Sequence record: CP132210.1
Reading direction: 5' to 3' (one strand)
Length of the DNA: 64,000 bases
Origin: a plasmid
In this document: positions 1 through 64,000 of the stretch, one piece after another
How the letters are laid out: every line of letters starts with the position of its first letter
How positions within the stretch are numbered: position 1 is the first letter of the stretch
Notes under the pieces: model-generated
Databases searched by the model: none
Told to the model about the DNA's origin: nothing
The model's input: only the letters and a program-made list of their open reading frames with translations
Program-made: the position numbers and the translations under genes

Positions 1-1497
1 ACTTCTATCGTAGGCAAAGAGTCTACGGTCAAGAAGGTTGTCCGGAAGATACAGGGTAAGAAAAAGGAACTGCCAATCGGACAGCCCTGGATTCACGGGG
101 TAGAGCCAAAAGAAGAGAAGTTGATGCAGCCGCTCAAGCACACCGAGGGGCATTCGCTGATCGTTGGGACCACTGGCTCGGGCAAGACCCGTATGTTCGA
201 CATCCTGATTTCACAGGCCATTCTCCGTGGTGAGGCCGTAATAATCATAGACCCGAAAGGGGATAAAGAGATGCGGGACAATGCTCGACGTGCCTGTGAA
301 GCTATGGGACAGCCGGAAAGGTTCGTCTCATTTCATCCGGCATTTCCAGAAGAATCGGTGCGTATTGACCCTCTGCGTAACTTCACCCGAGTGACTGAAA
401 TCGCTAGTCGTTTGGCCGCACTGATCCCGTCAGAAGCTGGGGCTGACCCGTTCAAGTCATTTGGCTGGCAAGCACTAAATAACATCGCGCAGGGTTTGGT
501 TCTTACTCATGATCGCCCCAACCTGACAAAGCTCCGCCGCTTCCTTGAGGGAGGTGCTGCTGGCCTGGTTATCAAGGCTGTTCAGGCCTACTCCGAACGA
601 GTGAAACCTGACTGGGAGGCAGAAGCAGCGGCCTATCTGGAGAAAGCGAAAAACGGTTCGCGTGAGAAGATTGCTTTCGCGTTGATGAAGTTCTACTACG
701 ACATCATCCAGCCTGAGCACCCGAACTCTGATCTGGAAGGCTTGCTGTCGATGTTCCAGCATGACCAAACCCACTTCTCCAAGATGGTGGCGAACCTTCT
801 GCCGATCATGAATATGCTGACGTCCGGGGAGCTCGGCCCTCTGCTATCTCCAGACTCATCTGATCTGAGTGACGAACGCCAGATCACCGACTCCGCAAAA
901 ATCATCAACAACGCTCAAGTAGCTTATCTGGGGCTCGACTCCCTGACAGACAACATGGTTGGTAGTGCTATGGGGTCCATCTTCCTGTCAGATCTGACAG
1001 CGGTTGCCGGTGACAGATACAACTACGGCGTCAACAACAGACCCGTAAACATCTTTGTGGATGAGGCTGCTGAGGTGATCAACGACCCATTCATTCAGCT
1101 TCTGAACAAAGGTCGCGGGGCGAAACTTCGTCTCTTCGTGGCGACTCAGACTTTTGCCGACTTCGCTGCCAGATTGGGCAGCAAAGACAAAGCGCTCCAG
1201 GTGCTGGGGAACATCAACAACACTTTTGCTCTGCGTATTGTCGATGGTGAAACCCAGGAATATATCGCGGATAACCTGCCAAAGACCCGGCTCAAGTACG
1301 TCATGCGGACTCAAGGCCAGAACACGGATGGTAAGGAGCCCATCATGCACGGAGGCAACCAAGGTGAGCGTTTGATGGAGGAGGAGGCGGATCTGTTCCC
1401 TGCCCAGTTGCTGGGGATGCTTCCGAACCTGGAATACATAGCCAAGATTTCAGGCGGAACAATCGTAAAAGGCCGTCTGCCCATATTGACCCAGTAA
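1..1497 (+). CDS. traD: Conjugative coupling protein TraD/VirD4-like, C-terminal part (gene begins upstream of window)
   Basis: Reading frame open from position 1 into ORF 121..1497; Walker A GTTGSGKT and Walker-B-like IIIDPKGD; first gene of a GI-type T4SS cluster. Confidence 0.8.
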   Translation, partial: TSIVGKESTVKKVVRKIQGKKKELPIGQPWIHGVEPKEEKLMQPLKHTEGHSLIVGTTGSGKTRMFDILISQAILRGEAVIIIDPKGDKEMRDNARRACEAMGQPERFVSFHPAFPEESVRIDPLRNFTRVTEIASRLAALIPSEAGADPFKSFGWQALNNIAQGLVLTHDRPNLTKLRRFLEGGAAGLVIKAVQAYSERVKPDWEAEAAAYLEKAKNGSREKIAFALMKFYYDIIQPEHPNSDLEGLLSMFQHDQTHFSKMVANLLPIMNMLTSGELGPLLSPDSSDLSDERQITDSAKIINNAQVAYLGLDSLTDNMVGSAMGSIFLSDLTAVAGDRYNYGVNNRPVNIFVDEAAEVINDPFIQLLNKGRGAKLRLFVATQTFADFAARLGSKDKALQVLGNINNTFALRIVDGETQEYIADNLPKTRLKYVMRTQGQNTDGKEPIMHGGNQGERLMEEEADLFPAQLLGMLPNLEYIAKISGGTIVKGRLPILTQ

Positions 1498-1546
1498 GAG
1501 CAGAGCTATGTGTGACAAGAAGTATAGAGATTATGAGGTAGCCATC

Positions 1547-2092
1547 ATGGTCGATGTGAACCCGTTTGACCGGGTTATGAATGAGTTGAAAAGTCGTGGC
1601 CGCAAGAACGCTCATATCCTGAGCATCCTTCAATTCGACTGGCCCGCATCGGAGGTCATCATCGAGAAGCTGAGCTGTTACATCACAGATGGGATTAAGG
1701 CCAATCAGCAGCCTGTGATTTACCCGATCATTGAAGAAGCTCTGCATCGCTACAGCCAGCTCGTGTTTCATGAGCAGAGAGAAAAGTATGAGGACCCGGC
1801 CAGAATAGGGGCATTTCTGGAAACCCTGATCACTGAAACTTGCCGGGCGTTGGAAGTGCAAATTGTCGATAGTGGTGGCGATTCATGGTCTGTCGATTCA
1901 GGAGAGTCGTTCTCACTTTGGCTTTCTTCCCATCCAGGAGAACTATCCATTAACCCGCAGCCTCATGAGGATGAGACCTCTTTGCGTGGCTTGCTGTATG
2001 AGCTCATCACCTGTGAGAGTGTGAAAACTGTTTTAAGGAGAACCGACTATGAAGAAGCCGTGGTTACTGGTCGCATGGCTGCTGGTTATTGA
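1547..2092 (+). CDS. ICE T4SS-associated protein, function unknown (alternative start 1508)
   Basis: ORF 1508..2092; internal ATG at 1547 has a better-spaced GAGG RBS; sits between traD and T4SS membrane proteins. Confidence 0.45.
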   Translation: MVDVNPFDRVMNELKSRGRKNAHILSILQFDWPASEVIIEKLSCYITDGIKANQQPVIYPIIEEALHRYSQLVFHEQREKYEDPARIGAFLETLITETCRALEVQIVDSGGDSWSVDSGESFSLWLSSHPGELSINPQPHEDETSLRGLLYELITCESVKTVLRRTDYEEAVVTGRMAAGY

Positions 2093-2678
2093 GCTGCTGG
2101 CGATATTGCTGTTGATCCCTGGCGACTGGACAGACAAAGCCATCAAAAGGGAATCCGTGCTGGTGGAGCAGAGTCTTGGGGTCGAAGCAAGAGACTGGAT
2201 ACAGAGCAAAGCATCTACCTGGTTTAGATCGAGCGTTATTGATTCCGGTTTCTATGAGGGGATGTACCAAACGCTGATCCCATCAGAAGAGGAACGCCAG
2301 AAGTCCAAGGGAATGCAGGATATGGGGCAGGGCTGGTTTGTTTGGGTCAAAGGCCGCATGGAAGCTTTTGTCAACGTCATTTACCAGTTCTACACACGGT
2401 TAGCGCTATTGTCCGCGTGGGCTCCCTATATGCTGATCCTGTTCGCGCCTGCGGTATATGACGGGATGATGACATGGCGAATTAAGCGGACCAACTTCGA
2501 TTATGCGAGTCCGGTTCTCCATCGTTATAGCGTTCGCGGAACGATGTACCTGATGGTCGGATTGTTCATCGCGTTCTTCATCCCCATAGCGCTCGATCCG
2601 GTTGTCATTCCGATAACAATGATGACGTGCTGTGTCCTCATTGGCCTGACGTTCGGCAACCTCCAGAAACGGGTATAG
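2049..2678 (+). CDS. ICE T4SS inner-membrane protein (multi-TM)
   Basis: 209-aa ORF with strongly hydrophobic N-terminal and C-terminal segments; conserved position in GI-type T4SS operon. Confidence 0.55.
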   Translation: MKKPWLLVAWLLVIELLAILLLIPGDWTDKAIKRESVLVEQSLGVEARDWIQSKASTWFRSSVIDSGFYEGMYQTLIPSEEERQKSKGMQDMGQGWFVWVKGRMEAFVNVIYQFYTRLALLSAWAPYMLILFAPAVYDGMMTWRIKRTNFDYASPVLHRYSVRGTMYLMVGLFIAFFIPIALDPVVIPITMMTCCVLIGLTFGNLQKRV

Positions 2679-2688
2679 GGAGGGGGAG

Positions 2689-3135
2689 ATGAGCTACTCC
2701 GTTATGAATCAAGATGGGGTGCATATGTGCGACATCCCATTGAGCGTCTACCAGGTGATACGTCGCCAATCCCTATCTGCGGGGTGGCTTTACTGGGAGC
2801 AGGGCTTGAATTTGGTGAAGGTGCTCATTGCTTGCGTCGTCAAAATGTTCTTTGTGATGCCGGTGATCTGGTTCTGGGTGCTGGTGGCGTGCCGCCTAAT
2901 TGAACCTGAACGCATCTCTGACGTGTCAGGACTTTTATCTCCGGACGTGATCGGGTGGGCCGCTGGCGCGGCCATCACCCTCATTATCTTTTCCGTTTTT
3001 ACACGCCCTGCTATGTACGGATACCACAACTATTTCAAGCAGCATATTTGCTCAAGAATAAAGCAAGTAACGCCGGAACTCAGGACAGTCACTGGGCCAC
3101 TGTTCTTCTACCGAAACGAAATTGGAACGATATAG
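2689..3135 (+). CDS. Membrane protein, unknown function
   Basis: 148-aa ORF, GGAGGGGGAG RBS before ATG, several TM helices. Confidence 0.5.
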   Translation: MSYSVMNQDGVHMCDIPLSVYQVIRRQSLSAGWLYWEQGLNLVKVLIACVVKMFFVMPVIWFWVLVACRLIEPERISDVSGLLSPDVIGWAAGAAITLIIFSVFTRPAMYGYHNYFKQHICSRIKQVTPELRTVTGPLFFYRNEIGTI

Positions 3136-3144
3136 AGAGGAACC

Positions 3145-3522
3145 ATGAAAGTAACCAATAAATTCCAACTGCTGGCACTGGGGCTGTTTATGGCCGGTAG
3201 TGCCATAGCATCTCCCGATGTACTGAATGACGACGCAAAGCTCAAGAACCTTGAGAAGGTGTGTCCTGACTGTGAGATGGTTGCAAGAGATGTACTCAAC
3301 CTTCGGGTTGAAAACTGCCAGCTAAAAAACACCTCCAGTGCAATGATGATAGCCACTATGCAAAGTGATCCCATGTTTTCGTTTATGCTGGCGGTACACA
3401 CGGCGGCTGGTGGAGATGCCTATAAAACAGTGCTGGGGGCTGCTGCCGCCCATGTTGACTGCGAAAACCCGTTGAGCTGGGTCAAGTTGACCCAACAAGC
3501 AATTAAAGGAGGCAAAGCCTAA
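3145..3522 (+). CDS. Secreted small protein (signal peptide, 4 Cys)
   Basis: N-terminal LALGLFMAGSAIASP signal-like sequence; RBS GAGAGGAA; stop overlaps next start (ATGA-type coupling at 3522). Confidence 0.5.
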   Translation: MKVTNKFQLLALGLFMAGSAIASPDVLNDDAKLKNLEKVCPDCEMVARDVLNLRVENCQLKNTSSAMMIATMQSDPMFSFMLAVHTAAGGDAYKTVLGAAAAHVDCENPLSWVKLTQQAIKGGKA

Positions 3523-4184
3523 TGAGCAAAAGCGATTTCTTTTTTGGCAAAGTGTATAACGGAAGCGATGGAGCCACTCTAGGACTTAGTGATTTGGAAC
3601 CTCTGACGCGAAAGGTGTCAGCAGCGTTCTTCACCGCACAACTGAATAGAATGTTGAAAGAGCATGGTGGCCGGTTAACGATCAGCGATGGAACCTCATA
3701 TCCCCGCTTTTGGAGCTTCATCGACAAGGTTGATCCGGAGCAGGTTGGTTTCGTCGAGATCTACGCTCGTCAGGATGTTAACGATAGTGTTGAAGCAACA
3801 CTGGCGTGTGACATCGTTTTGGTAAATGGTGTAATAACCGTTAAATCTCACTGGTGTGCCTACAAAGACGTCCGAGCTGGCGAAGTGATCTCCACATTAC
3901 TCGTCCCTTTGCATTTGAAAGCCCTACAGGACAAGGCTTATATCCGTTGGGATAATGGCGAAACGGAACCGCTGCTTCAAGATGACGATCACAAGGCTGA
4001 GCTTGAGAGGGTATTTAAGGTTTCCAAGTACCCATCGGCTATGACCTGGGGCGATACGGTTGACCAAAATGCCAAGGCGTACATGATGGACCTTGAGTGC
4101 GCTACGGACGTTGGTCGTCGCGGTGTCTCGTCAGAACAAGCATGGGATGCTTATCAGGAACTCCGACACAACAAAACAATGTGA
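3522..4184 (+). CDS. Hypothetical protein (T4SS operon)
   Basis: 220-aa ORF translationally coupled to upstream gene. Confidence 0.5.
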   Translation: MSKSDFFFGKVYNGSDGATLGLSDLEPLTRKVSAAFFTAQLNRMLKEHGGRLTISDGTSYPRFWSFIDKVDPEQVGFVEIYARQDVNDSVEATLACDIVLVNGVITVKSHWCAYKDVRAGEVISTLLVPLHLKALQDKAYIRWDNGETEPLLQDDDHKAELERVFKVSKYPSAMTWGDTVDQNAKAYMMDLECATDVGRRGVSSEQAWDAYQELRHNKTM

Positions 4185-4362
4185 AACAAGCGGCCATTGG
4201 CCGCTTTAAACTTTCACATGTGAAAGTTTTTCGCCCTTCTTTCCTACCCCGCACGAATAAACCTTATCGCGGTGCCCAAAATGGGCAGCAACAGCACTGT
4301 GCCAAGATTGTTCAATTAAGAGACGATTGCTCCGGGATAATGACAAGTTATTTGGAGGGTCT

Positions 4363-4506
4363 ATGTCCGCACATGCTCATGCCAGAGAAAGTGAAAGCTC
4401 ATCTGGTTCATTCGTCTCCTGGCAACTCCTTGTCTGGCAGGTGATGTTCGCTATCGGTGTCGTTGCTGGGGTTAACCTGGAACACACCTACAATTTTCTT
4501 GGTTAA
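4363..4506 (+). CDS. Possible 47-aa membrane peptide (below ORF-track cutoff)
   Basis: ATG at 4363 with GGAGGG RBS 5 nt upstream; encodes MSAHAHARESESSSGSFVSWQLLVWQVMFAIGVVAGVNLEHTYNFLG with one TM helix; ends just before RBS of 4519 gene. Confidence 0.3.
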   Translation: MSAHAHARESESSSGSFVSWQLLVWQVMFAIGVVAGVNLEHTYNFLG

Positions 4507-4518
4507 GGGGAGGGTGGT

Positions 4519-4866
4519 GTGAACGTAAATAAACAGTTTTTTTGGTTCCTGATGAATGCGGTACTGATGTGCATCTTCATCATTCCTGTAGCAGTCGCGT
4601 TTTGGTTGTCAGCTTTTGCGGCAGGTTTCGACTGGGGTCAGTGGGTTAACCTGGCTGCTGATGCAGCCAGCCGAGCTGCAAGTGACCCGGCCAAGGCTTT
4701 GGGAACGGTTCAGACCTACTGGGGCATCCTCAGTTTCTTCCTATTGGCTGCGTACAGTCTGCTGTTCAAGTTTAGAGCCAATGCCAACGAGTCAGTCGAG
4801 CTTGCTGCTGTGGTTGGCGTTTCGGCTTCGAGAAAAGACTCGGAAGCAACTCCTCAAAATCAATAA
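4519..4866 (+). CDS. Small T4SS membrane protein (GTG start)
   Basis: 115-aa ORF, GGGGAGGG RBS then GTG; two TM helices; followed by a rho-independent terminator. Confidence 0.5.
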   Translation: MNVNKQFFWFLMNAVLMCIFIIPVAVAFWLSAFAAGFDWGQWVNLAADAASRAASDPAKALGTVQTYWGILSFFLLAAYSLLFKFRANANESVELAAVVGVSASRKDSEATPQNQ

Positions 4867-4888
4867 CCGCTCCAGTAAACGCAAAAGA

Positions 4889-4911
4889 GGTGGCTCAGGC
4901 CGCCTTTTTTA
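4889..4911 (+). terminator. Rho-independent terminator
   Basis: GGTGGC-TCAG-GCCGCC stem (one G-U) followed by TTTTTT. Confidence 0.55.
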
Positions 4912-5008
4912 TTTGTCGCTGGAAGTGCCCGAAAAGGGCGCGAAGCCGTGGCAGAAAATCAGTGACCCTGAATGAAAATACAGGCCACAAGGAAAAAAGA
5001 GGGTTGCT

Positions 5009-5290
5009 ATGAAGCCTGTAAAGATACCGCGTCGGGTCGATGAGCCCCCGCATCTGCTGTTGTGGAGCGCAGATGAGCTGGCCCCGATGCTTTTGGGGCT
5101 AACGATAGGAGTCGTCATCGGTAAAGCTCTGGTCTGCTTTTTAGGGGGGTTGCTTGTAACCAACCTTTATCGCCGGTTCAGAGATAACCATCCGGATGGA
5201 TACCTGCTCCACATGATCTACTGGGCCGGGTTTATCGTGACCAAGGCCAAATCTCTCAAGAACCCGTTTGTCCGGAGGTATTTGCCTTGA
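5009..5290 (+). CDS. TraL/VirB3-like small membrane protein
   Basis: 93 aa, central TM hairpin, position ahead of TraE/K/B-like genes as in F-like and GI-type T4SS. Confidence 0.55.
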   Translation: MKPVKIPRRVDEPPHLLLWSADELAPMLLGLTIGVVIGKALVCFLGGLLVTNLYRRFRDNHPDGYLLHMIYWAGFIVTKAKSLKNPFVRRYLP

Positions 5291-5913
5291 ACCTGAAAAA
5301 GTATCTCAAGACCTGGGAAGGAACCCAAACAGAAAATAAGTGGGGTCGAATCTTCCAGGGTGGTCTTATCGTTATCGTTTTCCTGCTGGTGATCCAAGTA
5401 TTTAGCAAGGAAACCATCGTCACTCTCCAGCCTTTCACGCTTACGGAAGAAGCCTGGGTGACGAAAAGCAATGCCTCTCAGTCATACAAGGAGGCTTGGG
5501 CCTTCGCTTTTGCTCAGCTCCTTGGCAACGTGACTCCCGGAACCGTGGACTTTGTGAAGGAGCGGATCACCCCGCTACTCTCCCCGAGCATCTATCAGGA
5601 CGTGATTGATGCCATCGAAATTCAAGCTCAACAAATCAAGAACGACCGCGTAACTATGCGGTTCGAGCCTCGTTTTGTTGAGTACGAGCCCAAGAGCGAC
5701 AAAGTGTTTGTCTACGGATATTCCTATGTCAAGGGGGCTTCTTCTAATGAAGATCGTAGCGAACGCACCTATGAGTTCGCTCTCAAGATTTCAAACTACG
5801 CGCCAGTGCTGGACTACATCGAAACCTATGTGGGAAAGCCACGCACCAAAACTGTTTTGGAGCAACTCCAGCGTAAAGAAGAGAATCGGAGAAAGCATGA
5901 AGAGCAACGCTAA
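5287..5913 (+). CDS. TraE/VirB8-like protein
   Basis: 208 aa, single N-terminal TM then periplasmic domain; ATGA overlap with upstream gene; gene order TraL-E-K-B. Confidence 0.6.
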   Translation: MNLKKYLKTWEGTQTENKWGRIFQGGLIVIVFLLVIQVFSKETIVTLQPFTLTEEAWVTKSNASQSYKEAWAFAFAQLLGNVTPGTVDFVKERITPLLSPSIYQDVIDAIEIQAQQIKNDRVTMRFEPRFVEYEPKSDKVFVYGYSYVKGASSNEDRSERTYEFALKISNYAPVLDYIETYVGKPRTKTVLEQLQRKEENRRKHEEQR

Positions 5914-6814
5914 ACTTTCGCTCCTGGCGCTGTCCTTGGCGCTCGGAACATCACTGGCTTATGCCTCGGATGACATTCCTATTGTTCCGGCAAGCGTTAT
6001 GAAAAAAGACGTCCCAGCATATGTTTCGTCAGGGCAAGTCACAAATGAAGTAATGGGGAGTGTGAATGAAAACCCCGTGCTGACCATGAAGCCTGGAGTG
6101 AACCAAATAATCCCGATTGCAATTGGTCATCCGAATCGTGTGGTCACACCGTTTGGCAATCCGGAGATTGTATCCACTTCACTGACTGGAGGAACCGATG
6201 CCGGTCAATGTGGGGAAGTCTGTATCAAAGAAAACGTGGTCTATGTCGCTACGGATAAGCAATATCCCGTGACAATGTTCATTACAGAAAAAGGCTCAGA
6301 AGCTCAGGCGCTAAGCCTAACGATGGTTCCTCGTCGGATTCCACCGCGAGAAGTATTTCTCAGACTCGATGGGAATGTAGGAATCAGCGGCGCATTAGCT
6401 AACTCCAAGGCGGAGAGTTGGGAACAGAGTCAGCCTTATGTTGAAACGATTCGCTCGGTGTTTCGTAAGGTTGCCCTTGGTGAAATCCCCCAAGGTTACA
6501 CGATGAACCGTATCCCTACTGGAGCCGCAGTGCCTAGCTGTTCTCATCCGGGGATTAAGGTGGATTTCAGCAAGGGGCAATACATGATGGGCCACCACCT
6601 GAACGTCTTCATTGGCGTGGCCCAGAACGTTTCTAGTCAGCCCATCGAGTTCAAGGAGGCCTTGTGCGGAAGCTGGGATGTGGCTGCGGTGACTACATGG
6701 CCGCTTAACGTACTTGAACCAGGCCAGAAGACTGAACTGTATGTAGCGAAGAAGCAAATGCGTGGCATCTCGTCTACTTCTAAGCGCCCATCGCTGCTGG
6801 GGGGTGCCCAATGA
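5897..6814 (+). CDS. TraK/VirB9-like periplasmic/OM protein
   Basis: Start at ATG 5897 (MKSNAKLSLLALSLALGTSLAYA signal peptide) inside ORF 5675..6814; overlaps TraE-like stop. Confidence 0.6.
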   Translation: MKSNAKLSLLALSLALGTSLAYASDDIPIVPASVMKKDVPAYVSSGQVTNEVMGSVNENPVLTMKPGVNQIIPIAIGHPNRVVTPFGNPEIVSTSLTGGTDAGQCGEVCIKENVVYVATDKQYPVTMFITEKGSEAQALSLTMVPRRIPPREVFLRLDGNVGISGALANSKAESWEQSQPYVETIRSVFRKVALGEIPQGYTMNRIPTGAAVPSCSHPGIKVDFSKGQYMMGHHLNVFIGVAQNVSSQPIEFKEALCGSWDVAAVTTWPLNVLEPGQKTELYVAKKQMRGISSTSKRPSLLGGAQ

Positions 6815-8127
6815 TTAAGCAGTTTTGGACAGGATTAGATCCCAACAAAAAGCGGTGGGTTGCTATTTCTGGTGGCGTTTTCGTTCTTTTTACTGTCGTA
6901 ACAATCTTCTCTGGAGAATCGAAGCAAGAAGAGAAGCGCGGTCGGCAAGAAACTATCAAGCATGTCCTTACTGACAAAAATACCCGTGAGATCGGCATAG
7001 ATTCGCTTTCTGCCGATGTGAAAATGGTGTCTCGTGAAAATTCGGATCTGAAAAAGGAGCTGGAGAGAGTTAAAAGAGAGCTGGGGGAAACGAAGGAAAC
7101 TGCCGGTAAATCCAGCGATGTCGGTAGGGAGATTTCTCGCTTACGCCAAGACCTTGAGAGCTTGACGCAGAAAAATATTGAGCTTGCCAAGAAGGTTGAT
7201 AGCGGTGCTTCTGGTGGAAAAAAAGCTTCACCATCAGGGGATACCAGATCCGATGTCAATGGCACACCTGGCGGTGATGCTCAGTTCGTAGAGAAAAAGT
7301 TGGACTACAAAGACCCGGCATCTTTCTTCCGAGAAGCACCGCTCCCGGACTCGAAAGGTGGCGCTCCTGCAACTGGAAAAGGTGATGGCCGCGATGCCAC
7401 CAAGCCCGGCATCCAGATTGTGAGCTACTCACAGAAAACTCCAGAAGTTGATGTGAAAGAGGGAAAAGATGATGAGTCCCTCTACCTGCCATCAGGCTCG
7501 ATTATGACGGGTGTGCTTATCAATGGTATGGATGCGCCAACTTCCCAGGGAGCGAGGAGAGACCCATTCCCATCAACCCTTAGGATTCAAAAAGAAGCCA
7601 TATTGCCTAATCGTTTCCGTGCGGATGTCAGAGAGTGTTTCCTGATTGTTTCGGGCTATGGCGACCTTAGTTCTGAACGGGCATACCTACGTGGTGAGAC
7701 ATTTTCTTGTGTCAGGGAAGACGGAGGGGTGATTGAAGCAAGGCTTGACTCTTATGCGGTGGGTGAAGACGGAAAGGCAGGTGTTCGAGGCCGTGTTGTG
7801 TCGAAGCAAGGGCAAATTATCGCCAAGAGCCTGATGGCGGGATTCCTCGGTGGCGTGTCGGAGGCCTTTGATGTCAACCCTGTGCCTGTCGTTAACACCA
7901 ACCCAGGGTCAACTACACAGTATCAATCTGTGTTCTCTAACCAGATGTTGCAGGGGGCTGCCGTGAAGGGGGCGAGTAAAGCTCTGGATCGTATCGCTCA
8001 ATTCTATATCGACATGGCAGAGGGCATTTTCCCTGTAATAGAAGTCGATGCTGGCCGTCAGGTGGACATCATTGTGACAAAGGGAACCAATCTACAAATT
8101 CGTTCCACCGGGGGCGCTAAGAAATGA
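6811..8127 (+). CDS. TraB/VirB10-like protein
   Basis: 438 aa; N-terminal TM, coiled-coil/charged region, Gly/Pro-rich linker, C-terminal beta-domain; ATGA overlap. Confidence 0.65.
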   Translation: MIKQFWTGLDPNKKRWVAISGGVFVLFTVVTIFSGESKQEEKRGRQETIKHVLTDKNTREIGIDSLSADVKMVSRENSDLKKELERVKRELGETKETAGKSSDVGREISRLRQDLESLTQKNIELAKKVDSGASGGKKASPSGDTRSDVNGTPGGDAQFVEKKLDYKDPASFFREAPLPDSKGGAPATGKGDGRDATKPGIQIVSYSQKTPEVDVKEGKDDESLYLPSGSIMTGVLINGMDAPTSQGARRDPFPSTLRIQKEAILPNRFRADVRECFLIVSGYGDLSSERAYLRGETFSCVREDGGVIEARLDSYAVGEDGKAGVRGRVVSKQGQIIAKSLMAGFLGGVSEAFDVNPVPVVNTNPGSTTQYQSVFSNQMLQGAAVKGASKALDRIAQFYIDMAEGIFPVIEVDAGRQVDIIVTKGTNLQIRSTGGAKK

Positions 8128-8702
8128 AAAATCTGAACATTTTGACCAGAAAGGGCAGTTACAGAGGCGAGGCTCAAAAGGAGCAGGCAGTAAGATCCGC
8201 AAAGATGTTGGGAATGGGAGCAGTTCTTCTTGTTCTGTCGGGTTGCTCCTCTTTCAACATCGGTAGCGATGAGTATGGCTGTCCGGGAATGCCGAGTGGC
8301 GTTCAGTGTATGTCAGCGAGAGATGTTTATTCCGCAACTAATGACGGAAACGTCCCTCGCCCAATGAAGCCTGAGGAAGTCAAGGCCAAAGCGGAAGCGG
8401 ATGGCGGAGGTTCCTCTGACGTTTCAGTGAGCTCATCTAACTCCGGGGATTCAGTTATCGACAATTATGTCGCGCCGCGTCTTCCGGATCGCCCAATTCC
8501 AATTCGCACACCTGCGCAGGTTATGCGGATTTGGGTAGCTCCCTGGGAGGACACCAATGGTGATCTCATCGTGACAGGGTATGTCTACACCGAAATTGAG
8601 CCTCGCAGGTGGGTAATTGGGGATGGCGCGCCGCAAAGTGAGCCAGTTTTGAGACCGCTGCAAACGGTAACACACGAACCGAAGTCTGAAACAACTAAAT
8701 AG
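8124..8702 (+). CDS. TraV-like lipoprotein
   Basis: Lipobox LVLSGCSS after hydrophobic stretch (true start may be ATG 8205); ATGA overlap with upstream. Confidence 0.55.
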   Translation: MKNLNILTRKGSYRGEAQKEQAVRSAKMLGMGAVLLVLSGCSSFNIGSDEYGCPGMPSGVQCMSARDVYSATNDGNVPRPMKPEEVKAKAEADGGGSSDVSVSSSNSGDSVIDNYVAPRLPDRPIPIRTPAQVMRIWVAPWEDTNGDLIVTGYVYTEIEPRRWVIGDGAPQSEPVLRPLQTVTHEPKSETTK

Positions 8703-8714
8703 GAGATGTTCTTG

Positions 8715-9098
8715 ATGAACGAAAATCAGTTGGCGAATGCCTCAAGTAAAAAAAATGCACTCTTCCTCTTGTTGGGGGTGATGGTCGTCGCCTTTCTGCT
8801 GGTGCCTGATCAGGCACACGCAGGCAATGGTGGTGGAGCGTTTGAAGACGTATGGGTAACTCTCAAAGATTGGACTCAAGGTACTTTGGGTCGAATCGTT
8901 GCGGGTTCGATGATCTTGGTCGGCATTGTCGGCGGTATCGCTCGCCAGAGCCTCATGGCTTTTGCTATGGGTATCGGTGGTGGTATGGGCCTGTACAACT
9001 CTCCGACCGTAGTGGAGTCCATCATGTCTGCCACCCTGGAAAATGCGGAGAAGGTTATCCCGACGGTTGTACAACTCAGCAATGGCTTGGGCCTGTAA
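8715..9098 (+). CDS. Pilin-like T4SS protein (hydrophobic, two TM)
   Basis: 127 aa from second ATG (better GGAG spacing); possible leader cleaved after AHA; Gly-rich TM segments. Confidence 0.5.
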   Translation: MNENQLANASSKKNALFLLLGVMVVAFLLVPDQAHAGNGGGAFEDVWVTLKDWTQGTLGRIVAGSMILVGIVGGIARQSLMAFAMGIGGGMGLYNSPTVVESIMSATLENAEKVIPTVVQLSNGLGL

Positions 9099-9130
9099 AA
9101 GCCACTTCGCCATTAATGGTCGATTGATAT

Positions 9131-9159
9131 GGGCAGCCTAAACGCTGCCCTTATTTTTT
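9131..9159 (+). terminator. Rho-independent terminator
   Basis: GGGCAGC-CTAAAC-GCTGCCC stem then TTATTTTTT. Confidence 0.7.
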
Positions 9160-9298
9160 GGGAAAAAATCTAGTCATAACAAATTTCAACTCTTTCCTCA
9201 TTTGCTCAAAAAGGGCACTTTCACAGCCCATGTTTATGCACTCCTTCCCGTAACCTCCAGCATTGGGTTCTTGTAACTCAAAACGAATGGAGAATGCG

Positions 9299-12200
9299 AT
9301 GATCAATTTCAAGCCTAAACTTCCGGCGTTGCTTGGCGCTCTGGCGGTTCTTACCGCTGGTGCTGCTCATGCAGAGCTGCTGGAGTACACCTTTAAGGCT
9401 CCAGATGGTGCTCAGCGGTCTCTGCCTCCGAATGCCAACTATGCCAACCCGACGGGCAACGTTTCGTTTGCTCTGAGTGCAGGTATTGATCGCAAGGTCA
9501 AAGTATCGGTGCGTCGGTCTGATGGCACGGTGGTTTCAACGGCGACCAGCCACCTTCTTGGTGCTACGGATCGCATCACAGTGGGTGGAAAGTCTTACTA
9601 TGGTGCGGAACTACAACTAGCGGCTCCTGCTGCTGGCTCATATACAATCAGAGCGGAAATTCTTGCATCTGACGGTTCTACCGTTCAGAGCGATGATTAC
9701 CCTCTGACCGTGGATGTGACCCCTCCCAAGTACACCTCACTTGCGCCAGTCTATGGTTCATACGGACAGGTTATTAGCGGTGATGTATGGAAACTCGGCA
9801 CTGGGGGCGCAGAGGAGAATGCCTTTTTAATTTCAGGCATCTCTGATGATTCTCCAGTTAAAGAGGTTAAAGCTAAGCTGTACCGCCAAGATGGTTCACT
9901 CTACAAAGATGTATCAGTGAACTACGATGATGCCAACAAACAAGCCAGACAGTATTTTGAAAGTGGCTTTTTCCCTGCGTCTGATTTGGATGAAGTGTTC
10001 ACTCTTCAATTCCAGCTCAGTGATAGCGCAGGGAATAGTTACCTTTCACCACCGCAAAAGGTGATGTTTGACAACCTAACAAATGCACCGTCTTCGCCGT
10101 TTGGTGTCTATGACCCGGCCAGCTCAAGCACATTGGGGCCAGGGTTATCTGGGTTTGTTGCCTATAAGGCTGGAATGACGGTTAAAACCAACCCGATCAA
10201 GTTGGCATGGCGCGTTCCGCGTAATAATTGGCATGAATACCGCGAGGGCGGCATCAACATGGTCAACTCTTTGGGAGAAATGACCAAGGTTGGTGAAGAT
10301 GGTAACTACGTTTACCTCGTCACAACGGCACCTTATGGAAATACAGATGGAAACTATTGGCGGTGGGTGAATTTTGGTCAGTGGGGTGGCGGGGTCATAA
10401 CTTATGACCTTTCGCTGTCTCCATCTGCACCCCAGAGTCCCAAGTTGCTTGGTGTTGATTACAACTACAGCGACATAGGGTGGTCGAACATGTACCGCTA
10501 TTGGGTAGACAGCTCCGTTCTGCCCGTCACAGTGAGCAGCATCCGGGTTAAAGTAGAACCAAGGCCTTACGTTCAAACTGCGGTGCATCGGGGAAGCTGT
10601 GAAGTGCCTGTCGGTCAAGATAGCTGTGTGATTGCTAACAGCTTCACTATGTCAAAGGGAACGACAGGGTATATCCACGACAATGCAACAGTCTTCAATG
10701 CAGATCAGTCTCTTCGCTCAAACCCTCTTTGGGCAGAAGTAAACTGGAACGATCAGCATTATCCTCAGTTAAGCCAGCAGTACGACCAAAACAATAAGGT
10801 ATTTACCTTATTCGTTAACCAACCTGGACGAGGCGCGTACTTTGATAGGCTGCGTCTGCGCAGTGCCTGGATCGAAGATAGCAAAGGCAACAAGCTGTCT
10901 CCGACCGGGGGGCTAATTGCCAATAACTGGGAGAACTACACCTATCAGTGGGATCTCAAAACTCTCCCCGAGGGGCAATACAGTCTTGTTGCCGCAGCAG
11001 AGGAAATGCACGGACCTTTAACTCGGCAACCCATGTTCCAGATTACGTCCGATAAAACGGCCCCAACACTGACGATCAGTGTTGCAGATGGGGCTGCGAT
11101 TCAGACACTGGACGATGTGGTCATTACTTTGGCTGATGCTATTGACCCGTCACCTAAGCTGACCTCTATTGCCCTTGTTGGAGGCCCGGCGAATGACAAA
11201 GTTCAGTTGTCCTGGCGTGAAGAATCGAAAGGGCGATTCCGTCTTGAGTATCCGGTAATGTTCCCGTCGTTGAAGGAAGGGGAGTCATACAGGCTGACTG
11301 TTTCCGGGGCGGATGCGCAGGGCAATGCGGTTAAAAAGGTGGTTGGTTTCGAGTACAAGCCTCGCCAAGTAATGCTGGCAGATGGTATGGATGGCAAGGT
11401 AATGGTCCCCGCTGTCACTCATGAATTTGTTCATGCAGATGGCAAGCGGATCATCGAGACCAAGCCGCTGACGCTCAGTGATGGTGCTATCGTGACAGGT
11501 TCATACGACGTGTTTGCGACCCTCCGTTCTGATGCGAAAGTGCCGCTGGTGGTGAATGGGGTGCGAATCGAGCCGGGCCAGACAATGGGGATCATGAGCC
11601 AACATGACTTCGGTGCATCAGGGGGACGTTTGAGTATCCCTGTCAAACCGGCTATCCCTGATGTGGTCGGTTCATCCAGCCTTCTTGTCATGACTTCTGC
11701 GCCTAACTCACCAATCCTCGTTGTGGACATTAATACCTGGAAAGGGGCGGCTAAACTCTCTGCTGAGTCGTGGACAATTCGCCAGGTTATCGACCCGGTG
11801 AAAATCTATGCCTTGCCGGAAACAGGGGTTCCTTGCCGGTTCACCACGAAGGCAGATGTTGCTATGGCCGCAGATCCGATTCGTGACCCAGTATGTTTGC
11901 TACAGTGGGACAGAACTCCGGATGAAGCTGAACAAACCACCCAAGACACCAACGGTATGAAGGTGGCAGGGCTGGTGGGGCAAGCAGTAAGCATTGGGGA
12001 GCAACCTGTCGAATACAGCTTATACCTGTTCAGTGGTGACGGTTCCAAGGTGAAAGTTGGCTCAGGCTCACAGAACCTGACTGTAACTACAGCCTATGGC
12101 TCCGTTGGCTACACCCCGATTGATGACATTGCACAAGTGAATCGTGTCATTGAAAACTTTAATGTGAACCTCAAGCAGAACAAGGGGCCAGACTGCTCTA

Positions 12201-14785
12201 TAACCCTCAGTGCAGACCGGGCGAAGAAAGAGGCCGCAAGCAAGGGGGCCGGGAGTGCCAGTAGAACCTGTCTGTTTGAGTGGCAGCAGATCCCTGATGG
12301 GTTGCTCCAGGAACAGCTATCGGAATCCCCTTCGCTTTCTGGTTCATTGGCCTCCAACGGCAATCATCCACTGGGATGGCGGGTAAGCATTTTCACCCGT
12401 AATGGTACACGGGTGACGTTGAACGACCAGACGTTCAACATCGAAGCTGTTGATCCACCAGCTCCGACTGTTGAACTGTCATCTAAATTCAACTTCAAAG
12501 ACAACATCTACATGGTGCCGATGACAGGTAACTACCTGGGGGATGCCATAATCAGCTCTGAACGCGCTGATCTGGATATTGCCATCTCGCGCAACTCTGG
12601 TGTCCTGGAGTCTGAAACTTTCGCTCCAGGATGGGGAGCCACCAATAAGGTGTATCGTCGCATAAATACTGATGAGCGAGCTTTGTGGGAGGAGACTACT
12701 TACAAGGTGAATGCGGCGTACAACAAGGTCCCTGATGTGAAAACGGAGGCGATCTATCGGGCTATCGCAGCACCTTCTGACAGCATCCGTCCTGTCGTTG
12801 AAGTTGATGGTGATAACGCGATTGACACTCAGGCATTGCCTGTTCGCGTCCTCATTCGTGATCAGTACAAACCTGATGGTGGTTATGACGCCAACACAAT
12901 GGGTGTGTGGAAAGTACGTCTGATTCAGCAAAAGGCCTACAACGAGACGGTTGCTCTCACTGATTATGCGGAAGCATCAAACGGAGAAGCTCAGTTCTCG
13001 GTCGATCTGTCTGGCGTGGATACTTCCTCTGTCCGCATAGCGGCTGAGGCTGTTTTGGACAGCCCCGTTGAAGGTTACAACAGAACAGAGCTGTCCATCA
13101 GGCCTGCTTTCTTAACTGTGCTTCGTGGTGGAGCCATCGCTGCTGGAGTAGAGGCTCGCAAGTTGTCTGGTGAAGCCCCGTTCACCGCTGTGTTCAAGCT
13201 GGCTCTGGATAACCGTCAAGATCTCCGTGCTACCGGCCAGGTGGTGTGGGAAACCACGAAGGATGACGGTAAAACTTGGGAGCAGTTCATCCCGGAAGAG
13301 CGTTACAAGTATCAGCTTGTGAAGACCTTCGACAAGGGGGAGTACCAGGTTCGAGCCAAAGTGGTGAACGTAAACTCAGGCGCGGAAAAATACACCGAAG
13401 CGGTCAGTGTTGTCGCTTACGACAAACCGGATATTGCTGTTGTCGGCCCGACCACGTTGTTTGTGGGAAGTGAAGGCAAGTACACGGCGAGTCTGGCGCT
13501 GAACGATGAGCCGATCACGGATGGCAATGCCGTTGTTGAGTGGTCCACTGACGGTGGAAAAACCTACTCACATAAAGGGAACAGCATCACGCTTTCAAGT
13601 GATGAAGAAACCCGATACCGCCTGTGGGCTCGTGTGCGTTCTGCTAATGCACCGGCTGATGACGACTATGCCTATGACGTTGCTAAAACGGCGGTTGACT
13701 TCCGAGCTGTGAAGGCACCCCGCCCTTATGTGGTAGGGCCTCAAGTCATTGAGACGGGCAAGAAGTATGTGTTCAGTGCCAAAACCAGCCTGCCTTACCG
13801 TGGTATGGACGTGAAGCTGAACGGGTTCTTCACGCTGCCTGATGGCTCGATTGTGGAGGGTGATACCGCTGAGTACGTGCCTTCGGACAATGACCTCAAC
13901 CAGGCAACTGTAGAAACGAAGTACACCACCTGGATCGAAGGATACCGCGATAAGGGTGCAGAAGCCTCGCATAGTCTACGCTCCCGCGTTTGGCAGTATG
14001 TGTGGCCGGGCTTCGCAATGCAGGTCCGGAAGAGCGCGGACGCGGCTCCTGCGACGATCACTGCGTCAGTACGGCCAATTGCCTTCAACGGTAAGCTGGA
14101 AGAGCCTACCTACGAATGGGAGTTGCCGGAAGGGGCCGTGATTCAGGATAAGAAGCAAGATATTGTCAGGTCCTTTGTGGTCAATGAGCCGGGCGATTAC
14201 AACATCAAGGTGACTGTTCGTGATGCTCGCGGGCATGAGGCTGTGATCGAGAAATCGTTCAAGATCGACCAGTCCAAGCCCTACGCCATTGACCTGCAAT
14301 ACTCTGGCTCGAATAAATACGAGCGTGAGCCTTTGGATGTACTGTTGAGACCGTACATTTCTGGCGGCCACCCACGCGACCGTATTTTGACTCATGTTTA
14401 CTCGGTCGATGGCACACCGTTGGAAAACAGCGGTTACTACGGCAAAGCAACTCTTCGCGCTGGTGAGCACAGCATCAAGCTGAAAATAACCTCAGAGATG
14501 GGGCATGAAGCTGAGGGTGAGGTGAGCATCAATGTGGCAGAGAACAAGTTGCCCGTGTGTAGCCTGAAATCACGAGAGACCGTTGGATCGTGGATCGTCT
14601 ATGCGAACTGCGAAGATACCGATGGACGCATGAAGTCCTACGAATGGACCATTGCCGGTGAGTTGAAGAGCATCAGCTCTGATCGAGTAACTATCAGCAA
14701 GGGACCCAATAAAACGATGCCGACCATATCTCTGGTTGGAGTCGATGACTCAGGTGGCAGATCCGAAGCTGTTACGATGAACTAA
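9299..14785 (+). CDS. Giant secreted repeat-domain protein (about 1828 aa), putative surface adhesin
   Basis: ORF 9263..14785; best start MINFKPK at 9299 after GGAGA RBS; signal peptide ending AHA-EL; T/S/G/V/D-rich beta-sandwich-like repeats along its length; own terminators on both sides. Confidence 0.7.
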   Translation: MINFKPKLPALLGALAVLTAGAAHAELLEYTFKAPDGAQRSLPPNANYANPTGNVSFALSAGIDRKVKVSVRRSDGTVVSTATSHLLGATDRITVGGKSYYGAELQLAAPAAGSYTIRAEILASDGSTVQSDDYPLTVDVTPPKYTSLAPVYGSYGQVISGDVWKLGTGGAEENAFLISGISDDSPVKEVKAKLYRQDGSLYKDVSVNYDDANKQARQYFESGFFPASDLDEVFTLQFQLSDSAGNSYLSPPQKVMFDNLTNAPSSPFGVYDPASSSTLGPGLSGFVAYKAGMTVKTNPIKLAWRVPRNNWHEYREGGINMVNSLGEMTKVGEDGNYVYLVTTAPYGNTDGNYWRWVNFGQWGGGVITYDLSLSPSAPQSPKLLGVDYNYSDIGWSNMYRYWVDSSVLPVTVSSIRVKVEPRPYVQTAVHRGSCEVPVGQDSCVIANSFTMSKGTTGYIHDNATVFNADQSLRSNPLWAEVNWNDQHYPQLSQQYDQNNKVFTLFVNQPGRGAYFDRLRLRSAWIEDSKGNKLSPTGGLIANNWENYTYQWDLKTLPEGQYSLVAAAEEMHGPLTRQPMFQITSDKTAPTLTISVADGAAIQTLDDVVITLADAIDPSPKLTSIALVGGPANDKVQLSWREESKGRFRLEYPVMFPSLKEGESYRLTVSGADAQGNAVKKVVGFEYKPRQVMLADGMDGKVMVPAVTHEFVHADGKRIIETKPLTLSDGAIVTGSYDVFATLRSDAKVPLVVNGVRIEPGQTMGIMSQHDFGASGGRLSIPVKPAIPDVVGSSSLLVMTSAPNSPILVVDINTWKGAAKLSAESWTIRQVIDPVKIYALPETGVPCRFTTKADVAMAADPIRDPVCLLQWDRTPDEAEQTTQDTNGMKVAGLVGQAVSIGEQPVEYSLYLFSGDGSKVKVGSGSQNLTVTTAYGSVGYTPIDDIAQVNRVIENFNVNLKQNKGPDCSITLSADRAKKEAASKGAGSASRTCLFEWQQIPDGLLQEQLSESPSLSGSLASNGNHPLGWRVSIFTRNGTRVTLNDQTFNIEAVDPPAPTVELSSKFNFKDNIYMVPMTGNYLGDAIISSERADLDIAISRNSGVLESETFAPGWGATNKVYRRINTDERALWEETTYKVNAAYNKVPDVKTEAIYRAIAAPSDSIRPVVEVDGDNAIDTQALPVRVLIRDQYKPDGGYDANTMGVWKVRLIQQKAYNETVALTDYAEASNGEAQFSVDLSGVDTSSVRIAAEAVLDSPVEGYNRTELSIRPAFLTVLRGGAIAAGVEARKLSGEAPFTAVFKLALDNRQDLRATGQVVWETTKDDGKTWEQFIPEERYKYQLVKTFDKGEYQVRAKVVNVNSGAEKYTEAVSVVAYDKPDIAVVGPTTLFVGSEGKYTASLALNDEPITDGNAVVEWSTDGGKTYSHKGNSITLSSDEETRYRLWARVRSANAPADDDYAYDVAKTAVDFRAVKAPRPYVVGPQVIETGKKYVFSAKTSLPYRGMDVKLNGFFTLPDGSIVEGDTAEYVPSDNDLNQATVETKYTTWIEGYRDKGAEASHSLRSRVWQYVWPGFAMQVRKSADAAPATITASVRPIAFNGKLEEPTYEWELPEGAVIQDKKQDIVRSFVVNEPGDYNIKVTVRDARGHEAVIEKSFKIDQSKPYAIDLQYSGSNKYEREPLDVLLRPYISGGHPRDRILTHVYSVDGTPLENSGYYGKATLRAGEHSIKLKITSEMGHEAEGEVSINVAENKLPVCSLKSRETVGSWIVYANCEDTDGRMKSYEWTIAGELKSISSDRVTISKGPNKTMPTISLVGVDDSGGRSEAVTMN

Positions 14786-14801
14786 GGTTCACACCTCTCA
14801 A

Positions 14802-14829
14802 AGCCCGGCTCAGTCCGGGCTTTTTTTTG
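14802..14829 (+). terminator. Rho-independent terminator
   Basis: AGCCCGG-CTCAGT-CCGGGCT stem then TTTTTTTT. Confidence 0.85.
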
Positions 14830-14933
14830 TATCGCGCTGGAGTTGTCCAAATTGGGCTATTACAGAGGCGAGTCTGTTTCCATCCCCCAGATAAACTGCC
14901 CAGCATCGAGTAATCCAATCTTAGGGGAGAGAC

Positions 14934-15641
14934 ATGCGGACAAAATTACTTGGGGCGCTGATGGTGTTCGGAATTATTACCGGCCCGGCTCATGCGTCGT
15001 CGAAATTGGAAATCACGGATCCCAGGGCTGCAAAGATAGAGGACATCGTAAAACTACCCATCAATGGGGTCCGGGCCGTCCAGAGTGATGGGCAAATCAT
15101 GTTCCTCTCTGAAAACGGGCGATTTGTTATTTCAGGACAAATCTACGACCTGTGGAGCAAGAAGCCACTCAATACGATGTCACAGATGCGAGATGTGGCG
15201 GAACGCCTTCACTTCAAGAGTATGGGGATGGACGTTGACACTCTGAATACCATTTCAATGGGGCGTGGGGGCAAAGAGGTCGTGGTTTTTGTTGATCCTC
15301 GCTGCACCGTCTGCCACAAGCTCATGGACGAATCAAAGTCTCTGGTCGATGAGTACACCTTCAAATTTGTCGTGATCCCTGCCCTTGGGGCTGAGTCCAA
15401 CCGCCTTGCAAAAGGCTTGTACTGCGCGAAAGACAAAACAAACGCGCTCGATGCGTTCATGAACAACACCCTGGCTTCGCTTCCTTCAAAAGAAACCTGT
15501 GACCCCGCTCAATATGACCAAACGCTGCTCACGGCCCACTTCATTGGGATTGAAGGCGTTCCGTTCGTAGTTGCTCCGGATGGCCGCGTCAGCAAAGGGC
15601 GTCCGAAGAACCTGAAATCATGGTTGGAGAGTGCTGAATGA
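14934..15641 (+). CDS. DsbC/DsbG-like thiol:disulfide interchange protein (T4SS-associated)
   Basis: Signal peptide, CTVC thioredoxin-fold active-site motif, 235 aa. Confidence 0.75.
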   Translation: MRTKLLGALMVFGIITGPAHASSKLEITDPRAAKIEDIVKLPINGVRAVQSDGQIMFLSENGRFVISGQIYDLWSKKPLNTMSQMRDVAERLHFKSMGMDVDTLNTISMGRGGKEVVVFVDPRCTVCHKLMDESKSLVDEYTFKFVVIPALGAESNRLAKGLYCAKDKTNALDAFMNNTLASLPSKETCDPAQYDQTLLTAHFIGIEGVPFVVAPDGRVSKGRPKNLKSWLESAE

Positions 15642-18085
15642 TCATAACCATCAAAAAGAAACTCGAAGAAACGTTGATCCCGGAGCACTTGCGAGCAGCC
15701 GGGATTATTCCTGTCTTGGCCTATGACGAAGACGATCATGTCTTCCTTATGGATGACCAAAGTGTAGGCTTTGGTTTCATGTGTGAGCCCCTGTGCGGTG
15801 CCGATGAGAAAGTGCAGGAGCGAATGAATGGCTTCCTGAATCAGGAATTTCCGTCGAAGACTTCGCTCCAGTTTGTTCTGTTCCGCTCACCGGACATTAA
15901 TCAGGAGATGTACCGGATGATGGGGTTGCGTGATGGTTTTCGTCACGAACTGCTGACATCTGTCATCAAGGAACGAATCAACTTCCTCCAGCACCACACG
16001 ACAGATCGCATCTTTGCTAAGACCAGCAAAGGTATCTACGACAATGGCTTGATACAAGACCTCAAACTGTTCGTTACGTGCAAAGTACCTATAAAGAACA
16101 ACAACCCGACGGAGAGCGAACTCCAGCATCTCGCACAAATCCGCACGAAGGTCGAGTCATCGCTTCAAACTGTTGGCCTGCGTCCCCGAACAATGACGGC
16201 GGTGAACTACATCCGGATCATGAGCACCATACTGAATTGGGGGCCGGATGCTTCATGGCGACATGACTCTGTGGATTGGGAGATGGATAAGCCTATCTGC
16301 GAGCAAATCTTCGATTACGGCACCGACGTGGAAGTCAGTAAGAACGGCATCAGGCTGGGTGACTATCACGCGAAAGTGATGTCCGCTAAAAAGCTACCTG
16401 ATGTTTTCTATTTTGGTGATGCGTTGACCTATGCAGGGGATCTCAGCGGAGGTAACTCCAGCATCAAAGAAAACTACATGGTTGTGACCAATGTATTTTT
16501 CCCTGAGGCCGAAAGCACGAAAAATACTCTGGAGCGCAAACGCCAGTTCACTGTAAACCAAGCCTACGGGCCAATGCTCAAATTCGTGCCGGTGTTGGCG
16601 GACAAAAAGGAGAGTTTCGACACTCTCTATGAGTCCATGAAAGAGGGGGCCAAGCCAGTCAAGATCACCTACTCGGTGGTTTTATTTGCCCCAACCAAAG
16701 AACGTGTTGAAGCGGCAGCGATGGCCGCACGAAACATCTGGCGTGAGTCTCGGTTTGAACTTATGGAGGATAAGTTCGTTGCTCTGCCAATGTTCCTCAA
16801 CTGCCTGCCATTCTGTACCGACCGAGATGCAGTACGAGACCTATTCCGCTACAAGACCATGACAACCGAACAGGCGGCTGTGGTCCTGCCAGTGTTTGGG
16901 GAGTGGAAGGGGACCGGGACCTATCATGCGGCGCTGATTTCCCGCAACGGCCAGCTCATGAGTCTGTCTCTTCACGACAGTAATACCAACAAGAACCTTG
17001 TGATCGCAGCCGAATCGGGCTCGGGTAAATCCTTCCTTACCAACGAACTGATTTTTTCCTATCTGTCTGAGGGGGCCCAAGTCTGGGTCATTGATGCTGG
17101 GAAGTCTTATCAGAAGTTGTCGGAAATGCTCAATGGCGACTTCGTTCACTTTGAAGAAGGAACGCACGTCTGCCTCAACCCGTTCGAGCTCATACAGAAC
17201 TACGATGACGAAGAAGACGCGATTGTCAGCCTCGTTTGTGCAATGGCCTCGGCCAAGGGCTTGCTGGATGAATGGCAAATCTCTGCGCTGAAACAGGTCC
17301 TTTCTCGTCTGTGGGAAGAGAAAGGTAAAGAGATGAAGGTTGACGACATCGCTGAGCGCTGCCTGGAGGAAGAAAACGATCAGCGCCTCAAGGATATTGG
17401 TCAGCAGCTCTACGCCTTTACATCGAAGGGGAGCTACGGGAAATACTTCTCTCAAAAGAACAACGTCAGCTTCCAGAACCAGTTCACTGTACTGGAGCTC
17501 GATGAATTGCAAGGACGTAAACACCTGCGTCAGGTTGTTCTCCTCCAGCTCATCTACCAGATCCAGCAAGAAGTCTTCCTGGGTGAACGAAACCGCAAAA
17601 AGGTCGTCATCGTGGATGAAGCATGGGACTTGCTCAAAGAAGGTGAAGTTTCCACGTTTATGGAACACGCCTACCGTAAGTTTCGTAAATATGGTGGCTC
17701 CGTTGTTATTGCAACTCAGTCCATCAACGACCTCTATGAAAACGCCGTGGGTCGTGCCATAGCGGAGAACTCGGCCAGCATGTACTTGCTCGGCCAAACC
17801 GAAGAAACAGTTGAATCTGTTAAGCGCAGCGGTCGTCTGACCCTTTCAGATGGCGGGTTCCACACCCTTAAAACCGTACACACCATCCAAGGCGTGTACT
17901 CAGAAATCTTTATCAAATCGAAGAGCGGTATGGGCGTCGGGCGTTTGATCGTGGGCGACTTCCAGAAGCTGCTTTATTCGACTGACCCGGTGGACGTCAA
18001 CGCCATCGACCAATTTGTGAAACAAGGCATGAGCATCCCTGAGGCTATCAAGGCTGTGATGCGAAGCCGTAAACAGGCTGCATAA
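15638..18085 (+). CDS. traC: Conjugative transfer ATPase TraC/VirB4-like
   Basis: 815 aa, Walker A AAESGSGKS, Walker B VVIVDEAWD; ATGA overlap with DsbC-like gene. Confidence 0.85.
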   Translation: MIITIKKKLEETLIPEHLRAAGIIPVLAYDEDDHVFLMDDQSVGFGFMCEPLCGADEKVQERMNGFLNQEFPSKTSLQFVLFRSPDINQEMYRMMGLRDGFRHELLTSVIKERINFLQHHTTDRIFAKTSKGIYDNGLIQDLKLFVTCKVPIKNNNPTESELQHLAQIRTKVESSLQTVGLRPRTMTAVNYIRIMSTILNWGPDASWRHDSVDWEMDKPICEQIFDYGTDVEVSKNGIRLGDYHAKVMSAKKLPDVFYFGDALTYAGDLSGGNSSIKENYMVVTNVFFPEAESTKNTLERKRQFTVNQAYGPMLKFVPVLADKKESFDTLYESMKEGAKPVKITYSVVLFAPTKERVEAAAMAARNIWRESRFELMEDKFVALPMFLNCLPFCTDRDAVRDLFRYKTMTTEQAAVVLPVFGEWKGTGTYHAALISRNGQLMSLSLHDSNTNKNLVIAAESGSGKSFLTNELIFSYLSEGAQVWVIDAGKSYQKLSEMLNGDFVHFEEGTHVCLNPFELIQNYDDEEDAIVSLVCAMASAKGLLDEWQISALKQVLSRLWEEKGKEMKVDDIAERCLEEENDQRLKDIGQQLYAFTSKGSYGKYFSQKNNVSFQNQFTVLELDELQGRKHLRQVVLLQLIYQIQQEVFLGERNRKKVVIVDEAWDLLKEGEVSTFMEHAYRKFRKYGGSVVIATQSINDLYENAVGRAIAENSASMYLLGQTEETVESVKRSGRLTLSDGGFHTLKTVHTIQGVYSEIFIKSKSGMGVGRLIVGDFQKLLYSTDPVDVNAIDQFVKQGMSIPEAIKAVMRSRKQAA

Positions 18086-18099
18086 CCAGGGAGACTGTA

Positions 18100-18417
18100 A
18101 TGGACCTTAAAATCATCGCAATTGCCTCCATTCTTGGTGCTGCTGGTGGCTTCGGTGCCAGCTATTACGTGATGAGCGAACAAACGGCAAACATCCAGCA
18201 GCGTTTGAATCAAACCCCGCCAGTGGTTGTGGTGGACTTCGCTAAAGTGGCATCGGCATATCCTGCCGGTGCCTCTCAGGCGGAAGTGGAAAAGCTGATG
18301 GTCAAGACCAATGACGCAATTTTGAAGTTGAAGGACGCAGGTTACTTGGTGCTTGACGCAAGTGCTGTAGTCGGTGCGCCAAGTGACGTGTACCTCCCTG
18401 AGGAGGTGCTGAAATGA
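18100..18417 (+). CDS. Small T4SS-associated exported/membrane protein
   Basis: 105 aa, N-terminal hydrophobic segment, GGGAGA RBS. Confidence 0.5.
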   Translation: MDLKIIAIASILGAAGGFGASYYVMSEQTANIQQRLNQTPPVVVVDFAKVASAYPAGASQAEVEKLMVKTNDAILKLKDAGYLVLDASAVVGAPSDVYLPEEVLK

Positions 18418-18944
18418 AATTCTCATTCAAGACGTATTTCGTCAAAAAGGAATCCTGGAAGCGTTTCGGGCTTAAAGCCGGTGTGACGCTGCTGGTTCTC
18501 TGGGGGGCTGGTGCGGCTTTTGCCAGCCGCTACCGTATTGGTATTGACCCTCAACAGGAGAAGTGCCTGCCGGGTTACACCTTCTTCCTCATTGATCTGA
18601 AAGACCAATCTCTGGAGAGGGGGGCTGTTTACGCCTTCCACGCTAAGAACATGCAACCTTTCTACAAGGACGGAACTCGCATGGTAAAAATCCTCACCGG
18701 TATGCCGGGGGATAAAGTCGAGATCAACGATAAGTGGAAGATCACCGTCAATGGTGATGTCGTCGGGGAGGGGCTCCAGCTTGCAGGGAAACTACATCTG
18801 CCCGAGAGCCACTTTTACGGCAAGGCCACACTGAAAGAGAACAACTACTGGTTTATGGGCAAAAGCCTATTCAGCTTCGACTCACGCTACTGGGGGACTG
18901 TGAAAAATGATCAGATCATTGGCCGCGCATATCCCCTGTTCTAA
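18414..18944 (+). CDS. Conjugative signal peptidase TraF-like (S26 family)
   Basis: N-terminal TM; C-terminal box resembling S26 NNYWFMG...SFDSRYWG motif. Confidence 0.6.
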   Translation: MKFSFKTYFVKKESWKRFGLKAGVTLLVLWGAGAAFASRYRIGIDPQQEKCLPGYTFFLIDLKDQSLERGAVYAFHAKNMQPFYKDGTRMVKILTGMPGDKVEINDKWKITVNGDVVGEGLQLAGKLHLPESHFYGKATLKENNYWFMGKSLFSFDSRYWGTVKNDQIIGRAYPLF

Positions 18945-20175
18945 GAGCGTTATTGTGGCGCTGATCTTCTCTGTGGCTGGCGGAGGGGCATCCGCTCAAG
19001 AGTCTCCGCTGTCAGAACAAGATAGGGCGTTTATTGAGCAAGGAAAGCAAATTGCCCAAAAGGCCCAGAGGATGGAAATGCCATCTCTGTTGCAGAACCA
19101 ACACATGGATGATGCTCAGGCCGAAGCTAAGGCGTTGTTCAATCAGCTCCAATCTACTAACCCGACGCTCAAGGAGATGCACCGTAAGCAGGCTGAAAAA
19201 GGCATCTACTCCGACCATCGGATATTGGTTTTCGCGTCTTTGTCGCTTGGCGAACAGGGGTTGGATGATGTCCTAACCGCTGTGTCGGGTCAGTCTGATG
19301 CGGTGATTGTGTTCCGTGGTGTTCCAGAAGGCATGAATCTGGGGCAGGGGGTTAAGTCTATTCAGGCTCTGGCGGCCAAAAAAGACCCTGTGCCAAACGT
19401 CATCATCAACCCAACTTTGTTCAAAACGTACAAAATCACAGCCGTTCCCACGATTGTGATGCTTGAGGATGAGCCGTTGCCCGGCGAGCAACCAAATGTC
19501 GTTGCCCAAGTTTCCGGTTTGTCCGACCCAGTATGGTTGGCTCGGGAAGTGGATAACGGAGAAAAAGGCGATCTCGGCGTTAAGGGGCCGGTGGAGAAAA
19601 TTAGCGAGCCAGACCTCATTGAGGTTGCCAAGAAACGCCTTGCCAATATCGACTGGGAAGAGAAGAAGAAGCTCGCTGTTGAGCGGTTCTGGACCAAGCA
19701 AAACTTCAATGAGCTACCCAGAGCGCCCAAATTTCGAACCAGAGAAATTGACCCCAGTGTCATGATCACCAGTGACATCAGCACTCCAGATGGCACAGTG
19801 TTCGCTCACGCGGGTGACGTGATCAACCCGTTGTGCGATCCGAAAGAAGTCTGCAAACCTGGAACACGGCCATTTACCCAAGCTGTCGTTGTCTTCGACC
19901 CGTTGGACAAAAAGCAGATGGAGCTGCTCGCCAAGAAACTGCCTGAAATTAAGAAGGAGCCTGGAGTTCAGCGGATCACCTATATCGCTACAAAGTTCGA
20001 TAAAGACAAAGGCTGGGACTCCTACAAGAGTGTTACCGACAGCTTTGATGCGCCGGTATATCTACTGACCCCTGATCTGATTACCAGGTTCGAGCTGGAG
20101 CACACTCCAAGCGTGATTACAGCCAGAGGCAAGAAGTTTCTCATCCGCGAATTTGCTGAGGAGGGCGGTGAATGA
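18907..20175 (+). CDS. Periplasmic T4SS protein (TraW/TrbC-like)
   Basis: 422 aa with N-terminal signal-like region; conserved position between TraF-like and TraU-like genes. Confidence 0.45.
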   Translation: MIRSLAAHIPCSKSVIVALIFSVAGGGASAQESPLSEQDRAFIEQGKQIAQKAQRMEMPSLLQNQHMDDAQAEAKALFNQLQSTNPTLKEMHRKQAEKGIYSDHRILVFASLSLGEQGLDDVLTAVSGQSDAVIVFRGVPEGMNLGQGVKSIQALAAKKDPVPNVIINPTLFKTYKITAVPTIVMLEDEPLPGEQPNVVAQVSGLSDPVWLAREVDNGEKGDLGVKGPVEKISEPDLIEVAKKRLANIDWEEKKKLAVERFWTKQNFNELPRAPKFRTREIDPSVMITSDISTPDGTVFAHAGDVINPLCDPKEVCKPGTRPFTQAVVVFDPLDKKQMELLAKKLPEIKKEPGVQRITYIATKFDKDKGWDSYKSVTDSFDAPVYLLTPDLITRFELEHTPSVITARGKKFLIREFAEEGGE

Positions 20176-20849
20176 TTTTTTCCCCGGCTTTACAGCAAAT
20201 TAAGGACGTCGGAACAGGCTCGTTTGTTGCGGCTGAGGTTTTGGCTCGTTGGTGCTGCGAAGGCCAGATGCTTACTCCATCGGAGTTGTCATCACCTCCT
20301 AATTGGGGCTTGGTAGATATTGAGATTGCCAGGTTCATTCAAGATAACCTTTGCCATTGCAGTGAGGAATATCAGGCTATTTTTGTTAATGTGTCAGAGC
20401 AGACTTTGAAATCTGACATCATCTTTCATACGTGGGCTCAGATAATTAGGGCAATCACGAAGAATTATCCATTAAGGCTTGTCATCGAGATCACTGAGGG
20501 GGTTCAAGACAAATCTCTAGCATTTAGATGGAGCTCTCTTACTGCGATGGGGGTTAATCTAGCTCTTGATGATTATGGAGACAAAAACTCTTCAATGGCT
20601 CGCTTGCTTAGCTACGACTGGAATTATTGCAAATTCGATGCGAGAAAACTGAGTTCATTTGAAGATTATTCAGCCATTCTTCATTGCCGACGTAAAGGCA
20701 TCCATCTTATTGCGGAACAGGTTGAGACACCACCATTGGAAGAGAATGCCAAATTACTTGGTTTGGTATGGCAACAAGGTTTCCTTCATGGGAAGCCGAC
20801 TGTTATAGAGAAAAGTTTGAATCGAGCAAAGGTCTTACCATTATGCTGA
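20172..20849 (+). CDS. Stand-alone EAL-domain protein (c-di-GMP phosphodiesterase-like)
   Basis: EVLAR (EAL signature), NVSEQ, EITE, DDYGDKNSS (DDFGTGYSS-like), KFD, EQVET, QGFLHGKP motifs in canonical order; about 43% GC vs about 55% flank. Confidence 0.65.
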   Translation: MIFSPALQQIKDVGTGSFVAAEVLARWCCEGQMLTPSELSSPPNWGLVDIEIARFIQDNLCHCSEEYQAIFVNVSEQTLKSDIIFHTWAQIIRAITKNYPLRLVIEITEGVQDKSLAFRWSSLTAMGVNLALDDYGDKNSSMARLLSYDWNYCKFDARKLSSFEDYSAILHCRRKGIHLIAEQVETPPLEENAKLLGLVWQQGFLHGKPTVIEKSLNRAKVLPLC

Positions 20850-21847
20850 AATTCATGAAATTAACTGTGTTTGCACTTGCACTGTTTAGTGGGGTAGTGA
20901 AAGCAGAGCCGGGTTGCCAGAATGCCGAGGTGATTGGTGGGAAGCTGATAACAGATATATGTTGGAGTTGCCTATTCCCTATAAAAATTGCAGGGGTGTC
21001 AATTAGTGGTGGAGGCGGTGTTGTGCCTAGTGATGCGGTTACATCACCCCTATGTGCCTGCAATGATAATCTGGGTGTTCCAAGGCCAGGGGTAACTACG
21101 TCTATGTGGGAGCCTGCAAGGCTTATTGAGTTCCAAAGAGTCCCAGGATGCTCCTCTGTGTTGAATGGCACTCGTTTCCCATTTGATCGAACAAATCAAG
21201 GTCATCATGGAATGGGGGATATGGATGGGGGTGATGGCTCTTTTATGCACTACCACTATTATGCGTTCCCCCTGCTTATTATGCTCGATATGTTCATAAA
21301 AGAGAGCTGTAATGCGGATGGGTACATGGATCTAGACATCATGTATCTTTCTGAGGTGGACCCGACTTGGAACAATGACGAGCTCGCTTTTTTTACTAAC
21401 CCAGAGGCTGCGGCAGTAGCAAATCCAATCGCCGCAACAGCCTGCACTGCCGATGCTATTTCTTCTACGGCAGGAAAACCACTCAAGCAGCTTTTTTGGT
21501 GCGCTGGTTCATGGGGGGCGCTATACCCCCTAAGTGGAAACCAAAATGGCGGTAAGGGGGTTATACGTGACAGCAGCCTTCTAACTACTCGTGTTTTGGC
21601 CGCGTTGCACCGGAGAGGGTTGGCGTGGAAGACTATGGGCTCAGATGCAATGTGTCGTGGAGTGATAAGCCCGACACTTCCAAAAACACAATACAAGTTC
21701 ACGTTGTTACATCCAGTTCCTGAGACAAACTCATCTCATGTGATAGGGGAGTCGGCCTTGACTTGGGGGCTATCGAGGACAATTCCATCAATAGGCCAAG
21801 ACCCTATCTATACCATTTGGAGGTGGAACGACTGCTGCAATAATTGA
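20843..21847 (+). CDS. traU: TraU-like conjugal protein
   Basis: Start ATG 20843 (MLKFMKL signal peptide) within ORF 20768..21847; Cys-containing periplasmic protein with W/G-rich TraU-like motifs. Confidence 0.7.
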   Translation: MLKFMKLTVFALALFSGVVKAEPGCQNAEVIGGKLITDICWSCLFPIKIAGVSISGGGGVVPSDAVTSPLCACNDNLGVPRPGVTTSMWEPARLIEFQRVPGCSSVLNGTRFPFDRTNQGHHGMGDMDGGDGSFMHYHYYAFPLLIMLDMFIKESCNADGYMDLDIMYLSEVDPTWNNDELAFFTNPEAAAVANPIAATACTADAISSTAGKPLKQLFWCAGSWGALYPLSGNQNGGKGVIRDSSLLTTRVLAALHRRGLAWKTMGSDAMCRGVISPTLPKTQYKFTLLHPVPETNSSHVIGESALTWGLSRTIPSIGQDPIYTIWRWNDCCNN

Positions 21848-21866
21848 TCGTTAACTCCGTCAATGA

Positions 21867-21892
21867 AAAGCCGTGCGTTGCACGGCTTTTGC
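21867..21892 (+). terminator. Rho-independent terminator
   Basis: GCCGTGC-GTT-GCACGGC stem then TTTT. Confidence 0.65.
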
Positions 21893-21985
21893 ATTTCAAG
21901 ATGTATGTTTTACGCAGAGTGCCCAAAATGGGCCACTAGGCATACTAACGTGGATTTCTCTCTGGGGTAGCATCTGAGTGTCAGA

Positions 21986-24736
21986 ATGGAGATGAATATG
22001 CGAAGTCACACCCTAGTCATGAGAACCGTCGCCTCATTGCTTTCCATAACCATTTCCGCGTTGCCGGTACATGGTTATGCCAGTAGTTCGAGTGCGGCGG
22101 ATATAGCCACTGTAGGCAAAGATGCTCAATCATTTGGACAGAGCTTATCTAACTCATTCAAGTCAAACTCTGGAACTGTTCAGGATGGCACTATTTCAAT
22201 GCCTACGTTGAAAGATGGTCAGTTCCAAATGAATGGTGGTGAACAAGTTAATGTTAATGATCTGTTCCCAGGGACAAGTAGTAAAAATAACAAACCAGAC
22301 AGCTATTATTTCCCCGACGCCAATAAGCCAAGCGTTGATAACCTACAGGGCATGTATGATTCTGGTAGCGACATGGATAATGTTGGCAACTCTTCTCAGG
22401 GGACACTCTGGTCCGATGCTAATAGCTCTAATCCATCAATTTCGGGTGCTGCATATAAAGTCCTGCTTGATGCAACAAATCGTTCTCGCCCGGACTTTTC
22501 TAATGATCCAGTTTTGAATCTAAGTAAAAAAACCTATGAAAATATGGATCTTATTGCTGGTGGTTTTGGTGATTGTTCTGCTGAAACAACTATTAATGAA
22601 GGAACCATAAATGCTCACGTCCCTGAGTATGAGCGTTGTCAGCGAGTAGTAAAACCTGCTGGTGATTGCGATATTATCCATTCCTTGGGAATAACAAGTG
22701 ATGTTCAATATGTATATGTCGGTTCTGTAGGTCGAACTTGGGTCACTGTTAAATTTGACCTTAAAAATGGTACGTGGGAACCAATTGCACCCTCTGATGG
22801 TGCTCAAAAAGTCGCGCAAATACCAAAAGTAGATTTCAATGCCATGTGCAGTGGTGCCGTTAATTTTAAGACCGATCTTGTTGGTTCTTGGGATTGGGCT
22901 GAGCATGGCCTACCCGGAAAGATCGACTCGACTGTTATCTATAGAGTTAACCAATATCCAACTTGTGAGAATGGTTTGGTTGGGGTTGTACAGATCCAGG
23001 ACACTACGGAATCAGATGACCTAGAGTGGATTCTTGGTGGGAAGTTTGCTTTTCGATTCACCAAGCAAGTTGAGGACCAATGGACTCCGCAGACTTGTAT
23101 TGATGATGCAAAGAAATTGAATGATGGGTTTTGTAAGGGAACGATAAGTGTTACTGAGGGGGCCAGAAATGAAAACGACTGTATTACAGTTAATGGCTCC
23201 AGCATTTGCCCTGGTGATCCATTCTTCAATTCACTGAAACCATCGCCGTTGCCAGGTATTCCAAGGCTCGCACAGAAAGTCAGGGTATCAAAACTCCAGT
23301 GCGACTTTAATGTGGGGCAAATGGAATGCTGGACTGACCCTCAAGGGGTAAAACATTGCCCTAACAATGATGGTGGAAATGTAAACAGTTGCGCGGCACT
23401 AGAAGGCAATCCTAAATGTGGCTTCATCAGCTCTGAGTGTATTGGTGGTGCCCAAGGCCCATCGGGCCAATGTTATGTATTTAAGGATACTTACGATTGT
23501 GGTGTGGATGTCAAAGTCCCAACTCTCGATAAGAACACTGAGTACAAGTGTGGTGGTCCGATCCGTTGCATGGGGGATGATTGCTTAGCAATAAATAAAT
23601 CTCAGAGTACCGATTTCGCCAGAGCAACAGCCTTACTTAATGCTGCTCAGTTTTTGACACAAGATATGAAGTGTACCGATAGCGCAACCGAAGAGGGGGG
23701 GGATGGAAATATTGATCAAGGATGTACGGTTTTTGGCGGCGAATCCGGTGAATGTAAAATAGCTGTAGGTGGTGTATCGGATTGCTGTGAAAAGCCTTCA
23801 AATATATCTCTAGCTGATTACCTAAACTTGATCATGGCTGTTCCCAAGCTAGATGGTGCGGTAATGGGGTTACAAGATGGTAATGCCATGAAGGGCGCTT
23901 ATCAGGTTCTTCGAGATCCTGTAATGGAAGGTTGGACTGAGGTAACAAAGCCATTTACGAGCTATATTGAAAATATATCCGGTTCTGTGGACTCATTTAT
24001 GGAACCAGTGAACCAGGTGATGGATCAACTTATTGAGCAGCTAAAAGAGCAGGTTAAAGAAGTCATGATGGACGTCTTTAAATCTGCTGGGCAAGATGCC
24101 GCGACAGAGCAAGCTGCTGCTGCCGCATCGGAACAAGCCGCAGAACAGATGATGCAGACCGCAACGACATGGCTCAGTACAGCGATGACAATCTATACGG
24201 TCTATGTTGTCACAATGGTAATGATCCAAATGATTTATAAATGTGAGGAGTCTGAGTTCACAATGAACGCCAAAAGGGCGTTGAAGAATTGCACTTATGT
24301 TGGTTCTTATTGCAAATCCAAAGTATTGGGCGCTTGCATAGAGGAGCGTGAGGCTTATTGCTGCTTTAACTCTCCTCTTTCCAGAATAATTCAAGAGCAA
24401 ATTCGGCCACAACTCGGCCAATCTTTTGGTGATCCCAAAAGTCCCCAGTGTGGTGGTATTTCTCTGGAGAAAATTGCAGACATAGATTGGAACAAAGTTA
24501 ATTTGGATGAGTGGTTGGGGATTTTGCAGCAAAATGGCAAGTTCCCTACGCCTGGATCAATAAATATTGACTCGCTAACTGGCGCTGGTAGTGACTTCAA
24601 TATTAATGGGGATCGAAAGAATGCCCAAGAGAGAGCGTTACAGAGGCTTGATGGAATAGACATCGACGCCAAGAGGAAAGAGGCAACAAATCGCGTTAAT
24701 CCTCAAACAGGCGCGCCAAATAATAATGGTGGATAA
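21986..24736 (+). CDS. Cysteine-rich mating-pair-stabilisation protein, TraN-like
   Basis: 916 aa; signal peptide; many paired Cys incl. C-terminal CC motifs; C-terminal TM; low GC like the EAL gene. Confidence 0.5.
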   Translation: MEMNMRSHTLVMRTVASLLSITISALPVHGYASSSSAADIATVGKDAQSFGQSLSNSFKSNSGTVQDGTISMPTLKDGQFQMNGGEQVNVNDLFPGTSSKNNKPDSYYFPDANKPSVDNLQGMYDSGSDMDNVGNSSQGTLWSDANSSNPSISGAAYKVLLDATNRSRPDFSNDPVLNLSKKTYENMDLIAGGFGDCSAETTINEGTINAHVPEYERCQRVVKPAGDCDIIHSLGITSDVQYVYVGSVGRTWVTVKFDLKNGTWEPIAPSDGAQKVAQIPKVDFNAMCSGAVNFKTDLVGSWDWAEHGLPGKIDSTVIYRVNQYPTCENGLVGVVQIQDTTESDDLEWILGGKFAFRFTKQVEDQWTPQTCIDDAKKLNDGFCKGTISVTEGARNENDCITVNGSSICPGDPFFNSLKPSPLPGIPRLAQKVRVSKLQCDFNVGQMECWTDPQGVKHCPNNDGGNVNSCAALEGNPKCGFISSECIGGAQGPSGQCYVFKDTYDCGVDVKVPTLDKNTEYKCGGPIRCMGDDCLAINKSQSTDFARATALLNAAQFLTQDMKCTDSATEEGGDGNIDQGCTVFGGESGECKIAVGGVSDCCEKPSNISLADYLNLIMAVPKLDGAVMGLQDGNAMKGAYQVLRDPVMEGWTEVTKPFTSYIENISGSVDSFMEPVNQVMDQLIEQLKEQVKEVMMDVFKSAGQDAATEQAAAAASEQAAEQMMQTATTWLSTAMTIYTVYVVTMVMIQMIYKCEESEFTMNAKRALKNCTYVGSYCKSKVLGACIEEREAYCCFNSPLSRIIQEQIRPQLGQSFGDPKSPQCGGISLEKIADIDWNKVNLDEWLGILQQNGKFPTPGSINIDSLTGAGSDFNINGDRKNAQERALQRLDGIDIDAKRKEATNRVNPQTGAPNNNGG

Positions 24737-24739
24737 ACG

Positions 24740-24767
24740 AAGGGGCCCTAAAGGCCCCTTTTCTTTG
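24740..24767. terminator. Bidirectional rho-independent terminator
   Basis: AGGGGCC-CTAA-AGGCCCCT stem with T-run on + and A-run on the other side; sits between convergent genes. Confidence 0.8.
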
Positions 24768-24774
24768 TCGCTGT

Positions 24775-25635
24775 TCATGCTTCTGGGTAAACAAATAACT
24801 CAGCCTTTCCCTGACCAAGAAGGTAAGGGAACCCAACTTTGTCGCCACTCTCCAGTTCCACTGATTTTGGAGCAAGGTAAAGATAGGACCAAGCTGGTAG
24901 CTGTTTGCTAATAGCGGCGTAGATCGCTTGCTGAGGAGCATGGCTTGCTGTTCCATTGCCGACTTTCACAAAGTTGTAGTCAGTCTCATGTCCTGATGTG
25001 AAGGCATACGCTGTGCCTTGGACACCAGAGACAAAATCAGGCGCGGTCCCAATGCGAGGCTCCACGATATTTACTTTGACTGAACACATGTCAGCCACCT
25101 TACTTTGTCCGTTCACCCACGTAGGGCAACCCCATTCGTTCTTGTAGAACTGATAGGTGAGACGACCGTCTTTGTCATACAGAAGTGTGAAATTCGCACC
25201 CAAGTCAGTCAGAGCTGACTCGATGGAAACTTTCACATGTGAAAGAAGTTTGCCCTGAGCATCTGCCGGTGACGCAGCTTCTTTAGCAGGCATCCAGGCG
25301 ATCAAGCTATTGCGAGCTCCGTGCTGTTTAGGACCGATGGCCCAGTTGGCAAGGTTGACTAAGCCACCTTGCCAGTCGGTCATACCAACCTGAGGGGACA
25401 TATAGCCAGACAGCACGTAGGCAGCACCAAACGTTTTGGTGTCGGTCAAGCGTTCCAGCTTGTCACGCGGAACCGAAGCGTCTTGAATGCCTGTTACCAG
25501 GCCACCGGCCTCTGCGATGTTGTAAGCGCGACTGTGATTGGTTTTGTACGCTGCGGGTTCGTAACTACTGGTGGATGCACAGCCAGACAGAGCTGCTACA
25601 ACTAGAGCCACAGTGGTGATTGAAGCATGTTTCAT
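24775..25635 (-). CDS. Lipoprotein, unknown function
   Basis: 286 aa; LSGC lipobox after hydrophobic N-terminus. Confidence 0.6.
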   Translation of the reverse strand: MKHASITTVALVVAALSGCASTSSYEPAAYKTNHSRAYNIAEAGGLVTGIQDASVPRDKLERLTDTKTFGAAYVLSGYMSPQVGMTDWQGGLVNLANWAIGPKQHGARNSLIAWMPAKEAASPADAQGKLLSHVKVSIESALTDLGANFTLLYDKDGRLTYQFYKNEWGCPTWVNGQSKVADMCSVKVNIVEPRIGTAPDFVSGVQGTAYAFTSGHETDYNFVKVGNGTASHAPQQAIYAAISKQLPAWSYLYLAPKSVELESGDKVGFPYLLGQGKAELFVYPEA

Positions 25636-25705
25636 GTTGTTCTCCGTTCTTACCTGATTTGCTTCGATAATATCACGGCATCATAAAATGCAACCATAAA
25701 AGGCG

Positions 25706-25731
25706 TAAAAAAGCCCCTCCGGAGAGGGGCA
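25706..25731 (-). terminator. Rho-independent terminator (minus strand)
   Basis: On minus strand GCCCCTCTCCGGAGGGGC then TTTTTT, downstream of 25747..26397 gene. Confidence 0.75.
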
Positions 25732-25746
25732 AAGGTTTGGGCAGGG

Positions 25747-26397
25747 TTATGCGGCTTTCTCGTCATCAGTTTTTGCAGCTTCGGCTGCGAGTTCGTTGTC
25801 GCCGGTTACAGATTCCGGGGCGGCCTGGGCTACTTCCCCTTCTTTGCCCTTGGTGTGGGCGGAAATGCGGGCTCGTTTCTCGATGCCGATGATGCGACCG
25901 GCCAGTTTAATAAGACGTTGCTGCCATTGATACGTGGCGTCGGTGCGCTGTTTGCTGGTCAGTACAGTGTTCAACCAGAGGGTATCAACGATCCCCATCA
26001 GGGTATCCAGCTTGCGGATCAGGTGTGCAAACTGGGCAACTTGGGGAGAGTTGATCTCGATGGTGTATTCGGTCGGGTTGGTGTAGCCGGGCATCATGTC
26101 GATGCCGTTGTCTTCCATCAGCTTGTTGAGCTGGGCGGTAGCTTTGTCCAAGTCTTCGGAAACCTTGGCGATGTGCTCCAGGATGACGGTTTCAACCTGG
26201 TCAATTTCGTCCTGCTCACCGATGATCCGAAGAATAACGTCGATGGAAAACAGGGAGTTGGATACTCGCTCAAAGCTGCGTTCCATGACGCGCTGGGCCT
26301 GGAGGCTGTTTACTTTCAGAGCTTGTTTGAAAACAGGGCGAGAGTAGTGGTTGTTGCGGTCGCTGCTTGTGCCTACTGCTGCTTGTGCTTCTGCCAT
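25747..26397 (-). CDS. Conserved ICE protein, unknown function
   Basis: 216-aa ORF divergent from the + strand array; acidic C-terminal tail. Confidence 0.5.
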   Translation of the reverse strand: MAEAQAAVGTSSDRNNHYSRPVFKQALKVNSLQAQRVMERSFERVSNSLFSIDVILRIIGEQDEIDQVETVILEHIAKVSEDLDKATAQLNKLMEDNGIDMMPGYTNPTEYTIEINSPQVAQFAHLIRKLDTLMGIVDTLWLNTVLTSKQRTDATYQWQQRLIKLAGRIIGIEKRARISAHTKGKEGEVAQAAPESVTGDNELAAEAAKTDDEKAA

Positions 26398-26550
26398 TAG
26401 AGATACTCCTAAGTTGAGGTACAGATAAACGCACAGAAAGGATAAATGCGGTCAATCTGTAACCTGACATCCCGAAGTGCCCAAAATGGACAGTTACAGC
26501 GTTTTATGTTTAGTCAAGGTGAGCTATATTTAAGCCATCTTAGTCGCTCT

Positions 26551-26600
26551 GCGGCTATAAGTGAGATAGCTGGTCTCCGAAAACAAACAGCATCTAGTCT
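26551..26600 (+). promoter_or_regulatory. Conserved operon-head regulatory repeat, copy A
   Basis: Core GATAGCTGGTCTCCGAAAACAAACAGCA; one of 8 related copies (see findings). Confidence 0.5.
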
Positions 26601-26620
26601 TATGCCGTATGGCATTTCTT

Positions 26621-26688
26621 AACCCCAAACCGGGGGCTTCTCCCGGTTTTTCGGGTGTTGCCCCTGCTTTAACTATAGGAGCAACACC
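26621..26688 (+). promoter_or_regulatory. Bipartite 5'-UTR hairpin module (GC stem-loop plus SD-sequestering hairpin)
   Basis: AACCGGGGG-cttct-CCCGGTT stem, then GTGTTGCCCCT pairing with AGGAGCAACAC immediately before ATG 26689. Confidence 0.55.
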
Positions 26689-27009
26689 ATGCACATCATC
26701 ACTTTCATTGTAGTTCTGCTTGCATCTCTGGGCGCATTGTACGTGGGCGCGAAGGCATTTGCTTATTCCTTCATCGTTCTCGCTAAAGTGTTCCAGCGTA
26801 TCGGTTTGTTCCTTTGGAACAAATTTGCAGTTCCTGCAATGCGGTCTGTGCAGGCCGTCATCAAAGAACGCGCTGCTAAGGCTAAACAAGCCAAAGCAGT
26901 CGTTGGGCCTGAGGTAACTCAAGCTCAAGAAGTCGCTAAACAAGAACCTGATTGGGATTATCTCGAAATTCCGACTTACCTGCGTAAAGGAAAGGACCTT
27001 GTTTGGTAA
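26689..27009 (+). CDS. Small membrane protein
   Basis: 106 aa, N-terminal TM, Lys/Ala-rich middle. Confidence 0.5.
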   Translation: MHIITFIVVLLASLGALYVGAKAFAYSFIVLAKVFQRIGLFLWNKFAVPAMRSVQAVIKERAAKAKQAKAVVGPEVTQAQEVAKQEPDWDYLEIPTYLRKGKDLVW

Positions 27010-27040
27010 TAACTGTCGCTGAGCAATCTTCGACACTTTC

Positions 27041-27103
27041 AAACCCATCGGGGCAATCATTCCCCGATGGGGATGTTGCCCCTTTTTAATTGGGAGCAAC
27101 ATC
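27041..27103 (+). promoter_or_regulatory. Bipartite 5'-UTR hairpin module
   Basis: CCCATCGGGG-caatcatt-CCCCGATGGG perfect stem then TTGCCCC...GGGAGCAACATC-ATG. Confidence 0.5.
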
Positions 27104-27205
27104 ATGGAGATCATGGAGCTCGCTATCATCGTTTTGTGCATCCCTACAGGTTGGGCAATCTCTCGTCCTTTCGTGAGAATTGCTGAATCGTTCGGCTGCT
27201 GCTGA
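27104..27205 (+). CDS. Possible 33-aa hydrophobic peptide
   Basis: ATG directly after a UTR hairpin module; MEIMELAIIVLCIPTGWAISRPFVRIAESFGCC; below ORF-track size cutoff. Confidence 0.3.
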   Translation: MEIMELAIIVLCIPTGWAISRPFVRIAESFGCC

Positions 27206-27319
27206 TAGTCAACGCAAAGGGAGGGGGTCCCCTCTCTTTCTGGTCAAGCCTCTGTGGCTTGTCCTCCAAGCCTTCTGGTGTCAGTTGGCTTTGACGACAA
27301 GCTACAGGGGGAATGTCGA

Positions 27320-27505
27320 ATGCAACAGAATATTCATGTTTACGACGATCACGCTGGCATCATCTATCTATCTGATGGACGCGAGGTGAAATTTGATCCG
27401 AAACTGTACTCCAGCTCCTACCAGGCGCACAGCGAAGCAGTGAAGTGGGCCAAAGAAACCGGGGTCATTGGTCAAGACGACGATGTGGCGATGTTCGTCC
27501 ATTGA
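27320..27505 (+). CDS. Hypothetical 61-aa protein
   Basis: Internal ATG of ORF 27254..27505 with AGGGGG RBS 9 nt upstream. Confidence 0.4.
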   Translation: MQQNIHVYDDHAGIIYLSDGREVKFDPKLYSSSYQAHSEAVKWAKETGVIGQDDDVAMFVH

Positions 27506-27548
27506 GGGAGTAGCCTCCAGAGAGGGGCTACTCTCCTCGTTTCCTAAA

Positions 27549-27704
27549 AGTCTACTTACTCATGGTGAAGCCATCAGTAAGCAGATTTTGTCCTCTCTGA
27601 GGGCGAAAACGTGCGATAGCTGGTCGCCAAAAACAAACAGCAAATTAACGTTAATTTTACTAGCCCAACCGGGCGCATCCGCCCGGTTCGGGACGTGGTG
27701 CGCC
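27549..27704 (+). promoter_or_regulatory. Conserved operon-head regulatory repeat, copy B (long form)
   Basis: About 155-bp block nearly identical to 31905-32026 and 49897-50010; contains TTGTCCTCTCTGAGGGCGAAAACGTGCGATAGCTGGTCGCCAAAAACAAACAGCA. Confidence 0.55.
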
Positions 27705-27725
27705 TGTCAAAATAGGAGCGCACCT

Positions 27726-28694
27726 ATGTCTCAATACTCTCAATTTTCAGTAAGCAAGGTTTTCGGTATGCCAAGCATTCCGGAGAAGGTAACTGCCATC
27801 GGCTACGCTGACGGTTCAAACCCCTTCATCCCTGCCACTGATACAAACTACGTTTTCCGCAAAGAGTTTCTGCGAGAGGTCTTGGCCTATCTCAAAGAGC
27901 CTGGCGGTGACGCATTGTTCGTAACCGGACCTACCGGGTCCGGTAAAACCTCAGGTATCACCGAGATCGCTGGTCGTCTTAACTGGCCTGTTCAGCAAAT
28001 CACTGCCCACGGGCGGATGGAACTGACAGATCTGATTGGACATCATGCTCTGGTCGCGGAAAAACCGGGTCAACCGCCTGTCATGAAGTTCATGTATGGA
28101 CCTCTGGCAGTCGCTATGCGTGAAGGCCATCTTCTCCTCATCAACGAGGTTGATTTGGCTGACCCTGCCGAGCTGGCTGGTCTCAACGATGTTCTTGAAG
28201 GACGTCCTCTTGTGATCGCTCAGAATGGTGGGGAAATCATCAAGCCACACCCGATGTTTCGTGTGGTCGTTACTGGTAACTCTACGGGGTCCGGTGATGC
28301 TTCTGGTTTGTACCAGGGGGTGATGATGCAGAACCTCGCTGCTATGGATCGCTATCGTTTTACCAAAGTAGGGTATGCGGATGAGGAAGCTGAACTCAGC
28401 ATTCTTGGCCGTGTTACTCCGAAACTTCCGGAAAATGTGCGGAAGGGGATGGTTCGGATTGCTAATCAGGTCCGCAAACTGTTTCTTGGTGAAAACGGAG
28501 AAGATGGTCAGCTCAGCATCACCATGTCCACCCGGACGTTGGTACGTTGGGCAAAACTGTCTCTTGCGTTCCGTGGTGCCCCCAACGCCCTTGAATACGC
28601 TCTGGATCAAGCTCTGCTTATCCGGGCGGCCAAAGAGGAGCGTGAAGCCATCCTGCGTGTTGCGAAGGATGTGTTTGGGGATCAGTGGCGCTAA
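27726..28694 (+). CDS. MoxR/CobS-like AAA+ ATPase
   Basis: Start ATG 27726 in ORF 27468..28694; Walker A GPTGSGKT, Walker B LLLINEVD; about 322 aa; paired with downstream vWA protein. Confidence 0.75.
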   Translation: MSQYSQFSVSKVFGMPSIPEKVTAIGYADGSNPFIPATDTNYVFRKEFLREVLAYLKEPGGDALFVTGPTGSGKTSGITEIAGRLNWPVQQITAHGRMELTDLIGHHALVAEKPGQPPVMKFMYGPLAVAMREGHLLLINEVDLADPAELAGLNDVLEGRPLVIAQNGGEIIKPHPMFRVVVTGNSTGSGDASGLYQGVMMQNLAAMDRYRFTKVGYADEEAELSILGRVTPKLPENVRKGMVRIANQVRKLFLGENGEDGQLSITMSTRTLVRWAKLSLAFRGAPNALEYALDQALLIRAAKEEREAILRVAKDVFGDQWR

Positions 28695-28705
28695 GGGGGG
28701 GACGC

Positions 28706-29611
28706 ATGAAGAAAAATGACTGTTTGTGCCGTCGTTACACATTCACGGATGCGTCAACGTCGGAAACATTCGAGGTATTTATTGGCTACAAAGTTCTCCG
28801 AGAACCCAGCCCCTCGGGGCCAGGCCAATTCACGATGGTGAAGCTAAACCGAACCGTCACGGATGGAAAAGCTGAAAACTGGTCTGAGACAAAGCTCGAA
28901 GTACCATTTGAAGCAAACGGCCCGGACACGATCCCAATGTCCTACAAGGACAAAGAAAGCCAGTATGTGTCACAGTTTCTCAGCCAGGGGTACACCTTTC
29001 TGGATGAGGTGCTGGTAAACGCAGAGACACAGACTGTGCTAGAAGGGGGGGGTGTTTCAGCCGGACAAGCAGCCAGCTTGGGGTCTATCAACTGGCTGTT
29101 ATCTCCGCCTTCTGAGTTACCTCCAGGTGACATAAACCTCTTCAAAGGTTTTGTTACTGGGGTTTTTGCCAAAGGAGCCAGTTTAATCGGCTTTGAGGTT
29201 GCTCGGAACGAAAGCTCAAACGACTTGCTACCCAGTGTGCTGATGCGTACTGACAGCGGTTATGAGCTTGGGGTTAGCACTGGGCTAGGCGAGAACACTA
29301 TCCATCCAGCCACGCTGGAAGGCGCTGGTGAACTCCGCCCGGAACATGGTCACAAACCCCTGCTGATGCTGATTTACCTGCAACAACGTTTCGCGGATGA
29401 CTTTTCAAACGTAGAGAAGCCGCTGGTGGCATTCTGTGATGAACAGGGTGATACCTTCGACTACGAGCGTTTTGATTCACTAAAACCCCTCATTGAACGG
29501 TTTGGTTTCAGCTATGACGAAGTAAGAGCAGATGCAGAAAGGCTTGGCCTTGTATCTGAGCTGATTCGCCTAGCAGAGATCGACGCCGAACAAGAGGATC
29601 TCTTTTTTTAA
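28706..29611 (+). CDS. Hypothetical protein
   Basis: 301 aa; GGGGGGG RBS; follows AAA+ gene by 11 nt. Confidence 0.5.
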   Translation: MKKNDCLCRRYTFTDASTSETFEVFIGYKVLREPSPSGPGQFTMVKLNRTVTDGKAENWSETKLEVPFEANGPDTIPMSYKDKESQYVSQFLSQGYTFLDEVLVNAETQTVLEGGGVSAGQAASLGSINWLLSPPSELPPGDINLFKGFVTGVFAKGASLIGFEVARNESSNDLLPSVLMRTDSGYELGVSTGLGENTIHPATLEGAGELRPEHGHKPLLMLIYLQQRFADDFSNVEKPLVAFCDEQGDTFDYERFDSLKPLIERFGFSYDEVRADAERLGLVSELIRLAEIDAEQEDLFF

Positions 29612-29780
29612 CCCTTGCGGGGCTTACTCCCCAACATGGGCTTGGCCCTCTCCAAGTAATTTGGAAGTCAATTTGGTTGGCGGGTAACTCCGCCAACTCT
29701 TACTAAACCCCACGGGGGCACCAATGCCCCGATGGGGAATGGTGTCCTCTAAACGTTCATTCGTGAATTGGAGAAACACC

Positions 29781-30776
29781 ATGTCAACTGATAGCAAATC
29801 CCTTATAACCCGCATTGCCTCTCGGTACGGTGTTGATAGCACCAAGTTTTTTGAAACCTTGAAAGCAACTGCGTTTAAGCAACGTGATGGCTCCGCTCCA
29901 ACCAACGACCAAATGATGGTTCTTCTGGTTGTGGCAGAGCAATACAACCTTAATCCGTTTACTCGGGAGATCTATGCGTTTCCTGATAGACAAAACGGGA
30001 TCATCCCGGTAGTGGGTGTTGACGGTTGGAGCCGCATCATCAACGAGCATCCCCAGCATGATGGTGTCGAGTTCGTGTATGCGGACAAGATGGTCAGAAT
30101 GGAGGGAGCAAACGTTGATTGCCCTGAGTGGATAGAATGCGTGATTTACCGTAAGGACAGATCACGCCCTATCCGGATCAAGGAGTTCATTGACGAAGTT
30201 TACCGAGGGCCAGCGCATAAAAATGGGCAAAACGGCCCTTATGTTGTCAATGGCCCTTGGCAAACACACACCAAGCGTCAACTCCGGCACAAGTCACTGA
30301 TCCAGTGTTCTCGTGTCGCGTTCGGTTTCAGTGGTATTTACGACCAAGATGAAGCAGAACGTATCCGTGAAATGGAGCAGGCATCAGCCATTAACCCGGC
30401 CATTGCAAGCCTCCCTTCACCGGCACAAGTTCATAGCCAGGAGCCTTTGGCTATTGAGCACAAAGAGCTTGACCCGATCCTAATCAAACTCGCAAATCGC
30501 GCTATTGCTGAAAACGCATGGTCTGCGGCGCATGAGTATTTGAAGGGACGGTATGAGGGTTCGGAACTGCAATATGCGACTCAATTCCTTCGTGAGAAGG
30601 AGATGGATCAAATGGAGCCTCCGAAACCTGACTACCAGGAAGCGCACGAGCAAGCCTCCACTGCTGGTGGTTCTGCGAATGCCGAACCTGTTGCCGCCGA
30701 AGTCGTGCCACCTTTGAGTGACGAGGACATGCTCCTTGTTGCAGAAGAGGAGGGTGCGCAAGGCTGTTATTACTAA
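29781..30776 (+). CDS. recT: RecT-family single-strand annealing protein
   Basis: Start 29781 after UTR module; RecT-like core incl. NGPWQTHTKRQLRHKSLIQCSRVAFGF; followed by YqaJ-type exonuclease. Confidence 0.7.
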   Translation: MSTDSKSLITRIASRYGVDSTKFFETLKATAFKQRDGSAPTNDQMMVLLVVAEQYNLNPFTREIYAFPDRQNGIIPVVGVDGWSRIINEHPQHDGVEFVYADKMVRMEGANVDCPEWIECVIYRKDRSRPIRIKEFIDEVYRGPAHKNGQNGPYVVNGPWQTHTKRQLRHKSLIQCSRVAFGFSGIYDQDEAERIREMEQASAINPAIASLPSPAQVHSQEPLAIEHKELDPILIKLANRAIAENAWSAAHEYLKGRYEGSELQYATQFLREKEMDQMEPPKPDYQEAHEQASTAGGSANAEPVAAEVVPPLSDEDMLLVAEEEGAQGCYY

Positions 30777-30838
30777 CCCCAACGGGGGGGACTCCCCCGC
30801 AGGGGGAGGTCTCCCTCCTAACCACTGGAGAGAGGTCC

Positions 30839-31849
30839 ATGAAAATAGTCAACCTATCGCAACGCGAGGAAGATTGGCTTGCTTGGCGGCGTCAAGGTGT
30901 AACAGCCACTGACGCCGCTATCCTGCTCAATCGGTCTCCGTACAAAACCCGATGGAGGTTGTGGGCCGAGAAGACTGGGTATGCGCGTGAAGTCGATCTG
31001 AGTCTCAATCCGCTGGTTCGCCGGGGGATAGAAAACGAAGATGCTGCAAGACGCGCTTTCGAGGAGAAGTATGATGACATGCTGCTCCCCGTCTGTGTCG
31101 AATCGGTTCAATACCCGCTCATGAGGGCCTCCCTGGACGGCCTGAGAGACAACGGGGAACCCGTCGAGCTGAAAAGCCCGAGTGCGACTGTTTGGGAAGA
31201 TGTTTGTGCAGAGAAAGCAAACAGCAAGGCATATCAGCTTTATTACCCGCAGGTGCAACACCAGCTCCTGGTAACGGGTGCCAAGCAAGGCTGGCTAGTC
31301 TTCTACTTTGAAGGTCAGATTCAGGAGTATCCAATACTCCGAGACGAAGCCATGATTCAAGAAATCTTGGCCGAAGCTAAAAAGTTCTGGCAACAGGTAG
31401 TAGACAGGAAGGAGCCCGACAAAGATCCGGAAAGAGACCTCTACATACCGCAAGGTGAAGAGGTCAATCGCTGGATTGCTGCTGCTGAGGAATACCGCCT
31501 CTATGATGCAGAGATTCAGGAGCTGAAACAGCGACTGGCTGAGCTTCAAGAAAGGCAAAAACCTCATCTCGACACAATGAAGTTCCTCATGGGGGAATAC
31601 TTCCATGCCGACTATTGCGGTGTGATGGTGACGAGATACAAAGCGGCTGGCCGGGTAGACTACAAAAGGCTGTTGGCAGATAAGGCGTCGGGCGTGAAGC
31701 CTGAGGATGTTGACCAATACAGAGAGAAGTCATCAGAGCGGTGCCGCGTAACGGTTACTGGTTCGGTGAAGCCACGGTACATTGTTGATGAGGACGTATT
31801 GGCTCCTCTTGATGATTTGCCGGAAGAAGTAGAGACATTCTACTGGTGA
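30839..31849 (+). CDS. YqaJ-like viral recombinase exonuclease (PD-(D/E)xK)
   Basis: N-terminal QREEDWLAWRRQGVTATDAAILLNRSPYKTRWRLWAEKTG matches YqaJ domain pattern; LDGL and ELKSP catalytic-region motifs. Confidence 0.65.
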   Translation: MKIVNLSQREEDWLAWRRQGVTATDAAILLNRSPYKTRWRLWAEKTGYAREVDLSLNPLVRRGIENEDAARRAFEEKYDDMLLPVCVESVQYPLMRASLDGLRDNGEPVELKSPSATVWEDVCAEKANSKAYQLYYPQVQHQLLVTGAKQGWLVFYFEGQIQEYPILRDEAMIQEILAEAKKFWQQVVDRKEPDKDPERDLYIPQGEEVNRWIAAAEEYRLYDAEIQELKQRLAELQERQKPHLDTMKFLMGEYFHADYCGVMVTRYKAAGRVDYKRLLADKASGVKPEDVDQYREKSSERCRVTVTGSVKPRYIVDEDVLAPLDDLPEEVETFYW

Positions 31850-31904
31850 GTGGGGGGGTCCCCCGCTTTCCCTTGGTGATTCTGAGAGTCGCCAACGGAA
31901 AGCA

Positions 31905-32026
31905 AGATTTTGTCCTCTCTGAGGGCGAAAACGTGCGATAGCTGGTCGCCAAAAATAAACAGCAAATTAACGTTAATTTTACTAGCCCAACCGGGCGCAT
32001 CCGCCCGGTTCGGGACGTGGTGCGCC
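31905..32026 (+). promoter_or_regulatory. Conserved operon-head regulatory repeat, copy C (long form)
   Basis: Near-identical to copy B; preceded by GGGGG-GT-CCCCC hairpin and GCTTTCC...GGAAAGC inverted repeat. Confidence 0.55.
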
Positions 32027-32046
32027 CCCAACTATTGGAGTGCATC

Positions 32047-33324
32047 ATGACTAAAGTGAACCATCTACAAAGCCTCTGTGTTATCCACGTTGACTTTGAT
32101 ATTTGGAGTGGACAAACCCGTTTGTCTGCATCTGATCTCAAGCTGGGCGAGGGTGGTGAAATTCCACCGGAGAAAGTAGCTCAACTGGGGAGTAAGAAGA
32201 TCTGTGATCCGGCGAAGCTGAAAGGCTTTCACCGCCTGAAAACAGAAACCCGTCGTCTCCTGTTGAAATTCGGTATGCCGTTCATGAACGGATTTGCCGT
32301 CCCAGTCAGCAAGACCGATGAAATCTGTAACAAGCTGAATGAGATCAGCTTTCAGTTCAACCAACTGAAACAGGACTTCATCAACGGTTACAACAACGCC
32401 GTGGATGAATGGTGTCAGGAAAACCCTGAGTACGAACGAGCTATCCGTGCCGGATCTCTTCCAAAGGAAACGGTCGAGGAGCGGATTGGCTTTGAGTTCC
32501 AGGTGTTCATGATCCAGCCGGTGAACGATGATGAGGCCAACGCCAAAAGCCTTAACCGTAAGGTTGAGCGCTTGGGTGACGATCTCATCTCCGAAGTGGT
32601 TCAGGAAGCGAATAAGTTCTATATGGAACGTTTGGCCGGTCGAGACCAATGTGCTGTCACGACTCGGCTGACTCTCCGTAATATCCGCGACAAGGTGGAT
32701 GGACTTAGCTTCTTGAACAGCGCTTTTAACCCTCTGGTAAAGCTGCTCGACCAAACCCTCCGGGGATATGAGAAACATGCCGATGGTCGAAACATCGTTG
32801 CGCCTTTCTTCTATCAGGTCGTGGCCGCTGTGCTGATCATGAGCGAGAGAGACCGCATCGAGCAGTATGCCAATGGCTCAATTACTGTAGAGAGCATGGC
32901 TAATAACATTGGCGGTTCGGAAGCCCAAATGGGGGACTGTTCCAAAGATGAAAAGCCTGAACGGAAAAGCGATACATCCGGTGAGCCCACTCTTGCATTT
33001 GAGGGGGGCGAAACCAAGACGCAACAGGTAGGCGGAAACGACTCTGTTCTATCCGAACAGACTAACAGCAATGGTAACGTTGTTGACCTGGATGAAGACA
33101 TCGACAACTTCTTCAAGAGTTTTGCAGAGCGAGGCGAGGGTGAATCGGAAGATGAATCCAAGGCCGGTGATGCGATTCAAGAAGAGCGAGTTGAAGTTGA
33201 GGATGAGCCTGTTTTGCCTGGGGATACTCCGGTAGAGCAAGAACCTATCCAAGAGCTACCCACTGAGGAACCCCTCATCCAGGTGCCGCCTAAAACTGAT
33301 GATGATGACGACTGTTTCTTCTAA
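32047..33324 (+). CDS. Hypothetical protein with acidic C-terminal tail
   Basis: Start ATG 32047 within ORF 32017..33324; 425 aa; C-terminus D/E-rich ending DDDDDCFF. Confidence 0.5.
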   Translation: MTKVNHLQSLCVIHVDFDIWSGQTRLSASDLKLGEGGEIPPEKVAQLGSKKICDPAKLKGFHRLKTETRRLLLKFGMPFMNGFAVPVSKTDEICNKLNEISFQFNQLKQDFINGYNNAVDEWCQENPEYERAIRAGSLPKETVEERIGFEFQVFMIQPVNDDEANAKSLNRKVERLGDDLISEVVQEANKFYMERLAGRDQCAVTTRLTLRNIRDKVDGLSFLNSAFNPLVKLLDQTLRGYEKHADGRNIVAPFFYQVVAAVLIMSERDRIEQYANGSITVESMANNIGGSEAQMGDCSKDEKPERKSDTSGEPTLAFEGGETKTQQVGGNDSVLSEQTNSNGNVVDLDEDIDNFFKSFAERGEGESEDESKAGDAIQEERVEVEDEPVLPGDTPVEQEPIQELPTEEPLIQVPPKTDDDDDCFF

Positions 33325-33408
33325 TAGTCACTTCAACTAAATCGACCCGGAGGGGATAGCCATTCCCTCCAGGGGTGGACTATCTCCTTCCCTACCAGGA
33401 GAAAAGAT

Positions 33409-35205
33409 ATGTCCAAAAAACACACCATTTACAGCGCTCTACCAATCGTGGCCGCAGCCTATGGTGAAAAACTCGGTGTCAAAGTCGCCATCGGTAACGA
33501 TGACGCATACACCGATGGCAAGACCATCGTGGTTCCGAATATTCCCGACGACTATCCGCACATGGATGCTGTCTGGGGATATTTGGCCCATGAAGCTGCC
33601 CATGTCCGGTTTACGGACTTTGGTGTTGAACGCCGCAGAGGCCTTCATGCTGAGTTGTCCAACATTTTGGAGGACTGCCGCATAGAACGCGCCATGATGG
33701 AGCTCTTCCCAGGCACTTCACAGACCCTGAATGAAGTCGCTCGCTACATGGCTCAAGCCGGTCATTACGAACACGTCACAGATAAAGAGGCTCCGGCCTC
33801 CATTCTGACTGGGTTCTGCTTGTACTGGCTGCAAACCAAGGCTGTAGGGCAATCCGTCCTTCAACCCTATCTCGATTCGGCTACCTCCGTATTCGAGCGC
33901 GTGTTTCCTCAAGGGGTTGTTGTTCGGCTGAACGCTTTGCTGCGTAAGGCTGTGAACACTAAGTCAACCGCAGAGGTGACATCCTTGGCCGACAAAATCA
34001 TCAAGATGATCGAGGAGGAAAAGGAGAAAGAAGAGCAGAAGCCTAAGAATGGTGAGGATGGTAACAATCAGCAGAATGCTGGTAGCAACCAATCTCAGAA
34101 CAATCAAGGCGGAGGTGGGAACGATCAAAACCAAGGGCAAGGTGCCAATGGTGGTGATCAGCAAGGCAAAGACCAGAAGCAAGACGATGCTGGTGGAAAG
34201 TCTGATCCGAAAGGGCAAGGCGACCAAAGCAAGTCGGATACTGATGGTGGCAGCAAGGCTGGACAAAGCCAGGCTGGTGGCAATTCTGACGCAGCAAAGC
34301 AAGATGCGGCCAAAATGCTCCAGCAGGTTCTGAATGCCGGTGCCGGTGACTTGCGTGGTGACGCGCATGATGCACTTAAAGCTGAGCTCAACCGGGTGGC
34401 TCAAGATAAGGGAGACAGTAGTTATATGACTGTTCGCTCTGCTGTGAACACCCAGGATAACCCTGCTGTTGGCAAAAGCCTCGTAGGTGATGTGAAGAGC
34501 ACCACTTCAAAGATAAGAACGCAGCTTTACGGATTGGTCCAGGCCAGCCAGCGAGTTGCTCACCGCAACCAACGATCAGGAAAGCGTGTGGATGCCCGGA
34601 AGCTACATCGTGTAGTGACAGGTGATACCCGCGTATTCCTCAAGCCGGAAGCCAAGAAACGCCCTAACACGGCGGTTCACATCCTGGTTGATATGAGCTC
34701 CTCGATGGCCTACAAGGCCGCCAATGGAAAGGAGCGTCAAGATATTGCGCGGGAAGCATCCTTAGCTATTTCTATGGCTCTGGAAGCGATCCCCGGCGTA
34801 AATCCGGCAGTCACCTTTTTTGGTGGCAACCGGAACCAGCCAGTGTTCAGTGTCGTGAAGCATGGAGATACGGTTCAGAATCGGGCCGGTCGGTTTGGGT
34901 TCAAAGCAACTGGCGGTACACCTATGGCGGAAGCTATGTGGTATGCAGCCTTTGAACTCACCAAGACCCGTGAAGAGCGGAAAATGTTGATCGTAGTGAC
35001 TGATGGGCAGCCTCAAAGCGCCCCTGCATGTCGCTCTGTGATCGACCTCTGTGAACGAAGCGATGTTGAGGTGATAGGCATAGGGGTAGAGACTACCGCA
35101 GTGTCAGGACTGTTCCAAAAGAACATTGTCATTGACGATGCGGCAGCTCTGCAACGCACACTGTTTAAGCTGATGGAGCGGTCACTGACTGCTTTTGCGG
35201 CCTAG
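33409..35205 (+). CDS. vWA-domain protein (CobT-like partner of the AAA+ ATPase)
   Basis: 598 aa; Q/G/N/D/K low-complexity linker; C-terminal MIDAS-like ILVDMSSSM and VVTDGQP motifs. Confidence 0.7.
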   Translation: MSKKHTIYSALPIVAAAYGEKLGVKVAIGNDDAYTDGKTIVVPNIPDDYPHMDAVWGYLAHEAAHVRFTDFGVERRRGLHAELSNILEDCRIERAMMELFPGTSQTLNEVARYMAQAGHYEHVTDKEAPASILTGFCLYWLQTKAVGQSVLQPYLDSATSVFERVFPQGVVVRLNALLRKAVNTKSTAEVTSLADKIIKMIEEEKEKEEQKPKNGEDGNNQQNAGSNQSQNNQGGGGNDQNQGQGANGGDQQGKDQKQDDAGGKSDPKGQGDQSKSDTDGGSKAGQSQAGGNSDAAKQDAAKMLQQVLNAGAGDLRGDAHDALKAELNRVAQDKGDSSYMTVRSAVNTQDNPAVGKSLVGDVKSTTSKIRTQLYGLVQASQRVAHRNQRSGKRVDARKLHRVVTGDTRVFLKPEAKKRPNTAVHILVDMSSSMAYKAANGKERQDIAREASLAISMALEAIPGVNPAVTFFGGNRNQPVFSVVKHGDTVQNRAGRFGFKATGGTPMAEAMWYAAFELTKTREERKMLIVVTDGQPQSAPACRSVIDLCERSDVEVIGIGVETTAVSGLFQKNIVIDDAAALQRTLFKLMERSLTAFAA

Positions 35206-35224
35206 TGTGTGTAAATAAACGCGG

Positions 35225-35257
35225 TCGCCCATTTTGGGTGGCCGCCATTTTTTAACC
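35225..35257 (+). terminator. Rho-independent terminator
   Basis: GCGGTCGCCCA-TTTT-GGGTGGCCGC imperfect stem then ATTTTTT. Confidence 0.55.
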
Positions 35258-35319
35258 TAGCAGGGGCGTCCTATCTCCTGTTAGGAGGGGGAGCCTCTTT
35301 TGAATAGAGAGCAACTCAA

Positions 35320-35808
35320 ATGTCTGTACTTACTTTTAAAATCCATGATGTGAAAAAGTTGATTGAAGAGCTTGATGCAGCAAGCAGTTTTTCACCATCA
35401 ACGGACGATTTGTTCAATCCTGAAATGTACTCTGACGGCATAGTCAGGGATAAAAATGGAAGGACTGAGCAGGAAGCTGAAAAACATGGCGGGATGTTCT
35501 GGCCTTCAGAAGACTTTATTGACCAGAGCAAAGTTAAACCCGCCTTGATTTTGGTAGGAGATCATGGAGTTTACCTCATCACTAATGCAAAAGCTGATGG
35601 GTCTCCAAGCTCTCGCGGAACAGTCGCTTATGCTAAGGGCTGTAATCCAAGGCTCGATGATGATTTCTACGAAAATAAATGCAACTTGTTTGGTGGTGAT
35701 GATGGTTCGGTTCGCATCCCTTCTGAATGGGCCCGGTGGGCTATCCAGAACCAGAAGGCGTTTCGGATCAAATTGACCACAAACTCGGTTGAGCTGATGC
35801 AGGGGTAA
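35320..35808 (+). CDS. Hypothetical protein
   Basis: 162 aa; AT-rich gene preceded by UTR hairpin module. Confidence 0.5.
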   Translation: MSVLTFKIHDVKKLIEELDAASSFSPSTDDLFNPEMYSDGIVRDKNGRTEQEAEKHGGMFWPSEDFIDQSKVKPALILVGDHGVYLITNAKADGSPSSRGTVAYAKGCNPRLDDDFYENKCNLFGGDDGSVRIPSEWARWAIQNQKAFRIKLTTNSVELMQG

Positions 35809-35873
35809 TACAGGTAATCCCTGTTGATGTATACGGTCGTCGGTAACGATGGCCGTTTTTATTTGGAGAATCT

Positions 35874-36206
35874 ATGAACCAATTCCATCGGTTGGATTTG
35901 TATCATCAGAACAAGGGTAGAAGAGCATCTGAGCCTGATACACCTTTCTTACTGCTTGCCAAACGCATCCCTCCAATGTACTGGAGACTGTTCCAGGGTG
36001 TCACACTGGATAGTCGTATGGGGTACACCGGCAAGCGGCAGTTCCACGGTCTTGGGCAAGCAATCAACTGGGCAAAATCATCAGTTGGTTATTCCTGGTC
36101 AAACAAGCACTTTCATAAGCCCGTAGACCTCGATCTTTTGCTGGCCTGTACTGCGAGTAAGTTGCCTGAACATCTGGTCGAAGATCTGAAAAGACGGGGC
36201 AATTGA
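35874..36206 (+). CDS. Hypothetical protein
   Basis: 110 aa; GGAGAA RBS. Confidence 0.45.
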   Translation: MNQFHRLDLYHQNKGRRASEPDTPFLLLAKRIPPMYWRLFQGVTLDSRMGYTGKRQFHGLGQAINWAKSSVGYSWSNKHFHKPVDLDLLLACTASKLPEHLVEDLKRRGN

Positions 36207-36340
36207 TGCGTCTTTGATCTTGCACCCGAAAAGGGCAGTTTGAGCGTTCCTGTTCATGCCGCTCTCGTGGAAAAATAAAAGTGAGGAGGGGATACCCTCC
36301 CACTTTCTCAGAGGCCTTCATTGAGGGTTGCTGAGAAAGT

Positions 36341-36400
36341 GAATTTTGTCCTCTCTGAGGGCGAAAACGTGCGATAGCTGGTCGCCAAAAACAAACAGCA
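36341..36400 (+). promoter_or_regulatory. Conserved operon-head regulatory repeat, copy D
   Basis: TTTGTCCTCTCTGAGGGCGAAAACGTGCGATAGCTGGTCGCCAAAAACAAACAGCA then diverges. Confidence 0.5.
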
Positions 36401-36467
36401 ACCTATCTTGGCCCATAGGGCGCACTGCGCCTGTTGGGCAACGTGCGTCCTCAAAAAGGAGATACGC

Positions 36468-37007
36468 ATGTCTATCCTTGAAAAGATGAAAGCAGAAATG
36501 CTTAATCTCTCTCAAAAGCTCAAGTTACCGGAGGTTTATGCCGGTGATGTAGAGCAAGATCTAACCCTGATTGAGCAGTTCAGTGGCTATCAAATGTTAT
36601 GGGTGCTCAGAACCTGTGGTTCGGCATTGATACCGTTAAAGGCCGGAGTTCACCCTGTTCATGTTACTCACTGGATCTGGGGTAATTCAGGGCAACAAAT
36701 CTTTGTGTTTCATGTCAATACGCAGCACGGAACCATAGAGAAAGTTGACTTCGAGGAAGCTGAACGTCTCATCATGCAGCAACCTTGCCATTTGAGCTCT
36801 TCAATGAAGCGCGAAGAGATAATCAGCTATGTTGATCGTGTTCTATCTAATGGCTGCAACCTTCGTATATGGGGTGTTTTTGACTCACCGAAACACTCTT
36901 GTTCGGTCGGGGACTGGTCACAATGGCAACAGTATTTCAGATCGTCAGGTAATCACCTGATGGCCGATTTTATTGGTAAAGCCATTCGATTCACGAACCC
37001 TCGATAA
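36468..37007 (+). CDS. Hypothetical protein
   Basis: Start ATG 36468 in ORF 36408..37007; 179 aa. Confidence 0.5.
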   Translation: MSILEKMKAEMLNLSQKLKLPEVYAGDVEQDLTLIEQFSGYQMLWVLRTCGSALIPLKAGVHPVHVTHWIWGNSGQQIFVFHVNTQHGTIEKVDFEEAERLIMQQPCHLSSSMKREEIISYVDRVLSNGCNLRIWGVFDSPKHSCSVGDWSQWQQYFRSSGNHLMADFIGKAIRFTNPR

Positions 37008-37087
37008 ATCGCCGTTCAACCATTAACCCTTTGGGGCTCCGATAGCCCTGAGGGGCCGGGGCTCCGCAATCGCATTAAGGAGTCCCT

Positions 37088-37588
37088 ATGAAAAACCTAT
37101 CAGCTTTGGAAGCAGTTCTTGACTACGACAAACCTTCTCGGCGTTTTCTTGATGAGCTCAACGAAAACCAGATGAAGGACCTGTCCGGGGAAATCTTCGC
37201 CAAGCTCTACTGGAGCAAGCGGAATCCTCAGTGGTACGAGAAAGACACCAACAGACTGTTTGCACGACTTCGTTGGGTTCGGCGCATCATCAAGAAGCGC
37301 TTGAGTTCCGGCCAGGTTAAACCTGAACTGACTGAAAATGGTTCAGTGATGGATCGCTTCAACTTCCCTTGCGGTGACACTCTCGATTTCTTCCATCGGT
37401 ACTTGCAACATCCCAAATGGGCTGTTGTGTATCAAGAGTCGGGTTGTATTGCCTTTTGGAAAAATGAAGCAACGCTTGAGCTATGCACCTACTGCGAAGG
37501 TGATGTGGTCATGATGAAGGCACCTGATGAAACGGCCTTCTTTCGTGATTGCAATCGCCTGAGCTGGTGGTATGCAGATAACGCTTGA
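37088..37588 (+). CDS. Hypothetical protein
   Basis: 166 aa; UTR hairpin module upstream. Confidence 0.5.
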   Translation: MKNLSALEAVLDYDKPSRRFLDELNENQMKDLSGEIFAKLYWSKRNPQWYEKDTNRLFARLRWVRRIIKKRLSSGQVKPELTENGSVMDRFNFPCGDTLDFFHRYLQHPKWAVVYQESGCIAFWKNEATLELCTYCEGDVVMMKAPDETAFFRDCNRLSWWYADNA

Positions 37589-37661
37589 TCTTAATCCCTA
37601 ACCAGGGGCGAACCAGCCCCTGATGGGAGCATGGTGCGCCCCATCTACGATGGAGGACGCC

Positions 37662-38546
37662 ATGTTCAAATCATCAGTATGCTCCTACGAAAATAGGGGG
37701 CCTTACGGAAACAACAAGTACCGAGGCAATTGCTCTGGCTTCATCATAAAAGACTTTGTTGAGTCCTACATGAGGAGGCCGAATGGGCTGGTGGCAGACC
37801 CCAGTGTTGGGGGCGGCTCAAGCATCGACGTTGCCAATGAACTTGGAATCCGTTTCAAAGGGACAGACTTGCATCAGGGTTTCAATCTGTTGCGGGATGA
37901 CTTCCTTTCGTTCCTCGGAGAGCCTGCACACCTTATCTGGTGGCACCCTCCTTACTGGGACATGATCCAGTATTCAGGTAAACAGTGGGGAGAACCCAAC
38001 AAATGGGACATGAGCCGCATGAGTTTGCCTGAGTTCGTTGAAGCCCTTGAGTTGGCTGTTATGAACATTCATGACGCTTGTGAGCAAGGGGGACATTACG
38101 GAATCCTCATGGGGAACCTGAGGCGCGATGGGGATTACTTCAACCTGTCCAGCCTTGTGGAACGTATCGCACCTGGAAAGCTGGTGGATGAAATCATCAA
38201 AACACAGCACAACTGTGTGAGTGATCGAACTCAGTATTCCGGGAAGCTAGTGCGCATCGCCCATGAGAAGCTGTTGGTGTTTCGTCGTAACGACGTTGCC
38301 TCATCGCTCTGTCTTCTTGCTGCCGTACACCGCCGATCAACCAACATGGTTTCGACTACGTGGAAAGCTGCAATACGCCGAACCCTACAGGGGAAAACGT
38401 TGAAGCTGGAGCAGATTTACAAAGAGATTGAACCCTACGCAAAGCATCGAGAGAACAACCACTGGCAAGCAAAGGTCAGGCAAGTTCTTCAAGATGCCAG
38501 GTTCTTTAGTCGCATCGAGGTAGGTGCCTATGCACTTGCTGAGTAG
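37662..38546 (+). CDS. Orphan DNA N6-adenine/N4-cytosine methyltransferase
   Basis: Motif I ADPSVGGGSS (FxGxG-like) followed by motif IV WWHPPY (D/N/S-PPY); no adjacent restriction gene. Confidence 0.6.
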   Translation: MFKSSVCSYENRGPYGNNKYRGNCSGFIIKDFVESYMRRPNGLVADPSVGGGSSIDVANELGIRFKGTDLHQGFNLLRDDFLSFLGEPAHLIWWHPPYWDMIQYSGKQWGEPNKWDMSRMSLPEFVEALELAVMNIHDACEQGGHYGILMGNLRRDGDYFNLSSLVERIAPGKLVDEIIKTQHNCVSDRTQYSGKLVRIAHEKLLVFRRNDVASSLCLLAAVHRRSTNMVSTTWKAAIRRTLQGKTLKLEQIYKEIEPYAKHRENNHWQAKVRQVLQDARFFSRIEVGAYALAE

Positions 38547-38611
38547 CCCAACCGGGGCGTGACATCCCGGAGGGGATTGGTCGCGCTCATTAACATCAAA
38601 GGAGCGTGACC

Positions 38612-38836
38612 ATGAACATACAACTTCAAGCCAACAACATTGTTCTGTTGGCGCAAATCGAAAACAAAGGCCTCACTGTTGAAACGCATTGTCGCAGTGG
38701 CTTTTGTGGCATGTGCCGGGTTCGTCTAATCGAAGGTCAGGTGGCCTACGAAGAGACCCCCATCGCACTTGTCAAAGAAGGGGAAGTGTTGGTTTGCTGC
38801 GCTAAAGCAAAAACCGATGTGACCTTGGAAATTTAA
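38612..38836 (+). CDS. yfaE: YfaE-like 2Fe-2S ferredoxin
   Basis: 74 aa; CRSGFCGMCRVRLIEGQV...VLVCCAKAKTDVTLEI aligns with YfaE C..GYCGSCR.RL..G.V...ILPCC..KGDI pattern. Confidence 0.6.
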   Translation: MNIQLQANNIVLLAQIENKGLTVETHCRSGFCGMCRVRLIEGQVAYEETPIALVKEGEVLVCCAKAKTDVTLEI

Positions 38837-38897
38837 CCCATCCGGAGGAGCCTTTCCTGCGGGTGGGGCTCCTCTATCCATTACGAGGAGAAACACT

Positions 38898-39287
38898 ATG
38901 TCTATCAAAACCAAAGTCGAACAAATCGCATACGGCCATGCTACTGCTCAAGTGCTCAGTGAAATGGGTCCACAAGAGAATTGGTATAAGGCTTATGAGT
39001 ATTTGTCGGAGTGTGTAGAACTGGGAGACGACCCTGAGGATCTGGTCGTTTGGCAAAAGTTTGAGCACTGGGAATGGAAAGACATTCTGGAGCAAATCGA
39101 GAGCGAAGCTGAGTCTCTGCTTTCGACTATCAAGTTGGTTTTAGGCTTGGCCCACAAAGGCATCATTCAGTCAGCAATTGACTGCTCTCTCGATTCGGAC
39201 ATGACTCAGCTTGACCTGATTGGAATGGTCGAGCTCGGCAGTGAAATCGAAGAAAGGGAGTGTGCTGGAGGTGGCTATGCAGCTTAA
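38898..39287 (+). CDS. Hypothetical acidic protein
   Basis: 129 aa; UTR hairpin module upstream. Confidence 0.45.
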   Translation: MSIKTKVEQIAYGHATAQVLSEMGPQENWYKAYEYLSECVELGDDPEDLVVWQKFEHWEWKDILEQIESEAESLLSTIKLVLGLAHKGIIQSAIDCSLDSDMTQLDLIGMVELGSEIEERECAGGGYAA

Positions 39288-39729
39288 CCGATACACGGCC
39301 AGAGAGTCTGACAAAGGTCGGGTTCTTCGGACCATTGGTTGGTGCAAACGCAACCACCTTACACTTGCCGGTCTTCCATATGACGACAACCTTGTAGGAA
39401 ACGATGGGATCAGCATAGAGATCATCACTCCTCCAGGTATGTCTCGGGAAATGCTGGAGCAAGCCGTCCAAGAGGGGTACTCAGAGCGAGATGTCGTAAG
39501 GCATCGCATTTTGGAGTGCCCTATCGGTTGGTTCATTGAAGCTGATGGCAAGGCATTTGATCATGAAGTTTTCCACGATTACGTGGCTGCTCATGGTTAT
39601 GGTGAACCTTCCAGTGAAGCCTATGAACTGGCGGAGCGGTGGTTCTGGCAGGGTAACGATTATGCGTTGATAGCTGCGGAAATAGTTGCTCGTGATCTTT
39701 GTGTTCGTGATGACGAAGATGAGGACTGA
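39277..39729 (+). CDS. Hypothetical protein
   Basis: Start ATG 39277 in ORF 39220..39729, overlapping upstream gene by 11 nt. Confidence 0.45.
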   Translation: MQLNRYTARESDKGRVLRTIGWCKRNHLTLAGLPYDDNLVGNDGISIEIITPPGMSREMLEQAVQEGYSERDVVRHRILECPIGWFIEADGKAFDHEVFHDYVAAHGYGEPSSEAYELAERWFWQGNDYALIAAEIVARDLCVRDDEDED

Positions 39730-39733
39730 GCCT

Positions 39734-40009
39734 ATGGCCGCTGTAGCGCATATAGCAGCAGATAACCTTGTACCGGCATGTGGAGGGGCAGAGAAGCCGT
39801 TTACCGTCAATGACAGGCAATGGCTTTACTGTTATCACCCGGCTAGTGGAAAGCACTGCTACTTAGACCTCGATAACGACCGTCCAGTTTGGCATCGAGG
39901 ATTCCATCCTGCTTTTCATCCTGAGCTTGAGTTCGTTGATGAAGCTGAATTGTTTCGGCCAGTCGAGCAAAAGCCTGACCATGAAGATCTGGAGGATTTT
40001 TATTTTTAA
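39734..40009 (+). CDS. Hypothetical protein
   Basis: 91 aa; starts 5 nt after previous stop. Confidence 0.45.
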   Translation: MAAVAHIAADNLVPACGGAEKPFTVNDRQWLYCYHPASGKHCYLDLDNDRPVWHRGFHPAFHPELEFVDEAELFRPVEQKPDHEDLEDFYF

Positions 40010-40065
40010 CCCACGGGGCTGCTTTTCCTGATGGGAGACAGCCTCCATTCTCAAAGGAGAAGACC

Positions 40066-40257
40066 ATGACAGATCACAGTCACATGATTGTGTTCCCTGG
40101 GAGCAATGTCGAATCACTTGCTGAGGCTAACGCCATGTTGAGCGCAGTGTCGGAAGACGCACGTAAAGCCAGCAATATGGAAGACAAACGTGACCTTGAA
40201 TCGCTTCAAGGCTGGCTGGAAGAGAACATCAATTCTCAACTGGCAGGCGTGAAGTAA
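40066..40257 (+). CDS. Hypothetical 63-aa protein
   Basis: AAGGAGAAG RBS; UTR hairpin module upstream. Confidence 0.4.
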   Translation: MTDHSHMIVFPGSNVESLAEANAMLSAVSEDARKASNMEDKRDLESLQGWLEENINSQLAGVK

Positions 40258-40324
40258 CGATGACTGTAACCCCATTGGGGGCTTCATGCCCCAGTGGGGG
40301 CATGGTGCCCGTAAAGGAGCCGCC

Positions 40325-40678
40325 ATGAACGCAGTGAAGATGATTCAGAAGGGAAACCAGCTAGAGCTGCCACTTTTCTTCTTGGATGAAGAGCCGAAAA
40401 CCGCAGAAGTAATTCCATTTGAGCCAAAGCCCGCATGGAATGATGATGAGGTAAGGTTGTTACGTGATGGGCTTTTATGGCATAGCCTTAGAGTCCTTGC
40501 TGATGGACGAGCTGGGAGTGAAATCAAGCAGGAAACTATGACTTGGGTGATGTCCGATGAGGTGCATCCATTCTCATTTGTGGTCTGCTGCGATGAAGCC
40601 GGTTACGATCCATCTGGAGTCAGGGAAGGCGTAAAGTCTATCCTAAAACGCTTAGCGCGGATTAAAGCGGGGGGTTAA
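40325..40678 (+). CDS. Hypothetical protein
   Basis: Start ATG 40325 in ORF 40286..40678; 117 aa. Confidence 0.45.
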   Translation: MNAVKMIQKGNQLELPLFFLDEEPKTAEVIPFEPKPAWNDDEVRLLRDGLLWHSLRVLADGRAGSEIKQETMTWVMSDEVHPFSFVVCCDEAGYDPSGVREGVKSILKRLARIKAGG

Positions 40679-40732
40679 CCCCCTGCTTTCCCAGCGACAT
40701 CGACTTTCACATGTGAAAGTTTTGTGCCCCTC

Positions 40733-40800
40733 GGAAAGCAAGATTTTGCTCTCTGACGAGAGTGAAAAGTGAGGTAGCTGGCCTCCCCAAACAAACAGTA
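40733..40800 (+). promoter_or_regulatory. Conserved operon-head regulatory repeat, copy E (diverged)
   Basis: AGATTTTGCTCTCTGACGAGAGTGAAAAGTGAGGTAGCTGGCCTCCCCAAACAAACAGTA. Confidence 0.45.
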
Positions 40801-40870
40801 TTCAACATAACCCTTGGGGATCACCGCCCCTTGGGCAGGTGGTTCCCTGAAAAAACATGGAGCCACAACT

Positions 40871-41215
40871 ATGACTACTCTTGCCAACTTTGCGAACCCG
40901 ATTTCTGTTATTCAACGCTCTCCAACCAGTGGGGTGTTTGGCTCAAATCAGTTCGTAGGAGACAAAGAGGGATTTGTACAAAAGGTGATCGGAAAGTGGT
41001 ACTGCACTCCAGGGAATACCATTCCTGTTGAGAGCATGTCCCACCTGGAGCAGGCGGAGAAACTCTATGACTTCTACGTCAAGTATCTCCAAGTAAAAGA
41101 AAAGACCTCTGTGAACCTTGGCCTGGTGCTGCACAAGCTGTACAGCACCGGTTCTATCCAGGAAGCAGAGATCGCTCTTGAAGCAATAAAAACTCAAGCT
41201 GGCGTCACGGCTTGA
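40871..41215 (+). CDS. Hypothetical protein
   Basis: Start ATG 40871 in ORF 40814..41215; 114 aa. Confidence 0.45.
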   Translation: MTTLANFANPISVIQRSPTSGVFGSNQFVGDKEGFVQKVIGKWYCTPGNTIPVESMSHLEQAEKLYDFYVKYLQVKEKTSVNLGLVLHKLYSTGSIQEAEIALEAIKTQAGVTA

Positions 41216-41291
41216 GCCATCAACCAAACCCAACCGGGTGCATCCGCCCGGTTCGGGACGTGGTGCGCCCCCAAACTATTTGGAGTGCATC

Positions 41292-41594
41292 ATGGAAAAA
41301 CATAACCTCAAATCTGGATTCAGCATCTATTTCGCTGACATCCATTTCGAGAAACAGGTCTACGCATTCGGCTCAGGACTTGGCTTCACCTCTGTGATCT
41401 ACGCCTACTCTCTGGGCCGAGATCCGGAAGAAGCTGAAAAGCTGGCGCTTGAGAAGTACGACTCTGACGAAACGAAGGTAAAAAAGGTACATGTCAATCT
41501 GGCTCGCAGCCAGGACATCAACCGCTACACCTTTCCAGAACAAATGGCTGGCTTTGCTAATGCCATTCAGTCTCACGGCGCGGCTGTGAACTGA
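41292..41594 (+). CDS. Hypothetical protein
   Basis: Start ATG 41292 in ORF 41238..41594; preceded by a copy of the CCAACCGGG...CCCGGTTCGGGACGTGGTGCGCC hairpin. Confidence 0.45.
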   Translation: MEKHNLKSGFSIYFADIHFEKQVYAFGSGLGFTSVIYAYSLGRDPEEAEKLALEKYDSDETKVKKVHVNLARSQDINRYTFPEQMAGFANAIQSHGAAVN

Positions 41595-41671
41595 GAACCA
41601 CTTTAAACCCATCGGGGCCATTACTTCCCGATTGGGACGGTAGTGGCCTCTCAACCGAAAGGAGAGAGTTC

Positions 41672-43297
41672 ATGGCTACTATCGTAAACACCAAGTTAGG
41701 AGAACATCGAGGCAAGAAGCGCGTCTGGCTGGAAGGCCAAAAGCTGCTGCGTGAGGGGTACTATCCTGGCATGAAGTACGATCTGGAGTTGAAAGATTCC
41801 CAGGTTGTGCTTCGCGTCAAAGAGGAAGGTAAATTCACAATCAGTAAGCGTGAGCGCAATGGCCGAGTGTCTCCAATCATCGATCTGACCGCGCAAGAGC
41901 TCGCTACCGTTTTTGACGGTGTTGAGATGCTCCGCGTGTTCATTCGGAATGGCGCAATTGTAATCTCCGCTCATCATCAACAAGAGCGAGTGATCGAGCG
42001 CGTCAACCGGCTTATCAGCAAGCTGGAGAATGGAGAATCGCTTTCGGTATGCAGCCTCTTTCATGGGGGTGGGGTGCTTGATAAAGCGATTCACGCCGGT
42101 TTTCACAAATCGGGAATTGCCAGCGCCATATCAGTGGCCGTAGAGATGGAGGGTAAATACCTCGATTCGTCTTTGGCAAATAACCCGGAGCTTTGGAACG
42201 AAGATTCAATTGTTATCGAATCGCCAATCCAGGCTGTGAATCTCAGCAAGCGGCCACCGCAGGTGGATGTTTTGATGGGGGGGATACCATGTACTGGCGC
42301 ATCAAAGTCAGGTCGCAGTAAGAACAAATTGGAGTTTGCCGAATCGCATGAGGAGGCCGGGTCCATGTTCTTTAACTTCCTGCAATTCGTAGAAGCGCTT
42401 AACCCAGCCGTTGTGCTGATTGAGAACGTGCCTGAGTACCAGAACACTGCTTCGATGGAAGTGATCCGTTCGGTACTCTCTTCGTTGGGTTACTCCCTAC
42501 AAGAGCGCATTCTCGACGGCAATGAGTTTGGGGTGATTGAACGCCGCAAGCGTCTTTGTGTTGTTGCGCTTTCCCACGGGATCGACGGTTTTGAACTTGA
42601 AAAGGTTCAGCCTGTTCGTACCAAGGAAAGCCGCATCCAGGACATTCTTGAGCCGGTGCCGCTCGATTCTGAACGTTGGAAGTCATTTGACTATCTGGCT
42701 GAGAAGGAGTTGAGAGACAAAGCTGCTGGCAAGGGATTTTCTCGTCAGCTTCTGACTGGCGACGATGAGTTTTGCGGCACCATAGGGAAGGACTATGCAA
42801 AATGCAGAAGTACCGAACCTTTCATTGTTCATCCGGAACAGCCTGAGTTATCTCGCATTTTTACACCGACAGAACATTGTCGAGTGAAAGGGATACCTGA
42901 GGAACTCATCCAAGGTCTGTCGGACACCGTAGCTCATCAGATTCTCGGGCAATCGGTAGTCTTTCCCGCGTTCGAGGCTTTAGCCCTCGCATTAGGGAAC
43001 AGTCTTTGGAGCTGGGTGGGAATGATGCCAATCATGGTCGAAGTCGTGGATGAATCACAGCCGGTGATCGGTGGTGATGACTTCCATTGGGCAACGGCAT
43101 TGGTTGACGCAAAGGGCACGCTAAAGCTGTCACCGGCAGCTCAAAAACAGGGGATGCCCTTCAACATTATGGACGGTCAATTGGCTGTCTATTCACCTAA
43201 CGGAACCCAAAAGAGCTGCGGCCATAAGCCTTGCGAATATCTTCCGGTAATGATGTCCGGAGACGCAATCATGGTCACTTCATCTTTGGTTCATTAG
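41672..43297 (+). CDS. Orphan DNA cytosine-5 methyltransferase with extra N- and C-terminal domains
   Basis: Motif I LFHGGGVLD, PC motif GGIPCTGASKSG, ENV motif LIENVPE; 541 aa. Confidence 0.75.
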   Translation: MATIVNTKLGEHRGKKRVWLEGQKLLREGYYPGMKYDLELKDSQVVLRVKEEGKFTISKRERNGRVSPIIDLTAQELATVFDGVEMLRVFIRNGAIVISAHHQQERVIERVNRLISKLENGESLSVCSLFHGGGVLDKAIHAGFHKSGIASAISVAVEMEGKYLDSSLANNPELWNEDSIVIESPIQAVNLSKRPPQVDVLMGGIPCTGASKSGRSKNKLEFAESHEEAGSMFFNFLQFVEALNPAVVLIENVPEYQNTASMEVIRSVLSSLGYSLQERILDGNEFGVIERRKRLCVVALSHGIDGFELEKVQPVRTKESRIQDILEPVPLDSERWKSFDYLAEKELRDKAAGKGFSRQLLTGDDEFCGTIGKDYAKCRSTEPFIVHPEQPELSRIFTPTEHCRVKGIPEELIQGLSDTVAHQILGQSVVFPAFEALALALGNSLWSWVGMMPIMVEVVDESQPVIGGDDFHWATALVDAKGTLKLSPAAQKQGMPFNIMDGQLAVYSPNGTQKSCGHKPCEYLPVMMSGDAIMVTSSLVH

Positions 43298-43357
43298 TAA
43301 CACTCCGGGGCAATGCCGAAAGGCCTTTGCCCCGGCCTATCCGAAAGGGGAGTGATC

Positions 43358-43789
43358 ATGAAAATCGAAACTGTTGTGCCTTTACCTCCCGAGGATTCAG
43401 GCCTTCAACACTGCATTGTCAGGTTCCATAACCGCAATATGGATTCCAAGCGAAAAGACACAGCCCGTTTTTTCAGGAGGGAGCCGGTTATGATCGTAAA
43501 TCCAGAGACCAAAGCAAAGGTTCTCCGATATGCGATGGGCAACCCAGGGAATTTATCCATCACCAAGCTGGCGGTCGCGCTGGATTACGATGCGGTTGAT
43601 GTCCTGGGGGTTCGTTTTAAAGACACTGTAAATCTTGAGGTTCGCAGAGCCAGGCGCTGGGAAGTCTGGCAGTGGTTCTGGAACCATCCGGATCAAAGTG
43701 TTCAACTGTCAATCAAACTGGGCGTGGTTGGCGCTGTGTTAGGAGTCATGGGCTTCTTGACCGGCGTAGCCCCGTTTCTCTTGGGATAA
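43358..43789 (+). CDS. Hypothetical protein with C-terminal TM helix
   Basis: Start ATG 43358 in ORF 43313..43789. Confidence 0.45.
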   Translation: MKIETVVPLPPEDSGLQHCIVRFHNRNMDSKRKDTARFFRREPVMIVNPETKAKVLRYAMGNPGNLSITKLAVALDYDAVDVLGVRFKDTVNLEVRRARRWEVWQWFWNHPDQSVQLSIKLGVVGAVLGVMGFLTGVAPFLLG

Positions 43790-43861
43790 ACCAATAAGCC
43801 GTTAACGGGCAATGTAAGCCCGGAGACGGCTTACATTGCTCTCTCGTAAGTGGAGAGTTAA

Positions 43862-44416
43862 ATGAACACATTAGAACAACTTGTAAATCAGAGGGTGCTT
43901 GAGGAAGGCCTGAAAAAGGCGAAGCCATTGGCCGCGCAAATGGGGCTTGAATCAGTGCCTGATGAGATGCTTGAGATGATCTGCCCGAACTTGAACTACT
44001 CTGGGCAATTTACGCCAGCTCTTTACGCAAGGTTCCAAAGCGTAAAGCAATTGCTGAAAGAGCTGTCGGAACAAACCTCACCTAAGCACGGGCATATTGT
44101 AAAGTTTACCAACCAATATGGGAGCTACGATGAGTCAGCTTTGCTGTTCAAAGAGGGCGATGTCAGAAACCAGAACTTGGTTGCTTGTGTGGGCGGGAAA
44201 ACGCTAAACCTCGGAGAGCTAGAGCTTCAAGATTACGGGCTCAATATGCACATCGGTTGCGGTGGGCCATTTGAGCCGGTCTCAGAAGCGCAGATTCAGT
44301 CTTTGTCTGAGTTTGACCTCTATGAGACGACTTACAGGTTCTGGGGCCAGAGTCCATGTGGAAACGGAATGTTAGACATCACCGTACCTATGAAGCGCTG
44401 GTTCTTGACTGTGTAG
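43862..44416 (+). CDS. Hypothetical protein
   Basis: 184 aa; upstream AATGTAAGCC-cggagac-GGCTTACATT hairpin and SD hairpin. Confidence 0.45.
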   Translation: MNTLEQLVNQRVLEEGLKKAKPLAAQMGLESVPDEMLEMICPNLNYSGQFTPALYARFQSVKQLLKELSEQTSPKHGHIVKFTNQYGSYDESALLFKEGDVRNQNLVACVGGKTLNLGELELQDYGLNMHIGCGGPFEPVSEAQIQSLSEFDLYETTYRFWGQSPCGNGMLDITVPMKRWFLTV

Positions 44417-44547
44417 ATTCAATCTGAGTGCGCCGAGAAATCGGCGTACCGTTCCCTTGAGAAGGGTAATCGGCGCAGGGGGAAACCCCGCGCTTTCCCA
44501 AGTTTCTCGGATTCCCAGGATGCTTCGGAAAGTGCCTTAGGCGCTCA

Positions 44548-44590
44548 AGTGCGGTAGCTGGCTGCCAAAAACAAACAGCAAATTATCAAC
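44548..44590 (+). promoter_or_regulatory. Conserved operon-head regulatory repeat, copy F
   Basis: GTGCGGTAGCTGGCTGCCAAAAACAAACAGCAAATTATCAAC. Confidence 0.45.
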
Positions 44591-44648
44591 CCTGACGGGA
44601 GCACCTCCTGTTAGGGGGTCTCCGTCATAAACTGAATGGAGATATAGC

Positions 44649-45035
44649 ATGTCTAAAAACGTCAATGATGTTTTTTCAAACCGATCTTCCTTGGAGTGTA
44701 CTGTGAATGCAGCGCTGGACCGTCGTATTGGTCTGCGTGTCGGGTTCCCTCATTACCGAGAAGGAGCAAACGGTGTGGTTTGTGAGATCGAAGCAGAGTA
44801 CCCATTGCTGAACACTCATTCGGGTGTTGTATGGACTCAGCTCGATGAACTCAACAGTTACACCATCAAAAAAAACCAATCACTCATTGATCACATTGAT
44901 AATGCGATCGCTGAACTGTTGAAACACAAGGCTCGTCTACAGCTTGATATTCAAAAGCTGCGAGACGGTGACATTGATCTGGTGAAACAGGCCAAGCAGC
45001 AATACGAAGACAACCAGATGTCGAGTACCCGCTAG
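44649..45035 (+). CDS. Hypothetical protein
   Basis: 128 aa. Confidence 0.45.
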   Translation: MSKNVNDVFSNRSSLECTVNAALDRRIGLRVGFPHYREGANGVVCEIEAEYPLLNTHSGVVWTQLDELNSYTIKKNQSLIDHIDNAIAELLKHKARLQLDIQKLRDGDIDLVKQAKQQYEDNQMSSTR

Positions 45036-45120
45036 TAAGGTCTGATAGCCAGATTCAATTTTAACCCTACCGGGGTGCTTTCCCGGAAGGGATGGGCACC
45101 CTGCTTATCCAGGAGGCCCT

Positions 45121-47574
45121 ATGCAACAAGCATTAAACTTTGACCTACCAGAACAACCAACCCCAGTGCTCTTGCGAGGGGATAAGTGGGACTCTGTTTG
45201 GTCAGAACTGACTGATAACGAGGATTTGAACTTCGTTGATGCCAGTAGAGGAACCAGCTTGTCATCGTTGATCACGTCATCGGTTGAAGCCATTCACACG
45301 GCCTTGAACGATGGGTGGACCATGATGGTCGGCTATTCCAGTGGTAAGGATTCTGAAACGGTTTTGCATCTGTTTCTGATGGCTCTTGTCCGGGCGGTTA
45401 GGAGTGGAGCAACCATCAGCCAACACCACTTCATCTTGCACACTGACACACTGATAGAAAGCCCAGAAGTAAGATGGCTGGCGGATCAGAAACTGGCCGA
45501 GTTGGAGCGTTTCATTGTGAAGGAAAACCTTCCTCTGACCATCGTTCTGGCAAAGCCGGGGATCACGCAGAGTTGGACGGGCCGAATCCTTACGGGGAGG
45601 GGGTTGCCTACATTTTCCAACTCTTCGGCCCGTCAGTGTAGCCAAGAACTCAAAATCACCTCAGCCAAAAGAGCGAAGGCGGCTTATATGCGAGAACTCC
45701 CCAAGGATGTTCGGCAGAAAGTGTGCCTCCTGTTGGGGAGCCGTGATGCTGAAAGCGCTATTCGTGCAGCCAACATTGCAAAGCAGCGAGGAAGCTCAAA
45801 TCGCGTCATTAAGACGAAAGATGGGGGGGAGCTGTATGTGGTGAAAAACTGGTTGGCGAGTGATGTCTGGGAGTTCTTGCTATCTGCTGGCATGGGCTCA
45901 CCATACCCCCTGCCAAGTTACCTAGAGAGCAATGTCACTACGGCAGAGCTCTACAAGGCAGCGACGGGGGAGTGCGTGTGGTCGGCAACAGAGAAAAAGG
46001 CCAGTGATGCGTGTGGTGCTCGCTTCGGTTGCTGGGCCTGCCAAGCTGTAGGGTTGGATAAGTCGATGGAGACATTGCTTGCCACAGACCCTGAAAGGCA
46101 TGGCTACATGTCTGGGCTGAACCGCATCCAGCGCTACCTGGCAAAACGCCGGTACGCTTGGGAAGATCGCCATCCCGTAGGTCGAACGATTTATGAGGGG
46201 GGTTACATCAAAATACAGCCGGACGTTTACAGTCCTGTTTTCCTTGAGCGATTGCTTCATGTCTGTTGCAGCATGGACTACATGGAGCAAAAAAGAGCTG
46301 ATGAGCTTGCTTACAAGCTGGCTACTGGGCAAGCCGAGGATAACGACTGGAACCGTCGAATGGCAGAGCCGCAATTCCGGATCATATCGGAAGAAGCTTT
46401 AGTCCATATCGACTTCATGTGGGCCTTCCATCATTTCAATGATAAGCCTTTCCATGCCCTGGAGATTTACCACAGGGTTTGGTCGATGGGTGATCTGGAT
46501 TTGCTGGAAGATGAGCCGCAGTGCGAAACCGTTCCTCAGTCACCAATTCCGAAACCATTGTGGTTGAGAGTTGGGCGCTGGGGCGATGGTTCGCTGTCTG
46601 ATGGCTTGGCCGACCCGTTAGCGGAAATGGCTTACTTTGACGGCGGGGATGACCCGTTGGCAGTGAAAGTTATCAATACCGCAGATGGAAAGAGAAGGGT
46701 GGTTTGTTTCGCAGAGGATGATGAGGTGAAGGTCGATCCCGACTCCGCTGCATTCATCATCTGGAATGAATACCCGCGACTTAGGGAGTCGGTACTAAAG
46801 GGAAATTATACGCCCGGTAGTGCTGCTCAGTTCTACCTTCGGTTCGGAGCCATCCAGCTTGCGAAAGGAAAAGGCGCTTTGTATCACCGCATGATGCAAA
46901 GAGGTCAAACCTACCACCAGATGGGCCTTACAGGGCTACAGACGATGGAAGGAATCCAACAGCGCAAGGACCTCAAAGTGCTTTGTGATGACAAGTACAA
47001 AGATCTGGTGAAGCGAAAAATCAAGGGAAGACTGGCTACGGTACGCTGGTGGATCAACTTGCACTTAACGTTCAAGTACCACCTGCACCACCGGACTCCG
47101 ACGGGGTTATTCGTCGAGAGGCAACTTGACCAGGAAGCAATGGAAGAGCAGAAACGGCACCAGGAGCGATGGTTTAACTACGTGACTGACGCGATGCTCT
47201 GTTACTCCAGCGCATTCTGTATGAGCGTCATGGAGGGGCGAGAGGGAAGCGGAAACGCCAACATCCGTCGTTACATGGCTGCGACCAGAAGAAAGGCTTA
47301 TACGGCCCTCTGTGAGCTCCTACGCCACACTAACGCCCTCTGGGCGACAGATGTGGCCTTGAGTGCTGTAGGGAAGTATGAGGAGATACAGGCAGCCCTA
47401 ACCGAAGGTTCCGCGCTGGCTACCTACCTCGACTGGATCAACCTACTATCAAAACGTCATCCAGCCTCTTTGAAGCGACATGTCAGAACGATGATCAAAG
47501 TGGTTCAACGACTACATCGCCGCGACGACACAATGTTGCAAAGAGGACAGCAAGGCTTGTCCTTGGCCGCATAA
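45121..47574 (+). CDS. PAPS-reductase-like PP-loop family protein (DndC-like), large
   Basis: 817 aa; PP-loop GYSSGKDSETVLH near N-terminus; long C-terminal extension. Confidence 0.55.
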   Translation: MQQALNFDLPEQPTPVLLRGDKWDSVWSELTDNEDLNFVDASRGTSLSSLITSSVEAIHTALNDGWTMMVGYSSGKDSETVLHLFLMALVRAVRSGATISQHHFILHTDTLIESPEVRWLADQKLAELERFIVKENLPLTIVLAKPGITQSWTGRILTGRGLPTFSNSSARQCSQELKITSAKRAKAAYMRELPKDVRQKVCLLLGSRDAESAIRAANIAKQRGSSNRVIKTKDGGELYVVKNWLASDVWEFLLSAGMGSPYPLPSYLESNVTTAELYKAATGECVWSATEKKASDACGARFGCWACQAVGLDKSMETLLATDPERHGYMSGLNRIQRYLAKRRYAWEDRHPVGRTIYEGGYIKIQPDVYSPVFLERLLHVCCSMDYMEQKRADELAYKLATGQAEDNDWNRRMAEPQFRIISEEALVHIDFMWAFHHFNDKPFHALEIYHRVWSMGDLDLLEDEPQCETVPQSPIPKPLWLRVGRWGDGSLSDGLADPLAEMAYFDGGDDPLAVKVINTADGKRRVVCFAEDDEVKVDPDSAAFIIWNEYPRLRESVLKGNYTPGSAAQFYLRFGAIQLAKGKGALYHRMMQRGQTYHQMGLTGLQTMEGIQQRKDLKVLCDDKYKDLVKRKIKGRLATVRWWINLHLTFKYHLHHRTPTGLFVERQLDQEAMEEQKRHQERWFNYVTDAMLCYSSAFCMSVMEGREGSGNANIRRYMAATRRKAYTALCELLRHTNALWATDVALSAVGKYEEIQAALTEGSALATYLDWINLLSKRHPASLKRHVRTMIKVVQRLHRRDDTMLQRGQQGLSLAA

Positions 47575-47575
47575 A

Positions 47576-47605
47576 AGGCCCTCCTTCGGGAGGGCTTTTT
47601 CTTTT
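47576..47605 (+). terminator. Rho-independent terminator
   Basis: AAGGCCCTCC-TTCG-GGAGGGCTT stem then TTTTCTTTT. Confidence 0.8.
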
Positions 47606-47687
47606 GCACCCCAAAAGGGCAATTACAGCGTTTTACCCTTTTAAGGTGGCTGTCATACTCTTTGCTCATTGTCAGCGCTTGCTGGCT

Positions 47688-47725
47688 ATAACGGTAGCTG
47701 GCCCAAAACAGCAATAACCTAACCC
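47688..47725 (+). promoter_or_regulatory. Conserved operon-head regulatory repeat, copy G (diverged)
   Basis: GGCTATAACGGTAGCTGGCCCAAAACAGCAATAACC; whole 47608-47730 region parallels 26468-26620. Confidence 0.45.
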
Positions 47726-47775
47726 CTCGGGAGGCAACCCTCCTGGGTTCTCTCCCATAACCAAAGGAGAGAAGC

Positions 47776-47979
47776 ATGAGCCTAGACAAGTTAAGTCGGC
47801 TGGTGGACCAACAGCGAAAGACCCAGGATGAAATCAACAACGAAGTCATTCTGGCCGTCAAAGAGGTGTTGTCTACAAATTCCATCAGCTTGGCCCGTGA
47901 GCTTGTTGGGTGTGTCCCGCAAGATCATCCATTCCATCCGTTTTTGCTCGCCATAGCTAAGCAGCTTGACCCGAGATAA
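47776..47979 (+). CDS. Hypothetical 67-aa protein
   Basis: AAAGGAGAGAAG RBS. Confidence 0.4.
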   Translation: MSLDKLSRLVDQQRKTQDEINNEVILAVKEVLSTNSISLARELVGCVPQDHPFHPFLLAIAKQLDPR

Positions 47980-48050
47980 CGAAGTAACCCAACCGGGTAC
48001 ACCAAGGCCCGGTCGGGTTTGGTGTACCTCCAGCCAATTTAGGAGGCACT

Positions 48051-48656
48051 ATGTCTGATTCAAATTTCGGCTTTCTAGCTCTGGCCTTGCGCCAACGCCT
48101 GATCAAGCGCTGGTCGCTGATGCACTCTGTTCAACCAGAGTCTGTGTTGGAGCACAGCGCTGTTGTTACCTTGCTTTCCTACCTGGCTGGCAATATCGCC
48201 ATTCAGCAAGGGAAGTCGGTGGATCTGGCAATCATGCTGGCTCATGCGTCGTTGCATGATGCAGCCGAGGTTCTTTGTTCGGATGTTGTCACGCCGGTCA
48301 AGAAAGCAAATGCTGTTTTGCAGCGTGAGTTTGAACGACTGGAAAAGGCCGCAGAGGACAAACTTATCCAGACTCTTCCCGAAGAACTCCAGGATGCAGT
48401 TTCCAGAGCCTTTGCTCCCGGTGGCTATGAACAATCACTGGTTAAGGCCTGTGATACCTACTCCGCTTACATCAAGTGCAAACTTGAGGTGGCCGCAGGT
48501 AATGGCATTGAGTTCCAAGATGCTCTCAGCAAAATGGAACGTATTGTTGCTCAGGTGAAATTGGACTTCCCGGAAATCGACGCTCTGGACAAATGGTTTG
48601 GTGACGGACTGGGCCATTCAGTAGATAAATTGCTGGCCGGGGGTAACGATGACTAA
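48051..48656 (+). CDS. yfbR: YfbR-like HD-domain 5'-deoxynucleotidase
   Basis: LIKRWSLMHSVQPESVLEHSAVV, HDAAEVLCSDVVTPVK and KACDTYSAYIKCKLEVAAGN match YfbR conserved blocks incl. HD motif. Confidence 0.75.
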   Translation: MSDSNFGFLALALRQRLIKRWSLMHSVQPESVLEHSAVVTLLSYLAGNIAIQQGKSVDLAIMLAHASLHDAAEVLCSDVVTPVKKANAVLQREFERLEKAAEDKLIQTLPEELQDAVSRAFAPGGYEQSLVKACDTYSAYIKCKLEVAAGNGIEFQDALSKMERIVAQVKLDFPEIDALDKWFGDGLGHSVDKLLAGGNDD

Positions 48657-48921
48657 TCCAATCGCTGGCGACATCAAGATTAAGAACTTTGGCCGTGACC
48701 GGAAATTTCGTTCGGTTGATGAGCTTCAAGGCACTTTGTCTGAACAGTACAAAGGTCAGCATGTCAGTGTCGTTTACCCTACAAAGCCTCACGGATTACT
48801 CCGTACCGTCTTTGTCAGTGTTGATGATGCCGGTGGCATAAATGAGACTTACGGAAAGCAGTCTCCAGTCGATTTTAATGCCATCAAAGATGACCTGTTT
48901 GTACCAAGTGTACTGAATTAA
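48649..48921 (+). CDS. Hypothetical protein
   Basis: 90 aa; start overlaps yfbR-like stop. Confidence 0.45.
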   Translation: MTNPIAGDIKIKNFGRDRKFRSVDELQGTLSEQYKGQHVSVVYPTKPHGLLRTVFVSVDDAGGINETYGKQSPVDFNAIKDDLFVPSVLN

Positions 48922-49000
48922 GCCGCAAGGCTTCTTAACCCCACGGGGGACATCTGTCCCTGAGGGGGGGGTGTCTCCCTCTGAAACTAAGGAGATACCA

Positions 49001-49861
49001 ATGATTAAGCAGCATTTTCAAAACGAACTGGTCAAATGCGGATACCCTGATGACCTGACCATTGAGTACCGTCTTGGGTACTGTCAGGGTGATGGAGTGG
49101 CATTCTACGGATGTTTGGGTGTTGATAATGCTCAGGCGTTGATGAAGCGCTTGTTAAGCACCACAAAGGGGCAAGTAGATGCTGTCAGCAGAGTGAAAAA
49201 CCTGATAGCACAAAAAGACATTGACAATATGTTTCTTGTCCTTCGTGAGTATGCTGAGCTCCAGTTCTGCGAACTGGACATCAACAGAAACAGCTACGGC
49301 CATCATTACAGTCACTGGAACACCATGCGTATTGATAGCAACGTAGACTTCACTGGGATCTTTCCTGATGATGACACCATGCTTGGAACAGGCATCGAAG
49401 GGATTGACCAAGCGATGTTAGAGCGTTGGCAAGGCATCTGGGAGCGTTTCGTGTTGGAACTGTCGGGTGATGTTAAACAGCTTTCCAAGAAGCTCGAATC
49501 CGACGGTTATGCGTTGATAGAAGCCTCGCCACACGAAGAGAAAGTGGTTTGGGAACGGACTACTCAAAATTACTTGGTGCGAGTGACAGAACTCCCTGAA
49601 CGGGATTTCGACATGGACCACTGGGATGACGACATCAGAGACCAAACGATTCGTTCTATCCTGGAGGGAAAAGAGCGAGTGCTTGGCCTACGTGTTGAGG
49701 TGCTCTCTCGTGAAAACGAGATTGTTCTGGGTGAAGAGAGTCTGCACGGTTTGACCGTTGCCAGTGATGACAAGAGCTACGCTGGCTACAGACGAGAACT
49801 CCTCCGGGGCGCTATCCAGCAAACCAGAGATTTTTTCTCTCGCCACCTCAAAGCGGCATAA
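49001..49861 (+). CDS. Hypothetical protein
   Basis: Start ATG 49001 in ORF 48971..49861; 286 aa. Confidence 0.5.
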   Translation: MIKQHFQNELVKCGYPDDLTIEYRLGYCQGDGVAFYGCLGVDNAQALMKRLLSTTKGQVDAVSRVKNLIAQKDIDNMFLVLREYAELQFCELDINRNSYGHHYSHWNTMRIDSNVDFTGIFPDDDTMLGTGIEGIDQAMLERWQGIWERFVLELSGDVKQLSKKLESDGYALIEASPHEEKVVWERTTQNYLVRVTELPERDFDMDHWDDDIRDQTIRSILEGKERVLGLRVEVLSRENEIVLGEESLHGLTVASDDKSYAGYRRELLRGAIQQTRDFFSRHLKAA

Positions 49862-49896
49862 CAAAGCAGGGGGAAACCCCTGCTTTACTCCCCAAG

Positions 49897-50010
49897 TCTC
49901 CTTACTCATGGTGAAGCCATCAGTAAGCAGATTTTGTCCTCTCTGAGGGCGAAAACGTGCGATAGCTGGTCGCCAAAAACAAACAGCAAATTAACGTTAA
50001 AAATCTCGGC
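49897..50010 (+). promoter_or_regulatory. Conserved operon-head regulatory repeat, copy H (long form)
   Basis: CATGGTGAAGCCATCAGTAAGCAGATTTTGTCCTCTCTGAGGGCGAAAACGTGCGATAGCTGGTCGCCAAAAACAAACAGCAAATTAACGTTAA, identical to 27563-27655. Confidence 0.55.
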
Positions 50011-50093
50011 TTTGGCCGTGATCTTTCAATAACCCATGCGGGTACACCTCCCCGCACGGGCTAGGTGTACCCATTAACTTTGGAGTACACCTC

Positions 50094-50480
50094 ATGAACC
50101 AAGTAGCTAAATTGGACCTCGCCCAAATCCGTCAACAAGCCATCAATGATGGACTGCTGGTGGACCAATCCTCCATCGGCACACAAGCTGGTTTCCTGAC
50201 CAATGTGGCAGTGACCCCAGCCATTGTCGATGGAGTATTTGGTGCGGATGGTAAGCACTCGGCAGAAGACTTCCTTCTCATGTTTTTGCAGCTTTGTGTT
50301 GCCCAAACAAAGGTCGCTTTTACCGACAACAAGAACTGGGGAAAGATTCGCCTCTATTACCCCATGCCCACTGTAAATGGCTTTTTCAAACCCACTGAGG
50401 TTGTGATTAAGTCAGACCCTGTAACCGCAGATGTCACAATCATGATGGCCTCAGAAGAGGGCACCCATTTGTGTTTGTGA
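50094..50480 (+). CDS. Hypothetical protein
   Basis: 128 aa; AGGTGTACCC / GAGTACACCT SD hairpin upstream. Confidence 0.45.
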   Translation: MNQVAKLDLAQIRQQAINDGLLVDQSSIGTQAGFLTNVAVTPAIVDGVFGADGKHSAEDFLLMFLQLCVAQTKVAFTDNKNWGKIRLYYPMPTVNGFFKPTEVVIKSDPVTADVTIMMASEEGTHLCL

Positions 50481-50657
50481 TGTTCACAAAATTCGCCTCC
50501 GTCTCGGGGGCGATCTTTTTAAACCCCTCGCCGGGGAGTTCTCCCCGGCTGGGGAGCCTCCTTGGCACATCCTCCCGGTGTCGGGGTTTCCTTAAAACCC
50601 TGGCGACGGGGGTTTAAGGAAGCCTCGATGCTGGGGTTCACGCTAAGGAGAAAACCT

Positions 50658-52385
50658 ATGTCTTACTACAAAGCTGACACCGTTCGTGAAGCTGCAAACG
50701 GAAACTGGCTATTCATCCTGGCGGCTCTAGCGCCCCATCTTGAACCAGCTCTCCGTAAACCAGGTCGTCATGTTTCTTGCCCTATCCACGGTGGGAAAGA
50801 TGGCTTCCGCCTGTTCAAGGATGCCCACCTGACTGGTGGCGGCGTATGCAATACATGCGGTGCTAATCATGACGGTTTTGAGTTGCTGATGTGGCTCAAT
50901 AATTGGGACTTTAAGCAGTGTCTGAGCGAGGTTGGTGATTATCTGGGAGTTGAGAAAGAGCAACCCCAGTGTCAACAAGCCGCTGCACCGACACGAGCTC
51001 CTGCACAGGCCAAAGCGCCTGTTCAGCAAGGGCCCATGAAGGTGAATAACAAGGTCCTCGATTCCAAGAATCGCAAAAAATCCATTGCCGGTACTCTGAT
51101 TGCCCACGGTAAAGCTCCCTATGAGCATAACGAAGACAATGAGCTCAGCTACTTTGCCTTCATCCGTGACAGGAGCGGTTTGGAACGCACCATTTGGGGC
51201 GTGGATCTTGAAAGAGCCATCGGTGAAAGCGAAGCCAAGTATGGTGATGAGGTCGTCATGACAAACCTCGGGCGCGAGCCTGTAACTGTCGTCGTTGAAG
51301 TTAAGGACGATCAGGGGAATGTTGTGAGAGAACAACCTATGCAAACGCATCGCAACACCTGGCTGGTGGAACGTCGTGGCGCTTCGGTGACGCAGTTCCG
51401 CGCACGCTCAAACGGTGGTGTTGAGTCGGTGAGTCACCATGTTGAGTTGCCCCCTGTGGTCAACCGCACGGTAGAAGCTCCGGCACCGCAAGCACAAGCT
51501 TCGGCCATACAACTGGAAGGGCAAAGCAGCGAAAACAAGCCGAAAGTTGTTCCAATGTTTCGTGAACAACCCAAGCCTTGGTTGCTTGAGCTCCAAGAGG
51601 AAATGGAGAAGAGAATGGAGCGTGAACGCGCTTACAGCGCTCGCCTCCGTGAGAAAATTGAGAAGGTATGGAACGAGTGTTTGCCGTTCTCTAGTCGTGT
51701 GACTGAACCAATGCGTCTGTATTTCAAAAACCGCGAGCTGCTGTTCAACGTTGATGAAGTAGAAAAAACAGACTGTTTGCGGTTCAATCCGGCTATGCCC
51801 TACTACGACGAAGATGGCAATGAAGTTGGGAAATTCCCGGCTATCGTCTGCGCTATCCGAGATGTGGAAGGCAACCTGGTAACGCTCCACCGCACCTATC
51901 TCACCCAAAACGGTAAAAAAGCCAAGGTTGGCAACGCCAAGAAAATGATGCCCATTCCTGACGGCTTGGATGTTAATGGCGCGGCCATCCGCCTCGGTGA
52001 ACCGAGTGAGGGTATCCTGGGTGTTGCAGAAGGGCTGGAAACGGCTCTGTCCGCTTATCGAGTCACTCAAATTCCGGTTTGGTCAACGGTCAATGCGACC
52101 CTGATGGAGTCCTTCGAGGTTCCAGAAGGTGTTCACACAGTATTGATCTGGGCTGACAAAGATAAGTCTGTGACTGGTGAAAAGTCAGCTAACGTGCTGA
52201 AAGCCAAGCTGGAGAAGCGCGGCATTCGTGTTTACGTCCTGCTGCCTAAACTCCCAATCCCACCCAGAGCGAAAGGGATTGACTGGAACGATGTCCTGAT
52301 GAGTCAGGGAAGCCTCGGTTTCCCAAATGCTCGCTACCTGCGCGATTTTATTGCGAGAAGGAGAGCTGAGTATGCCCGTCATTGA
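50658..52385 (+). CDS. DNA primase (zinc-binding domain plus Toprim)
   Basis: Start ATG 50658 in ORF 50562..52385; N-terminal CPIHGGKDGFRLF...CNTCG zinc finger; C-terminal Toprim-like EGLETA ... WADKDKSVTGE. Confidence 0.7.
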   Translation: MSYYKADTVREAANGNWLFILAALAPHLEPALRKPGRHVSCPIHGGKDGFRLFKDAHLTGGGVCNTCGANHDGFELLMWLNNWDFKQCLSEVGDYLGVEKEQPQCQQAAAPTRAPAQAKAPVQQGPMKVNNKVLDSKNRKKSIAGTLIAHGKAPYEHNEDNELSYFAFIRDRSGLERTIWGVDLERAIGESEAKYGDEVVMTNLGREPVTVVVEVKDDQGNVVREQPMQTHRNTWLVERRGASVTQFRARSNGGVESVSHHVELPPVVNRTVEAPAPQAQASAIQLEGQSSENKPKVVPMFREQPKPWLLELQEEMEKRMERERAYSARLREKIEKVWNECLPFSSRVTEPMRLYFKNRELLFNVDEVEKTDCLRFNPAMPYYDEDGNEVGKFPAIVCAIRDVEGNLVTLHRTYLTQNGKKAKVGNAKKMMPIPDGLDVNGAAIRLGEPSEGILGVAEGLETALSAYRVTQIPVWSTVNATLMESFEVPEGVHTVLIWADKDKSVTGEKSANVLKAKLEKRGIRVYVLLPKLPIPPRAKGIDWNDVLMSQGSLGFPNARYLRDFIARRRAEYARH

Positions 52386-52650
52386 TGTCACGAAGGTTGA
52401 TACGACGCCTGGTAACGACGCAGTATGCCCCTTCTCTCCCCCTGAGGGGTGGGGGGGGGACTCTGCGGCCTATGTTGAGCTTATGCGGTCTCGGTATCGC
52501 CATCTGATGCACGGCCAGAGAATGATGGTGACAGCCTCCTTCGCAAGAAGGGAGCCTATCCAAGTTACCGGTCCGTTCGCTGATGAGGCGATGAAGATCA
52601 TTAGCTCAATGAAGATGAACAAGGCGAAGCCTACAGCTTTGTCTGTCTAA
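52372..52650 (+). CDS. Hypothetical protein
   Basis: Internal ATG 52372 of ORF 52327..52650 with GAAGGAGAG RBS; overlaps primase end. Confidence 0.4.
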   Translation: MPVIDVTKVDTTPGNDAVCPFSPPEGWGGDSAAYVELMRSRYRHLMHGQRMMVTASFARREPIQVTGPFADEAMKIISSMKMNKAKPTALSV

Positions 52651-52722
52651 AACCTTAACCCGGAGGGGGTGTTCATGCCCTCTCGGGCATGATTCGCCTC
52701 CTCTTCAACTATGGAGGTAATC

Positions 52723-52962
52723 ATGAAAAAGTTTTTGCGTATTAAGACGTGGTTTGTGCGCCTGTTCTCTCCTGACAAGAAGACGCTGGGAGCTATCGGT
52801 GAAGACCTGCGCAAGGTCGCCGTAACAGCTATCGGTGTTGGTATTGTAGGATTGGCTGTATCTGGGGACACCATAACCGTCGAAGAAGCCGGTTTGGTGT
52901 TGGTCATTGGGGTTATCCTGTGGATCTATGGTATAATCTTAACCAAGGTCAGCAATTCCTAA
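52723..52962 (+). CDS. Small membrane protein
   Basis: 79 aa with TM helices; GGAGG RBS. Confidence 0.45.
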   Translation: MKKFLRIKTWFVRLFSPDKKTLGAIGEDLRKVAVTAIGVGIVGLAVSGDTITVEEAGLVLVIGVILWIYGIILTKVSNS

Positions 52963-52971
52963 GGGGGTCGA

Positions 52972-53088
52972 ATGAACGCATTCACATTAGGCATGTTGGG
53001 GTTGCTCATATTTTTCACTGCCGTCACTGGCGGTAGCCTGTATCTCTACCATGAGAGACAGAAAGAAAAAAAGCATCACAACGCCTGA
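52972..53088 (+). CDS. Possible 38-aa membrane peptide
   Basis: AAGGGGG RBS; MNAFTLGMLGLLIFFTAVTGGSLYLYHERQKEKKHHNA; followed by strong terminator. Confidence 0.3.
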   Translation: MNAFTLGMLGLLIFFTAVTGGSLYLYHERQKEKKHHNA

Positions 53089-53110
53089 GTCATAATCGCG
53101 AACATGAAAC

Positions 53111-53140
53111 AAAGGGCCAGCAATAGCTGGCCCTTTTTTT
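53111..53140 (+). terminator. Rho-independent terminator
   Basis: AAAGGGCCAGC-AATA-GCTGGCCCTTT then TTTTTTT. Confidence 0.85.
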
Positions 53141-53212
53141 ATGCCTGGCGTTTATGTTTTTTGGTGGGTAGGTAAGTTCCTCAGCAGCGACCAGCAGGTC
53201 ATGTTGGATAAA

Positions 53213-53277
53213 AATAAAGTGCCACCCCTGAAAATAGAGTTTCATTCTTCAAAATAAAGTTTCATCCTAACTTTAGT
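53213..53277 (+). repeat. Three tandem AAAATARAGT direct repeats in AT-rich leader
   Basis: AAAATAAAGTGCC / AAAATAGAGTTTCATTC / AAAATAAAGTTTCATCC spaced about 20 bp. Confidence 0.5.
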
Positions 53278-53354
53278 GGGATTCGTGGCTTGTATTCAGG
53301 TGTAGATCTGCCAAACAATAGCAACGAACGAATCTACCCTAGAAGGACAACGGA

Positions 53355-53966
53355 ATGAGTTTTGCTAGCTTAATGAGAGACAAGGTTAACGTGTTGAAAG
53401 CTGATGGCACCAAACACGAGGGGATCAAGTGTTCAGTGTCAGGTAGTGACACCATCATGATTATGAGCCCTACGTTTGCTGTTGATCATGATGACCTGGT
53501 TGTGAGAACAACCAGCCTTGGCCAAGATGAAACCTATAAAGTTATTGATCCTAAGTTCAGTGAAGGGAGCGGCAGTGGCGCTATTCCTCCACACTACAAG
53601 TTGAAGGTCAAAAAGCTAGGTATCCCAGAAGCCAAAGCAGCCGTCCAGAGCATCACCTATAACTTCAATGGCCACAACGCTCGGGTCAATAACAGCAGCG
53701 TAGACAACTCCGTGAACACTGTGCAGATAGACAACCGTGCGCAGACCTATATCAATGAGCTACGCGAGGTATTGAAGACTGCTCCGTTGAGCGATTCTGA
53801 ACGTGAAGAGGCTCTTGAAGTAGCTGATGCGATAGAGGCTCAATTTGAATCTGGAAAGCCCAAGAAAAGTGTTATAGGTGCATTGCTAGCTGGTCTCCCG
53901 TCCATTGAATCTGTTTTGTCTATCGCTGCAAGTATCGCTGAACTTGTGCAACAACCCGTCGCTTGA
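53355..53966 (+). CDS. Hypothetical protein (AT-rich cargo)
   Basis: 203 aa; GAAGGA RBS; C-terminal amphipathic/hydrophobic segment. Confidence 0.5.
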   Translation: MSFASLMRDKVNVLKADGTKHEGIKCSVSGSDTIMIMSPTFAVDHDDLVVRTTSLGQDETYKVIDPKFSEGSGSGAIPPHYKLKVKKLGIPEAKAAVQSITYNFNGHNARVNNSSVDNSVNTVQIDNRAQTYINELREVLKTAPLSDSEREEALEVADAIEAQFESGKPKKSVIGALLAGLPSIESVLSIAASIAELVQQPVA

Positions 53967-54336
53967 TGAAAAATTGAGCAATAGGATGAAACTATATTTT
54001 CATCTGAATGGGATGAACGATACCATCGCTTCAATGTAAGGATGATAGTTTACACTCGAATGGGAACCCAAAGTCGCCACTATTGGCGGCTTTTGTCTAT
54101 ATGTGGGATGTAACTTTATTTCCATCCCACAGGTCAAGCTGGCGACGTCTATCCGGCAGAACCATTGGCGGGGGGGGAGGGGCGTTTGATCCGGGCCTAC
54201 CACCTATCAGGGGATGCTAAATAGACAGTCACCAAGGTTGCATTTTAAAATCCCGTGATAGCATCTAAATGAACCCTATCGAACAGGGGTGCTGGCGGCG
54301 ATGCCGACCACTATCCCAGCAACGGAGAAATTTGCC

Positions 54337-55062
54337 ATGATGATATTGACCACCGTCTCTAAAAAAACATCAAACAACTCAGCTCTTGTTTTTTGGCGCG
54401 TCGGCACAAAGCGAAAAGGCATCCTCGATGTTCATATTGATTTTGATCACGAGGAAGCTGACCTATTGGCTGAGCTCGTAGCCATTCGCTATCTGGCCTT
54501 GGATAAGCAGGTTTTTTGCCGCGAACCTGGTGCCGGTTCTGGTTACAAGCTGGTGGTGTCTAAAGGCGCAATCAAGAAGCTGGCGATGGGCAAATCCAGC
54601 AAGAAGTTTGCTTTCAAGTTTGCTTCTTGCCTCACCGGTCGTCTGAAAGGCGCAACCATTGAGGTCTCGCAGAGCATGGAGTTTATGGATGAGCCAGGGG
54701 AGGGTAATGTCGAGCTCCTCGATGTGGACAAGCAGGCCTATACCCAGACCCATGAGGAAATCTCTACACCGGCCATTGGCCCCGTCCTGGTTACTCAACA
54801 TGCTATCGATCAGTATCAGGCCCGGATAACCTCTGGAGACCCCAAAAAACCGTGGGCCTCACTGGTTGGCCGCCTCCAGCATCCGGAGCTACAGGTCCAG
54901 CCTTTTGACGAGAAGGTTGCTCGCCATAAAGCCAGAAAGTATGGCCGCGTCGATAACGTGGAAGTCTGGGGCCACCGCGATTCCAAGTTCAAGTACCTAA
55001 TGGTGATCAACGATGACAACAAGAAGCGCGTTCTCGTGACGGTGTTTGAGCGCAATGAATGA
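54337..55062 (+). CDS. Hypothetical protein (alternative start 54289)
   Basis: ORF 54289..55062; ATG 54337 has GGAG 10 nt upstream. Confidence 0.45.
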   Translation: MMILTTVSKKTSNNSALVFWRVGTKRKGILDVHIDFDHEEADLLAELVAIRYLALDKQVFCREPGAGSGYKLVVSKGAIKKLAMGKSSKKFAFKFASCLTGRLKGATIEVSQSMEFMDEPGEGNVELLDVDKQAYTQTHEEISTPAIGPVLVTQHAIDQYQARITSGDPKKPWASLVGRLQHPELQVQPFDEKVARHKARKYGRVDNVEVWGHRDSKFKYLMVINDDNKKRVLVTVFERNE

Positions 55063-55117
55063 TGTATTGACCTGGAGCGGGGATATTCACGATATATTTA
55101 AAAGGGAATCAAGGGAA

Positions 55118-55570
55118 ATGAAAAATAAGAAGTTGATAGCTTTGATAATATCCGCTGCCACATCATGCTCGTCAGTTTACGCAGCTACATTACCGGCCAA
55201 TGAGGTGGGCTCATATATACTTGCAATGAACACTATGTCACCGATCACTGCAAAGTACACCATCCAGTACAAGCAAGCAGTTGAGCAGAAATGCAATACG
55301 GTTCTTGGTGTTGAACAACTCAACTCGACGGCATTCACCAATGTTGTTCAGGCAATGGTGAGTAGTGAGACTGTCGATAGAATGGGGCTGGATGCTGCTG
55401 GTGGCTCTCTCCAAGATACTTTGTCTATGATCGGGAAAAACGTCACTTGTAGCGACCTGAACGCGCCATTTAAAGCTCTTCTGGATGATAAAGACTTCAC
55501 TAGCAAGCATCAGCACTTATCGAAGGTTTTGCATACATGGGATGATGTGGTTTCGCAAAGCAAACCATGA
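55118..55570 (+). CDS. Secreted protein, unknown function
   Basis: Start ATG 55118 (AAGGGA RBS) in ORF 55046..55570; signal peptide MKNKKLIALIISAATSCSSVYAAT. Confidence 0.45.
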   Translation: MKNKKLIALIISAATSCSSVYAATLPANEVGSYILAMNTMSPITAKYTIQYKQAVEQKCNTVLGVEQLNSTAFTNVVQAMVSSETVDRMGLDAAGGSLQDTLSMIGKNVTCSDLNAPFKALLDDKDFTSKHQHLSKVLHTWDDVVSQSKP

Positions 55571-55575
55571 ATAAT

Positions 55576-55604
55576 AAAAAGGAGCCTAACTGGCTCCTTT
55601 TTTA
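55576..55604. terminator. Bidirectional terminator
   Basis: AAAAAGGAGCC-TAACT-GGCTCCTTTTTT between convergent genes. Confidence 0.75.
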
Positions 55605-56188
55605 ATGGGGATAATATTGCTTTCATGGATGTTATTTTCACTCGGGATGTGTAACGTTGAAAATGGGGTTCCAAAAAGAGAGTGATCACACAGCTCCCCA
55701 TAATAAATAAGCGACAAGATTTCTTGTTCATTTATTTTACCCACCTTGGAGAGGTAGTTAATTATTGCTGTATCCAGCAAGTCGTGACACCCATTAAGCA
55801 AGTCCACGATACTGGCCGCAGCCTCATTTTCCTCTTCGTCATCTCGACCGGCCAATACCAATTCAAGCCAAGCCTCAAGGCTAGGATGTCCTTCGGCAAG
55901 CTGTATTTGACGGCACTCATTCTCGATCAACTTAGTGATTGCTTCGTTGAGGGTTCCGCCATAAGTCGGCATGTTTAGAACGACACCGAATCCGGGGATT
56001 TCTTTTTGGATTGGCTTTGCATCCTTGGGGGCTGATTTAAGCCATAGAAAAAACCAGATCCCGGAGCTTATGTCTTCTGGCTTGACCTGGTTGGCCGCAA
56101 GGAACTTGGAAACCTCGTTACAGATGATGCCATGTGGTGCGGCCATCTCGTAAATACCCGCCATCAGCTCTTCAAGGCTCTTATACAT
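55586..56188 (-). CDS. Hypothetical protein
   Basis: 200-aa ORF on minus strand; acidic patch DDEEENE. Confidence 0.5.
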   Translation of the reverse strand: MYKSLEELMAGIYEMAAPHGIICNEVSKFLAANQVKPEDISSGIWFFLWLKSAPKDAKPIQKEIPGFGVVLNMPTYGGTLNEAITKLIENECRQIQLAEGHPSLEAWLELVLAGRDDEEENEAAASIVDLLNGCHDLLDTAIINYLSKVGKINEQEILSLIYYGELCDHSLFGTPFSTLHIPSENNIHESNIIPIKKGAS

Positions 56189-56294
56189 ATTATTTCTCGC
56201 ACCCGCACATTATGTATTTCACTATCGCTGTTATGCCGACCCCTCGCAAGTATGTTCCAGCGCGACAATATACCAATTTGCTACAACACCCCAA

Positions 56295-56330
56295 ATTACC
56301 GTATTACGGTAATTATGATGATTACCGTAA
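56295..56330. promoter_or_regulatory. Operator-like site: palindrome ATTACCGTATTACGGTAAT plus third half-site ATTACCGTAA
   Basis: Lies in divergent promoter region between 55586..56188(-) and 56449..56730(+). Confidence 0.5.
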
Positions 56331-56448
56331 ATCTGGCGCGATCTCTGTGTGATTGCCTCTACTTATTAAAATGACGCTTTGAAAAAGTAGTGTTTTTGAA
56401 ATAGGATAGGTGGTAGCGAATACCCACTTTTTACGAGGAGCGCGATCA

Positions 56449-56730
56449 GTGATTTTTGATGTAAGAGCGACCTTCGAGATAGCACTCCAGACGGACACCA
56501 ACCTGATACTTATCGATCTGGATCAAGGAGCATCAGTTACGAGCGATGCTGATGCGGTGATCTCCTGGTTGGCCGCAAACCTCGAAGGTGGAATTGGAAA
56601 GCGTAAGGTTTACTACCGGGATACCGACGGACGCTTTGATGAGCTCAAGGTTAATGCCGGTGCATTCGTCGGTTTCGCACCTTGTAGCGAAGGCCAGCAG
56701 ACCGCCTTTTCTAAGATGCTAGGTCAGTAA
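56449..56730 (+). CDS. Hypothetical protein (GTG start)
   Basis: GAGGAG RBS 8 nt before GTG 56449 in ORF 56410..56730. Confidence 0.4.
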   Translation: MIFDVRATFEIALQTDTNLILIDLDQGASVTSDADAVISWLAANLEGGIGKRKVYYRDTDGRFDELKVNAGAFVGFAPCSEGQQTAFSKMLGQ

Positions 56731-56748
56731 CCCTGAGTGGAGAACTCG

Positions 56749-57312
56749 ATGCCAAACGAAAACAAATTGTGGGAGAGGCCCACGAAAAATGTCATCTTCA
56801 TCAGCCAGTCTGAGGCCGAAAGGCTGGAGCCAGTAGCCGGTGCGGCCATGATCTCCATAACTGATCCTGATAAGTCCCCTGCCACTCTCGGTCCGTGGGA
56901 GCTGCTGTACCGCGATAGCTTCTATGATGGCGGCTATTCTGAGAGCACTATCCACACGATGAAGGCTGCGTTCCGGATGAATTACGCCTCCTATATCGAC
57001 TCTTCTCAGGCTGAAAGGCTGTCCACCTTCCTGGATGGATTGGCTGGTAGTGGTATCGATCAGATCTTCGTTCATTGCTATTACGGCGAATCAAGAAGTG
57101 GCGCGATAGCGCTGTACCTCCAGAACAAACATGGATTCACCCCGAACAAGCCAATCACCAAGCCCAACCGAACAGTTTACGAGTTGCTGTGCAACCCAGC
57201 CAAGTTTGAACCGCTGATACAAAGCTACGAAACGCAAGATATAGAGGAGGATCCACCTCTCCACCTCAAAATATGGGATTTGCTTCTCGTTGCGGTGGGG
57301 CTTAGGAGGTAA
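56749..57312 (+). CDS. Dual-specificity/tyrosine phosphatase-like protein
   Basis: CX5R P-loop VHCYYGESRSGA; ATG 56749 after GGAG. Confidence 0.6.
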   Translation: MPNENKLWERPTKNVIFISQSEAERLEPVAGAAMISITDPDKSPATLGPWELLYRDSFYDGGYSESTIHTMKAAFRMNYASYIDSSQAERLSTFLDGLAGSGIDQIFVHCYYGESRSGAIALYLQNKHGFTPNKPITKPNRTVYELLCNPAKFEPLIQSYETQDIEEDPPLHLKIWDLLLVAVGLRR

Positions 57313-57314
57313 CT

Positions 57315-58319
57315 TTGCACGATACGAACAACGACCGAGAAGGCTCGCTTTCACATGTGAAAGCGAGCGTTCCGTCAGAACAAACCGTCCGCAGTGAACT
57401 GCTGCCGTCATCGAGCTCGCTCCGAAACATCCAGGACAACCCTGCCGTCGCCTATCTGATGAGTCTCGGGTCAAAGCGAAGCAGGCAGACAATGGGGTCA
57501 TTCCTCAACATTGTCGCCAAGATGATCGGGTTTCAGAACCTTCGTGACTGTGCCTGGAGCTCAATGAGGCGGCATCATGTCCAAGCTGTGATCCAAATAC
57601 TCAGCGACTCTGACCGCGCTCCAGCCACGATCAATACCTACTTGGCTGCACTGAAAGGAGTTGCCCTGGAAGCGTGGACAATGAAGCAGATTGATACCGA
57701 CAGTTACCAGCATATCAAGCAGGTGCGTTCGGTGAGGGGCTCTCGCTTACCCAACGGGCGAGCCCTCGAAAAGCACGAGGTCAGAGCCCTTTATTTCACA
57801 TGTGAAAACGATCGGAGCTCCAAAGGGTTGCGTGACGCAGCCATCCTTGCTGTTTTAGTCGGGTGCGGGCTTCGGCGCTCGGAGGTTGTCGCCCTCAATA
57901 TGGAATGCGTCATCACCAGGGAGCAGGCGCTTCGGGTGCTGGGTAAGGGTAACAAAGAGCGCATCGCTTATGTGCCTGACGGGGCTTGGCAGCGGCTTAT
58001 GCGTTGGGTGAATGAGGTTCGTGGTGAGCAGCCCGGAGCTCTGTTTCAGCGGATCAGGCGGTTTGATGATGTCACCGCCGACAGAATGACGGACCAGGCT
58101 ATCTATCACATTCTTGAAACCAGGAGAATTGAGGCAGGGTTGGAAAAATTCGCTCCACATGATCTTCGCCGAACCTTTGCATCGGCCATGCTGGACAATG
58201 GTGAGGACATCATCACGGTCAAGGATGCGATGGGCCATGCCAGTGTCACGACCACGCAGAAGTATGATCGCCGGGGAGATGAGCGCTTGAAACAGGCCAG
58301 TCGGCGTCTCGAATTCTGA
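57315..58319 (+). CDS. Tyrosine site-specific recombinase (phage integrase family)
   Basis: R..HDLRRTFAS..GHASVTTTQKY catalytic boxes; starts 3 nt after phosphatase-like gene. Confidence 0.85.
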   Translation: MHDTNNDREGSLSHVKASVPSEQTVRSELLPSSSSLRNIQDNPAVAYLMSLGSKRSRQTMGSFLNIVAKMIGFQNLRDCAWSSMRRHHVQAVIQILSDSDRAPATINTYLAALKGVALEAWTMKQIDTDSYQHIKQVRSVRGSRLPNGRALEKHEVRALYFTCENDRSSKGLRDAAILAVLVGCGLRRSEVVALNMECVITREQALRVLGKGNKERIAYVPDGAWQRLMRWVNEVRGEQPGALFQRIRRFDDVTADRMTDQAIYHILETRRIEAGLEKFAPHDLRRTFASAMLDNGEDIITVKDAMGHASVTTTQKYDRRGDERLKQASRRLEF

Positions 58320-58334
58320 ATTATCCGCACATGC

Positions 58335-58359
58335 CTTAATCATGTGGCACATGATTAAG
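58335..58359. repeat. Perfect inverted repeat CTTAATCATGTG-g-CACATGATTAAG just after recombinase stop
   Basis: 12-bp arms, 1-nt spacer; readable as 9-bp arms with 7-bp spacer GTGGCAC. Confidence 0.6.
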
Positions 58360-58564
58360 TGTTGCATATGAAGTGGGTCGTTGAGCGTCCCCCCCCCAAA
58401 CTCAAGAGCTACTACCGGCTCACCGTGGGCCTCTGAGCGGGATCCCCCCTGCTGGCAGCCGAGCTCCAGGGCCCACCCCACACCCGCCACCGACAACAGT
58501 CCATCGAGCCCCAAGGCACCGAGGGCCCCCGACCATGCACCTACGATGGCAGGCAAGCTTCGGG

Positions 58565-58683
58565 GCGCTCACCTTGATATATAACCTCTATAGAGGTTAT
58601 TATCTAAATAACCCTTGCGGGGGTTAAAATGAAATTAACCCCTGTAGGGGATATAGTTAGAATAACCTCTAAAGGGGGTAAGA
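58565..58683 (+). promoter_or_regulatory. hipBA operator array: four TAACCYCT-N3-AGRGGTTA-like palindromes
   Basis: ATAACCTCTATAGAGGTTAT (58581-58600), TAACCCTTGCGGGGGTTA, TTAACCCCTGTAGGGGATA, ATAACCTCTAAAGGGGGTA upstream of HipB-like gene. Confidence 0.6.
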
Positions 58684-58935
58684 ATGAAAGTGACATCTCC
58701 ATCCTTGCTTGCGGCTGCGGTGCGTGACCAGCGCAAGCTCAGCAAACTAACGCAGTCAGAGGCGGCGAAACAGGTCGGAATCAAGCAGACGACCGTCTCT
58801 GATTTTGAACTACGGCCAGAATCTACCAAGCTGGAGACGCTATTCAAGCTCCTTTCTGCACTGGATCTGGAGCTTCATGTCGTGAAGCGGGGTTCAACAT
58901 TGGACGATAGTAAAGTCTGGGATAGGGAGTGGTAA
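58684..58935 (+). CDS. hipB: HipB-like HTH (XRE family) antitoxin
   Basis: 83 aa; LSKLTQSEAAKQVGIKQTTVSDFE helix-turn-helix; immediately upstream of HipA kinase. Confidence 0.75.
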   Translation: MKVTSPSLLAAAVRDQRKLSKLTQSEAAKQVGIKQTTVSDFELRPESTKLETLFKLLSALDLELHVVKRGSTLDDSKVWDREW

Positions 58936-58938
58936 GCC

Positions 58939-60252
58939 ATGAAAATGCAGACGCTAACAGTGGCGATGAATGGTGAGGTCGTAGGAACACTGTACCGAGA
59001 TAACAAAGGGGCCATGTCATTTCAGTATGCCCCGGAGTGGATCTCGGAACCAGGTTCACGCGCCATTTCCATGTCACTGCCTTTGGGTCATGGCAGGATC
59101 ACAGGAAGTGAAGTCTTCAATTTCTTTAGCAACCTCCTACCCGACTCAGAGGCAATTATTGCCAGGATGCAGGCTAGGTTCAGAGTTGAGACAACACATC
59201 CATTTGATTTGCTGGCGAGTGTTGGCCGGGATTGTGTTGGAGCTATCCAGCTCTATTCCCCCGATGCGGACATCCCAACTGTAATGGAGACGCTTGCAGA
59301 GCCTCTGGATGAAGCTCAGATTGAGCAACTGCTTGAAGGCTACCAGGAAGCGCCCCTTGGGATGGCAGAGGATGCTGATTTTCGGATCTCGATTGCCGGA
59401 GCCCAAGAGAAAACTGCACTGCTTTGGTATCAGGACCGCTGGCAACGCCCCCTGGGCAGCACCCCAACAAGCCATATTTTTAAGCTACCCATTGGTAAGA
59501 TTGTTCAAAATAACATCGATCTCAGTGAGAGTTGTGAGAATGAATGGCTCTGTTTGCGCATTGCAAAGGCCTTCGGTTTTGACGTCGCCAATGCGGACCT
59601 AGCAACGTTCGGCAAGAAGAAGGTGCTTGTCGTTCAGCGTTTTGACCGGCGCTGGTCTAAATCCGGCGAATGGCTTCTACGATTGCCCCAAGAAGACTTC
59701 TGCCAAGCTCTTGGGATCGCTCCTGCGCTCAAATACGAGTCACATGGAGGGCCAGGTATTGCTGACGCAATGAAGTTGTTGTTGGGGTCCAGACTTGCGG
59801 CTAAGGATAGAGAGCAATTTTTCAAGTCGCAGATCCTATTCTGGATGTTGGCCGCGATTGATGGGCACGGGAAGAACTTCTCCATCTTCATTGAGCCTGC
59901 ATCGTCATTTAGGATGACCCCCCTCTACGATGTCATGTCTGCTTTTCCTATCTTCAAAAGCGGGGGAATTGCTGCTCAAAAGGCCAAGATGGGGATGGCG
60001 CTCCAAGGCAAAAACCGCCAATACCATTTTGCGATGATCCAGCCTCGTCATTTTATCAGTACCGCCGCCCATGTCGGGTTCCCACAAGATACCGCCGCTC
60101 AACTTATGTTCGACATGGCTACCAAGACAGAGGAGGTGGTTGCCACAGTAGCGGCTGAGCTGCCAGCCGGTTTCCCAGAGCACATCAGTAGCGCCATCTT
60201 CGAGGGGCTGTCCAGCCAGGCGGCTAAGATCTTGAAGGGAGTAGCCAAATGA
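58939..60252 (+). CDS. hipA: HipA-family serine/threonine kinase toxin
   Basis: 437 aa; SIAGAQEKTAL P-loop-like motif and DGHGKNFS catalytic motif. Confidence 0.85.
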   Translation: MKMQTLTVAMNGEVVGTLYRDNKGAMSFQYAPEWISEPGSRAISMSLPLGHGRITGSEVFNFFSNLLPDSEAIIARMQARFRVETTHPFDLLASVGRDCVGAIQLYSPDADIPTVMETLAEPLDEAQIEQLLEGYQEAPLGMAEDADFRISIAGAQEKTALLWYQDRWQRPLGSTPTSHIFKLPIGKIVQNNIDLSESCENEWLCLRIAKAFGFDVANADLATFGKKKVLVVQRFDRRWSKSGEWLLRLPQEDFCQALGIAPALKYESHGGPGIADAMKLLLGSRLAAKDREQFFKSQILFWMLAAIDGHGKNFSIFIEPASSFRMTPLYDVMSAFPIFKSGGIAAQKAKMGMALQGKNRQYHFAMIQPRHFISTAAHVGFPQDTAAQLMFDMATKTEEVVATVAAELPAGFPEHISSAIFEGLSSQAAKILKGVAK

Positions 60253-60743
60253 GCGAAGAAAACGATTTTGGTGAAAGCATCAAGTTCTACTCTGATGGGC
60301 AACAGGATCCAGTCAAGCGGACAGGCCTGAACGCCCAGTACACCATGACGAAGGCGAACTACCCGACAGTCAGCATCGAGGTTGCTCCGATCTCGAAGCC
60401 ACGTTCTTCCCCAAACTGGGAGAAAAAAATAACAGTGCAGCTTACCAAGGGAGAGTTGAACGCCGTCTGTGGTGTGTTGTTTGGTCTCCGAAAGGAGGCT
60501 GCTGGGTCTTACCACGGGGACGCCAATAACAAGAGCTTTGCGGTTTACAACAATGGTAAAGCAGGGGTGGCTCTTATTGTGAGTCAGCGAGGAGAGCAGC
60601 TTCACCATTTCCTGTCTGCCGATGATCGGATGGAGGCCGCCGTATTTTTTATCCGGCGTTTGGCGGAAGCTTGGAAAGTGAGCTCATCTGATGCGATTGC
60701 GTTGTTACGACAGGCGGCCTGGATGGATAAGCACCTCATTTAA
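60249..60743 (+). CDS. Hypothetical protein translationally coupled to hipA
   Basis: ATGA overlap with hipA stop; 164 aa. Confidence 0.5.
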   Translation: MSEENDFGESIKFYSDGQQDPVKRTGLNAQYTMTKANYPTVSIEVAPISKPRSSPNWEKKITVQLTKGELNAVCGVLFGLRKEAAGSYHGDANNKSFAVYNNGKAGVALIVSQRGEQLHHFLSADDRMEAAVFFIRRLAEAWKVSSSDAIALLRQAAWMDKHLI

Positions 60744-60832
60744 ACCCATTAAGGAGGGAGTGACATGAGTCCTTTTTTGCGAGAAGATAGGGCGCGTTGG
60801 TTGCTACCCGATGTGACCACCATGCTCTTCTT

Positions 60833-60857
60833 GCCGCTCCCGTAGCGGCTTTTTTTA
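60833..60857 (+). terminator. Rho-independent terminator
   Basis: GCCGCT-cccgta-GCGGC then TTTTTTT. Confidence 0.6.
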
Positions 60858-60863
60858 AACTTA

Positions 60864-60884
60864 GAAAAAGCCCCACCGGGGAGG
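60864..60884 (-). terminator. Rho-independent terminator (minus strand)
   Basis: On minus strand CCCC-GGT-GGGG then CTTTTT, downstream of 60918..61856. Confidence 0.55.
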
Positions 60885-60917
60885 CAGGGCTATGAGGTTT
60901 TATACAAGCAATCAGCG

Positions 60918-61856
60918 CTATAAGAATTTTTCCGCAATAGCTCTTTTTCCTTTGGGATCCGATGATTCCAAACAGTCATTTTCCCGGTAGTAAAAGCCAC
61001 TTACTACTAGGTCACTATTACCAATTGTGACCTGAATAAACAATTCGGCGCCATCACTCCATGTGTCTCGCACTTCGGCTTGGCATACCTCTCCATTTAG
61101 TTCAAATTCAAATGCTTGGTGATTGACATCATAGTTTTTGAGTGCTGTGCGGAGCAGGGTCTCAGCTATCAGAACTCTCTTTTTCTTCGAGAGCATTTCC
61201 AGAGACCATTCTTTAACTGGGCCGTACATACCACTGCTGTTTAAAGCGTCCAAGATTTTTCGCATGTGCCCACCAGTGAACTGATTAACCAGCAGTGATG
61301 AACGCGAACCATGTGGTTCACCAAGAATTTCACTTTTGAGGTTCCACCATGTTTCAGCCACTTCTGCTTGGCGAGCATTTCTAACTAGCTCTTGAACGCA
61401 CCATGCGATGGCATCACGACTGCGGATTGTTCCATCCGCCTCAAGGGTGACTTCGGTCGCCACCACAACGACCGGATAAGCGTTGTCATGGTAAAGTGGT
61501 TTATCAAGACGATACGCATCTAAACCTGGAACATTGCGCACTTGCTCTACTAGCGAATTTGCAGCCTCTTCACTATAAGGGCATGAAACAAAGCCTTTGA
61601 CGAACTTGACTACATGATCGAGGCCTTTGTATAGACGGAACAAATCACCAGCTCGATCTTCATTTGGCCTTAGTCTATCTCTAGGGATCGTTAGCACCGG
61701 ATGCCAAGTCGCATATCCGTCTATTGAGTTACCCAGTTCTTTCGTCAGGCGCTCAAATTCATTTTTTCCCGAGATAGGGTCGCTCAAATTCTTTGTCAGA
61801 TATTTCAGCTTGGCTGCATTAACTTCTGCCGCTGCCGTTGGATAGCGAAACTCCAT
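60918..61856 (-). CDS. Hypothetical protein (AT-rich)
   Basis: 312-aa ORF convergent with hipBA operon. Confidence 0.5.
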   Translation of the reverse strand: MEFRYPTAAAEVNAAKLKYLTKNLSDPISGKNEFERLTKELGNSIDGYATWHPVLTIPRDRLRPNEDRAGDLFRLYKGLDHVVKFVKGFVSCPYSEEAANSLVEQVRNVPGLDAYRLDKPLYHDNAYPVVVVATEVTLEADGTIRSRDAIAWCVQELVRNARQAEVAETWWNLKSEILGEPHGSRSSLLVNQFTGGHMRKILDALNSSGMYGPVKEWSLEMLSKKKRVLIAETLLRTALKNYDVNHQAFEFELNGEVCQAEVRDTWSDGAELFIQVTIGNSDLVVSGFYYRENDCLESSDPKGKRAIAEKFL

Positions 61857-62054
61857 GAATACCCCTCGTTGCGTAAGTTGGTGTGTTTACGTAGATTGTT
61901 GATCGAGCGAAATGTGTAGTCAATGCGTATTTTGGTGTTTTCGACTCTCCTTGGGCGCGACAGAAGTCGGCGCTTATCGCTTACAATTTCATCTCATTCA
62001 GCTTTCGTAAGCTTCATTTGAAGTATCATTCCTATCCCAAAATGGAGGTATTTG

Positions 62055-63695
62055 ATGAGAAATGTGGCAAGGAAAGGTGATCCGACTAGCACGGGTGGGA
62101 TGATCCAAGAGGGAGACAGCAGTTGGCTCAGCGAAGGCTCTCCAACAACATATATCGGAATGATAGCGACTTGCCCTGCTTGCAAAGTAGGACAGGGCCC
62201 TATCGTTGCCGTTGGCCCTCGCTCCATCATCGGTCCAGGTGGGCCTGTGGCGCTGCAAGGAGACTATGTTGCCTGCGGTTGCCCATCAATGAGCAATGTA
62301 ATTCTTCCAGCACAAGGAACAACCGTTGGCGATAATATGGGGCCCCGAGCCAAAACAGCCAGCACACCAGTAGAACCACCGGCTTCCACACTAGCAGACT
62401 CACAGCCAGCTTCTGCACTCGCTGACTCCGTAACAACTCCTCTCGTTCCGAAACCCCTTCCGCTGGTGGATCTCTTAGAGACCCGGATCGGCGTCTTTTT
62501 CGATGGCACCCAGAACAACATGCACAACAGCAAGCTCAGGGAGCAATGCGAGAGAGCCAGTGATGCCGTGTGTTCGTCAATAGAGAAGTTGATTGGCGCT
62601 GGAACGTCATACGATAACGGCCTTACCAATGTGGCACGTCTACACAATGCCTACACGGGGAAGGCCATCTACATCGAGGGGATCGGAACCCAATCCGGTT
62701 TGGCGGACGACACAAAGGGCCTAGCTCTTGGTATCGGTGGAACCGGTGTGATCATGAAAGCGCAAATGGGCCTGGATCAGCTCACTGCCCATGTTCAATC
62801 CCTCCCCCCCGGCAGTGTTGTCGTTGATGTATTCGGGTTTAGTCGCGGCGCAGCCGCTGCGCGGCACTTCATCAACAAGCTGCTCGCACTAAACCTGGGA
62901 AGGCCTCTTCGAGTGGGGTTTGTCGGCCTGTTCGACACTGTAGCGGCTATCGGCTCTGCGGCAGATGGTCTGGATACCTCCGATGACAACAATTTGGGGG
63001 TGTCACTCTACCTGGCCCCCGGATGTGCCGATCAGGTGGTTCAACTCACCGCGCACCACGAATACCGGGTCAACTTCGCCCTCAACTCAATCAGCTCGAC
63101 CCATCGTGAGATCCCTCTATACGGAGCCCATAGCGATATAGGTGGCGGGTATCTTGCCGGTGAAGAGCGGATCCCCATAGCTAGACCCTATGAGGTCACT
63201 ATGATGGTGGGTGATCAAGAAGCCTTGAAGGCATTCAAGTCCGAAGCCTCCAAGCGCTACTATGAAGCTCAGAAGGTCTATCAGGCCTATCTGGCAACAC
63301 CGTCACAACTCAAAGACGAGCTCCACCAATACTCGATCCCTACACCGTCGGGCGGCAGAACTGGCTACATTGCAAACACGGTTATGACCCGGTACGTCAA
63401 ACCAGAGCTGCAATTGCTTGCAGGCCACCTCATGCGACAGCTTGCCGCAGAGTCAGGCGTTCCGATCCTGGAGCTTACGGAAACCATTCCAGACGAGCTT
63501 GCGGCAATATTTACTGCCTACCAGGCAGCGGCTACAACGGGTGGGCTGCCGACGCTGACTCCAGAGCAGGAACACCTGATCATGACTCAGTATGCCCACT
63601 GCTCCGACAGTTGGGTTACATCGGCAGGGATCTTCGTTAACGCACCAGCGCCATCCAGAATACGTCGGGTCTACCAGCAACAGCAGGGGAAGTAG
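62055..63695 (+). CDS. PAAR-domain protein fused to DUF2235 (Tle1-family) lipase-like domain; putative T6SS effector
   Basis: N-terminal PAAR pattern (GDPTSTGG ... ACGC); Pro/Ala linker; FFDGTQNN and GFSRGA (GxSxG) alpha/beta-hydrolase motifs; GGAGG RBS before ATG 62055. Confidence 0.7.
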   Translation: MRNVARKGDPTSTGGMIQEGDSSWLSEGSPTTYIGMIATCPACKVGQGPIVAVGPRSIIGPGGPVALQGDYVACGCPSMSNVILPAQGTTVGDNMGPRAKTASTPVEPPASTLADSQPASALADSVTTPLVPKPLPLVDLLETRIGVFFDGTQNNMHNSKLREQCERASDAVCSSIEKLIGAGTSYDNGLTNVARLHNAYTGKAIYIEGIGTQSGLADDTKGLALGIGGTGVIMKAQMGLDQLTAHVQSLPPGSVVVDVFGFSRGAAAARHFINKLLALNLGRPLRVGFVGLFDTVAAIGSAADGLDTSDDNNLGVSLYLAPGCADQVVQLTAHHEYRVNFALNSISSTHREIPLYGAHSDIGGGYLAGEERIPIARPYEVTMMVGDQEALKAFKSEASKRYYEAQKVYQAYLATPSQLKDELHQYSIPTPSGGRTGYIANTVMTRYVKPELQLLAGHLMRQLAAESGVPILELTETIPDELAAIFTAYQAAATTGGLPTLTPEQEHLIMTQYAHCSDSWVTSAGIFVNAPAPSRIRRVYQQQQGK

Positions 63696-63697
63696 GA

Positions 63698-63970
63698 ATG
63701 AGGAGACTGTGGGCTATCGCGCTCGTAGGCGCAATTGTGATACTCGTCGCAGTGATGATCCTCAGCGACAAAGCACCAGACAAACCGAAAGAGGGTGAGT
63801 TGAGGAGCATCAACACCCCCAGTCATGGAGTGGGGGTTCTCTTCGGCTCACCTAAGTATGAAGCCAAAGGTGAGCCAGTGGATGGAGGTTTCCTTGATAA
63901 GAAGGGTGCTGGTGAGCCAATGGCCCCTCTCCCTGGCGCTCCTAGCGATGGACGTGCCATCGAGGAATAG
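63698..63970 (+). CDS. Small membrane-anchored protein, possible cognate immunity/accessory protein
   Basis: Starts 3 nt after effector stop; N-terminal TM LWAIALVGAIVILVAVMIL. Confidence 0.4.
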   Translation: MRRLWAIALVGAIVILVAVMILSDKAPDKPKEGELRSINTPSHGVGVLFGSPKYEAKGEPVDGGFLDKKGAGEPMAPLPGAPSDGRAIEE

Positions 63971-64000
63971 CCCCGTCTAGTGTTGCAGATATGAAAAGAG

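Follow-up and report, generated by a model that had tools for sequence, protein, structure and literature searches.

In IncC and IncA plasmids the centromere site parS consists of the 14-bp core TTTCACATGTGAAA flanked by AAAC and GTTT (Murányi, Szabó, Acsai and Kiss 2024, NAR 52:2498; PMC10954446). The ParB protein of the IncC plasmid R55 bound three such sites (IncC/SGI1) in EMSA, showed no binding to the 14-bp core alone and lost all binding upon a central 4-bp insertion, so the spacing of the half-sites is critical (PMC10954446). The parS sites exert dose-dependent centromere incompatibility, and a parS-bearing replicon was stabilised only if ParA and ParB were both supplied (PMC10954446). 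R55 has 14 parS copies and IncA plasmids 10–14; 15 of the 16 published sites have the T at position +2, and ParB binding requires the flanking arms, above all the +1 G and +2 T on one side of the core (PMC10954446). Expression of the parAB053 operon represses PparA, an effect attributed to ParB acting via the site at this promoter. Further parS copies lie near AcaCD boxes at four AcaCD promoters, mutation of an SGI1 parS beside an AcaCD box has a copy-number effect, and crosstalk between partition and transfer was raised as a possibility in the same study (PMC10954446).

Here we describe a repeated palindrome in a stretch of 64,000 nucleotides (henceforth ‘the window’), which corresponds to bases 32797–96796 of a 152.5-kb IncA-type plasmid carrying VIM-1 and is 100% identical to positions 32797–96796 of pEco15-1 (NZ_CP047711.1). 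An earlier interpretation made from the letters of the window (henceforth the sequence-only reading) took the carrier for an ICE; it is instead a conjugative IncA-type plasmid. The repeat described in that reading was re-found: the perfect 16-mer CTTTCACATGTGAAAG occurs four times (4211–4226, 25230–25245, 40704–40719 and 57348–57363) and the 14-bp core TTTCACATGTGAAA alone a fifth time (57794–57807), against a mean of 0.05 chance matches and with none of 100 dinucleotide-preserving shuffles reaching five. The core is exact in all five window copies and in all 12 copies found on the plasmid as a whole. Two copies had been described as extending to 20 bp; both are indeed extended, but to 22 bp (AAACTTTCACATGTGAAAGTTT at 4208–4229) and 26 bp (GCTCGCTTTCACATGTGAAAGCGAGC at 57343–57368), and the remaining palindromes measure 18 bp (40703–40720), 16 bp (25230–25245) and 14 bp (57794–57807). 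The placements given previously, two copies in intergenic DNA (4211 and 40704), one in a lipoprotein gene (25230) and two in a tyrosine recombinase ORF (annotated at 57315–58319), are correct. The intragenic copies had also been said to lie in different frames, which holds for 57794 but not for 25230 and 57348, as the latter two are read in the same phase, giving LSHVK.

Putative parS sites in the window
Position	Strand	Feature	Setting
4208–4229	.	parS site, full consensus AAAC-TTTCACATGTGAAA-GTTT; perfect 22-bp palindrome	Intergenic, between ORF 3522–4184 and the small ORFs (4363 and 4519) located before traL
25230–25245	.	parS site, read as LSHVK	Within the minus-strand lipoprotein gene 24775–25635
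40703–40720	.	parS site, perfect 18-bp palindrome, right flank GTTTT	Intergenic, between ORFs 40325–40678 and 40871–41215, after the GC-rich hairpin 40663–40683
57343–57368	.	parS core in the 26-bp palindrome GCTCGC-TTTCACATGTGAAA-GCGAGC	Codons 10–18 of the tyrosine recombinase ORF
57794–57807	.	Bare 14-bp core, read as FTCE, flanks A/A	Within the tyrosine recombinase gene

The sequence-only reading had recognised no ParB gene in the window and had suggested that the palindromes are parS sites served by a ParB from another part of the element. The evidence supports this: a parA-parB-053 operon is present on the same plasmid at 14444–16732, about 16 kb before the window start (parA 14444–15229, parB 15233–16411 and the HTH gene 16460–16732 in pEco15-1), in which 053 is a small winged-helix (HTH) protein encoded together with ParA and ParB. 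One of the 12 plasmid copies of the core (14381–14394) follows a TACAAT box and ends 49 bp before the ATG of parA. All 12 are in backbone DNA and none is in the 27% of the plasmid made up of accessory and IS DNA (P ~0.02 under random placement). The plasmid ParB contains ParB_N, HTH_ParB and KorB domains, has RK2 KorB (8qa8) as its nearest solved relative (E = 1.6e-20 over ~155 residues), and is 91% identical overall to the ParB of IncC, 225 of the first 230 residues being the same. We therefore consider it very probable that the five copies belong to the parS centromere sites dispersed over this conjugative plasmid of IncA type (IncA/C family), a role that experiments have established for sister plasmids of the IncC group (PMC10954446); the 91% ParB identity and the identity of the motif are what would link the five sites to the ParB of this plasmid. 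ParB, as a symmetric dimer, would recognise the ~22-bp inverted repeat AAAC-TTTCACATGTGAAA-GTTT, and the Walker ATPase ParA would segregate the resulting ParB-parS complexes as its cargo when the cell divides; the copy overlapping the PparA -10 region would let ParB repress its own operon. Since ParB has GERRWRA and ENIQR boxes, we infer that, once loaded at parS, it acts as a sliding clamp in a CTP-dependent manner.

The similarity between copies stops at ~22 bp, and the functional unit is this ~22-bp site, which extends beyond the bare 14-bp core. The window copies differ in the flanking positions: the +1/+2 bases are GT at 4208–4229 and 40703–40720, GA at 25230 and GC at 57343, the latter two thus lacking the T at +2, and the core at 57794 is without the flanking C/G. 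ParB binding is likely at 4208, 40703 and 25230, plausible at 57343 and doubtful at 57794. The 4208 site has a positional orthologue at 50192 of the IncC plasmid pMS6198A, identical at 21 of 22 positions compared with 83% in the flanks, and by its position upstream of traL it seems to be the counterpart of the published site R55_55/vcrx036. It is preceded immediately by a GC-rich hairpin (4179–4197), and an AcaCD-type box (GCCCAAAATGGGC, 4274–4286) follows 48 bp after the end of the 4208 core; located 5' of the traL operon region, this copy is an example of an AcaCD-adjacent site. The 25230 site, in a gene whose product has the lipobox LSGC, is flanked by AAAC on the left and GAAG on the right (G kept, T lost), has an IncC orthologue at 75735 (21 of 22 positions identical) and, matched by position, is probably the published intragenic R55_91 site. 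The region holding the 40703 site is missing from pMS6198A, and a site listed at the vcrx068 promoter of IncC (PMC10954446) may be its counterpart. At 57343 the flanks are CGC/GCG in place of AAC/GTT, with the +1 G kept and the +2 T lost, and the IncC site at the orthologous position carries a mismatch within the core (TTTCACATGCGAAA). The predicted RNA hairpin at this position has an energy of -22.3 kcal/mol, and the long GC-rich palindrome could have another role. The 57794 copy has an IncC orthologue at 119098 with the right flank GT, in which the core is identical at 14 of 14 positions and the surrounding DNA at only 69%; because the bare core failed to bind ParB in the published EMSA, this copy is probably weak, decayed or non-functional in the present plasmid. 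The strong and the weak member of the pair in the xerC-like recombinase gene are swapped between IncA and IncC, which suggests that the set of parS sites evolves by turnover.

Positional orthologues in IncC pMS6198A were found for 11 of the 12 plasmid sites, and the orthologous cores are identical at 153 of 154 positions compared with a flank divergence of 13.1% (binomial P = 1e-8); the motif is under purifying selection. Among the matches listed, ParB homologues with 52–86% identity in Photorhabdus, Edwardsiella, Vibrio and Marinomonas keep the motif, and the ParB HTH segment FVSTHLSLLK is invariant across these distant relatives. Four of the five loci listed have a parA homologue, and there the motif lies just 3' of a -10-like box that precedes parA. 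In a search that detects matches of at least ~20 bp, isolated 16-mers being below detection, the 30-mer around the 4211 copy was present in 144 of 5,426 complete E. coli genomes, at 2,906 plasmid and 118 chromosomal places (96% plasmid). The same number of E. coli genomes (144) carry the IncA/C backbone. This distribution speaks against a generic host repeat, the outcome that would have told against a plasmid centromere.

The presence of two copies within the recombinase gene, at positions kept between IncA and IncC, and of a CACATG-containing inverted repeat 3' of this gene, raises the question of whether the plasmid tyrosine recombinase recombines or binds at the palindromes, as the sequence-only reading had offered as an alternative. 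The inverted repeat is, however, unrelated to the motif, and ten further copies are spread over the plasmid, one of them at the par promoter. A Xer core site has two ~11-bp arms separated by a 6–8-bp spacer and usually occurs once per replicon; the 2-bp centre and the 12 dispersed copies, including that at the par promoter, place the motif outside this class, and a replicon with twelve recombination sites would undergo deletions and inversions. Moreover, the motif accompanies parAB-053 homologues in distant genomes (among the matches listed), and such sites are bound specifically by purified ParB (PMC10954446), so that a recombinase target is extremely improbable. We regard it as highly improbable, too, that the palindromes are terminator or attenuator hairpins or a generic mobile host repeat of the REP/MITE type. 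A run of T follows the 4208 and 40703 sites, both of which lie between operons, and the predicted folding energy of the 26-bp palindrome at 57343 is -22.3 kcal/mol, but most hairpins of the motif are weak (-1 to -9 kcal/mol) and both intergenic copies have separate GC-rich hairpins upstream. A terminator scan found no terminator-like site at 4100–4560 or 40560–40900, where the stems of the motif are AT-rich (-4 to -9 kcal/mol), and an intrinsic terminator was rejected. A mobile repeat is opposed by the end of similarity at ~22 bp, with no larger repeat unit, and by the rare and largely plasmid-borne occurrence of the extended site in E. coli. Genes for two cytosine methyltransferases and for N6-methylase-like proteins are also present on the plasmid, and the motif contains ACATGT, which would be compatible with a methyltransferase target or with a signature of restriction avoidance that has ACATGT/CATG at its centre. 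Yet methyltransferase recognition sites are far shorter than this invariant palindrome of 14–22 bp, and among the 34 occurrences of ACATGT on the plasmid, conservation is confined to the 12 that have the full 14-bp context. With ParB binding explaining the conservation (PMC10954446), methylation has next to no likelihood as the origin of the motif.

More closely related to partition is the possibility that the dispersed sites are chiefly operators of a KorB-like global repressor, with partition secondary, such that ParB or another plasmid regulator bound there tunes nearby promoters, including those of AcaCD-activated transfer operons. The KorB domain of ParB and its kinship with RK2 KorB are consistent with this, as is the site that overlaps the stretch just downstream of the PparA -10-like box, PparA repression being published (PMC10954446). 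Three of the 12 sites, including 4208, lie 35–62 bp upstream of strict GCCC-N5-GGGC AcaCD-type boxes, and the same parS/AcaCD layout at four promoters, together with the SGI1 copy-number effect, has been reported (PMC10954446). Against this, promoter regulation by ParB is established for PparA only, four of the 12 sites are intragenic and distant from promoters, and partition has been demonstrated directly by ParA/ParB-dependent stabilisation and centromere incompatibility (PMC10954446). Regulation as the chief role is hence rather unlikely, though compatible with a centromere role. The sequence-only reading had presented a global-regulator box as an alternative to parS; the two do not conflict, as ParB itself represses PparA through such a site (PMC10954446). 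Tentatively, an IncA/C ParB acting as a KorB-like, CTP-dependent sliding clamp and loaded at the sites 35–62 bp upstream of AcaCD boxes, such as 4208, might damp or time the AcaCD-activated transfer operons and thereby couple partition with conjugation.

Overall, the results support the assignment of the five copies to the parS centromere. IncA/IncC plasmids, such as the present VIM-1 plasmid, are major carriers of carbapenemase genes and rely on this ParABS system for stable inheritance. Genomic islands of the SGI1 type copy the parS motif, by which they take over partition and drive out the helper plasmid, and the occurrence of the motif in raw sequence therefore flags both backbones of the IncA/C family and their parasites. 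The identity of the motif as parS is already published and nothing new was found in this respect; the analysis therefore adds only the confirmation for IncA and a few comparative details.

Compared with known systems, the locus is closest to the parAB-053 parS of IncC/IncA, with which it shares the invariant core TTTCACATGTGAAA, in some of the copies the AAAC/GTTT flanks, a compatible copy number (12 here and 10–14 reported for IncA; PMC10954446), and the same scatter over the backbone, with copies at PparA, at AcaCD promoters and in lipoprotein-like and xerC-like genes. It differs from IncC in that the backbone is IncA-type (~88% DNA identity), the strong and weak xerC copies are swapped and the 40703 region is absent from pMS6198A. 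The KorB system of RK2/RP4 (IncP-1) likewise pairs a ParB-family protein containing a KorB domain with a short ParA. KorB binds the 13-bp operator OB, TTTAGC(G/C)GCTAAA, of which there are 12 copies, resembling the ~12 dispersed short palindromes found here, and a dual role as centromere and operator, demonstrated for KorB, is common to both. However, the site sequences differ, so the motif was rejected as OB and the resemblance is confined to protein family and dispersed layout; the protein similarity is limited to the ~155 residues given above, and global regulation is hypothetical for the IncA/C ParB, which is not known to have a KorA partner. Chromosomal parS, TGTTNCACGTGAAACA, bound by Spo0J/ParB, is also palindromic and has nearly the same half-site (TTTCAC/GTGAAA), its ParB similarly combines ParB_N and HTH domains with a GERRxRA box, and sites are often intragenic in both systems. 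In contrast to the chromosomal site, in which the half-sites abut at CG, two extra bases (AT) occupy the centre here, and the outer positions are C/G here and G/C there. The exact chromosomal core TTTCACGTGAAA occurs neither in the window nor in the whole plasmid, and with this absence and the AT insertion the 16-bp chromosomal parS was rejected as the identity of the motif. Finally, the DR1/DR2 parS mimics of integrative mobilizable elements of the SGI1 family have the same 22-bp consensus and are bound by the plasmid ParB, but they reside on a parasite of the plasmid that hijacks partition and expels its helper, whereas the window copies are the plasmid's own.

All four copies of the 16-mer CTTTCACATGTGAAAG and the fifth copy of its 14-bp core (TTTCACATGTGAAA) described in the sequence-only reading were recovered, and no further copies were found in the window when up to two mismatches were allowed. 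Since five matches were never reached in dinucleotide-preserving shuffles of the window (mean of 0.05 matches), the repeat is not a product of chance. The copies themselves therefore stand as first described, but their lengths do not, as outward extension gives longer palindromes than had been reported. The copies resemble each other over ~22 bp only, which indicates that they are short sites and not pieces of a larger repeated element; Rfam and tRNA scans of the window returned nothing relevant.

Coordinates of the repeated palindrome, activator-like boxes and par operon (plasmid, pEco15-1 coordinates)
Feature	Position	Remark
16-mer CTTTCACATGTGAAAG	window, starts 4211, 25230, 40704, 57348	exact match
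14-bp core TTTCACATGTGAAA, fifth copy	window 57794-57807	exact match
Perfect palindrome, 22 bp, AAACTTTCACATGTGAAAGTTT	window 4208-4229	outward extension of copy
Perfect palindrome, 16 bp	window 25230-25245	outward extension of copy
Perfect palindrome, 18 bp	window 40703-40720	outward extension of copy
Perfect palindrome, 26 bp	window 57343-57368	outward extension of copy
Palindrome of 14-bp core only	window 57794-57807	outward extension of copy
GCCC-N5-GGGC boxes	window 4274-4286, 4927-4939, 21921-21933, 38546-38558	resembling AcaCD/SetCD activator boxes
Core copy at par promoter	plasmid 14381-14394	directly after TACAAT box; end 49 bp before parA start
parA	plasmid 14444-15229	
parB	plasmid 15233-16411	
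90-aa winged-helix gene	plasmid 16460-16732	third operon gene
Core copy past par operon	plasmid 17790	

Many conjugative plasmids of ~145 kb, from Citrobacter, Klebsiella, Enterobacter and E. coli, match the window at 100% identity, IncC plasmids match it at ~88%, and the window corresponds to positions 32797-96796 of pEco15-1 (NZ_CP047711.1, 152,546 bp). Because pEco15-1 has a backbone of the IncA/C family (RepA, MobI, MobH relaxase, TraD, F-like tra genes, genes for Bet/Exo recombination, FlhC/FlhD-like AcaCD, an H-NS-like protein and StbA), alongside a VIM-1/SHV-12 resistance region, the element is an IncA-type plasmid and not an ICE, as had been supposed. The whole plasmid contains 12 exact copies of the core, 10 of which are part of the exact 16-mer. 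All 12 are located in backbone DNA and none in the 27% made up of the resistance region and IS elements, an outcome that random placement would give with P of about 0.02. The expectation that the cognate ParB, missing from the window, would be encoded elsewhere on the element was correct: the par operon (plasmid 14444-16732) puts it ~16 kb before the window begins. This ParB contains ParB_N, HTH_ParB and KorB domains, and among solved structures RK2 KorB is its nearest relative, ahead of Noc and Spo0J. Also present are the GERRWRA and ENIQR boxes, through which ParB clamps bind CTP.

A full-text literature search with the 14-mer returned a sole match, Murányi et al. (Nucleic Acids Res 2024; PMC10954446), who describe in the IncC plasmid R55 (JQ010984.1) 14 inverted repeats on the same, fully conserved 14-bp core with AAAC and GTTT flanks, spread over the backbone, with one at the parA promoter (PparA) and four within ORFs, including R55_91 and xerC. 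In that study, purified ParB specifically shifted three such sites into unusually highly shifted complexes, binding was lost upon a 4-bp central insertion, and the bare 14-bp core was not bound (PMC10954446). The sites caused dose-dependent incompatibility, a parS-bearing replicon was stabilised only when both ParA and ParB were supplied, and expression of parAB053 (053 being the winged-helix gene) repressed PparA, from which the authors concluded that ParB represses its own synthesis (PMC10954446). The same work reports 10-14 copies in IncA plasmids and parS near four promoters dependent on AcaCD, the activator of the transfer genes (PMC10954446). A literature search found no later work treating ParB, parS and AcaCD together.

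We used pMS6198A as the IncC comparator and assigned the published R55 site names by position. The ParB proteins of the IncA plasmid and pMS6198A are 91% identical and differ mostly in an acidic linker; of the first 230 residues, a stretch holding ParB_N, HTH and KorB, 225 are identical, and on the basis of this conservation the published binding specificity should carry over to the IncA plasmid. pMS6198A has 13 exact cores and one copy with a single mismatch, and it contains positional orthologues of 11 of the 12 IncA sites. In these pairs 153 of 154 core positions agree, against a difference of 13.1% in the surrounding ±150 bp (binomial P = 1e-8). This is most evident at 57794, with a core unchanged at 14/14 positions in DNA of only 69% identity.

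With regard to the individual sites, the copy at 4208-4229 is a full-consensus site, flanked by a GC-rich hairpin in which the upstream operon ends and, on its other side, by the AcaCD-type box GCCCAAAATGGGC at 4274; the copy at 40703-40720 resembles it, with GTTTT as the right flank. The copy at 25230, within the lipoprotein gene, has AAAC as one flank and retains the G of the other, and that at 57343-57368, at the start of the annotated recombinase ORF, keeps C/G at ±8 with CGC/GCG arms. At 57794 the ±8 positions are A/A and, because the bare core failed to bind in the published EMSA, this copy is probably weak or inactive. Hence, of the five copies put forward as centromere sites, the fifth is doubtful, although the parS reading as a whole holds. 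The two cores in the recombinase gene are 445 bp apart, at positions conserved between IncA and IncC (about 18653 and 19098 within stretch L007 of pMS6198A). In IncA the upstream core is perfect and extended, and the downstream core is without the C/G flanks; in IncC the situation is reversed, with a mismatch in the upstream core (TTTCACATGCGAAA) and a GT flank at the downstream copy. IncA and IncC seem to rely on different copies of this conserved pair, which looks like turnover of the functional site. The GCCC-N5-GGGC boxes, assigned to the AcaCD type by resemblance and by the statement in PMC10954446, occur eight times in the plasmid (3.4 in shuffles), and three of them, including the one at 4274, have a parS core 35-62 bp upstream.

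Two other features are found near the recombinase gene. A perfect 12+12 inverted repeat (CTTAATCATGTG-G-CACATGATTAAG; 58335-58359), 16 bp past the stop codon of that gene, has only CACATG in common with parS. Four related palindromic boxes of ~18-20 bp (ATAACCTCTATAGAGGTTAT, TAACCCTTGCGGGGGTTA, TTAACCCCTGTAGGGGATA and ATAACCTCTAAAGGGGGTAA), clustered at 58569-58693 directly upstream of a small HTH gene that itself precedes a HipA-family toxin gene, look like HipB-type operators.

Recombinase sites, methylation targets and a REP-like host repeat were all considered as explanations of the palindromes and rejected. That they serve the recombinase is excluded by how the copies are distributed, by their link to the par operon and by the ParB EMSA. 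A role as terminators or RNA hairpins is not supported, since promoter and terminator consensus scans around both intergenic copies found nothing; the one possible exception is the 26-bp palindrome at 57343, which may have an additional role. Neither a methylation target nor a generic host repeat is supported. The host repeat had been named in the sequence-only reading as an outcome that would refute it, and the site is no such repeat: a 30-mer around site 4211 has matches in only 144 of 5,426 complete E. coli genomes, in a search that detects matches of ~20 bp or more and so covers the extended site and not the bare 16-mer, and 144 is also the number of E. coli genomes carrying the IncA/C backbone. 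The places matched, with each palindrome counted on both strands, are 2,906 on plasmids and 118 on chromosomes.

A ParABS centromere is the best-supported mechanism. ParB dimers would bind the 22-bp inverted repeat and build higher-order complexes to be segregated by ParA, and the copy at PparA would provide autoregulation. The conserved boxes suggest CTP-dependent clamp loading of ParB, and the layout together with the KorB domain points to a possible KorB-like regulatory role at sites beside AcaCD boxes.

A scan for the 16-mer in one genome per species (596 Gb), in which by our own arithmetic about 140 chance matches are expected, listed at least 120 stretches. The matches listed come from many Gammaproteobacteria, including Photorhabdus, Edwardsiella, Vibrio, Marinomonas, Shewanella, Marinobacter and Idiomarina; 54 of 120 have homologues of IncA/C backbone genes, and the 66 without are consistent with the chance expectation. 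Also among the matches listed, five stretches have homologues of both ParB (52-86% identical) and 053, four of them with a parA homologue, and in these four a -10-like box shortly precedes the core, which lies 36-54 bp upstream of parA. Every one of these ParB homologues has the segment FVSTHLSLLK unchanged in its HTH region; with the core kept at parA, this indicates that protein and site travel together.

Several multi-copy stretches lack backbone matches (L012, L036 and L086 among them), and a stretch of a Marinobacter sp. MAG contig (L068) has four 16-mers within 4 kb (cores at 2143, 4210, 5379 and 6071) and no detectable homologue of IncA backbone ORFs. On the E. coli ET300 chromosome (NZ_CP100973.1, 242169-254191), an island adjoining dinQ/arsR, with genes for a XerC-like integrase and a 1,374-aa ATP-binding protein, has consensus parS sites (AAAACTTTCACATGTGAAAGTTTT) at two places 5.8 kb apart (cores at 156-169 and 6005-6018 of this stretch) and may represent a further island that is parasitic on IncA/C plasmids and carries parS mimics.

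IncA/C-like backbones with the parS core (parAB-053, TraD, TraN, MobH and AcaC homologues; L020, L033, L035, L040, L044 and others) occur in Photorhabdus, Edwardsiella, Vibrio, Marinomonas, Shewanella, Marinobacter, Marinobacterium and Idiomarina, and the parS/ParB family therefore reaches well past the clinical IncA and IncC plasmids. Overall, once corrected for a plasmid as carrier, a ParB encoded upstream of the window and a doubtful fifth copy, the parS interpretation is supported; it is correct and already known (PMC10954446).

Follow-up and report, generated by a model that had tools for sequence, protein, structure and literature searches.

A conserved repeat that looks like a folded mRNA leader heads the gene blocks of the AcaCD-dependent establishment array on an IncA plasmid

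Several described systems share features with the repeat analysed here. On the IncC plasmid pVCR94, boxes of the activator AcaCD lie 62-66 nt 5' of mapped start sites (Carraro 2014, PMC4207636). Variable-stem hairpins combined with a conserved single-stranded sequence are found in short nascent RNAs such as HK022 put, lambda nut and rrn boxB-boxA, which like the repeat occur just after promoters and, in the case of rrn, recur within the operon. The tisB-type standby sites and the ompA-leader stabiliser resemble it in having a 5' stem-loop, an unstructured region and a closed ribosome-binding site, with a 5' end made by transcription or processing. Small H-type pseudoknots such as preQ1-I are of similar size, with a 4-5-bp stem and loop nucleotides that can pair with the last part of an A-rich tail, and Frpo/ssi elements are likewise structured, non-coding and repeated in one orientation before ssb, anti-restriction and methylase genes. 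RfaH ops/JUMPStart elements, like the repeat, occur in the leaders of long mobile/accessory-gene operons. Betaproteobacterial copies read GGCGGTAGC, the same letters as the first 9 nt of ops (GGCGGTAGnnTG), but the base equivalent to G5 varies in the repeat (G 62, A 26, C 10, T 6), its flanks form a covarying stem that ops does not need, and the last three bases differ.

The DNA analysed (the window, 64,000 nucleotides of record CP132210.1) is the backbone of an IncA plasmid, with 100% identity to pR210-2-VIM. Its MOBH relaxase and MPF_F set it apart from ICEclc-type ICEs, with which the initial annotation had drawn an analogy. The repeat stands at the head of blocks of "establishment" genes, both on resistance plasmids of the IncA/C group and on related conjugative elements. 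These genes act in the recipient upon entry: ssb, bet, exo, the vcrx089-090 anti-restriction genes, methylases and primase. The primase gene of the window belongs to this array, and AcaB (DUF1845), a further AcaCD-induced regulator, is encoded beside copy 1 (Table 1).

With up to 3 mismatches, the degenerate core pattern has 7 sites, all on the + strand (26563, 27613, 31935, 36371, 40771, 44551 and 49959), and 0 matches in shuffled sequence. A covariance model made from 72 copies, some in the window and some in other genomes, gives these sites 51-55 bits and an eighth, 47687-47717, just 15.8 bits (E = 0.06). This eighth site is a degenerate copy, in which the TAGCTGG loop and CAGCA are kept and the stem and A-rich linker are shortened. 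The recurrence of the core on the + strand, noticed in the initial annotation, thus holds with seven full copies and one degenerate copy, all within 26.5-50 kb, and scanning the remainder of the 144-kb plasmid gave no copy outside the array. The longer near-identical form ascribed to three of the copies is present too, but as a mosaic that is not uniform across them: 27583-27709 agrees with the 31.9-kb copy at 96% (127 nt), 27549-27655 with the 49.9-kb copy at 98% (107 nt), and ~72 nt (27583-27654) are common to both matches. An Rfam search with the repeat gave no family match, preQ1 included, even at E up to 5, and in the literature we found no paper describing it.

Table 1. Copies of the repeat and associated features (positions in the window; scores from the covariance model)
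Feature	Position	Strand	Score	Parts and remarks	Next start codon
AcaCD box, vcrx087 promoter	26477-26501	+		shared with divergent acaB promoter	
-10 TATATT, vcrx087 promoter	26526-26531				
Copy 1, promoter-proximal	26541-26593	+	54.8 bits	H1 26541-26557; H2 26563-26577; loop TAGCTGG 26567-26573; tail 26578-26593	26689, vcrx087 homologue
Copy 2, internal	27506-27643	+	52.7 bits	GC hairpin 27506-27536; H0 27550-27586; H1 27586-27608; H2 27613-27627; tail 27628-27643	27726, vcrx089-like AAA ATPase
Copy 3, internal	31852-31965	+	51.1 bits	GC hairpin 31852-31864; H0 (GCTTTCC...GGAAAGC) 31865-31903; H1 31908-31930; H2 31935-31949; tail 31950-31965	32047, DUF3150 gene
AcaCD box, vcrx098 promoter	36222-36246	+			
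Predicted start site, vcrx098 promoter	~36281-36284			immediately 5' of copy 4 GC hairpin	
Copy 4	36285-36401	+	51.2 bits	GC hairpin 36285-36300; H0 36301-36341; H1 36344-36366; H2 36371-36385; tail 36386-36401	36468
Copy 5, internal	40667-40801	+	53.3 bits	GC hairpin 40667-40686; H0 40685-40739, enclosing palindrome ACTTTCACATGTGAAAGT; H1 40744-40767; H2 40771-40785; tail 40786-40801	40871
Copy 6, internal	44475-44581	+	51.9 bits	GC hairpin 44475-44493; H0 44490-44535, 3' arm overlapping H1; H1 44531-44545; H2 44551-44565, stem GCGG/CTGC with G-U pair; tail 44566-44581	44649
Canonical terminator closing vcrx098 unit	47573-47605	+			
AcaCD box, vcrx114 promoter	47606-47630	+		directly after terminator	
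Copy 7, degenerate, promoter-proximal	47671-47717	+	15.8 bits, E = 0.06	H1 47671-47686; loop TAGCTGG 47695-47701, 2-bp stem; shortened tail CAAAACAGCAA	47776
Copy 8, internal	49866-49989	+	52.7 bits	GC hairpin 49866-49883; H0 49896-49932; H1 49932-49954; H2 49959-49973; tail 49974-49989	50094
Primase gene	50658-52385			follows the copy 8 start codon	

Some 100 further copies, built in the same way, are present in Alpha-, Beta- and Gammaproteobacterial conjugative elements. The repeat is confined to such elements and was not seen beside ordinary chromosomal genes; within one element, all copies are on one strand. They usually lie ~95-125 nt 5' of the start codons of unrelated genes, and the loop-to-start-codon distance clusters at 90-111 nt, before at least 35 unrelated gene families. 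A Vibrio harveyi plasmid has 10 strong copies, each ~90-125 nt ahead of an annotated start codon. This spacing could be a mere product of compact intergenic regions. A -10-like hexamer stands ~8-15 nt 5' of the repeat's first hairpin at several loci in Beta- and Gammaproteobacteria.

Each copy consists of a variable hairpin of any sequence (H1), a 4-bp hairpin (H2) and an invariant tail (N3-AAAYAAACAGCA), in the order 5'-H1 - 0-5 nt - H2 - N3 - AAAYAAACAGCA(U). H1 folds in 93/93 copies despite its unconserved sequence. In H2, a freely covarying stem of any sequence surrounds the invariant loop TAGCTGG (UAGCUGG as RNA). Both sides of this stem change at all four pairs, with 98 cells compensatory and 97.9% paired; 0/500 shuffles reached this level, and slid controls were paired only to 20-56%. 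The embedded palindrome GCGATAGCTGGTCGC, previously read as an operator, is actually a hairpin with compensatory stem changes and no conserved palindrome. H2 contains 17 G-U as against 3 A-C pairs. In 68 copies as against 35, the + strand gives the better fold of the H1 region (Wilcoxon p = 1e-5), and the mean z is -2.55 for the + and -1.76 for the - strand. The GCUG of the loop is able to pair with CAGC of the tail across a 10-nt A-rich linker, and may thus form an H-type pseudoknot.

The block preceding the repeat contains a GC-rich hairpin followed by CTTTCC, with a closing stem CTTTCC...GGAAAG; internal copies stand behind back-to-back hairpins and a short purine-AUU linker. The terminator-like hairpins of the initial annotation are accordingly present, but they lack the properties of intrinsic terminators, and terminator-like sites are not enriched (21 found, 20.4 expected). 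The linker before H1 resembles an RNase E site, and R-N-W-U-U is matched there in 23/31 internal copies of the GGAAAG type; this match is short and lies partly within the H1 stem. On the other side, ~50-70 nt 3' of the module, a GC-rich hairpin (H3) and a hairpin closing the Shine-Dalgarno sequence (H4) precede the gene start, as had been seen for each copy. The H3/H4 module with its paired Shine-Dalgarno sequence is conserved across Beta- and Gammaproteobacterial elements and is also found without the repeat. The suggestion that the copies encode small RNAs is unsupported, since they run into this ribosome-binding-site hairpin and a start codon ~95-130 nt on, with no terminator.

The second upstream motif recurs as first described, at 4275, 21922, 26480, 36225 and 47609, with further sites at 8142, 9202 and 14846, and is the published AcaCD activator box (Carraro 2014, PMC4207636, Table S3). 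The spacing from 36225 to 47609 is 11384 nt, as against 11383 nt in pVCR94, and the same genes follow the box (traL, traV, dsbC, traN, vcrx087, vcrx098 and vcrx114). The core repeat is separate from this box and lies 3' of the start. It is found at only three of the window's AcaCD promoters, which hold the only boxes of the array, and at five box-less sites. When start sites are carried over by box alignment from the IncC plasmid pVCR94 to the IncA sequence, transcription is inferred to begin at ~26535-26538, 3-6 nt before H1 of copy 1, and at ~47666-47668, 3-5 nt before H1 of copy 7. Only the transcript of the vcrx098 promoter would begin upstream of a hairpin block. This promoter gave no clear 5'-RACE signal (Carraro 2014, PMC4207636), a hint of processing.

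In published RNA-seq, all genes from vcrx087 through vcrx125 have values of 0-50 in the absence of AcaCD (0-5 for most) and of hundreds to thousands in its presence. In published RT-PCR, cDNA primed in vcrx094 yielded products for vcrx087, vcrx089 and bet; these and the upstream genes hence form one transcript. The internal copies therefore lie within AcaCD-dependent polycistronic transcripts. The array is poor in sigma-70-like sites (2 found, none on the + strand, 15.1 +/- 4.0 expected), and the core motif contains no -35/-10 elements. Since transcription starts upstream of the core where the start has been mapped, and the internal copies are inside transcripts, the most likely reading of the core is a transcribed leader, not an operator; the repeat looks like a folded stretch of mRNA rather than a promoter. 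The idea of a regulon survives in that one element-encoded master activator governs the array and gene blocks begin with the repeat, but the operator is the second motif. In place of about eight co-regulated operons there are three AcaCD transcription units, because the genes behind box-less copies are silent without AcaCD and one transcript is shared.

The explanation that we tentatively prefer sees in the repeat a structured RNA module, transcribed and acting in cis, at the cistron heads of the AcaCD-dependent establishment/anti-defence array, which would guard the 5' end of the mRNA and serve a closed ribosome-binding site. According to this explanation, initiation or endonucleolytic processing would leave H1 as a 5'-terminal hairpin, thus protecting the downstream mRNA. 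In the primary transcripts, some copies would be at the extreme 5' end and others behind a hairpin block. A conserved factor would then be recruited by the invariant H2, or the pseudoknot, together with the unstructured CA-rich tail; the simplest candidates are the 30S subunit or protein S1, bound at a standby site. In this way ribosomes could initiate de novo on the first cistron of each block, although its ribosome-binding site is closed. In complementarity to E. coli 16S and 23S rRNA, the repeat does not exceed shuffled sequence. It is also a sequence-invariant family with 8-10 copies per replicon, which tisB-type sites and the ompA leader are not. Neither stabiliser hairpins nor standby sites normally need 20 invariant nucleotides over three proteobacterial classes, and this invariance therefore points to some partner.

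One may also think of a nascent RNA that acts on its own polymerase, a possible though doubtful reading in which H1, H2 and the tail, alone or with a Nus-type factor, impose processive antitermination or anti-polarity. Transcription begun by AcaCD could in this way cross the many structured untranslated intergenic regions, and internal copies would re-install the modification. Copies do head all three AcaCD units and recur inside them behind hairpin blocks, RNA-seq signal is undiminished over transcripts crossing several such blocks, and invariance from Alpha- to Gammaproteobacteria fits a universal partner such as RNA polymerase. The two-hairpin architecture of ~60 nt is also similar in size to put RNA. 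However, the hairpins ahead of internal copies are non-canonical as terminators, and a genuine terminator sits exactly at a unit end, with a new promoter next to it. To our knowledge the tail has no match to the boxA consensus, in contrast to nut and rrn. No N-like or NusG-like gene was identified, nor is a NusG or RfaH paralogue present in the plasmid annotation. Moreover, the tra operons, which answer to the same activator, are without the motif, and the near-constant closeness to the start codon is unexpected for an antiterminator.

It is less likely that the pseudoknot and its A-rich linker form a sensor, either an aptamer or a protein operator, through which expression of the establishment genes would be gated by a small molecule or by a protein of the single-strand-binding type that incoming ssDNA titrates. 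Analogues are the preQ1-I riboswitch architecture and the leader pseudoknot of T4 gene 32. An invariant loop and tail with freely covarying stems is a typical aptamer signature, the H-type geometry fits (UA before the 4-bp second stem, G after it, a constant 10-nt linker), and the genes concerned work in the recipient at entry. Against this, the proposed second stem shows no compensatory change among the 72 sequences counted, where the only change is G-C to G-U (6/72); one copy has an uncompensated loop change, TAACTGG. Compared with preQ1-I, the repeat has no Rfam match, no known ligand and an unrelated gene context, and restriction to conjugative elements is unusual for a metabolite sensor. 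There is also no alternative pairing between the tail and the H3/H4 platform.

An action in single-stranded DNA appears improbable. Here, the hairpins would fold in the transferred strand during conjugation and be used for priming by the element's Zn-ribbon/Toprim primase or by host DnaG (CTG is present in the loop), or they would be functional analogues of Frpo/ssi, the elements found ahead of ssb and anti-restriction genes in plasmids of the F type. The gene classes are those of F-like leading regions, all copies of an element are on one strand, and for 13 motif-bearing loci, Betaproteobacterial ones included, the 8-kb block fetched contains a primase homologue. Yet the copies occupy only 24 kb of the 144-kb plasmid, which is not what general complementary-strand priming would need, and they are away from oriT, with no Frpo-like long hairpin carrying -35/-10. 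The G-U asymmetry and the folding favour the mRNA-sense strand, which by analogy with other plasmids is probably not the transferred strand, and the precise placement just past transcription starts is left unexplained.

Finally, that every copy is a promoter or operator bound by an element-encoded master regulator is very improbable: the whole array depends on AcaCD, three copies are close to its boxes, and AcaB, which has homologues at 20 motif-bearing loci within the 8-kb blocks fetched, adjoins copy 1, but the core is downstream of mapped start sites, five copies lack a box, the palindrome covaries instead of being conserved, and the published transcript data reflect read-through from upstream.

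We consider it likely that the core repeat, a hairpin (H1) followed by a second hairpin with a 4-bp stem and the loop TAGCTGG (H2) and then by a short tail, is a structured element that works within the mRNA; the promoter and operator readings do not apply to it. The motif itself, as described in the initial annotation, was readily recovered: its pattern, with up to 3 mismatches allowed, gives 7 sites on the + strand where 0 are expected by chance, and a repeat search of the window returned the same family. A covariance model scores 7 sites at 51-55 bits and an eighth, at 47687-47717, at 15.8 bits, with no other significant score in the window. No copy was found in the remaining 80 kb of the plasmid, the repeat being restricted to 24 kb of 144 kb. 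Three copies had been called near-identical over a long stretch; the similarity is there, but pairwise alignments reveal it as a mosaic, in which the copy at 27.6 kb follows the 49.9-kb copy in its left part (98% over 107 nt) and the 31.9-kb copy in its right part (96% over 127 nt). Such a chimera points to gene conversion or recombination inside the repeat, a process by which gene blocks could be shuffled.

On the plasmid, the window spans coordinates 33856-97855. Its segment 26000-50500 shows 100% identity to a number of plasmids of the IncA type, of which pR210-2-VIM (NZ_CP034084.1) is the top match, and 90-95% identity to hundreds of other plasmids, mostly conjugative ones of Enterobacterales and Vibrio. 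From 26.5 kb on, an array of mostly uncharacterised genes runs one way, on the + strand, and includes the vcrx089-090 homologues, bet and exo. It also has DUF3150 and VWA genes, methylase genes, and genes for a DndC-like protein and for a primase with Zn-ribbon and Toprim domains. Judged from its predicted domains, this last, 575-aa protein is a plasmid primase. In published work, vcrx089-090 (anti-restriction) and ssb-bet-exo (CRISPR evasion) form a host-defence-evasion operon that acts in the recipient; the IncA plasmid has no annotated ssb at the corresponding position. PAPS-reductase-like genes resembling the 817-aa protein of the array also lie 3' of the repeat in two Marinobacterium loci (L007, L056).

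Features of the window and their coordinates (D-numbers denote repeat families of the window)
Feature	Coordinates	Strand	Remarks
traD to traN	1-24.7 kb		
sfx	24775-25635	-	name from Burrus-lab papers
acaB	25747-26397	-	name from Burrus-lab papers
Chimeric copy of the core repeat	27549-27709		compared with 31905-32031 and 49895-50001
817-aa protein	45121-47574		N-terminal half similar to DndC / PAPS reductase; E = 4e-35 in NCBIfam, under the family cut-off
Canonical terminator	47573-47605		symmetric A-tract / GC hairpin / T-tract
Primase, 575 aa (predicted)	50658-52385		primase-helicase Zn-ribbon, DUF7146 and Toprim_3 domains
Two-hairpin module (D3, D4)	27038-27106, 29703-29780, 40265-40325, 41229-41292, 41602-41672, 48934-49001		
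18-bp near-perfect palindrome ACTTTCACATGTGAAAGT (D6)	4210-4227, 25229-25246, 40703-40720, 57347-57364		

A one-genome-per-species scan with the exact pattern TAGCTGG-N7-AAAYAAACAG yielded at least 120 loci, and the pairing of the loop flanks in the unique matches is bimodal: among the matches listed, 97 of 140 are paired at all four positions. About eight of the remaining 43 are paired at three of the four and resemble further copies; the rest look like chance matches in unrelated organisms. Across 72 distinct copies the 4-bp stem of H2 is 97.9% paired, a percentage inflated by the choice of copies with at least three of four pairs. The diversity of the stem is not inflated by this choice: all four pairs vary on both sides (98 compensatory cells), the score was matched in none of 500 shuffles, and slid controls pair at only 20-56%. 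The search pattern itself imposed the loop and the tail AAAYAAACAG; at the next two positions, left free, C (88%) and A (91%) still prevail. H1 is present in 93 of 93 copies, mostly as a stem of 9-13 bp with a loop of 3-5 nt, and ends 0-5 nt before H2 with nearly no conservation of sequence. A mismatch-tolerant scan found few variants of loop or tail and no compensatory pair; a loose hairpin scan was too noisy for this purpose. In 72 of 72 sequences the GCUG of the loop is complementary to a CAGC of the tail 10 nt further on, making an H-type pseudoknot possible. Both arms are invariant in these sequences but for a change from G-C to G-U in 6 of the 72; one copy elsewhere carries an uncompensated loop variant. 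Because both helix strands are otherwise invariant, comparison neither supports nor refutes this pairing.

The strand that folds can be addressed from the asymmetry of these structures. H2 has 17 G-U pairs as against 3 A-C pairs, and for H1 the + strand gives the more stable fold in 68 copies versus 35 (p = 1e-5), the mean z values being -2.55 (+ strand) and -1.76 (- strand). This asymmetry favours folding of the mRNA-sense strand. In a diverged Vibrio harveyi plasmid the repeat has the same orientation as in IncA, so a strand test by inversion gains nothing from it. With its compensatory changes and strand-specific G-U pairs, the repeat has the hallmarks of a structured RNA in the generic sense.

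The promoter or operator role first proposed for the core has to be weighed against what is known of AcaCD, the activator of this plasmid group. In the IncC plasmid pVCR94, AcaCD boxes lie 5' of traL, traV, vcrx076 and dsbC, and further boxes precede traN, vcrx086/087, vcrx098 and vcrx114 (Carraro et al. 2014, PMC4207636, Table S3); start sites are found 62-66 nt downstream of each box start (Carraro et al. 2014, PMC4207636). The second, palindromic motif that had been noticed upstream of some copies proved to be such a box (29 bp with a GCCC-N5-GGGC-like core). Boxes were found at 4275, 8142, 9202, 14846, 21922, 26480, 36225 and 47609, matching the pVCR94 set, and the spacing from 36225 to 47609 is 11384 nt versus 11383 nt in pVCR94. 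Because boxes occur at only three places in the array, the array has three AcaCD promoters, not eight, and the model of about eight operons falls. The core was rejected as an AcaCD operator: it holds no box, the array boxes being only at 26477, 36222 and 47606, and it lies 60-150 nt downstream of them. When the box-to-start distance of pVCR94 is carried over, the start of vcrx087 falls at ~26535-26538 with H1 from 26541, and that of vcrx114 at ~47666-47668 with H1 from 47671. Several Beta- and Gammaproteobacterial loci have a -10-like hexamer ~8-15 nt 5' of H1; in some, an activator-type box is present upstream of this as well. At the vcrx098 promoter (36222-36300), the predicted start is the first base of the block formed by a GC-rich hairpin and H0, a stem with CTTTCC and GGAAAG arms, and not a position just before H1; 5'-RACE gave no unambiguous signal there in pVCR94 (Carraro et al. 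2014, PMC4207636).

The internal copies are transcribed through and are not independent promoters, as expression, RT-PCR and the depletion of sigma-70-like sites together indicate. In pVCR94, vcrx087-vcrx125 show values of 0-50 (most 0-5) without AcaCD and strong expression with it, and RT-PCR primed within vcrx094 amplified vcrx087, vcrx089 and bet, which therefore share a transcript. Sigma-70-like sites are scarce in the array between 26300 and 46000 (2, versus 15.1 +/- 4.0 in shuffles), a depletion that fits selection against activator-independent transcription. The core was accordingly discarded as a sigma-70 promoter: no -35/-10 pair with 16-18 nt spacing occurs on the + strand of this region, and the genes after internal copies are silent without AcaCD. 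A sigma-54 or reverse-strand promoter is unfit in its spacing, judged by eye. With no box, no -35/-10 and a continuous transcript, the initial annotation's reading of the core as a promoter or operator does not hold.

Before the other copies, a conserved block opens with a GC-rich hairpin immediately after the upstream stop codon and continues with H0, whose arms are 30-47 nt apart. It ends in a purine-AUU linker of 4-9 nt, and in 23 of 31 cases this linker fits the R-N-W-U-U pattern of RNase E-type sites. These hairpins had been described as terminator-like; hairpins they are, but they end in CTTTCC and were not called by a terminator scan, and as intrinsic terminators they were rejected, terminator-like sites not being enriched (21 versus 20.4 expected). 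One canonical terminator exists, between the gene of the 817-aa protein and the next AcaCD box, exactly at the unit boundary. The only weak Rfam match of the region, ctRNA_p42d (29.9 bits, below threshold), coincides with it and is taken as a generic terminator match.

Downstream of the repeat, in the 85 copies with a callable ORF, start codons tend to lie 90-111 nt from the loop, and the ORFs belong to at least 35 unrelated families (SSB, PD-(D/E)XK-type exonuclease, the vcrx089 ATPase and PAPS-reductase/DndC-like proteins among them). No type IV secretion component was seen among the downstream proteins inspected. The interval between tail and start codon holds a GC-rich hairpin with AACCC...GGG flanks and then a second hairpin, in which an upstream anti-SD arm base-pairs with the Shine-Dalgarno sequence and spacer and which ends 0-3 nt before the start codon. 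This two-hairpin module is conserved in Beta- and Gammaproteobacterial elements, and the same hairpin, as families D3 and D4, precedes array genes without a core repeat. Such an arrangement suggests systematic translational control or coupling. Many genes of the array have it, with or without the core repeat, and it was noted at many loci elsewhere too (e.g. L051, L059 and L111).

The repeat is spread over three proteobacterial classes. It occurs in Gammaproteobacteria (Vibrio, Shewanella, Photorhabdus, Edwardsiella, Providencia, Marinobacterium, Pseudoalteromonas, Alcanivorax, Azomonas), Betaproteobacteria (Sulfuritalea, Comamonas, Gallionella, Tepidimonas, Azonexus) and Alphaproteobacteria (Pseudovibrio), often with 2-4 copies per 8 kb, co-oriented in every multi-copy locus checked. 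The V. harveyi plasmid, of the MOBH/MPF_F type, has 10 strong copies and 1 weak one, all on the + strand and all in the post-traN array, with an annotated start codon ~90-125 nt downstream of each strong copy. Of the window's proteins, AcaB (DUF1845) and the primase recur most often in the 8-kb blocks fetched around Beta- and Gammaproteobacterial copies, primase homologues being present at 13 motif-bearing loci, Betaproteobacterial ones included. Both proteins are 33-55% identical across classes, far below the conservation of the RNA motif.

On the whole, we favour a cistron-head module, in which H1 would become the 5'-terminal hairpin by initiation or processing, and the invariant H2 and tail would then bring a conserved factor to an mRNA with a closed ribosome-binding site. 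Among the proposals this one best accommodates the start sites, the linker resembling an RNase E site, the block of hairpins, the lack of a 5'-RACE signal at vcrx098 and the closeness of the copies to closed ribosome-binding sites. The extreme invariance of the repeat is left unexplained by it. Three rivals, antitermination, a sensor RNA and a single-stranded DNA priming signal, each explain some features but fail on others.

For antitermination, the lambda nut and rrn sites combine boxA with an adjacent boxB hairpin. The boxA consensus is GCUCUUUAACAA-like, and by eye the core tail AAAYAAACAGCA does not match it. The ops element of RfaH, GGCGGTAGnnTG, has essential G5 and T6 and goes with a NusG paralogue; the core was rejected as ops since its G5 equivalent is variable and its 3' end differs, and no NusG-like product is in the plasmid annotation. 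In a search for an element-encoded partner, Pfam and NCBIfam scans of about 25 plasmid proteins gave the primase, the DndC-like protein and KfrA, and no NusG, KOW or recognisable RNA-binding domain; a small protein annotated as 'RNA-binding' fell into no family in either database and, by its sequence alone, looks ASCH-like. Pairing with rRNA does not exceed 7-mers as the longest complementary runs, with duplex energies equal to those of shuffled sequence.

As for a sensor RNA, Rfam 15 gave 0 matches at gathering thresholds over the whole window and none overlapping any copy at E up to 5, in a scan that includes preQ1, c-di-GMP and ICE- or phage-associated motifs. A priming site of the G4 type or specific to a primase has transferred-strand hairpins beside the recognition triplet of the primase. 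It would fit the CTG in the core loop and the presence of a primase gene, but the copies occur in only 24 of 144 kb. The Frpo/ssi type of single-stranded promoter is a long imperfect hairpin of the transferred strand that recreates a duplex -35/-10 in the leading region. The repeat was rejected as a member of this type: the longest hairpins here (H0) are ~20 bp without promoter hexamers, and the array is >50 kb from mobI/oriT either way round the plasmid. A phage origin was dismissed, with only 2 matches among 2.9 million viral contigs.

One may speculate further, though we hold it rather improbable, that the repeat is a new RNA class of conjugative elements whose invariant pseudoknot engages RNA polymerase or the ribosome, or senses a conjugation signal such as free single-stranded DNA or SSB. 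If true, this RNA class would switch on the establishment and anti-defence programme of IncA/C and A/C-like plasmids and many ICEs upon host entry. 

Among the major vehicles of carbapenemase and multidrug resistance genes are the IncA/C plasmids, and the genes behind the repeat include the host-defence-evasion operon. As a possible shared control point of plasmid establishment, the repeat is a strong candidate, because its ~20 invariant nt are repeated 8-10 times per replicon and conserved in three proteobacterial classes. Searching full texts for the strings of the motif turned up nothing relevant, and literature searches on AcaCD, IncC, antitermination, the leading region and single-stranded DNA promoters brought no description of it to light. 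No Rfam model or paper was traced for the repeat, with which the catalogue of structured RNAs would gain a well-supported family; subscription journals were thinly covered, and an earlier description may exist.

A separate repeat of the window, the palindrome ACTTTCACATGTGAAAGT, was not linked to the published RecHS site. Its copies lie just upstream of the AcaCD box at 4275, inside sfx, inside H0 of the fifth copy of the core repeat and at the start of a tyrosine recombinase gene. The same palindrome is present at two motif-bearing loci in other genomes (L076, L097).

Follow-up and report, generated by a model that had tools for sequence, protein, structure and literature searches.

Within a 26-kb block of this DNA, nearly all genes are preceded by a structured RNA: what is it, and how might it govern the genes that follow? 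An earlier note on the sequence placed the block in a GI-type (ICEclc/PFGI-1-type) ICE, but 100% identity to pEco15-1, which is IncA-typed, instead identifies the window (the whole 64-kb stretch analysed) as the backbone of a resistance-carrying conjugative plasmid of the IncA (A/C-family) type. The block contains anti-restriction ATPase, bet/exo, and methylase genes and is AcaCD-activated, the whole array being transcribed at very high levels when AcaCD is present and silent when it is absent. AcaCD boxes lie 9745 and 11384 bp apart in the window, as against 10248 and 11383 bp for the published motifs (Table S3, PMC4207636).

The intergenic sequences and their MFE folds (-75..+3) bear out the proposal of an RNA element family in this block, both of the hairpins described earlier (H1 and H2) being present ahead of almost all the starts given in the earlier note. 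Our curated set on the + strand at 26.6-52.7 kb comprises 26 canonical modules together with 2 variant copies and an orphan hairpin (Table 1), with predicted dG values of -9.6 to -22.7 kcal/mol for H1 and -2.9 to -18.3 kcal/mol for H2 (energies throughout are nearest-neighbour predictions). The example positions given earlier were right to within a few bases, save that 48930 should read 48939; the accompanying list of starts omitted 44649 and 47776 and included the atypical 43358 and 50658, its other entries being canonical. Array genes without a module include five that overlap or adjoin the preceding gene (28706, 39277, 39734, 48649, and 52372), and those at 27254 and 35874 likewise lack one.

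Table 1. Coordinates of modules, AcaCD boxes, and D1 elements in the window
Feature	Position	Strand	ATG	Details
Module 1	26623..26691	+	26689	H1 26623/26627-26649; H2 26654-26688; vcrx087 homologue
Module 2	27044..27106	+	27104	H1 27044-27071; H2 27072-27103; unannotated 33-aa ORF
Module 3	27664..27728	+	27726	AAA ATPase, vcrx089 homologue
Orphan H1	29612..29640	+		adjoins vcrx090-homologue stop; IncC has ssb there
Module 4	29708..29783	+	29781	bet
Module 5	30777..30841	+	30839	exo; stop TAA adjoins H1
Module 6	31986..32049	+	32047	DUF3150
Module 7	33346..33411	+	33409	VWA protein
Module 8, weaker copy	35256..35322	+	35320	DUF3085
Module 9	36411..36470	+	36468	vcrx098 homologue
Module 10	37027..37090	+	37088	
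Module 11	37596..37664	+	37662	N6/N4 DNA methylase
Module 12	38547..38614	+	38612	YfaE-like ferredoxin; stop TAG adjoins H1
Module 13	38837..38900	+	38898	stop TAA adjoins H1
Module 14	40010..40068	+	40066	H2 weak; H3-type pairing already in MFE
Module 15	40270..40327	+	40325	
Module 16	40811..40873	+	40871	
Module 17	41229..41294	+	41292	almost identical to its paralogues, modules 3 and 6
Module 18	41608..41674	+	41672	C5 cytosine methylase; MFE is H3 fold
Variant copy	43301..43360	+	43358	nested: anti-SD CACTCC 5' of GC hairpin, pairs with GGAGTG
Module 19	43797..43864	+	43862	H1 without CCC/GGG signature; loop GCAATGTAAGC complementary to GCTTACATTGC
Module 20	44590..44651	+	44649	
Module 21	45065..45123	+	45121	817-aa PAPS-reductase-like protein
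Module 22	47723..47778	+	47776	vcrx114 homologue
Module 23	47986..48053	+	48051	YfbR-like 5'-deoxynucleotidase
Module 24	48939..49003	+	49001	
Module 25	50033..50096	+	50094	
Expanded, degenerate copy	50524..50660	+	50658	H1-like 50524-50554; extra hairpins; toprim protein
Module 26, array's final copy	52659..52725	+	52723	
AcaCD box	26480..26506	+		vcrx087-type promoter
AcaCD box copy	36225-36251			vcrx098 promoter by spacing
AcaCD box copy	47609-47635			vcrx114 promoter by spacing
D1 copy 1	26522..26596	+		
D1 copy 2	27572..27646	+		
D1 copy 3	31894..31968	+		
D1 copy 4	36330..36404	+		
D1 copy 5	40730..40804	+		
D1 copy 6	44510..44584	+		
D1 copy 7	47650..47715	+		tail shortened
D1 copy 8	49918..49992	+		

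The family exceeds chance and is confined to the array. An automatic detector recovered 22 of the 26 modules, compared with 0.38 +/- 0.53 (maximum 2) when the 66 nt upstream were dinucleotide-shuffled and SD..ATG was kept. Across the full 64-kb window, it returned 23 strong matches on the + strand, all within 26.6-52.8 kb and none elsewhere, and 1 on the - strand. A search of the tra region (1-26 kb) with an H1 covariance model (R1), filters disabled, gave no match with an E-value below 6, and strong backbone matches are absent from the plasmid's other 83 kb.

H1 is the hairpin CCC..GGGG / CCCC..GGG, and H2 pairs the anti-SD arm with the SD/AUG arm, hiding the SD and often the AUG in predicted folds, as the earlier note had proposed. 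Its bipartite description holds for these two parts and misses a third pairing, H3, in which the anti-SD arm pairs with a copy of the SD arm carried within H1 (upper 5' strand and loop). In a MAFFT alignment of the paralogues, on which covariation was counted column by column, the copies differ in register; pairing was also assessed in 24 non-paralogous copies with an alignment-free permutation test, comparing each copy's own partner segment with those of other copies. All three pairings proved copy-specific at p<5e-5: H1 (segments 1:2; own -19.1, other copies -13.0), H2 (3:4, anti-SD against SD arm; -13.4, -8.0), and H3 (1:3; -16.0, -10.4). The control pairings 2:3, 1:4, and 2:4 gave p values of 0.57, 0.12, and 0.44. 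For H1 and H2, this upholds the suggestion that paired bases vary between copies while pairing is kept. The 1:3 specificity persists when H1 nucleotides are cut from segment 3, and also with the loop alone. Moreover, H1 contains 25 G.U pairs in the mRNA sense versus 7 on the opposite strand, a bias that supports the mRNA-sense strand as the structured one. The SD-arm mimic gives H1 a role besides, or instead of, the 3'-end protection that the earlier note proposed, and forming H3 in place of H2 could free the RBS.

Conservation in relatives, which the earlier note had made a check on its proposal, was found, the design being shared by related plasmids and SXT/R391 elements: each of the three pairings is specific to its copy (p<=1e-4) and recurs in nine other elements, including one SXT/R391-type ICE (result reproduced in L002, L003, L005, L007, L009, L010, L011, L012, L019, and L057). 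Module counts per element in that set are 5-31 for the gene strand and 0-2 for the opposite strand, and orthologous genes are preceded by modules across elements. For 10 VWA-gene modules (orthologues of module 7, MAFFT-aligned), RNAalifold predicts H3 with an apical mini-hairpin, with compensatory changes at 9 pairs. State A, the fold with H1 and H2, pairs 83% of cells in this alignment versus 41-70% with partners slid, and state B, the H3 fold, pairs 92% versus 51-65%, a level reached by 0/500 shuffles; the two partners of column 22 both covary with it. Covariation in orthologue alignments thus backs both folds. Between IncA and IncC, 2.1% of paired positions have changed versus 5.6% of unpaired ones, the paired-site differences being mostly single and slightly destabilising (state A, 3 keep and 8 break pairing; state B, 8 keep and 5 break).

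Computation shows that both folds exist and that their pairings are copy-specific and conserved. We lean modestly toward the hypothesis that every module acts in cis as an RNA gate with two states, controlling translation initiation and lying between cistrons in the mRNA of accessory operons that AcaCD activates on an IncA/C plasmid. In the closed state A, the predicted ground state, H1 (5' CCC-N-C-GGGG-X ... CCCC-G-N-GGG) would stand beside H2, in which the X'-CCYC arm pairs with GGAG-X just 5' of the AUG, burying the SD; in some copies this pairing extends to the AUG itself, which would bury the start codon as well. In the open state B, X'-CCYC would pass from the SD arm to the mimic GGGG-X, made up of the H1 loop and the upper part of its 5' strand, and H3 would form as one long hairpin; the 3' arm released from H1 would fold on itself at the tip as a CCC-N4-GGG mini-hairpin, leaving the 5' CCC, SD, and AUG single-stranded. 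The main determinant of the balance between the two would be a CCC:GGG clamp of 3-6 bp that forms the base of the H1 stem, and we read the module as a translational throttle with a built-in anti-attenuator governed by this clamp. It may keep translation low for anti-defence and establishment genes that are transcribed at very high levels, with the spacer RNA fully structured throughout; such low translation has been measured for bet in SXT and is here extended to the array genes by inference. Opening would follow capture of the SD by a 30S subunit, H3 latching the anti-SD arm away.

Predicted energetics are consistent with such a gate and suggest how strong it might be. With the SD arm held free, 22/26 copies refold into H3, and mean energies are -32.9 for the closed state, -24.6 for the open state, and -19.1 for H1 alone. 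Opening -13..+3 carries an ensemble cost of 9.7 kcal/mol, which falls to 5.0-5.5 kcal/mol with the first 3-7 nt of H1 masked and climbs back to 7.4-11.0 kcal/mol with 10-14 nt masked, a V-shaped response also seen in seven other elements. By computation, H3 lowers the predicted cost of RBS exposure, and masking the clamp alone lowers it further. The mean RBS-opening cost is 10.0 kcal/mol for module genes, 7.4 for tra genes, and 5.3 for post-array genes (p=0.003); as module genes exceed other window genes by only about 2.6-4.7 kcal/mol, attenuation would be moderate on thermodynamics alone. Predictions favour the closed state by 2.5-15 kcal/mol, and direct-path barriers (upper bounds) are about 13 kcal/mol for B->A and about 21 kcal/mol for A->B, so state B might rarely be reached unaided.

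Copies would be pushed toward the open state by anything occupying the clamp or the A/U-rich stretch on its 5' side, the candidates being a standby 30S/S1, a ribosome stopped at an adjoining UAA, or some further factor. A real upstream stop adjoins H1 in only 15/130 copies, where the predicted switch is no larger. Coupling to termination upstream could operate in no more than about 12% of copies. The earlier note had suggested possible triggers that include ssDNA entry, temperature, and a helicase; a Pfam scan of 30 array proteins found no RNA-binding or helicase domain.

Parts of this architecture have precedents. In SXT, bet is reported to have a strong upstream translational attenuator that is also present in A/C plasmids (PMC4542580), and an RBS-sequestering structure has been predicted at IncC vcrx089 (Roy et al. 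2020, PMC7498323). At an SXT/R391-type locus, a module sits exactly upstream of bet, as the published SXT attenuator does, and from this shared position we infer that the two are the same. The architecture had therefore been described in part, though our literature search found no published description of the ~25-copy, two-state family. A design that had been noted only for single genes thus stands, in this plasmid, before almost all genes of a 26-kb block.

The start of each sub-operon also carries, 5' of a module, a D1 element (Table 1) consisting of two hairpins, the second of which has a covarying stem and an invariant loop, TAGCTGG, followed by AAACAAACAGCA. This element is probably the published rptI repeat (PMC7498323).

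The window belongs to an A/C-plasmid backbone with the AcaCD regulon, and not to an ICEclc/PFGI-1-type genomic island as the earlier note had proposed. This assignment follows from sequence identity, typing, and gene content: over a 20-kb stretch of the array region, identity is 100% with the E. coli plasmid pEco15-1 (152 kb) and ~93% with many IncC plasmids; another plasmid, whose VWA gene is identical, was typed as IncA, MOBH, and MPF_F; and in the annotated record the array block directly follows traN. That record is a circular plasmid of 152 kb and carries a RepB family replication initiator, parAB, a MobH relaxase, and an F-type tra set. Annotation and Pfam identify among the array genes a vcrx087 homolog, an AAA/CbbQ ATPase (the vcrx089 homolog), bet (RecT), exo (YqaJ), genes for DUF3150, VWA, and DUF3085 proteins, an N6/N4 methylase and a C5 methylase, a YfaE-like ferredoxin, a PAPS-reductase-like protein, a YfbR-like nucleotidase, and a toprim protein. 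The ssb gene, which lies between the vcrx090 homolog and bet in IncC plasmids, is missing from this IncA plasmid.

Three AcaCD boxes, with the same spacing as those at the vcrx087, vcrx098, and vcrx114 promoters of the IncC plasmid pVCR94 (Table S3, PMC4207636), appear to mark the only AcaCD-dependent promoters serving the 26-kb array. In published RNA-seq data, values for vcrx087-vcrx101 (vcrx097 excepted) were ~0-5 without acaCD and mostly in the thousands when acaCD was induced (PMC4207636). Matches to sigma-70-like promoters are strongly depleted between 26300 and 46000 (2 vs 15.1 +/- 4.0 in shuffles), which suggests that internal constitutive promoters of the array have been selected against. 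Genes 3' of six terminator-like hairpins in the array are still AcaCD-dependent in the published data, and therefore read-through or processing is to be expected there.

Positions of the features discussed, in window coordinates unless another record is named
Feature	Position	Strand	Remarks
AcaCD boxes	26480-26506; 36225-36251; 47609-47635		three copies of CCCNAAANGGNCA(G/A)TTNNAGCGTT
TAGCTGG loops of D1, the repeat at sub-operon heads	26567; 27617; 31939; 36375; 40775; 44555; 47695; 49963	+	
Terminator-like hairpins	~27221-27240; ~31853-31870; ~36284-36301; ~44487-44510; ~47578-47600; ~49870-49890		GC-rich, with TTTC or T-runs; just 5' of internal D1 copies
Unannotated ORF	27104-27205	+	33 aa, hydrophobic (MEIMELAIIVLCIPTGWAISRPFVRIAESFGCC); near-perfect module in front
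Spacer in place of ssb	29612-29780		169 nt, with orphan H1 and hairpin remnants
Orphan H1 (GC hairpin of the module)	29612-29640		at the position of ssb in IncC
Nested variant module copy	ATG 43358		
Expanded, degenerate module copy	ATG 50658		
Long H1-like hairpin	58560-58690		CCCTTGCGGGGGTTAA...TTAACCCCTGTAGGG, with flanking ATAACCTCT-type palindromes; 5' of an 83-aa ORF at 58684
Tandem repeat in pAsa4c (L003)	10376-11260 of L003		GC-rich 94-bp repeat, 9.4 copies, between traN and the next gene
92-aa protein annotated 'RNA-binding protein'	22285-22563 of the pEco15-1 record (L073, outside the window)		5' of the relaxase region; ASCH/PUA-like by eye

A listing of all spacers and folds of positions -75 to +3 show two hairpins before nearly every start from which the earlier note had read its repeated element, and 26 canonical copies of this intercistronic module were curated in the window. 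Nearly all of the starts listed at that time hold; those at 44649 and 47776 had been overlooked. Most array genes that have no module overlap or adjoin the upstream gene, with 27254 and 35874 as exceptions. A detector for the full module recovered 22 of the 26 real copies, compared with 0.38 +/- 0.53 in dinucleotide shuffles of the 66 nt upstream. Across the window it returned 23 strong matches on the + strand, all within 26.6-52.8 kb and none elsewhere on that strand, and one on the - strand, and it found no strong backbone matches in the other 83 kb of the plasmid. The covariance model (R1) covers only H1, the GC hairpin, because the anti-SD helix H2 could not be aligned by MAFFT; run with filters off, it gave no match better than E=6 in the tra region. 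Rfam 15 yielded no match at gathering score over the whole window, and none up to E=5 at module or D1 positions. The long H1-like hairpin at 58560-58690 does not form a canonical module; in appearance it is closer to an operator region.

The pairing potential of the modules extends beyond the two hairpins. Each consists of four segments, namely the 5' arm and loop of H1 (segment 1), its 3' arm (segment 2), an anti-SD arm (segment 3), and the SD/AUG arm (segment 4), the last two forming H2. The upper 5' strand and loop of H1 ('GGGG-X', where X varies between copies) nearly duplicates the SD arm ('GGAG-X') and is therefore complementary to the anti-SD arm ('X'-CCYC'), so that a third pairing, H3, would leave the ribosome-binding site (RBS) free. 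Alignment-free duplex energies were compared for segments within and between 24 non-paralogous copies, and segments paired better with partners from their own copy than from others for 1:2, the H1 arms (own -19.1, other -13.0), for 3:4, the anti-SD and SD arms (-13.4 and -8.0), and for 1:3, the H1 5' arm with loop and the anti-SD arm (-16.0 and -10.4), each with a permutation p<5e-5; the controls gave p=0.57 (2:3), p=0.12 (1:4), and p=0.44 (2:4). The 1:3 signal persists when H1 nucleotides are stripped from segment 3, and also with the loop alone. The proposal that paired bases differ between copies while pairing is kept is thus borne out for both of the helices to which it referred (1:2 and 3:4).

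When the SD arm is forced single-stranded, 22 of the 26 copies refold to a single long hairpin, H3, in which the freed 3' arm of H1 forms a CCC-N4-GGG mini-hairpin at the tip. This apical mini-hairpin of the open fold accounts for the self-complementary shape of both H1 arms, a peculiarity already noted from the sequence. Mean energies are -32.9 for the closed fold (H1 and H2), -24.6 for the open fold with H3, and -19.1 for H1 only, so that the cost of releasing the SD arm falls from ~13.9 to 8.3 kcal/mol thanks to H3. The 5' CCC of H1, which with GGG forms a clamp at the base of that hairpin, is unpaired in the H3 fold, and for this reason the ensemble cost of opening positions -13 to +3 depends on how much of H1 is masked: the mean is 9.7 kcal/mol with no mask, 5.0-5.5 with the first 3-7 nt masked, and 7.4-11.0 with the first 10-14 nt masked. 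The same V-shaped response is seen in seven other elements, and with the clamp masked, opening is predicted to cost 3-5 kcal/mol less in each of the eight elements tested. Predicted costs per gene range from 3.8 to 15.4 kcal/mol, and the mean for module genes (10.0 kcal/mol) is only a few kcal/mol higher than for tra (7.4) or post-array genes (5.3). Direct-path barriers between the folds are high, at ~13 and 21 kcal/mol, as upper bounds that ignore loop-kissing intermediates. An H-type pseudoknot in which the H1 stem is kept while its loop pairs with segment 3 was rejected by reasoning, its connecting loops of 0-4 nt being too short for 10-bp stems; since such a pseudoknot is unlikely on geometry, the two folds should exclude each other. 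Computation shows two predicted, mutually exclusive, conserved folds, of which the closed one hides the SD, along with the AUG in some copies, and the open one is stabilized by the SD-arm mimic, with the balance set by the short clamp. At least three of the four SD bases are paired in detector matches, and the SD and/or start codon is paired in minimum-free-energy (MFE) folds.

Relatives were collected by means of the VWA protein from plasmid and genome collections. The H1 model gave 319 matches (E<=1) in 70 loci, nearly all on the gene strand; they include matches at conserved positions in ~50 SXT/R391-type loci. The element is conserved in A/C-related plasmids and SXT/R391 ICEs. With the full-module detector, 5-31 copies were found on the gene strand and 0-2 on the opposite strand of relatives comprising pAsa4c, plasmid-like elements of Vibrio, Alcanivorax, Marinobacterium, Pseudomonas, and Azomonas, SXT/R391-type ICEs, and plasmid-like elements in Mycoavidus, Pseudoalteromonas, and Paraglaciecola; detector matches at 10.4-11.3 kb of pAsa4c fall in a tandem repeat and were left out as false positives. 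This detector found no modules in two AT-rich Thorsellia loci. Modules are retained before orthologous genes despite sequence change. The IncC plasmid pVCR94 has 24 strong copies, with vcrx089, ssb, bet, and exo among the genes they precede, and an SXT/R391-type locus has a canonical module 5' of bet. The 1:2, 3:4, and 1:3 signals and the null controls were reproduced in every element tested, except that the two Pseudoalteromonas/Paraglaciecola loci, which are closely related, also gave a weak signal for 2:3. For H3, copy-specificity extends to nine further elements, with protein identity as low as 34%.

Comparison of orthologs points the same way. In a plain MAFFT alignment of ten modules 5' of the VWA gene, where the sequences are related and the counts are supportive without being probabilities, RNAalifold returned H3 with the apical mini-hairpin and compensatory changes in 9 pairs. 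The closed state was 83% paired (41-70% with slid partners) with 7 pairs doubly changed, the open state was 92% paired (51-65% slid; none of 500 shuffles reached that value), and one column covaries with both of its alternative partners. A column-wise count on the MAFFT alignment of paralogs (A3) gave no clear separation, with 64% paired vs 62% when shuffled and up to 69% when slid, because of register shifts and G/C runs. G.U pairs are more frequent on the sense strand than on its complement (25 vs 7 for H1 in the window, 64 vs 33 in other loci). Between IncA and IncC, 18 of 856 positions paired in either state differ, against 18 of 323 unpaired module positions; paired sites thus change more slowly, but with so few substitutions no compensation can be shown. 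Of 130 copies, 95 have A at position -2 and 85 at position -1 of the foot of H1, 128-129 have C at positions 0 and +1, and G does not exceed ~10% at most positions of the flank.

The core of the original proposal, that these are structured intercistronic elements masking the RBS, is upheld by the predicted folds, the detector, and the own-vs-other tests. The modeled structures share the features of RBS-sequestering attenuators, in that the SD or start is predicted to pair in a stable fold and the pairing is kept by compensatory change. The claim that such an architecture was undescribed needs qualification, as single copies were known before. An attenuator that strongly hinders translation at bet in SXT despite high transcription has been reported, and it is said to occur also in A/C plasmids, where its functionality was yet to be investigated (PMC4542580). 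This attenuator resembles the modules in its bet/exo operon context and element superfamily, but is reported as one attenuator at one gene, whereas the modules number ~25 per element and have a defined alternative fold. Likewise, a predicted RBS-sequestering structure at vcrx089 of pVCR94, which corresponds to module 3 here (ATG 27726), was mentioned only to account for a polar effect (Roy et al. 2020, PMC7498323). The novelty appears to lie in the scale, with ~25 copies in each element and hundreds in a superfamily of elements that spread resistance, together with the two-state architecture and its three-way covariation. The full texts searched contained no earlier account of a multi-copy family, nor of the alternative fold.

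Among the closest analogs are the attenuators of ermC and cat, which also comprise four consecutive segments, with segment 3 masking the SD/AUG segment 4 and an alternative pairing freeing it. Unlike these, the modules have no leader peptide or drug-stalled ribosome, segment 4 is freed by a 1:3 pairing, around a looped-out segment 2 that forms a mini-hairpin, and not by 2:3, and the design stands before ~25 genes and not before a single resistance gene. Leader-peptide attenuation of the ermC/cat type was rejected, as the spacers contain no leader ORF and a full mask of segment 1 raises the opening cost. At atpH-atpA and in the MS2 coat-replicase region, intercistronic RNA structure masks the downstream RBS and an upstream-cistron event can unmask it; these structures are single, idiosyncratic, and opened directly by the upstream ribosome. 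In the modules, by contrast, that ribosome could reach the clamp in only ~12% of copies, and a dedicated mimic stabilizes the open state. Translational coupling through unfolding by the upstream ribosome was likewise rejected, since a stop codon lies close enough in only 15 of 130 copies and the rest share the design. The promoter-stem-loop (PeSL) cassettes of T4-type phages are sequence-conserved and carry promoters, and the early-gene sites of T7 are long RNase III substrates. Both resemble the modules as cis cassettes that recur before numerous small accessory or early genes, arrayed in one direction on a mobile element, while the modules differ in being conserved in structure and not in sequence, and in acting on the RBS. 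Three other classes were considered and set aside: RNA thermometers (ROSE/fourU), as the anti-SD is CCYC and not U-rich, with H2 at ~-12 and H1 at ~-18 kcal/mol at 37 C; REP/BIME or MITE repeats, as mean column identity in the module alignment is 46-50%, orientation is with the gene strand only, and every copy ends at the ATG; and integron attC sites, as the consensus TTAACCC..GGGG..CCCC..GGG..GGAG..ATG has no GTTRRRY core.

The module would throttle translation of very highly transcribed genes, and H3 may serve as a built-in anti-attenuator, or latch, after a 30S subunit has captured the SD arm. A bolder reading, less likely than not, is that the ~25 modules per element form a regulon-wide set of individually coded bistable latches, in which a private X/X'/X key for each gene would be combined with a common CCC:GGG clamp and A/U-rich foot, one event would flip the genes from 'transcribed but silent' to 'translated', and the D1 hairpin would belong to the same post-transcriptional circuit. 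As clamp and foot are common to all copies, one event could flip the whole establishment and anti-defense program. Candidate events for the flip are a factor or ribosome state just after entry into a new host, and a pioneer round of co-transcriptional initiation. The case for a static structure, in which H1 would stabilize or insulate the mRNA, H2 would be a fixed mask of the RBS, and H3 complementarity would be a by-product of ancestry or quasi-palindrome correction, draws on the closed state being the MFE structure in most copies, by 2.5-15 kcal/mol, on the high barrier estimates, and on a related X (GGTG..CACC) in many copies, as expected from common descent. We consider it rather improbable, since H3 is copy-specific with varying X, is as strong a signal as H1 and H2, and recurs in the nine further elements, since compensatory changes preserve it in orthologs with a paired fraction above that of H1 and H2, and since the odd CCC-N4-GGG self-complementarity of the H1 arms is accounted for only by the open state. 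Very improbable indeed is an element acting at the DNA level, with hairpins serving in transferred ssDNA as pause or annealing sites for Bet/Exo, or as REP/MITE/attC-like repeats. The region is rich in repeats that Bet/Exo uses in repair, palindromes may pause Exo as suggested by Roy et al. (PMC7498323), and + strand ssDNA would tolerate G.T pairs too; yet the gene's own SD, and often its AUG, is built into every copy at a fixed distance, orientation is single, there are no terminal repeats, GTTRRRY/RYYYAAC cores, or Rfam matches, and homologous annealing by the modules is impossible because their sequences differ between copies.

How the latches might be released is a further matter. A ribosome with a stop codon in its A site holds ~4-5 nt past the stop single-stranded. 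A termination-coupled relay, in which a ribosome at a UAA abutting the CCC would melt only the clamp, let H3 form, and so open the downstream RBS from gene to gene, agrees with the largest predicted drop in opening cost coming from masking exactly the first 3-7 nt of H1, a drop that longer masks cancel. Of 130 copies, 39 have TAA right before H1 and 48 have some stop codon there, and distance 0 is far over-represented among real stop-to-H1 distances, with 6 of 15 copies in L005, one of the related elements, and four in the window (exo, 38612, 38898, and 40066). However, a real upstream ORF ends no more than 1 nt from H1 in just 15 of the 130 copies, most stops being 5-50 nt away and out of reach, copies heading sub-operons after D1 have no upstream ORF and an identical design, and the predicted size of the switch is equal across distance classes (p=0.68). 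These distances rule out termination coupling as a general trigger, and the relay itself seems doubtful. A switch operated in trans, by a plasmid or host factor (a protein, or 30S/S1 standby) that would bind the A/U-rich flank and AACCC and open the ~25 gates together, for example just after entry into a new host, is unlikely but conceivable. It would fit the conserved, G-poor composition of the flank, the predicted effect of clamp masking in all eight elements, the activity of hde genes in the recipient (PMC7498323), and the strong restraint on bet/exo translation reported in induced donors (PMC4542580). No candidate factor emerged, however: Pfam detected no RNA-binding domain in the 30 array proteins scanned, and an ASCH-like protein elsewhere on the plasmid is an annotation only, with no tie to the modules. 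Moreover, the CCC/GGG orientation and G-poor flank are also explained by the internal logic of the switch, where the SD dictates the anti-SD, this the mimic, and this in turn CCCC, GGG, and CCC. The 92-aa protein of pEco15-1 (Table) is the sole annotated candidate RNA binder on the backbone regions examined.

Eight copies of D1 stand at sub-operon heads, ~1-4.4 kb apart, with a module 25-45 nt further on, and the internal copies come after terminator-like hairpins. D1 consists of a first hairpin of variable sequence and a second with a covarying 4-6 bp stem (GAGA/TCTC, GCGA/TCGC, GAGG/CCTC, ACGT/ACGT, and others), the invariant loop TAGCTGG, and the tail AAACAAACAGCA; the loop is TAACTGG in most copies of the one AT-rich plasmid. 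It also occurs in L002, L003, L005, L007, L011, and L012, being conserved in plasmid lineages and not found in the SXT-type loci examined. By analogy with mapped transcription start sites, D1 would lie within the 5' UTR of AcaCD-driven transcripts, and in appearance it resembles a structured RNA or a protein-binding site in ssDNA. A role as sigma-70 promoter was rejected, there being no consensus match and a depletion of promoter-like sites across the region, and genes 3' of internal D1 copies are silent without AcaCD. Spacing makes it probable that D1 and the rptI repeat described by Roy et al. 2020 (PMC7498323) are one and the same: the rptIb-rptIa offset of 1042 bp matches the D1 loops at 26567 and 27617, rptI a-f would correspond to the D1/D2 repeat preceding eight modules, and other reported rptI deletion sizes are roughly consistent once the IncC ssb is allowed for. 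In that paper, these intergenic repeats are used by Bet/Exo for repair and are read as single-strand annealing substrates and not as RNA elements.

Multidrug resistance is carried in large part by IncA/C plasmids and SXT/R391 elements, and the genes that follow the modules include survival functions against restriction and CRISPR on host entry (anti-restriction vcrx089/090, bet/exo, and methylases). Transcription of their operons ranks with the strongest in the AcaCD/SetCD regulon, yet bet is poorly translated, which has been a puzzle in the field. With nearly every translational unit carrying its own covarying, putative two-state gate, with a predicted open fold and short clamp, an isolated attenuator would become a general control layer, for which the gate model specifies the nucleotides to mutate. 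The family also supplies RNA biologists with over 100 natural copies of a single bistable design, which have diverged independently and show three-way covariation; such data are rare for ligand-free RNA switches. In annotation, modules flag true start codons and unannotated small genes. The ORF at 27104-27205 has module-preceded homologs of 30-31 aa in pAsa4c, a Shewanella IncA/C-like element, and an Alcanivorax element, and is likely a real gene for a small membrane protein.
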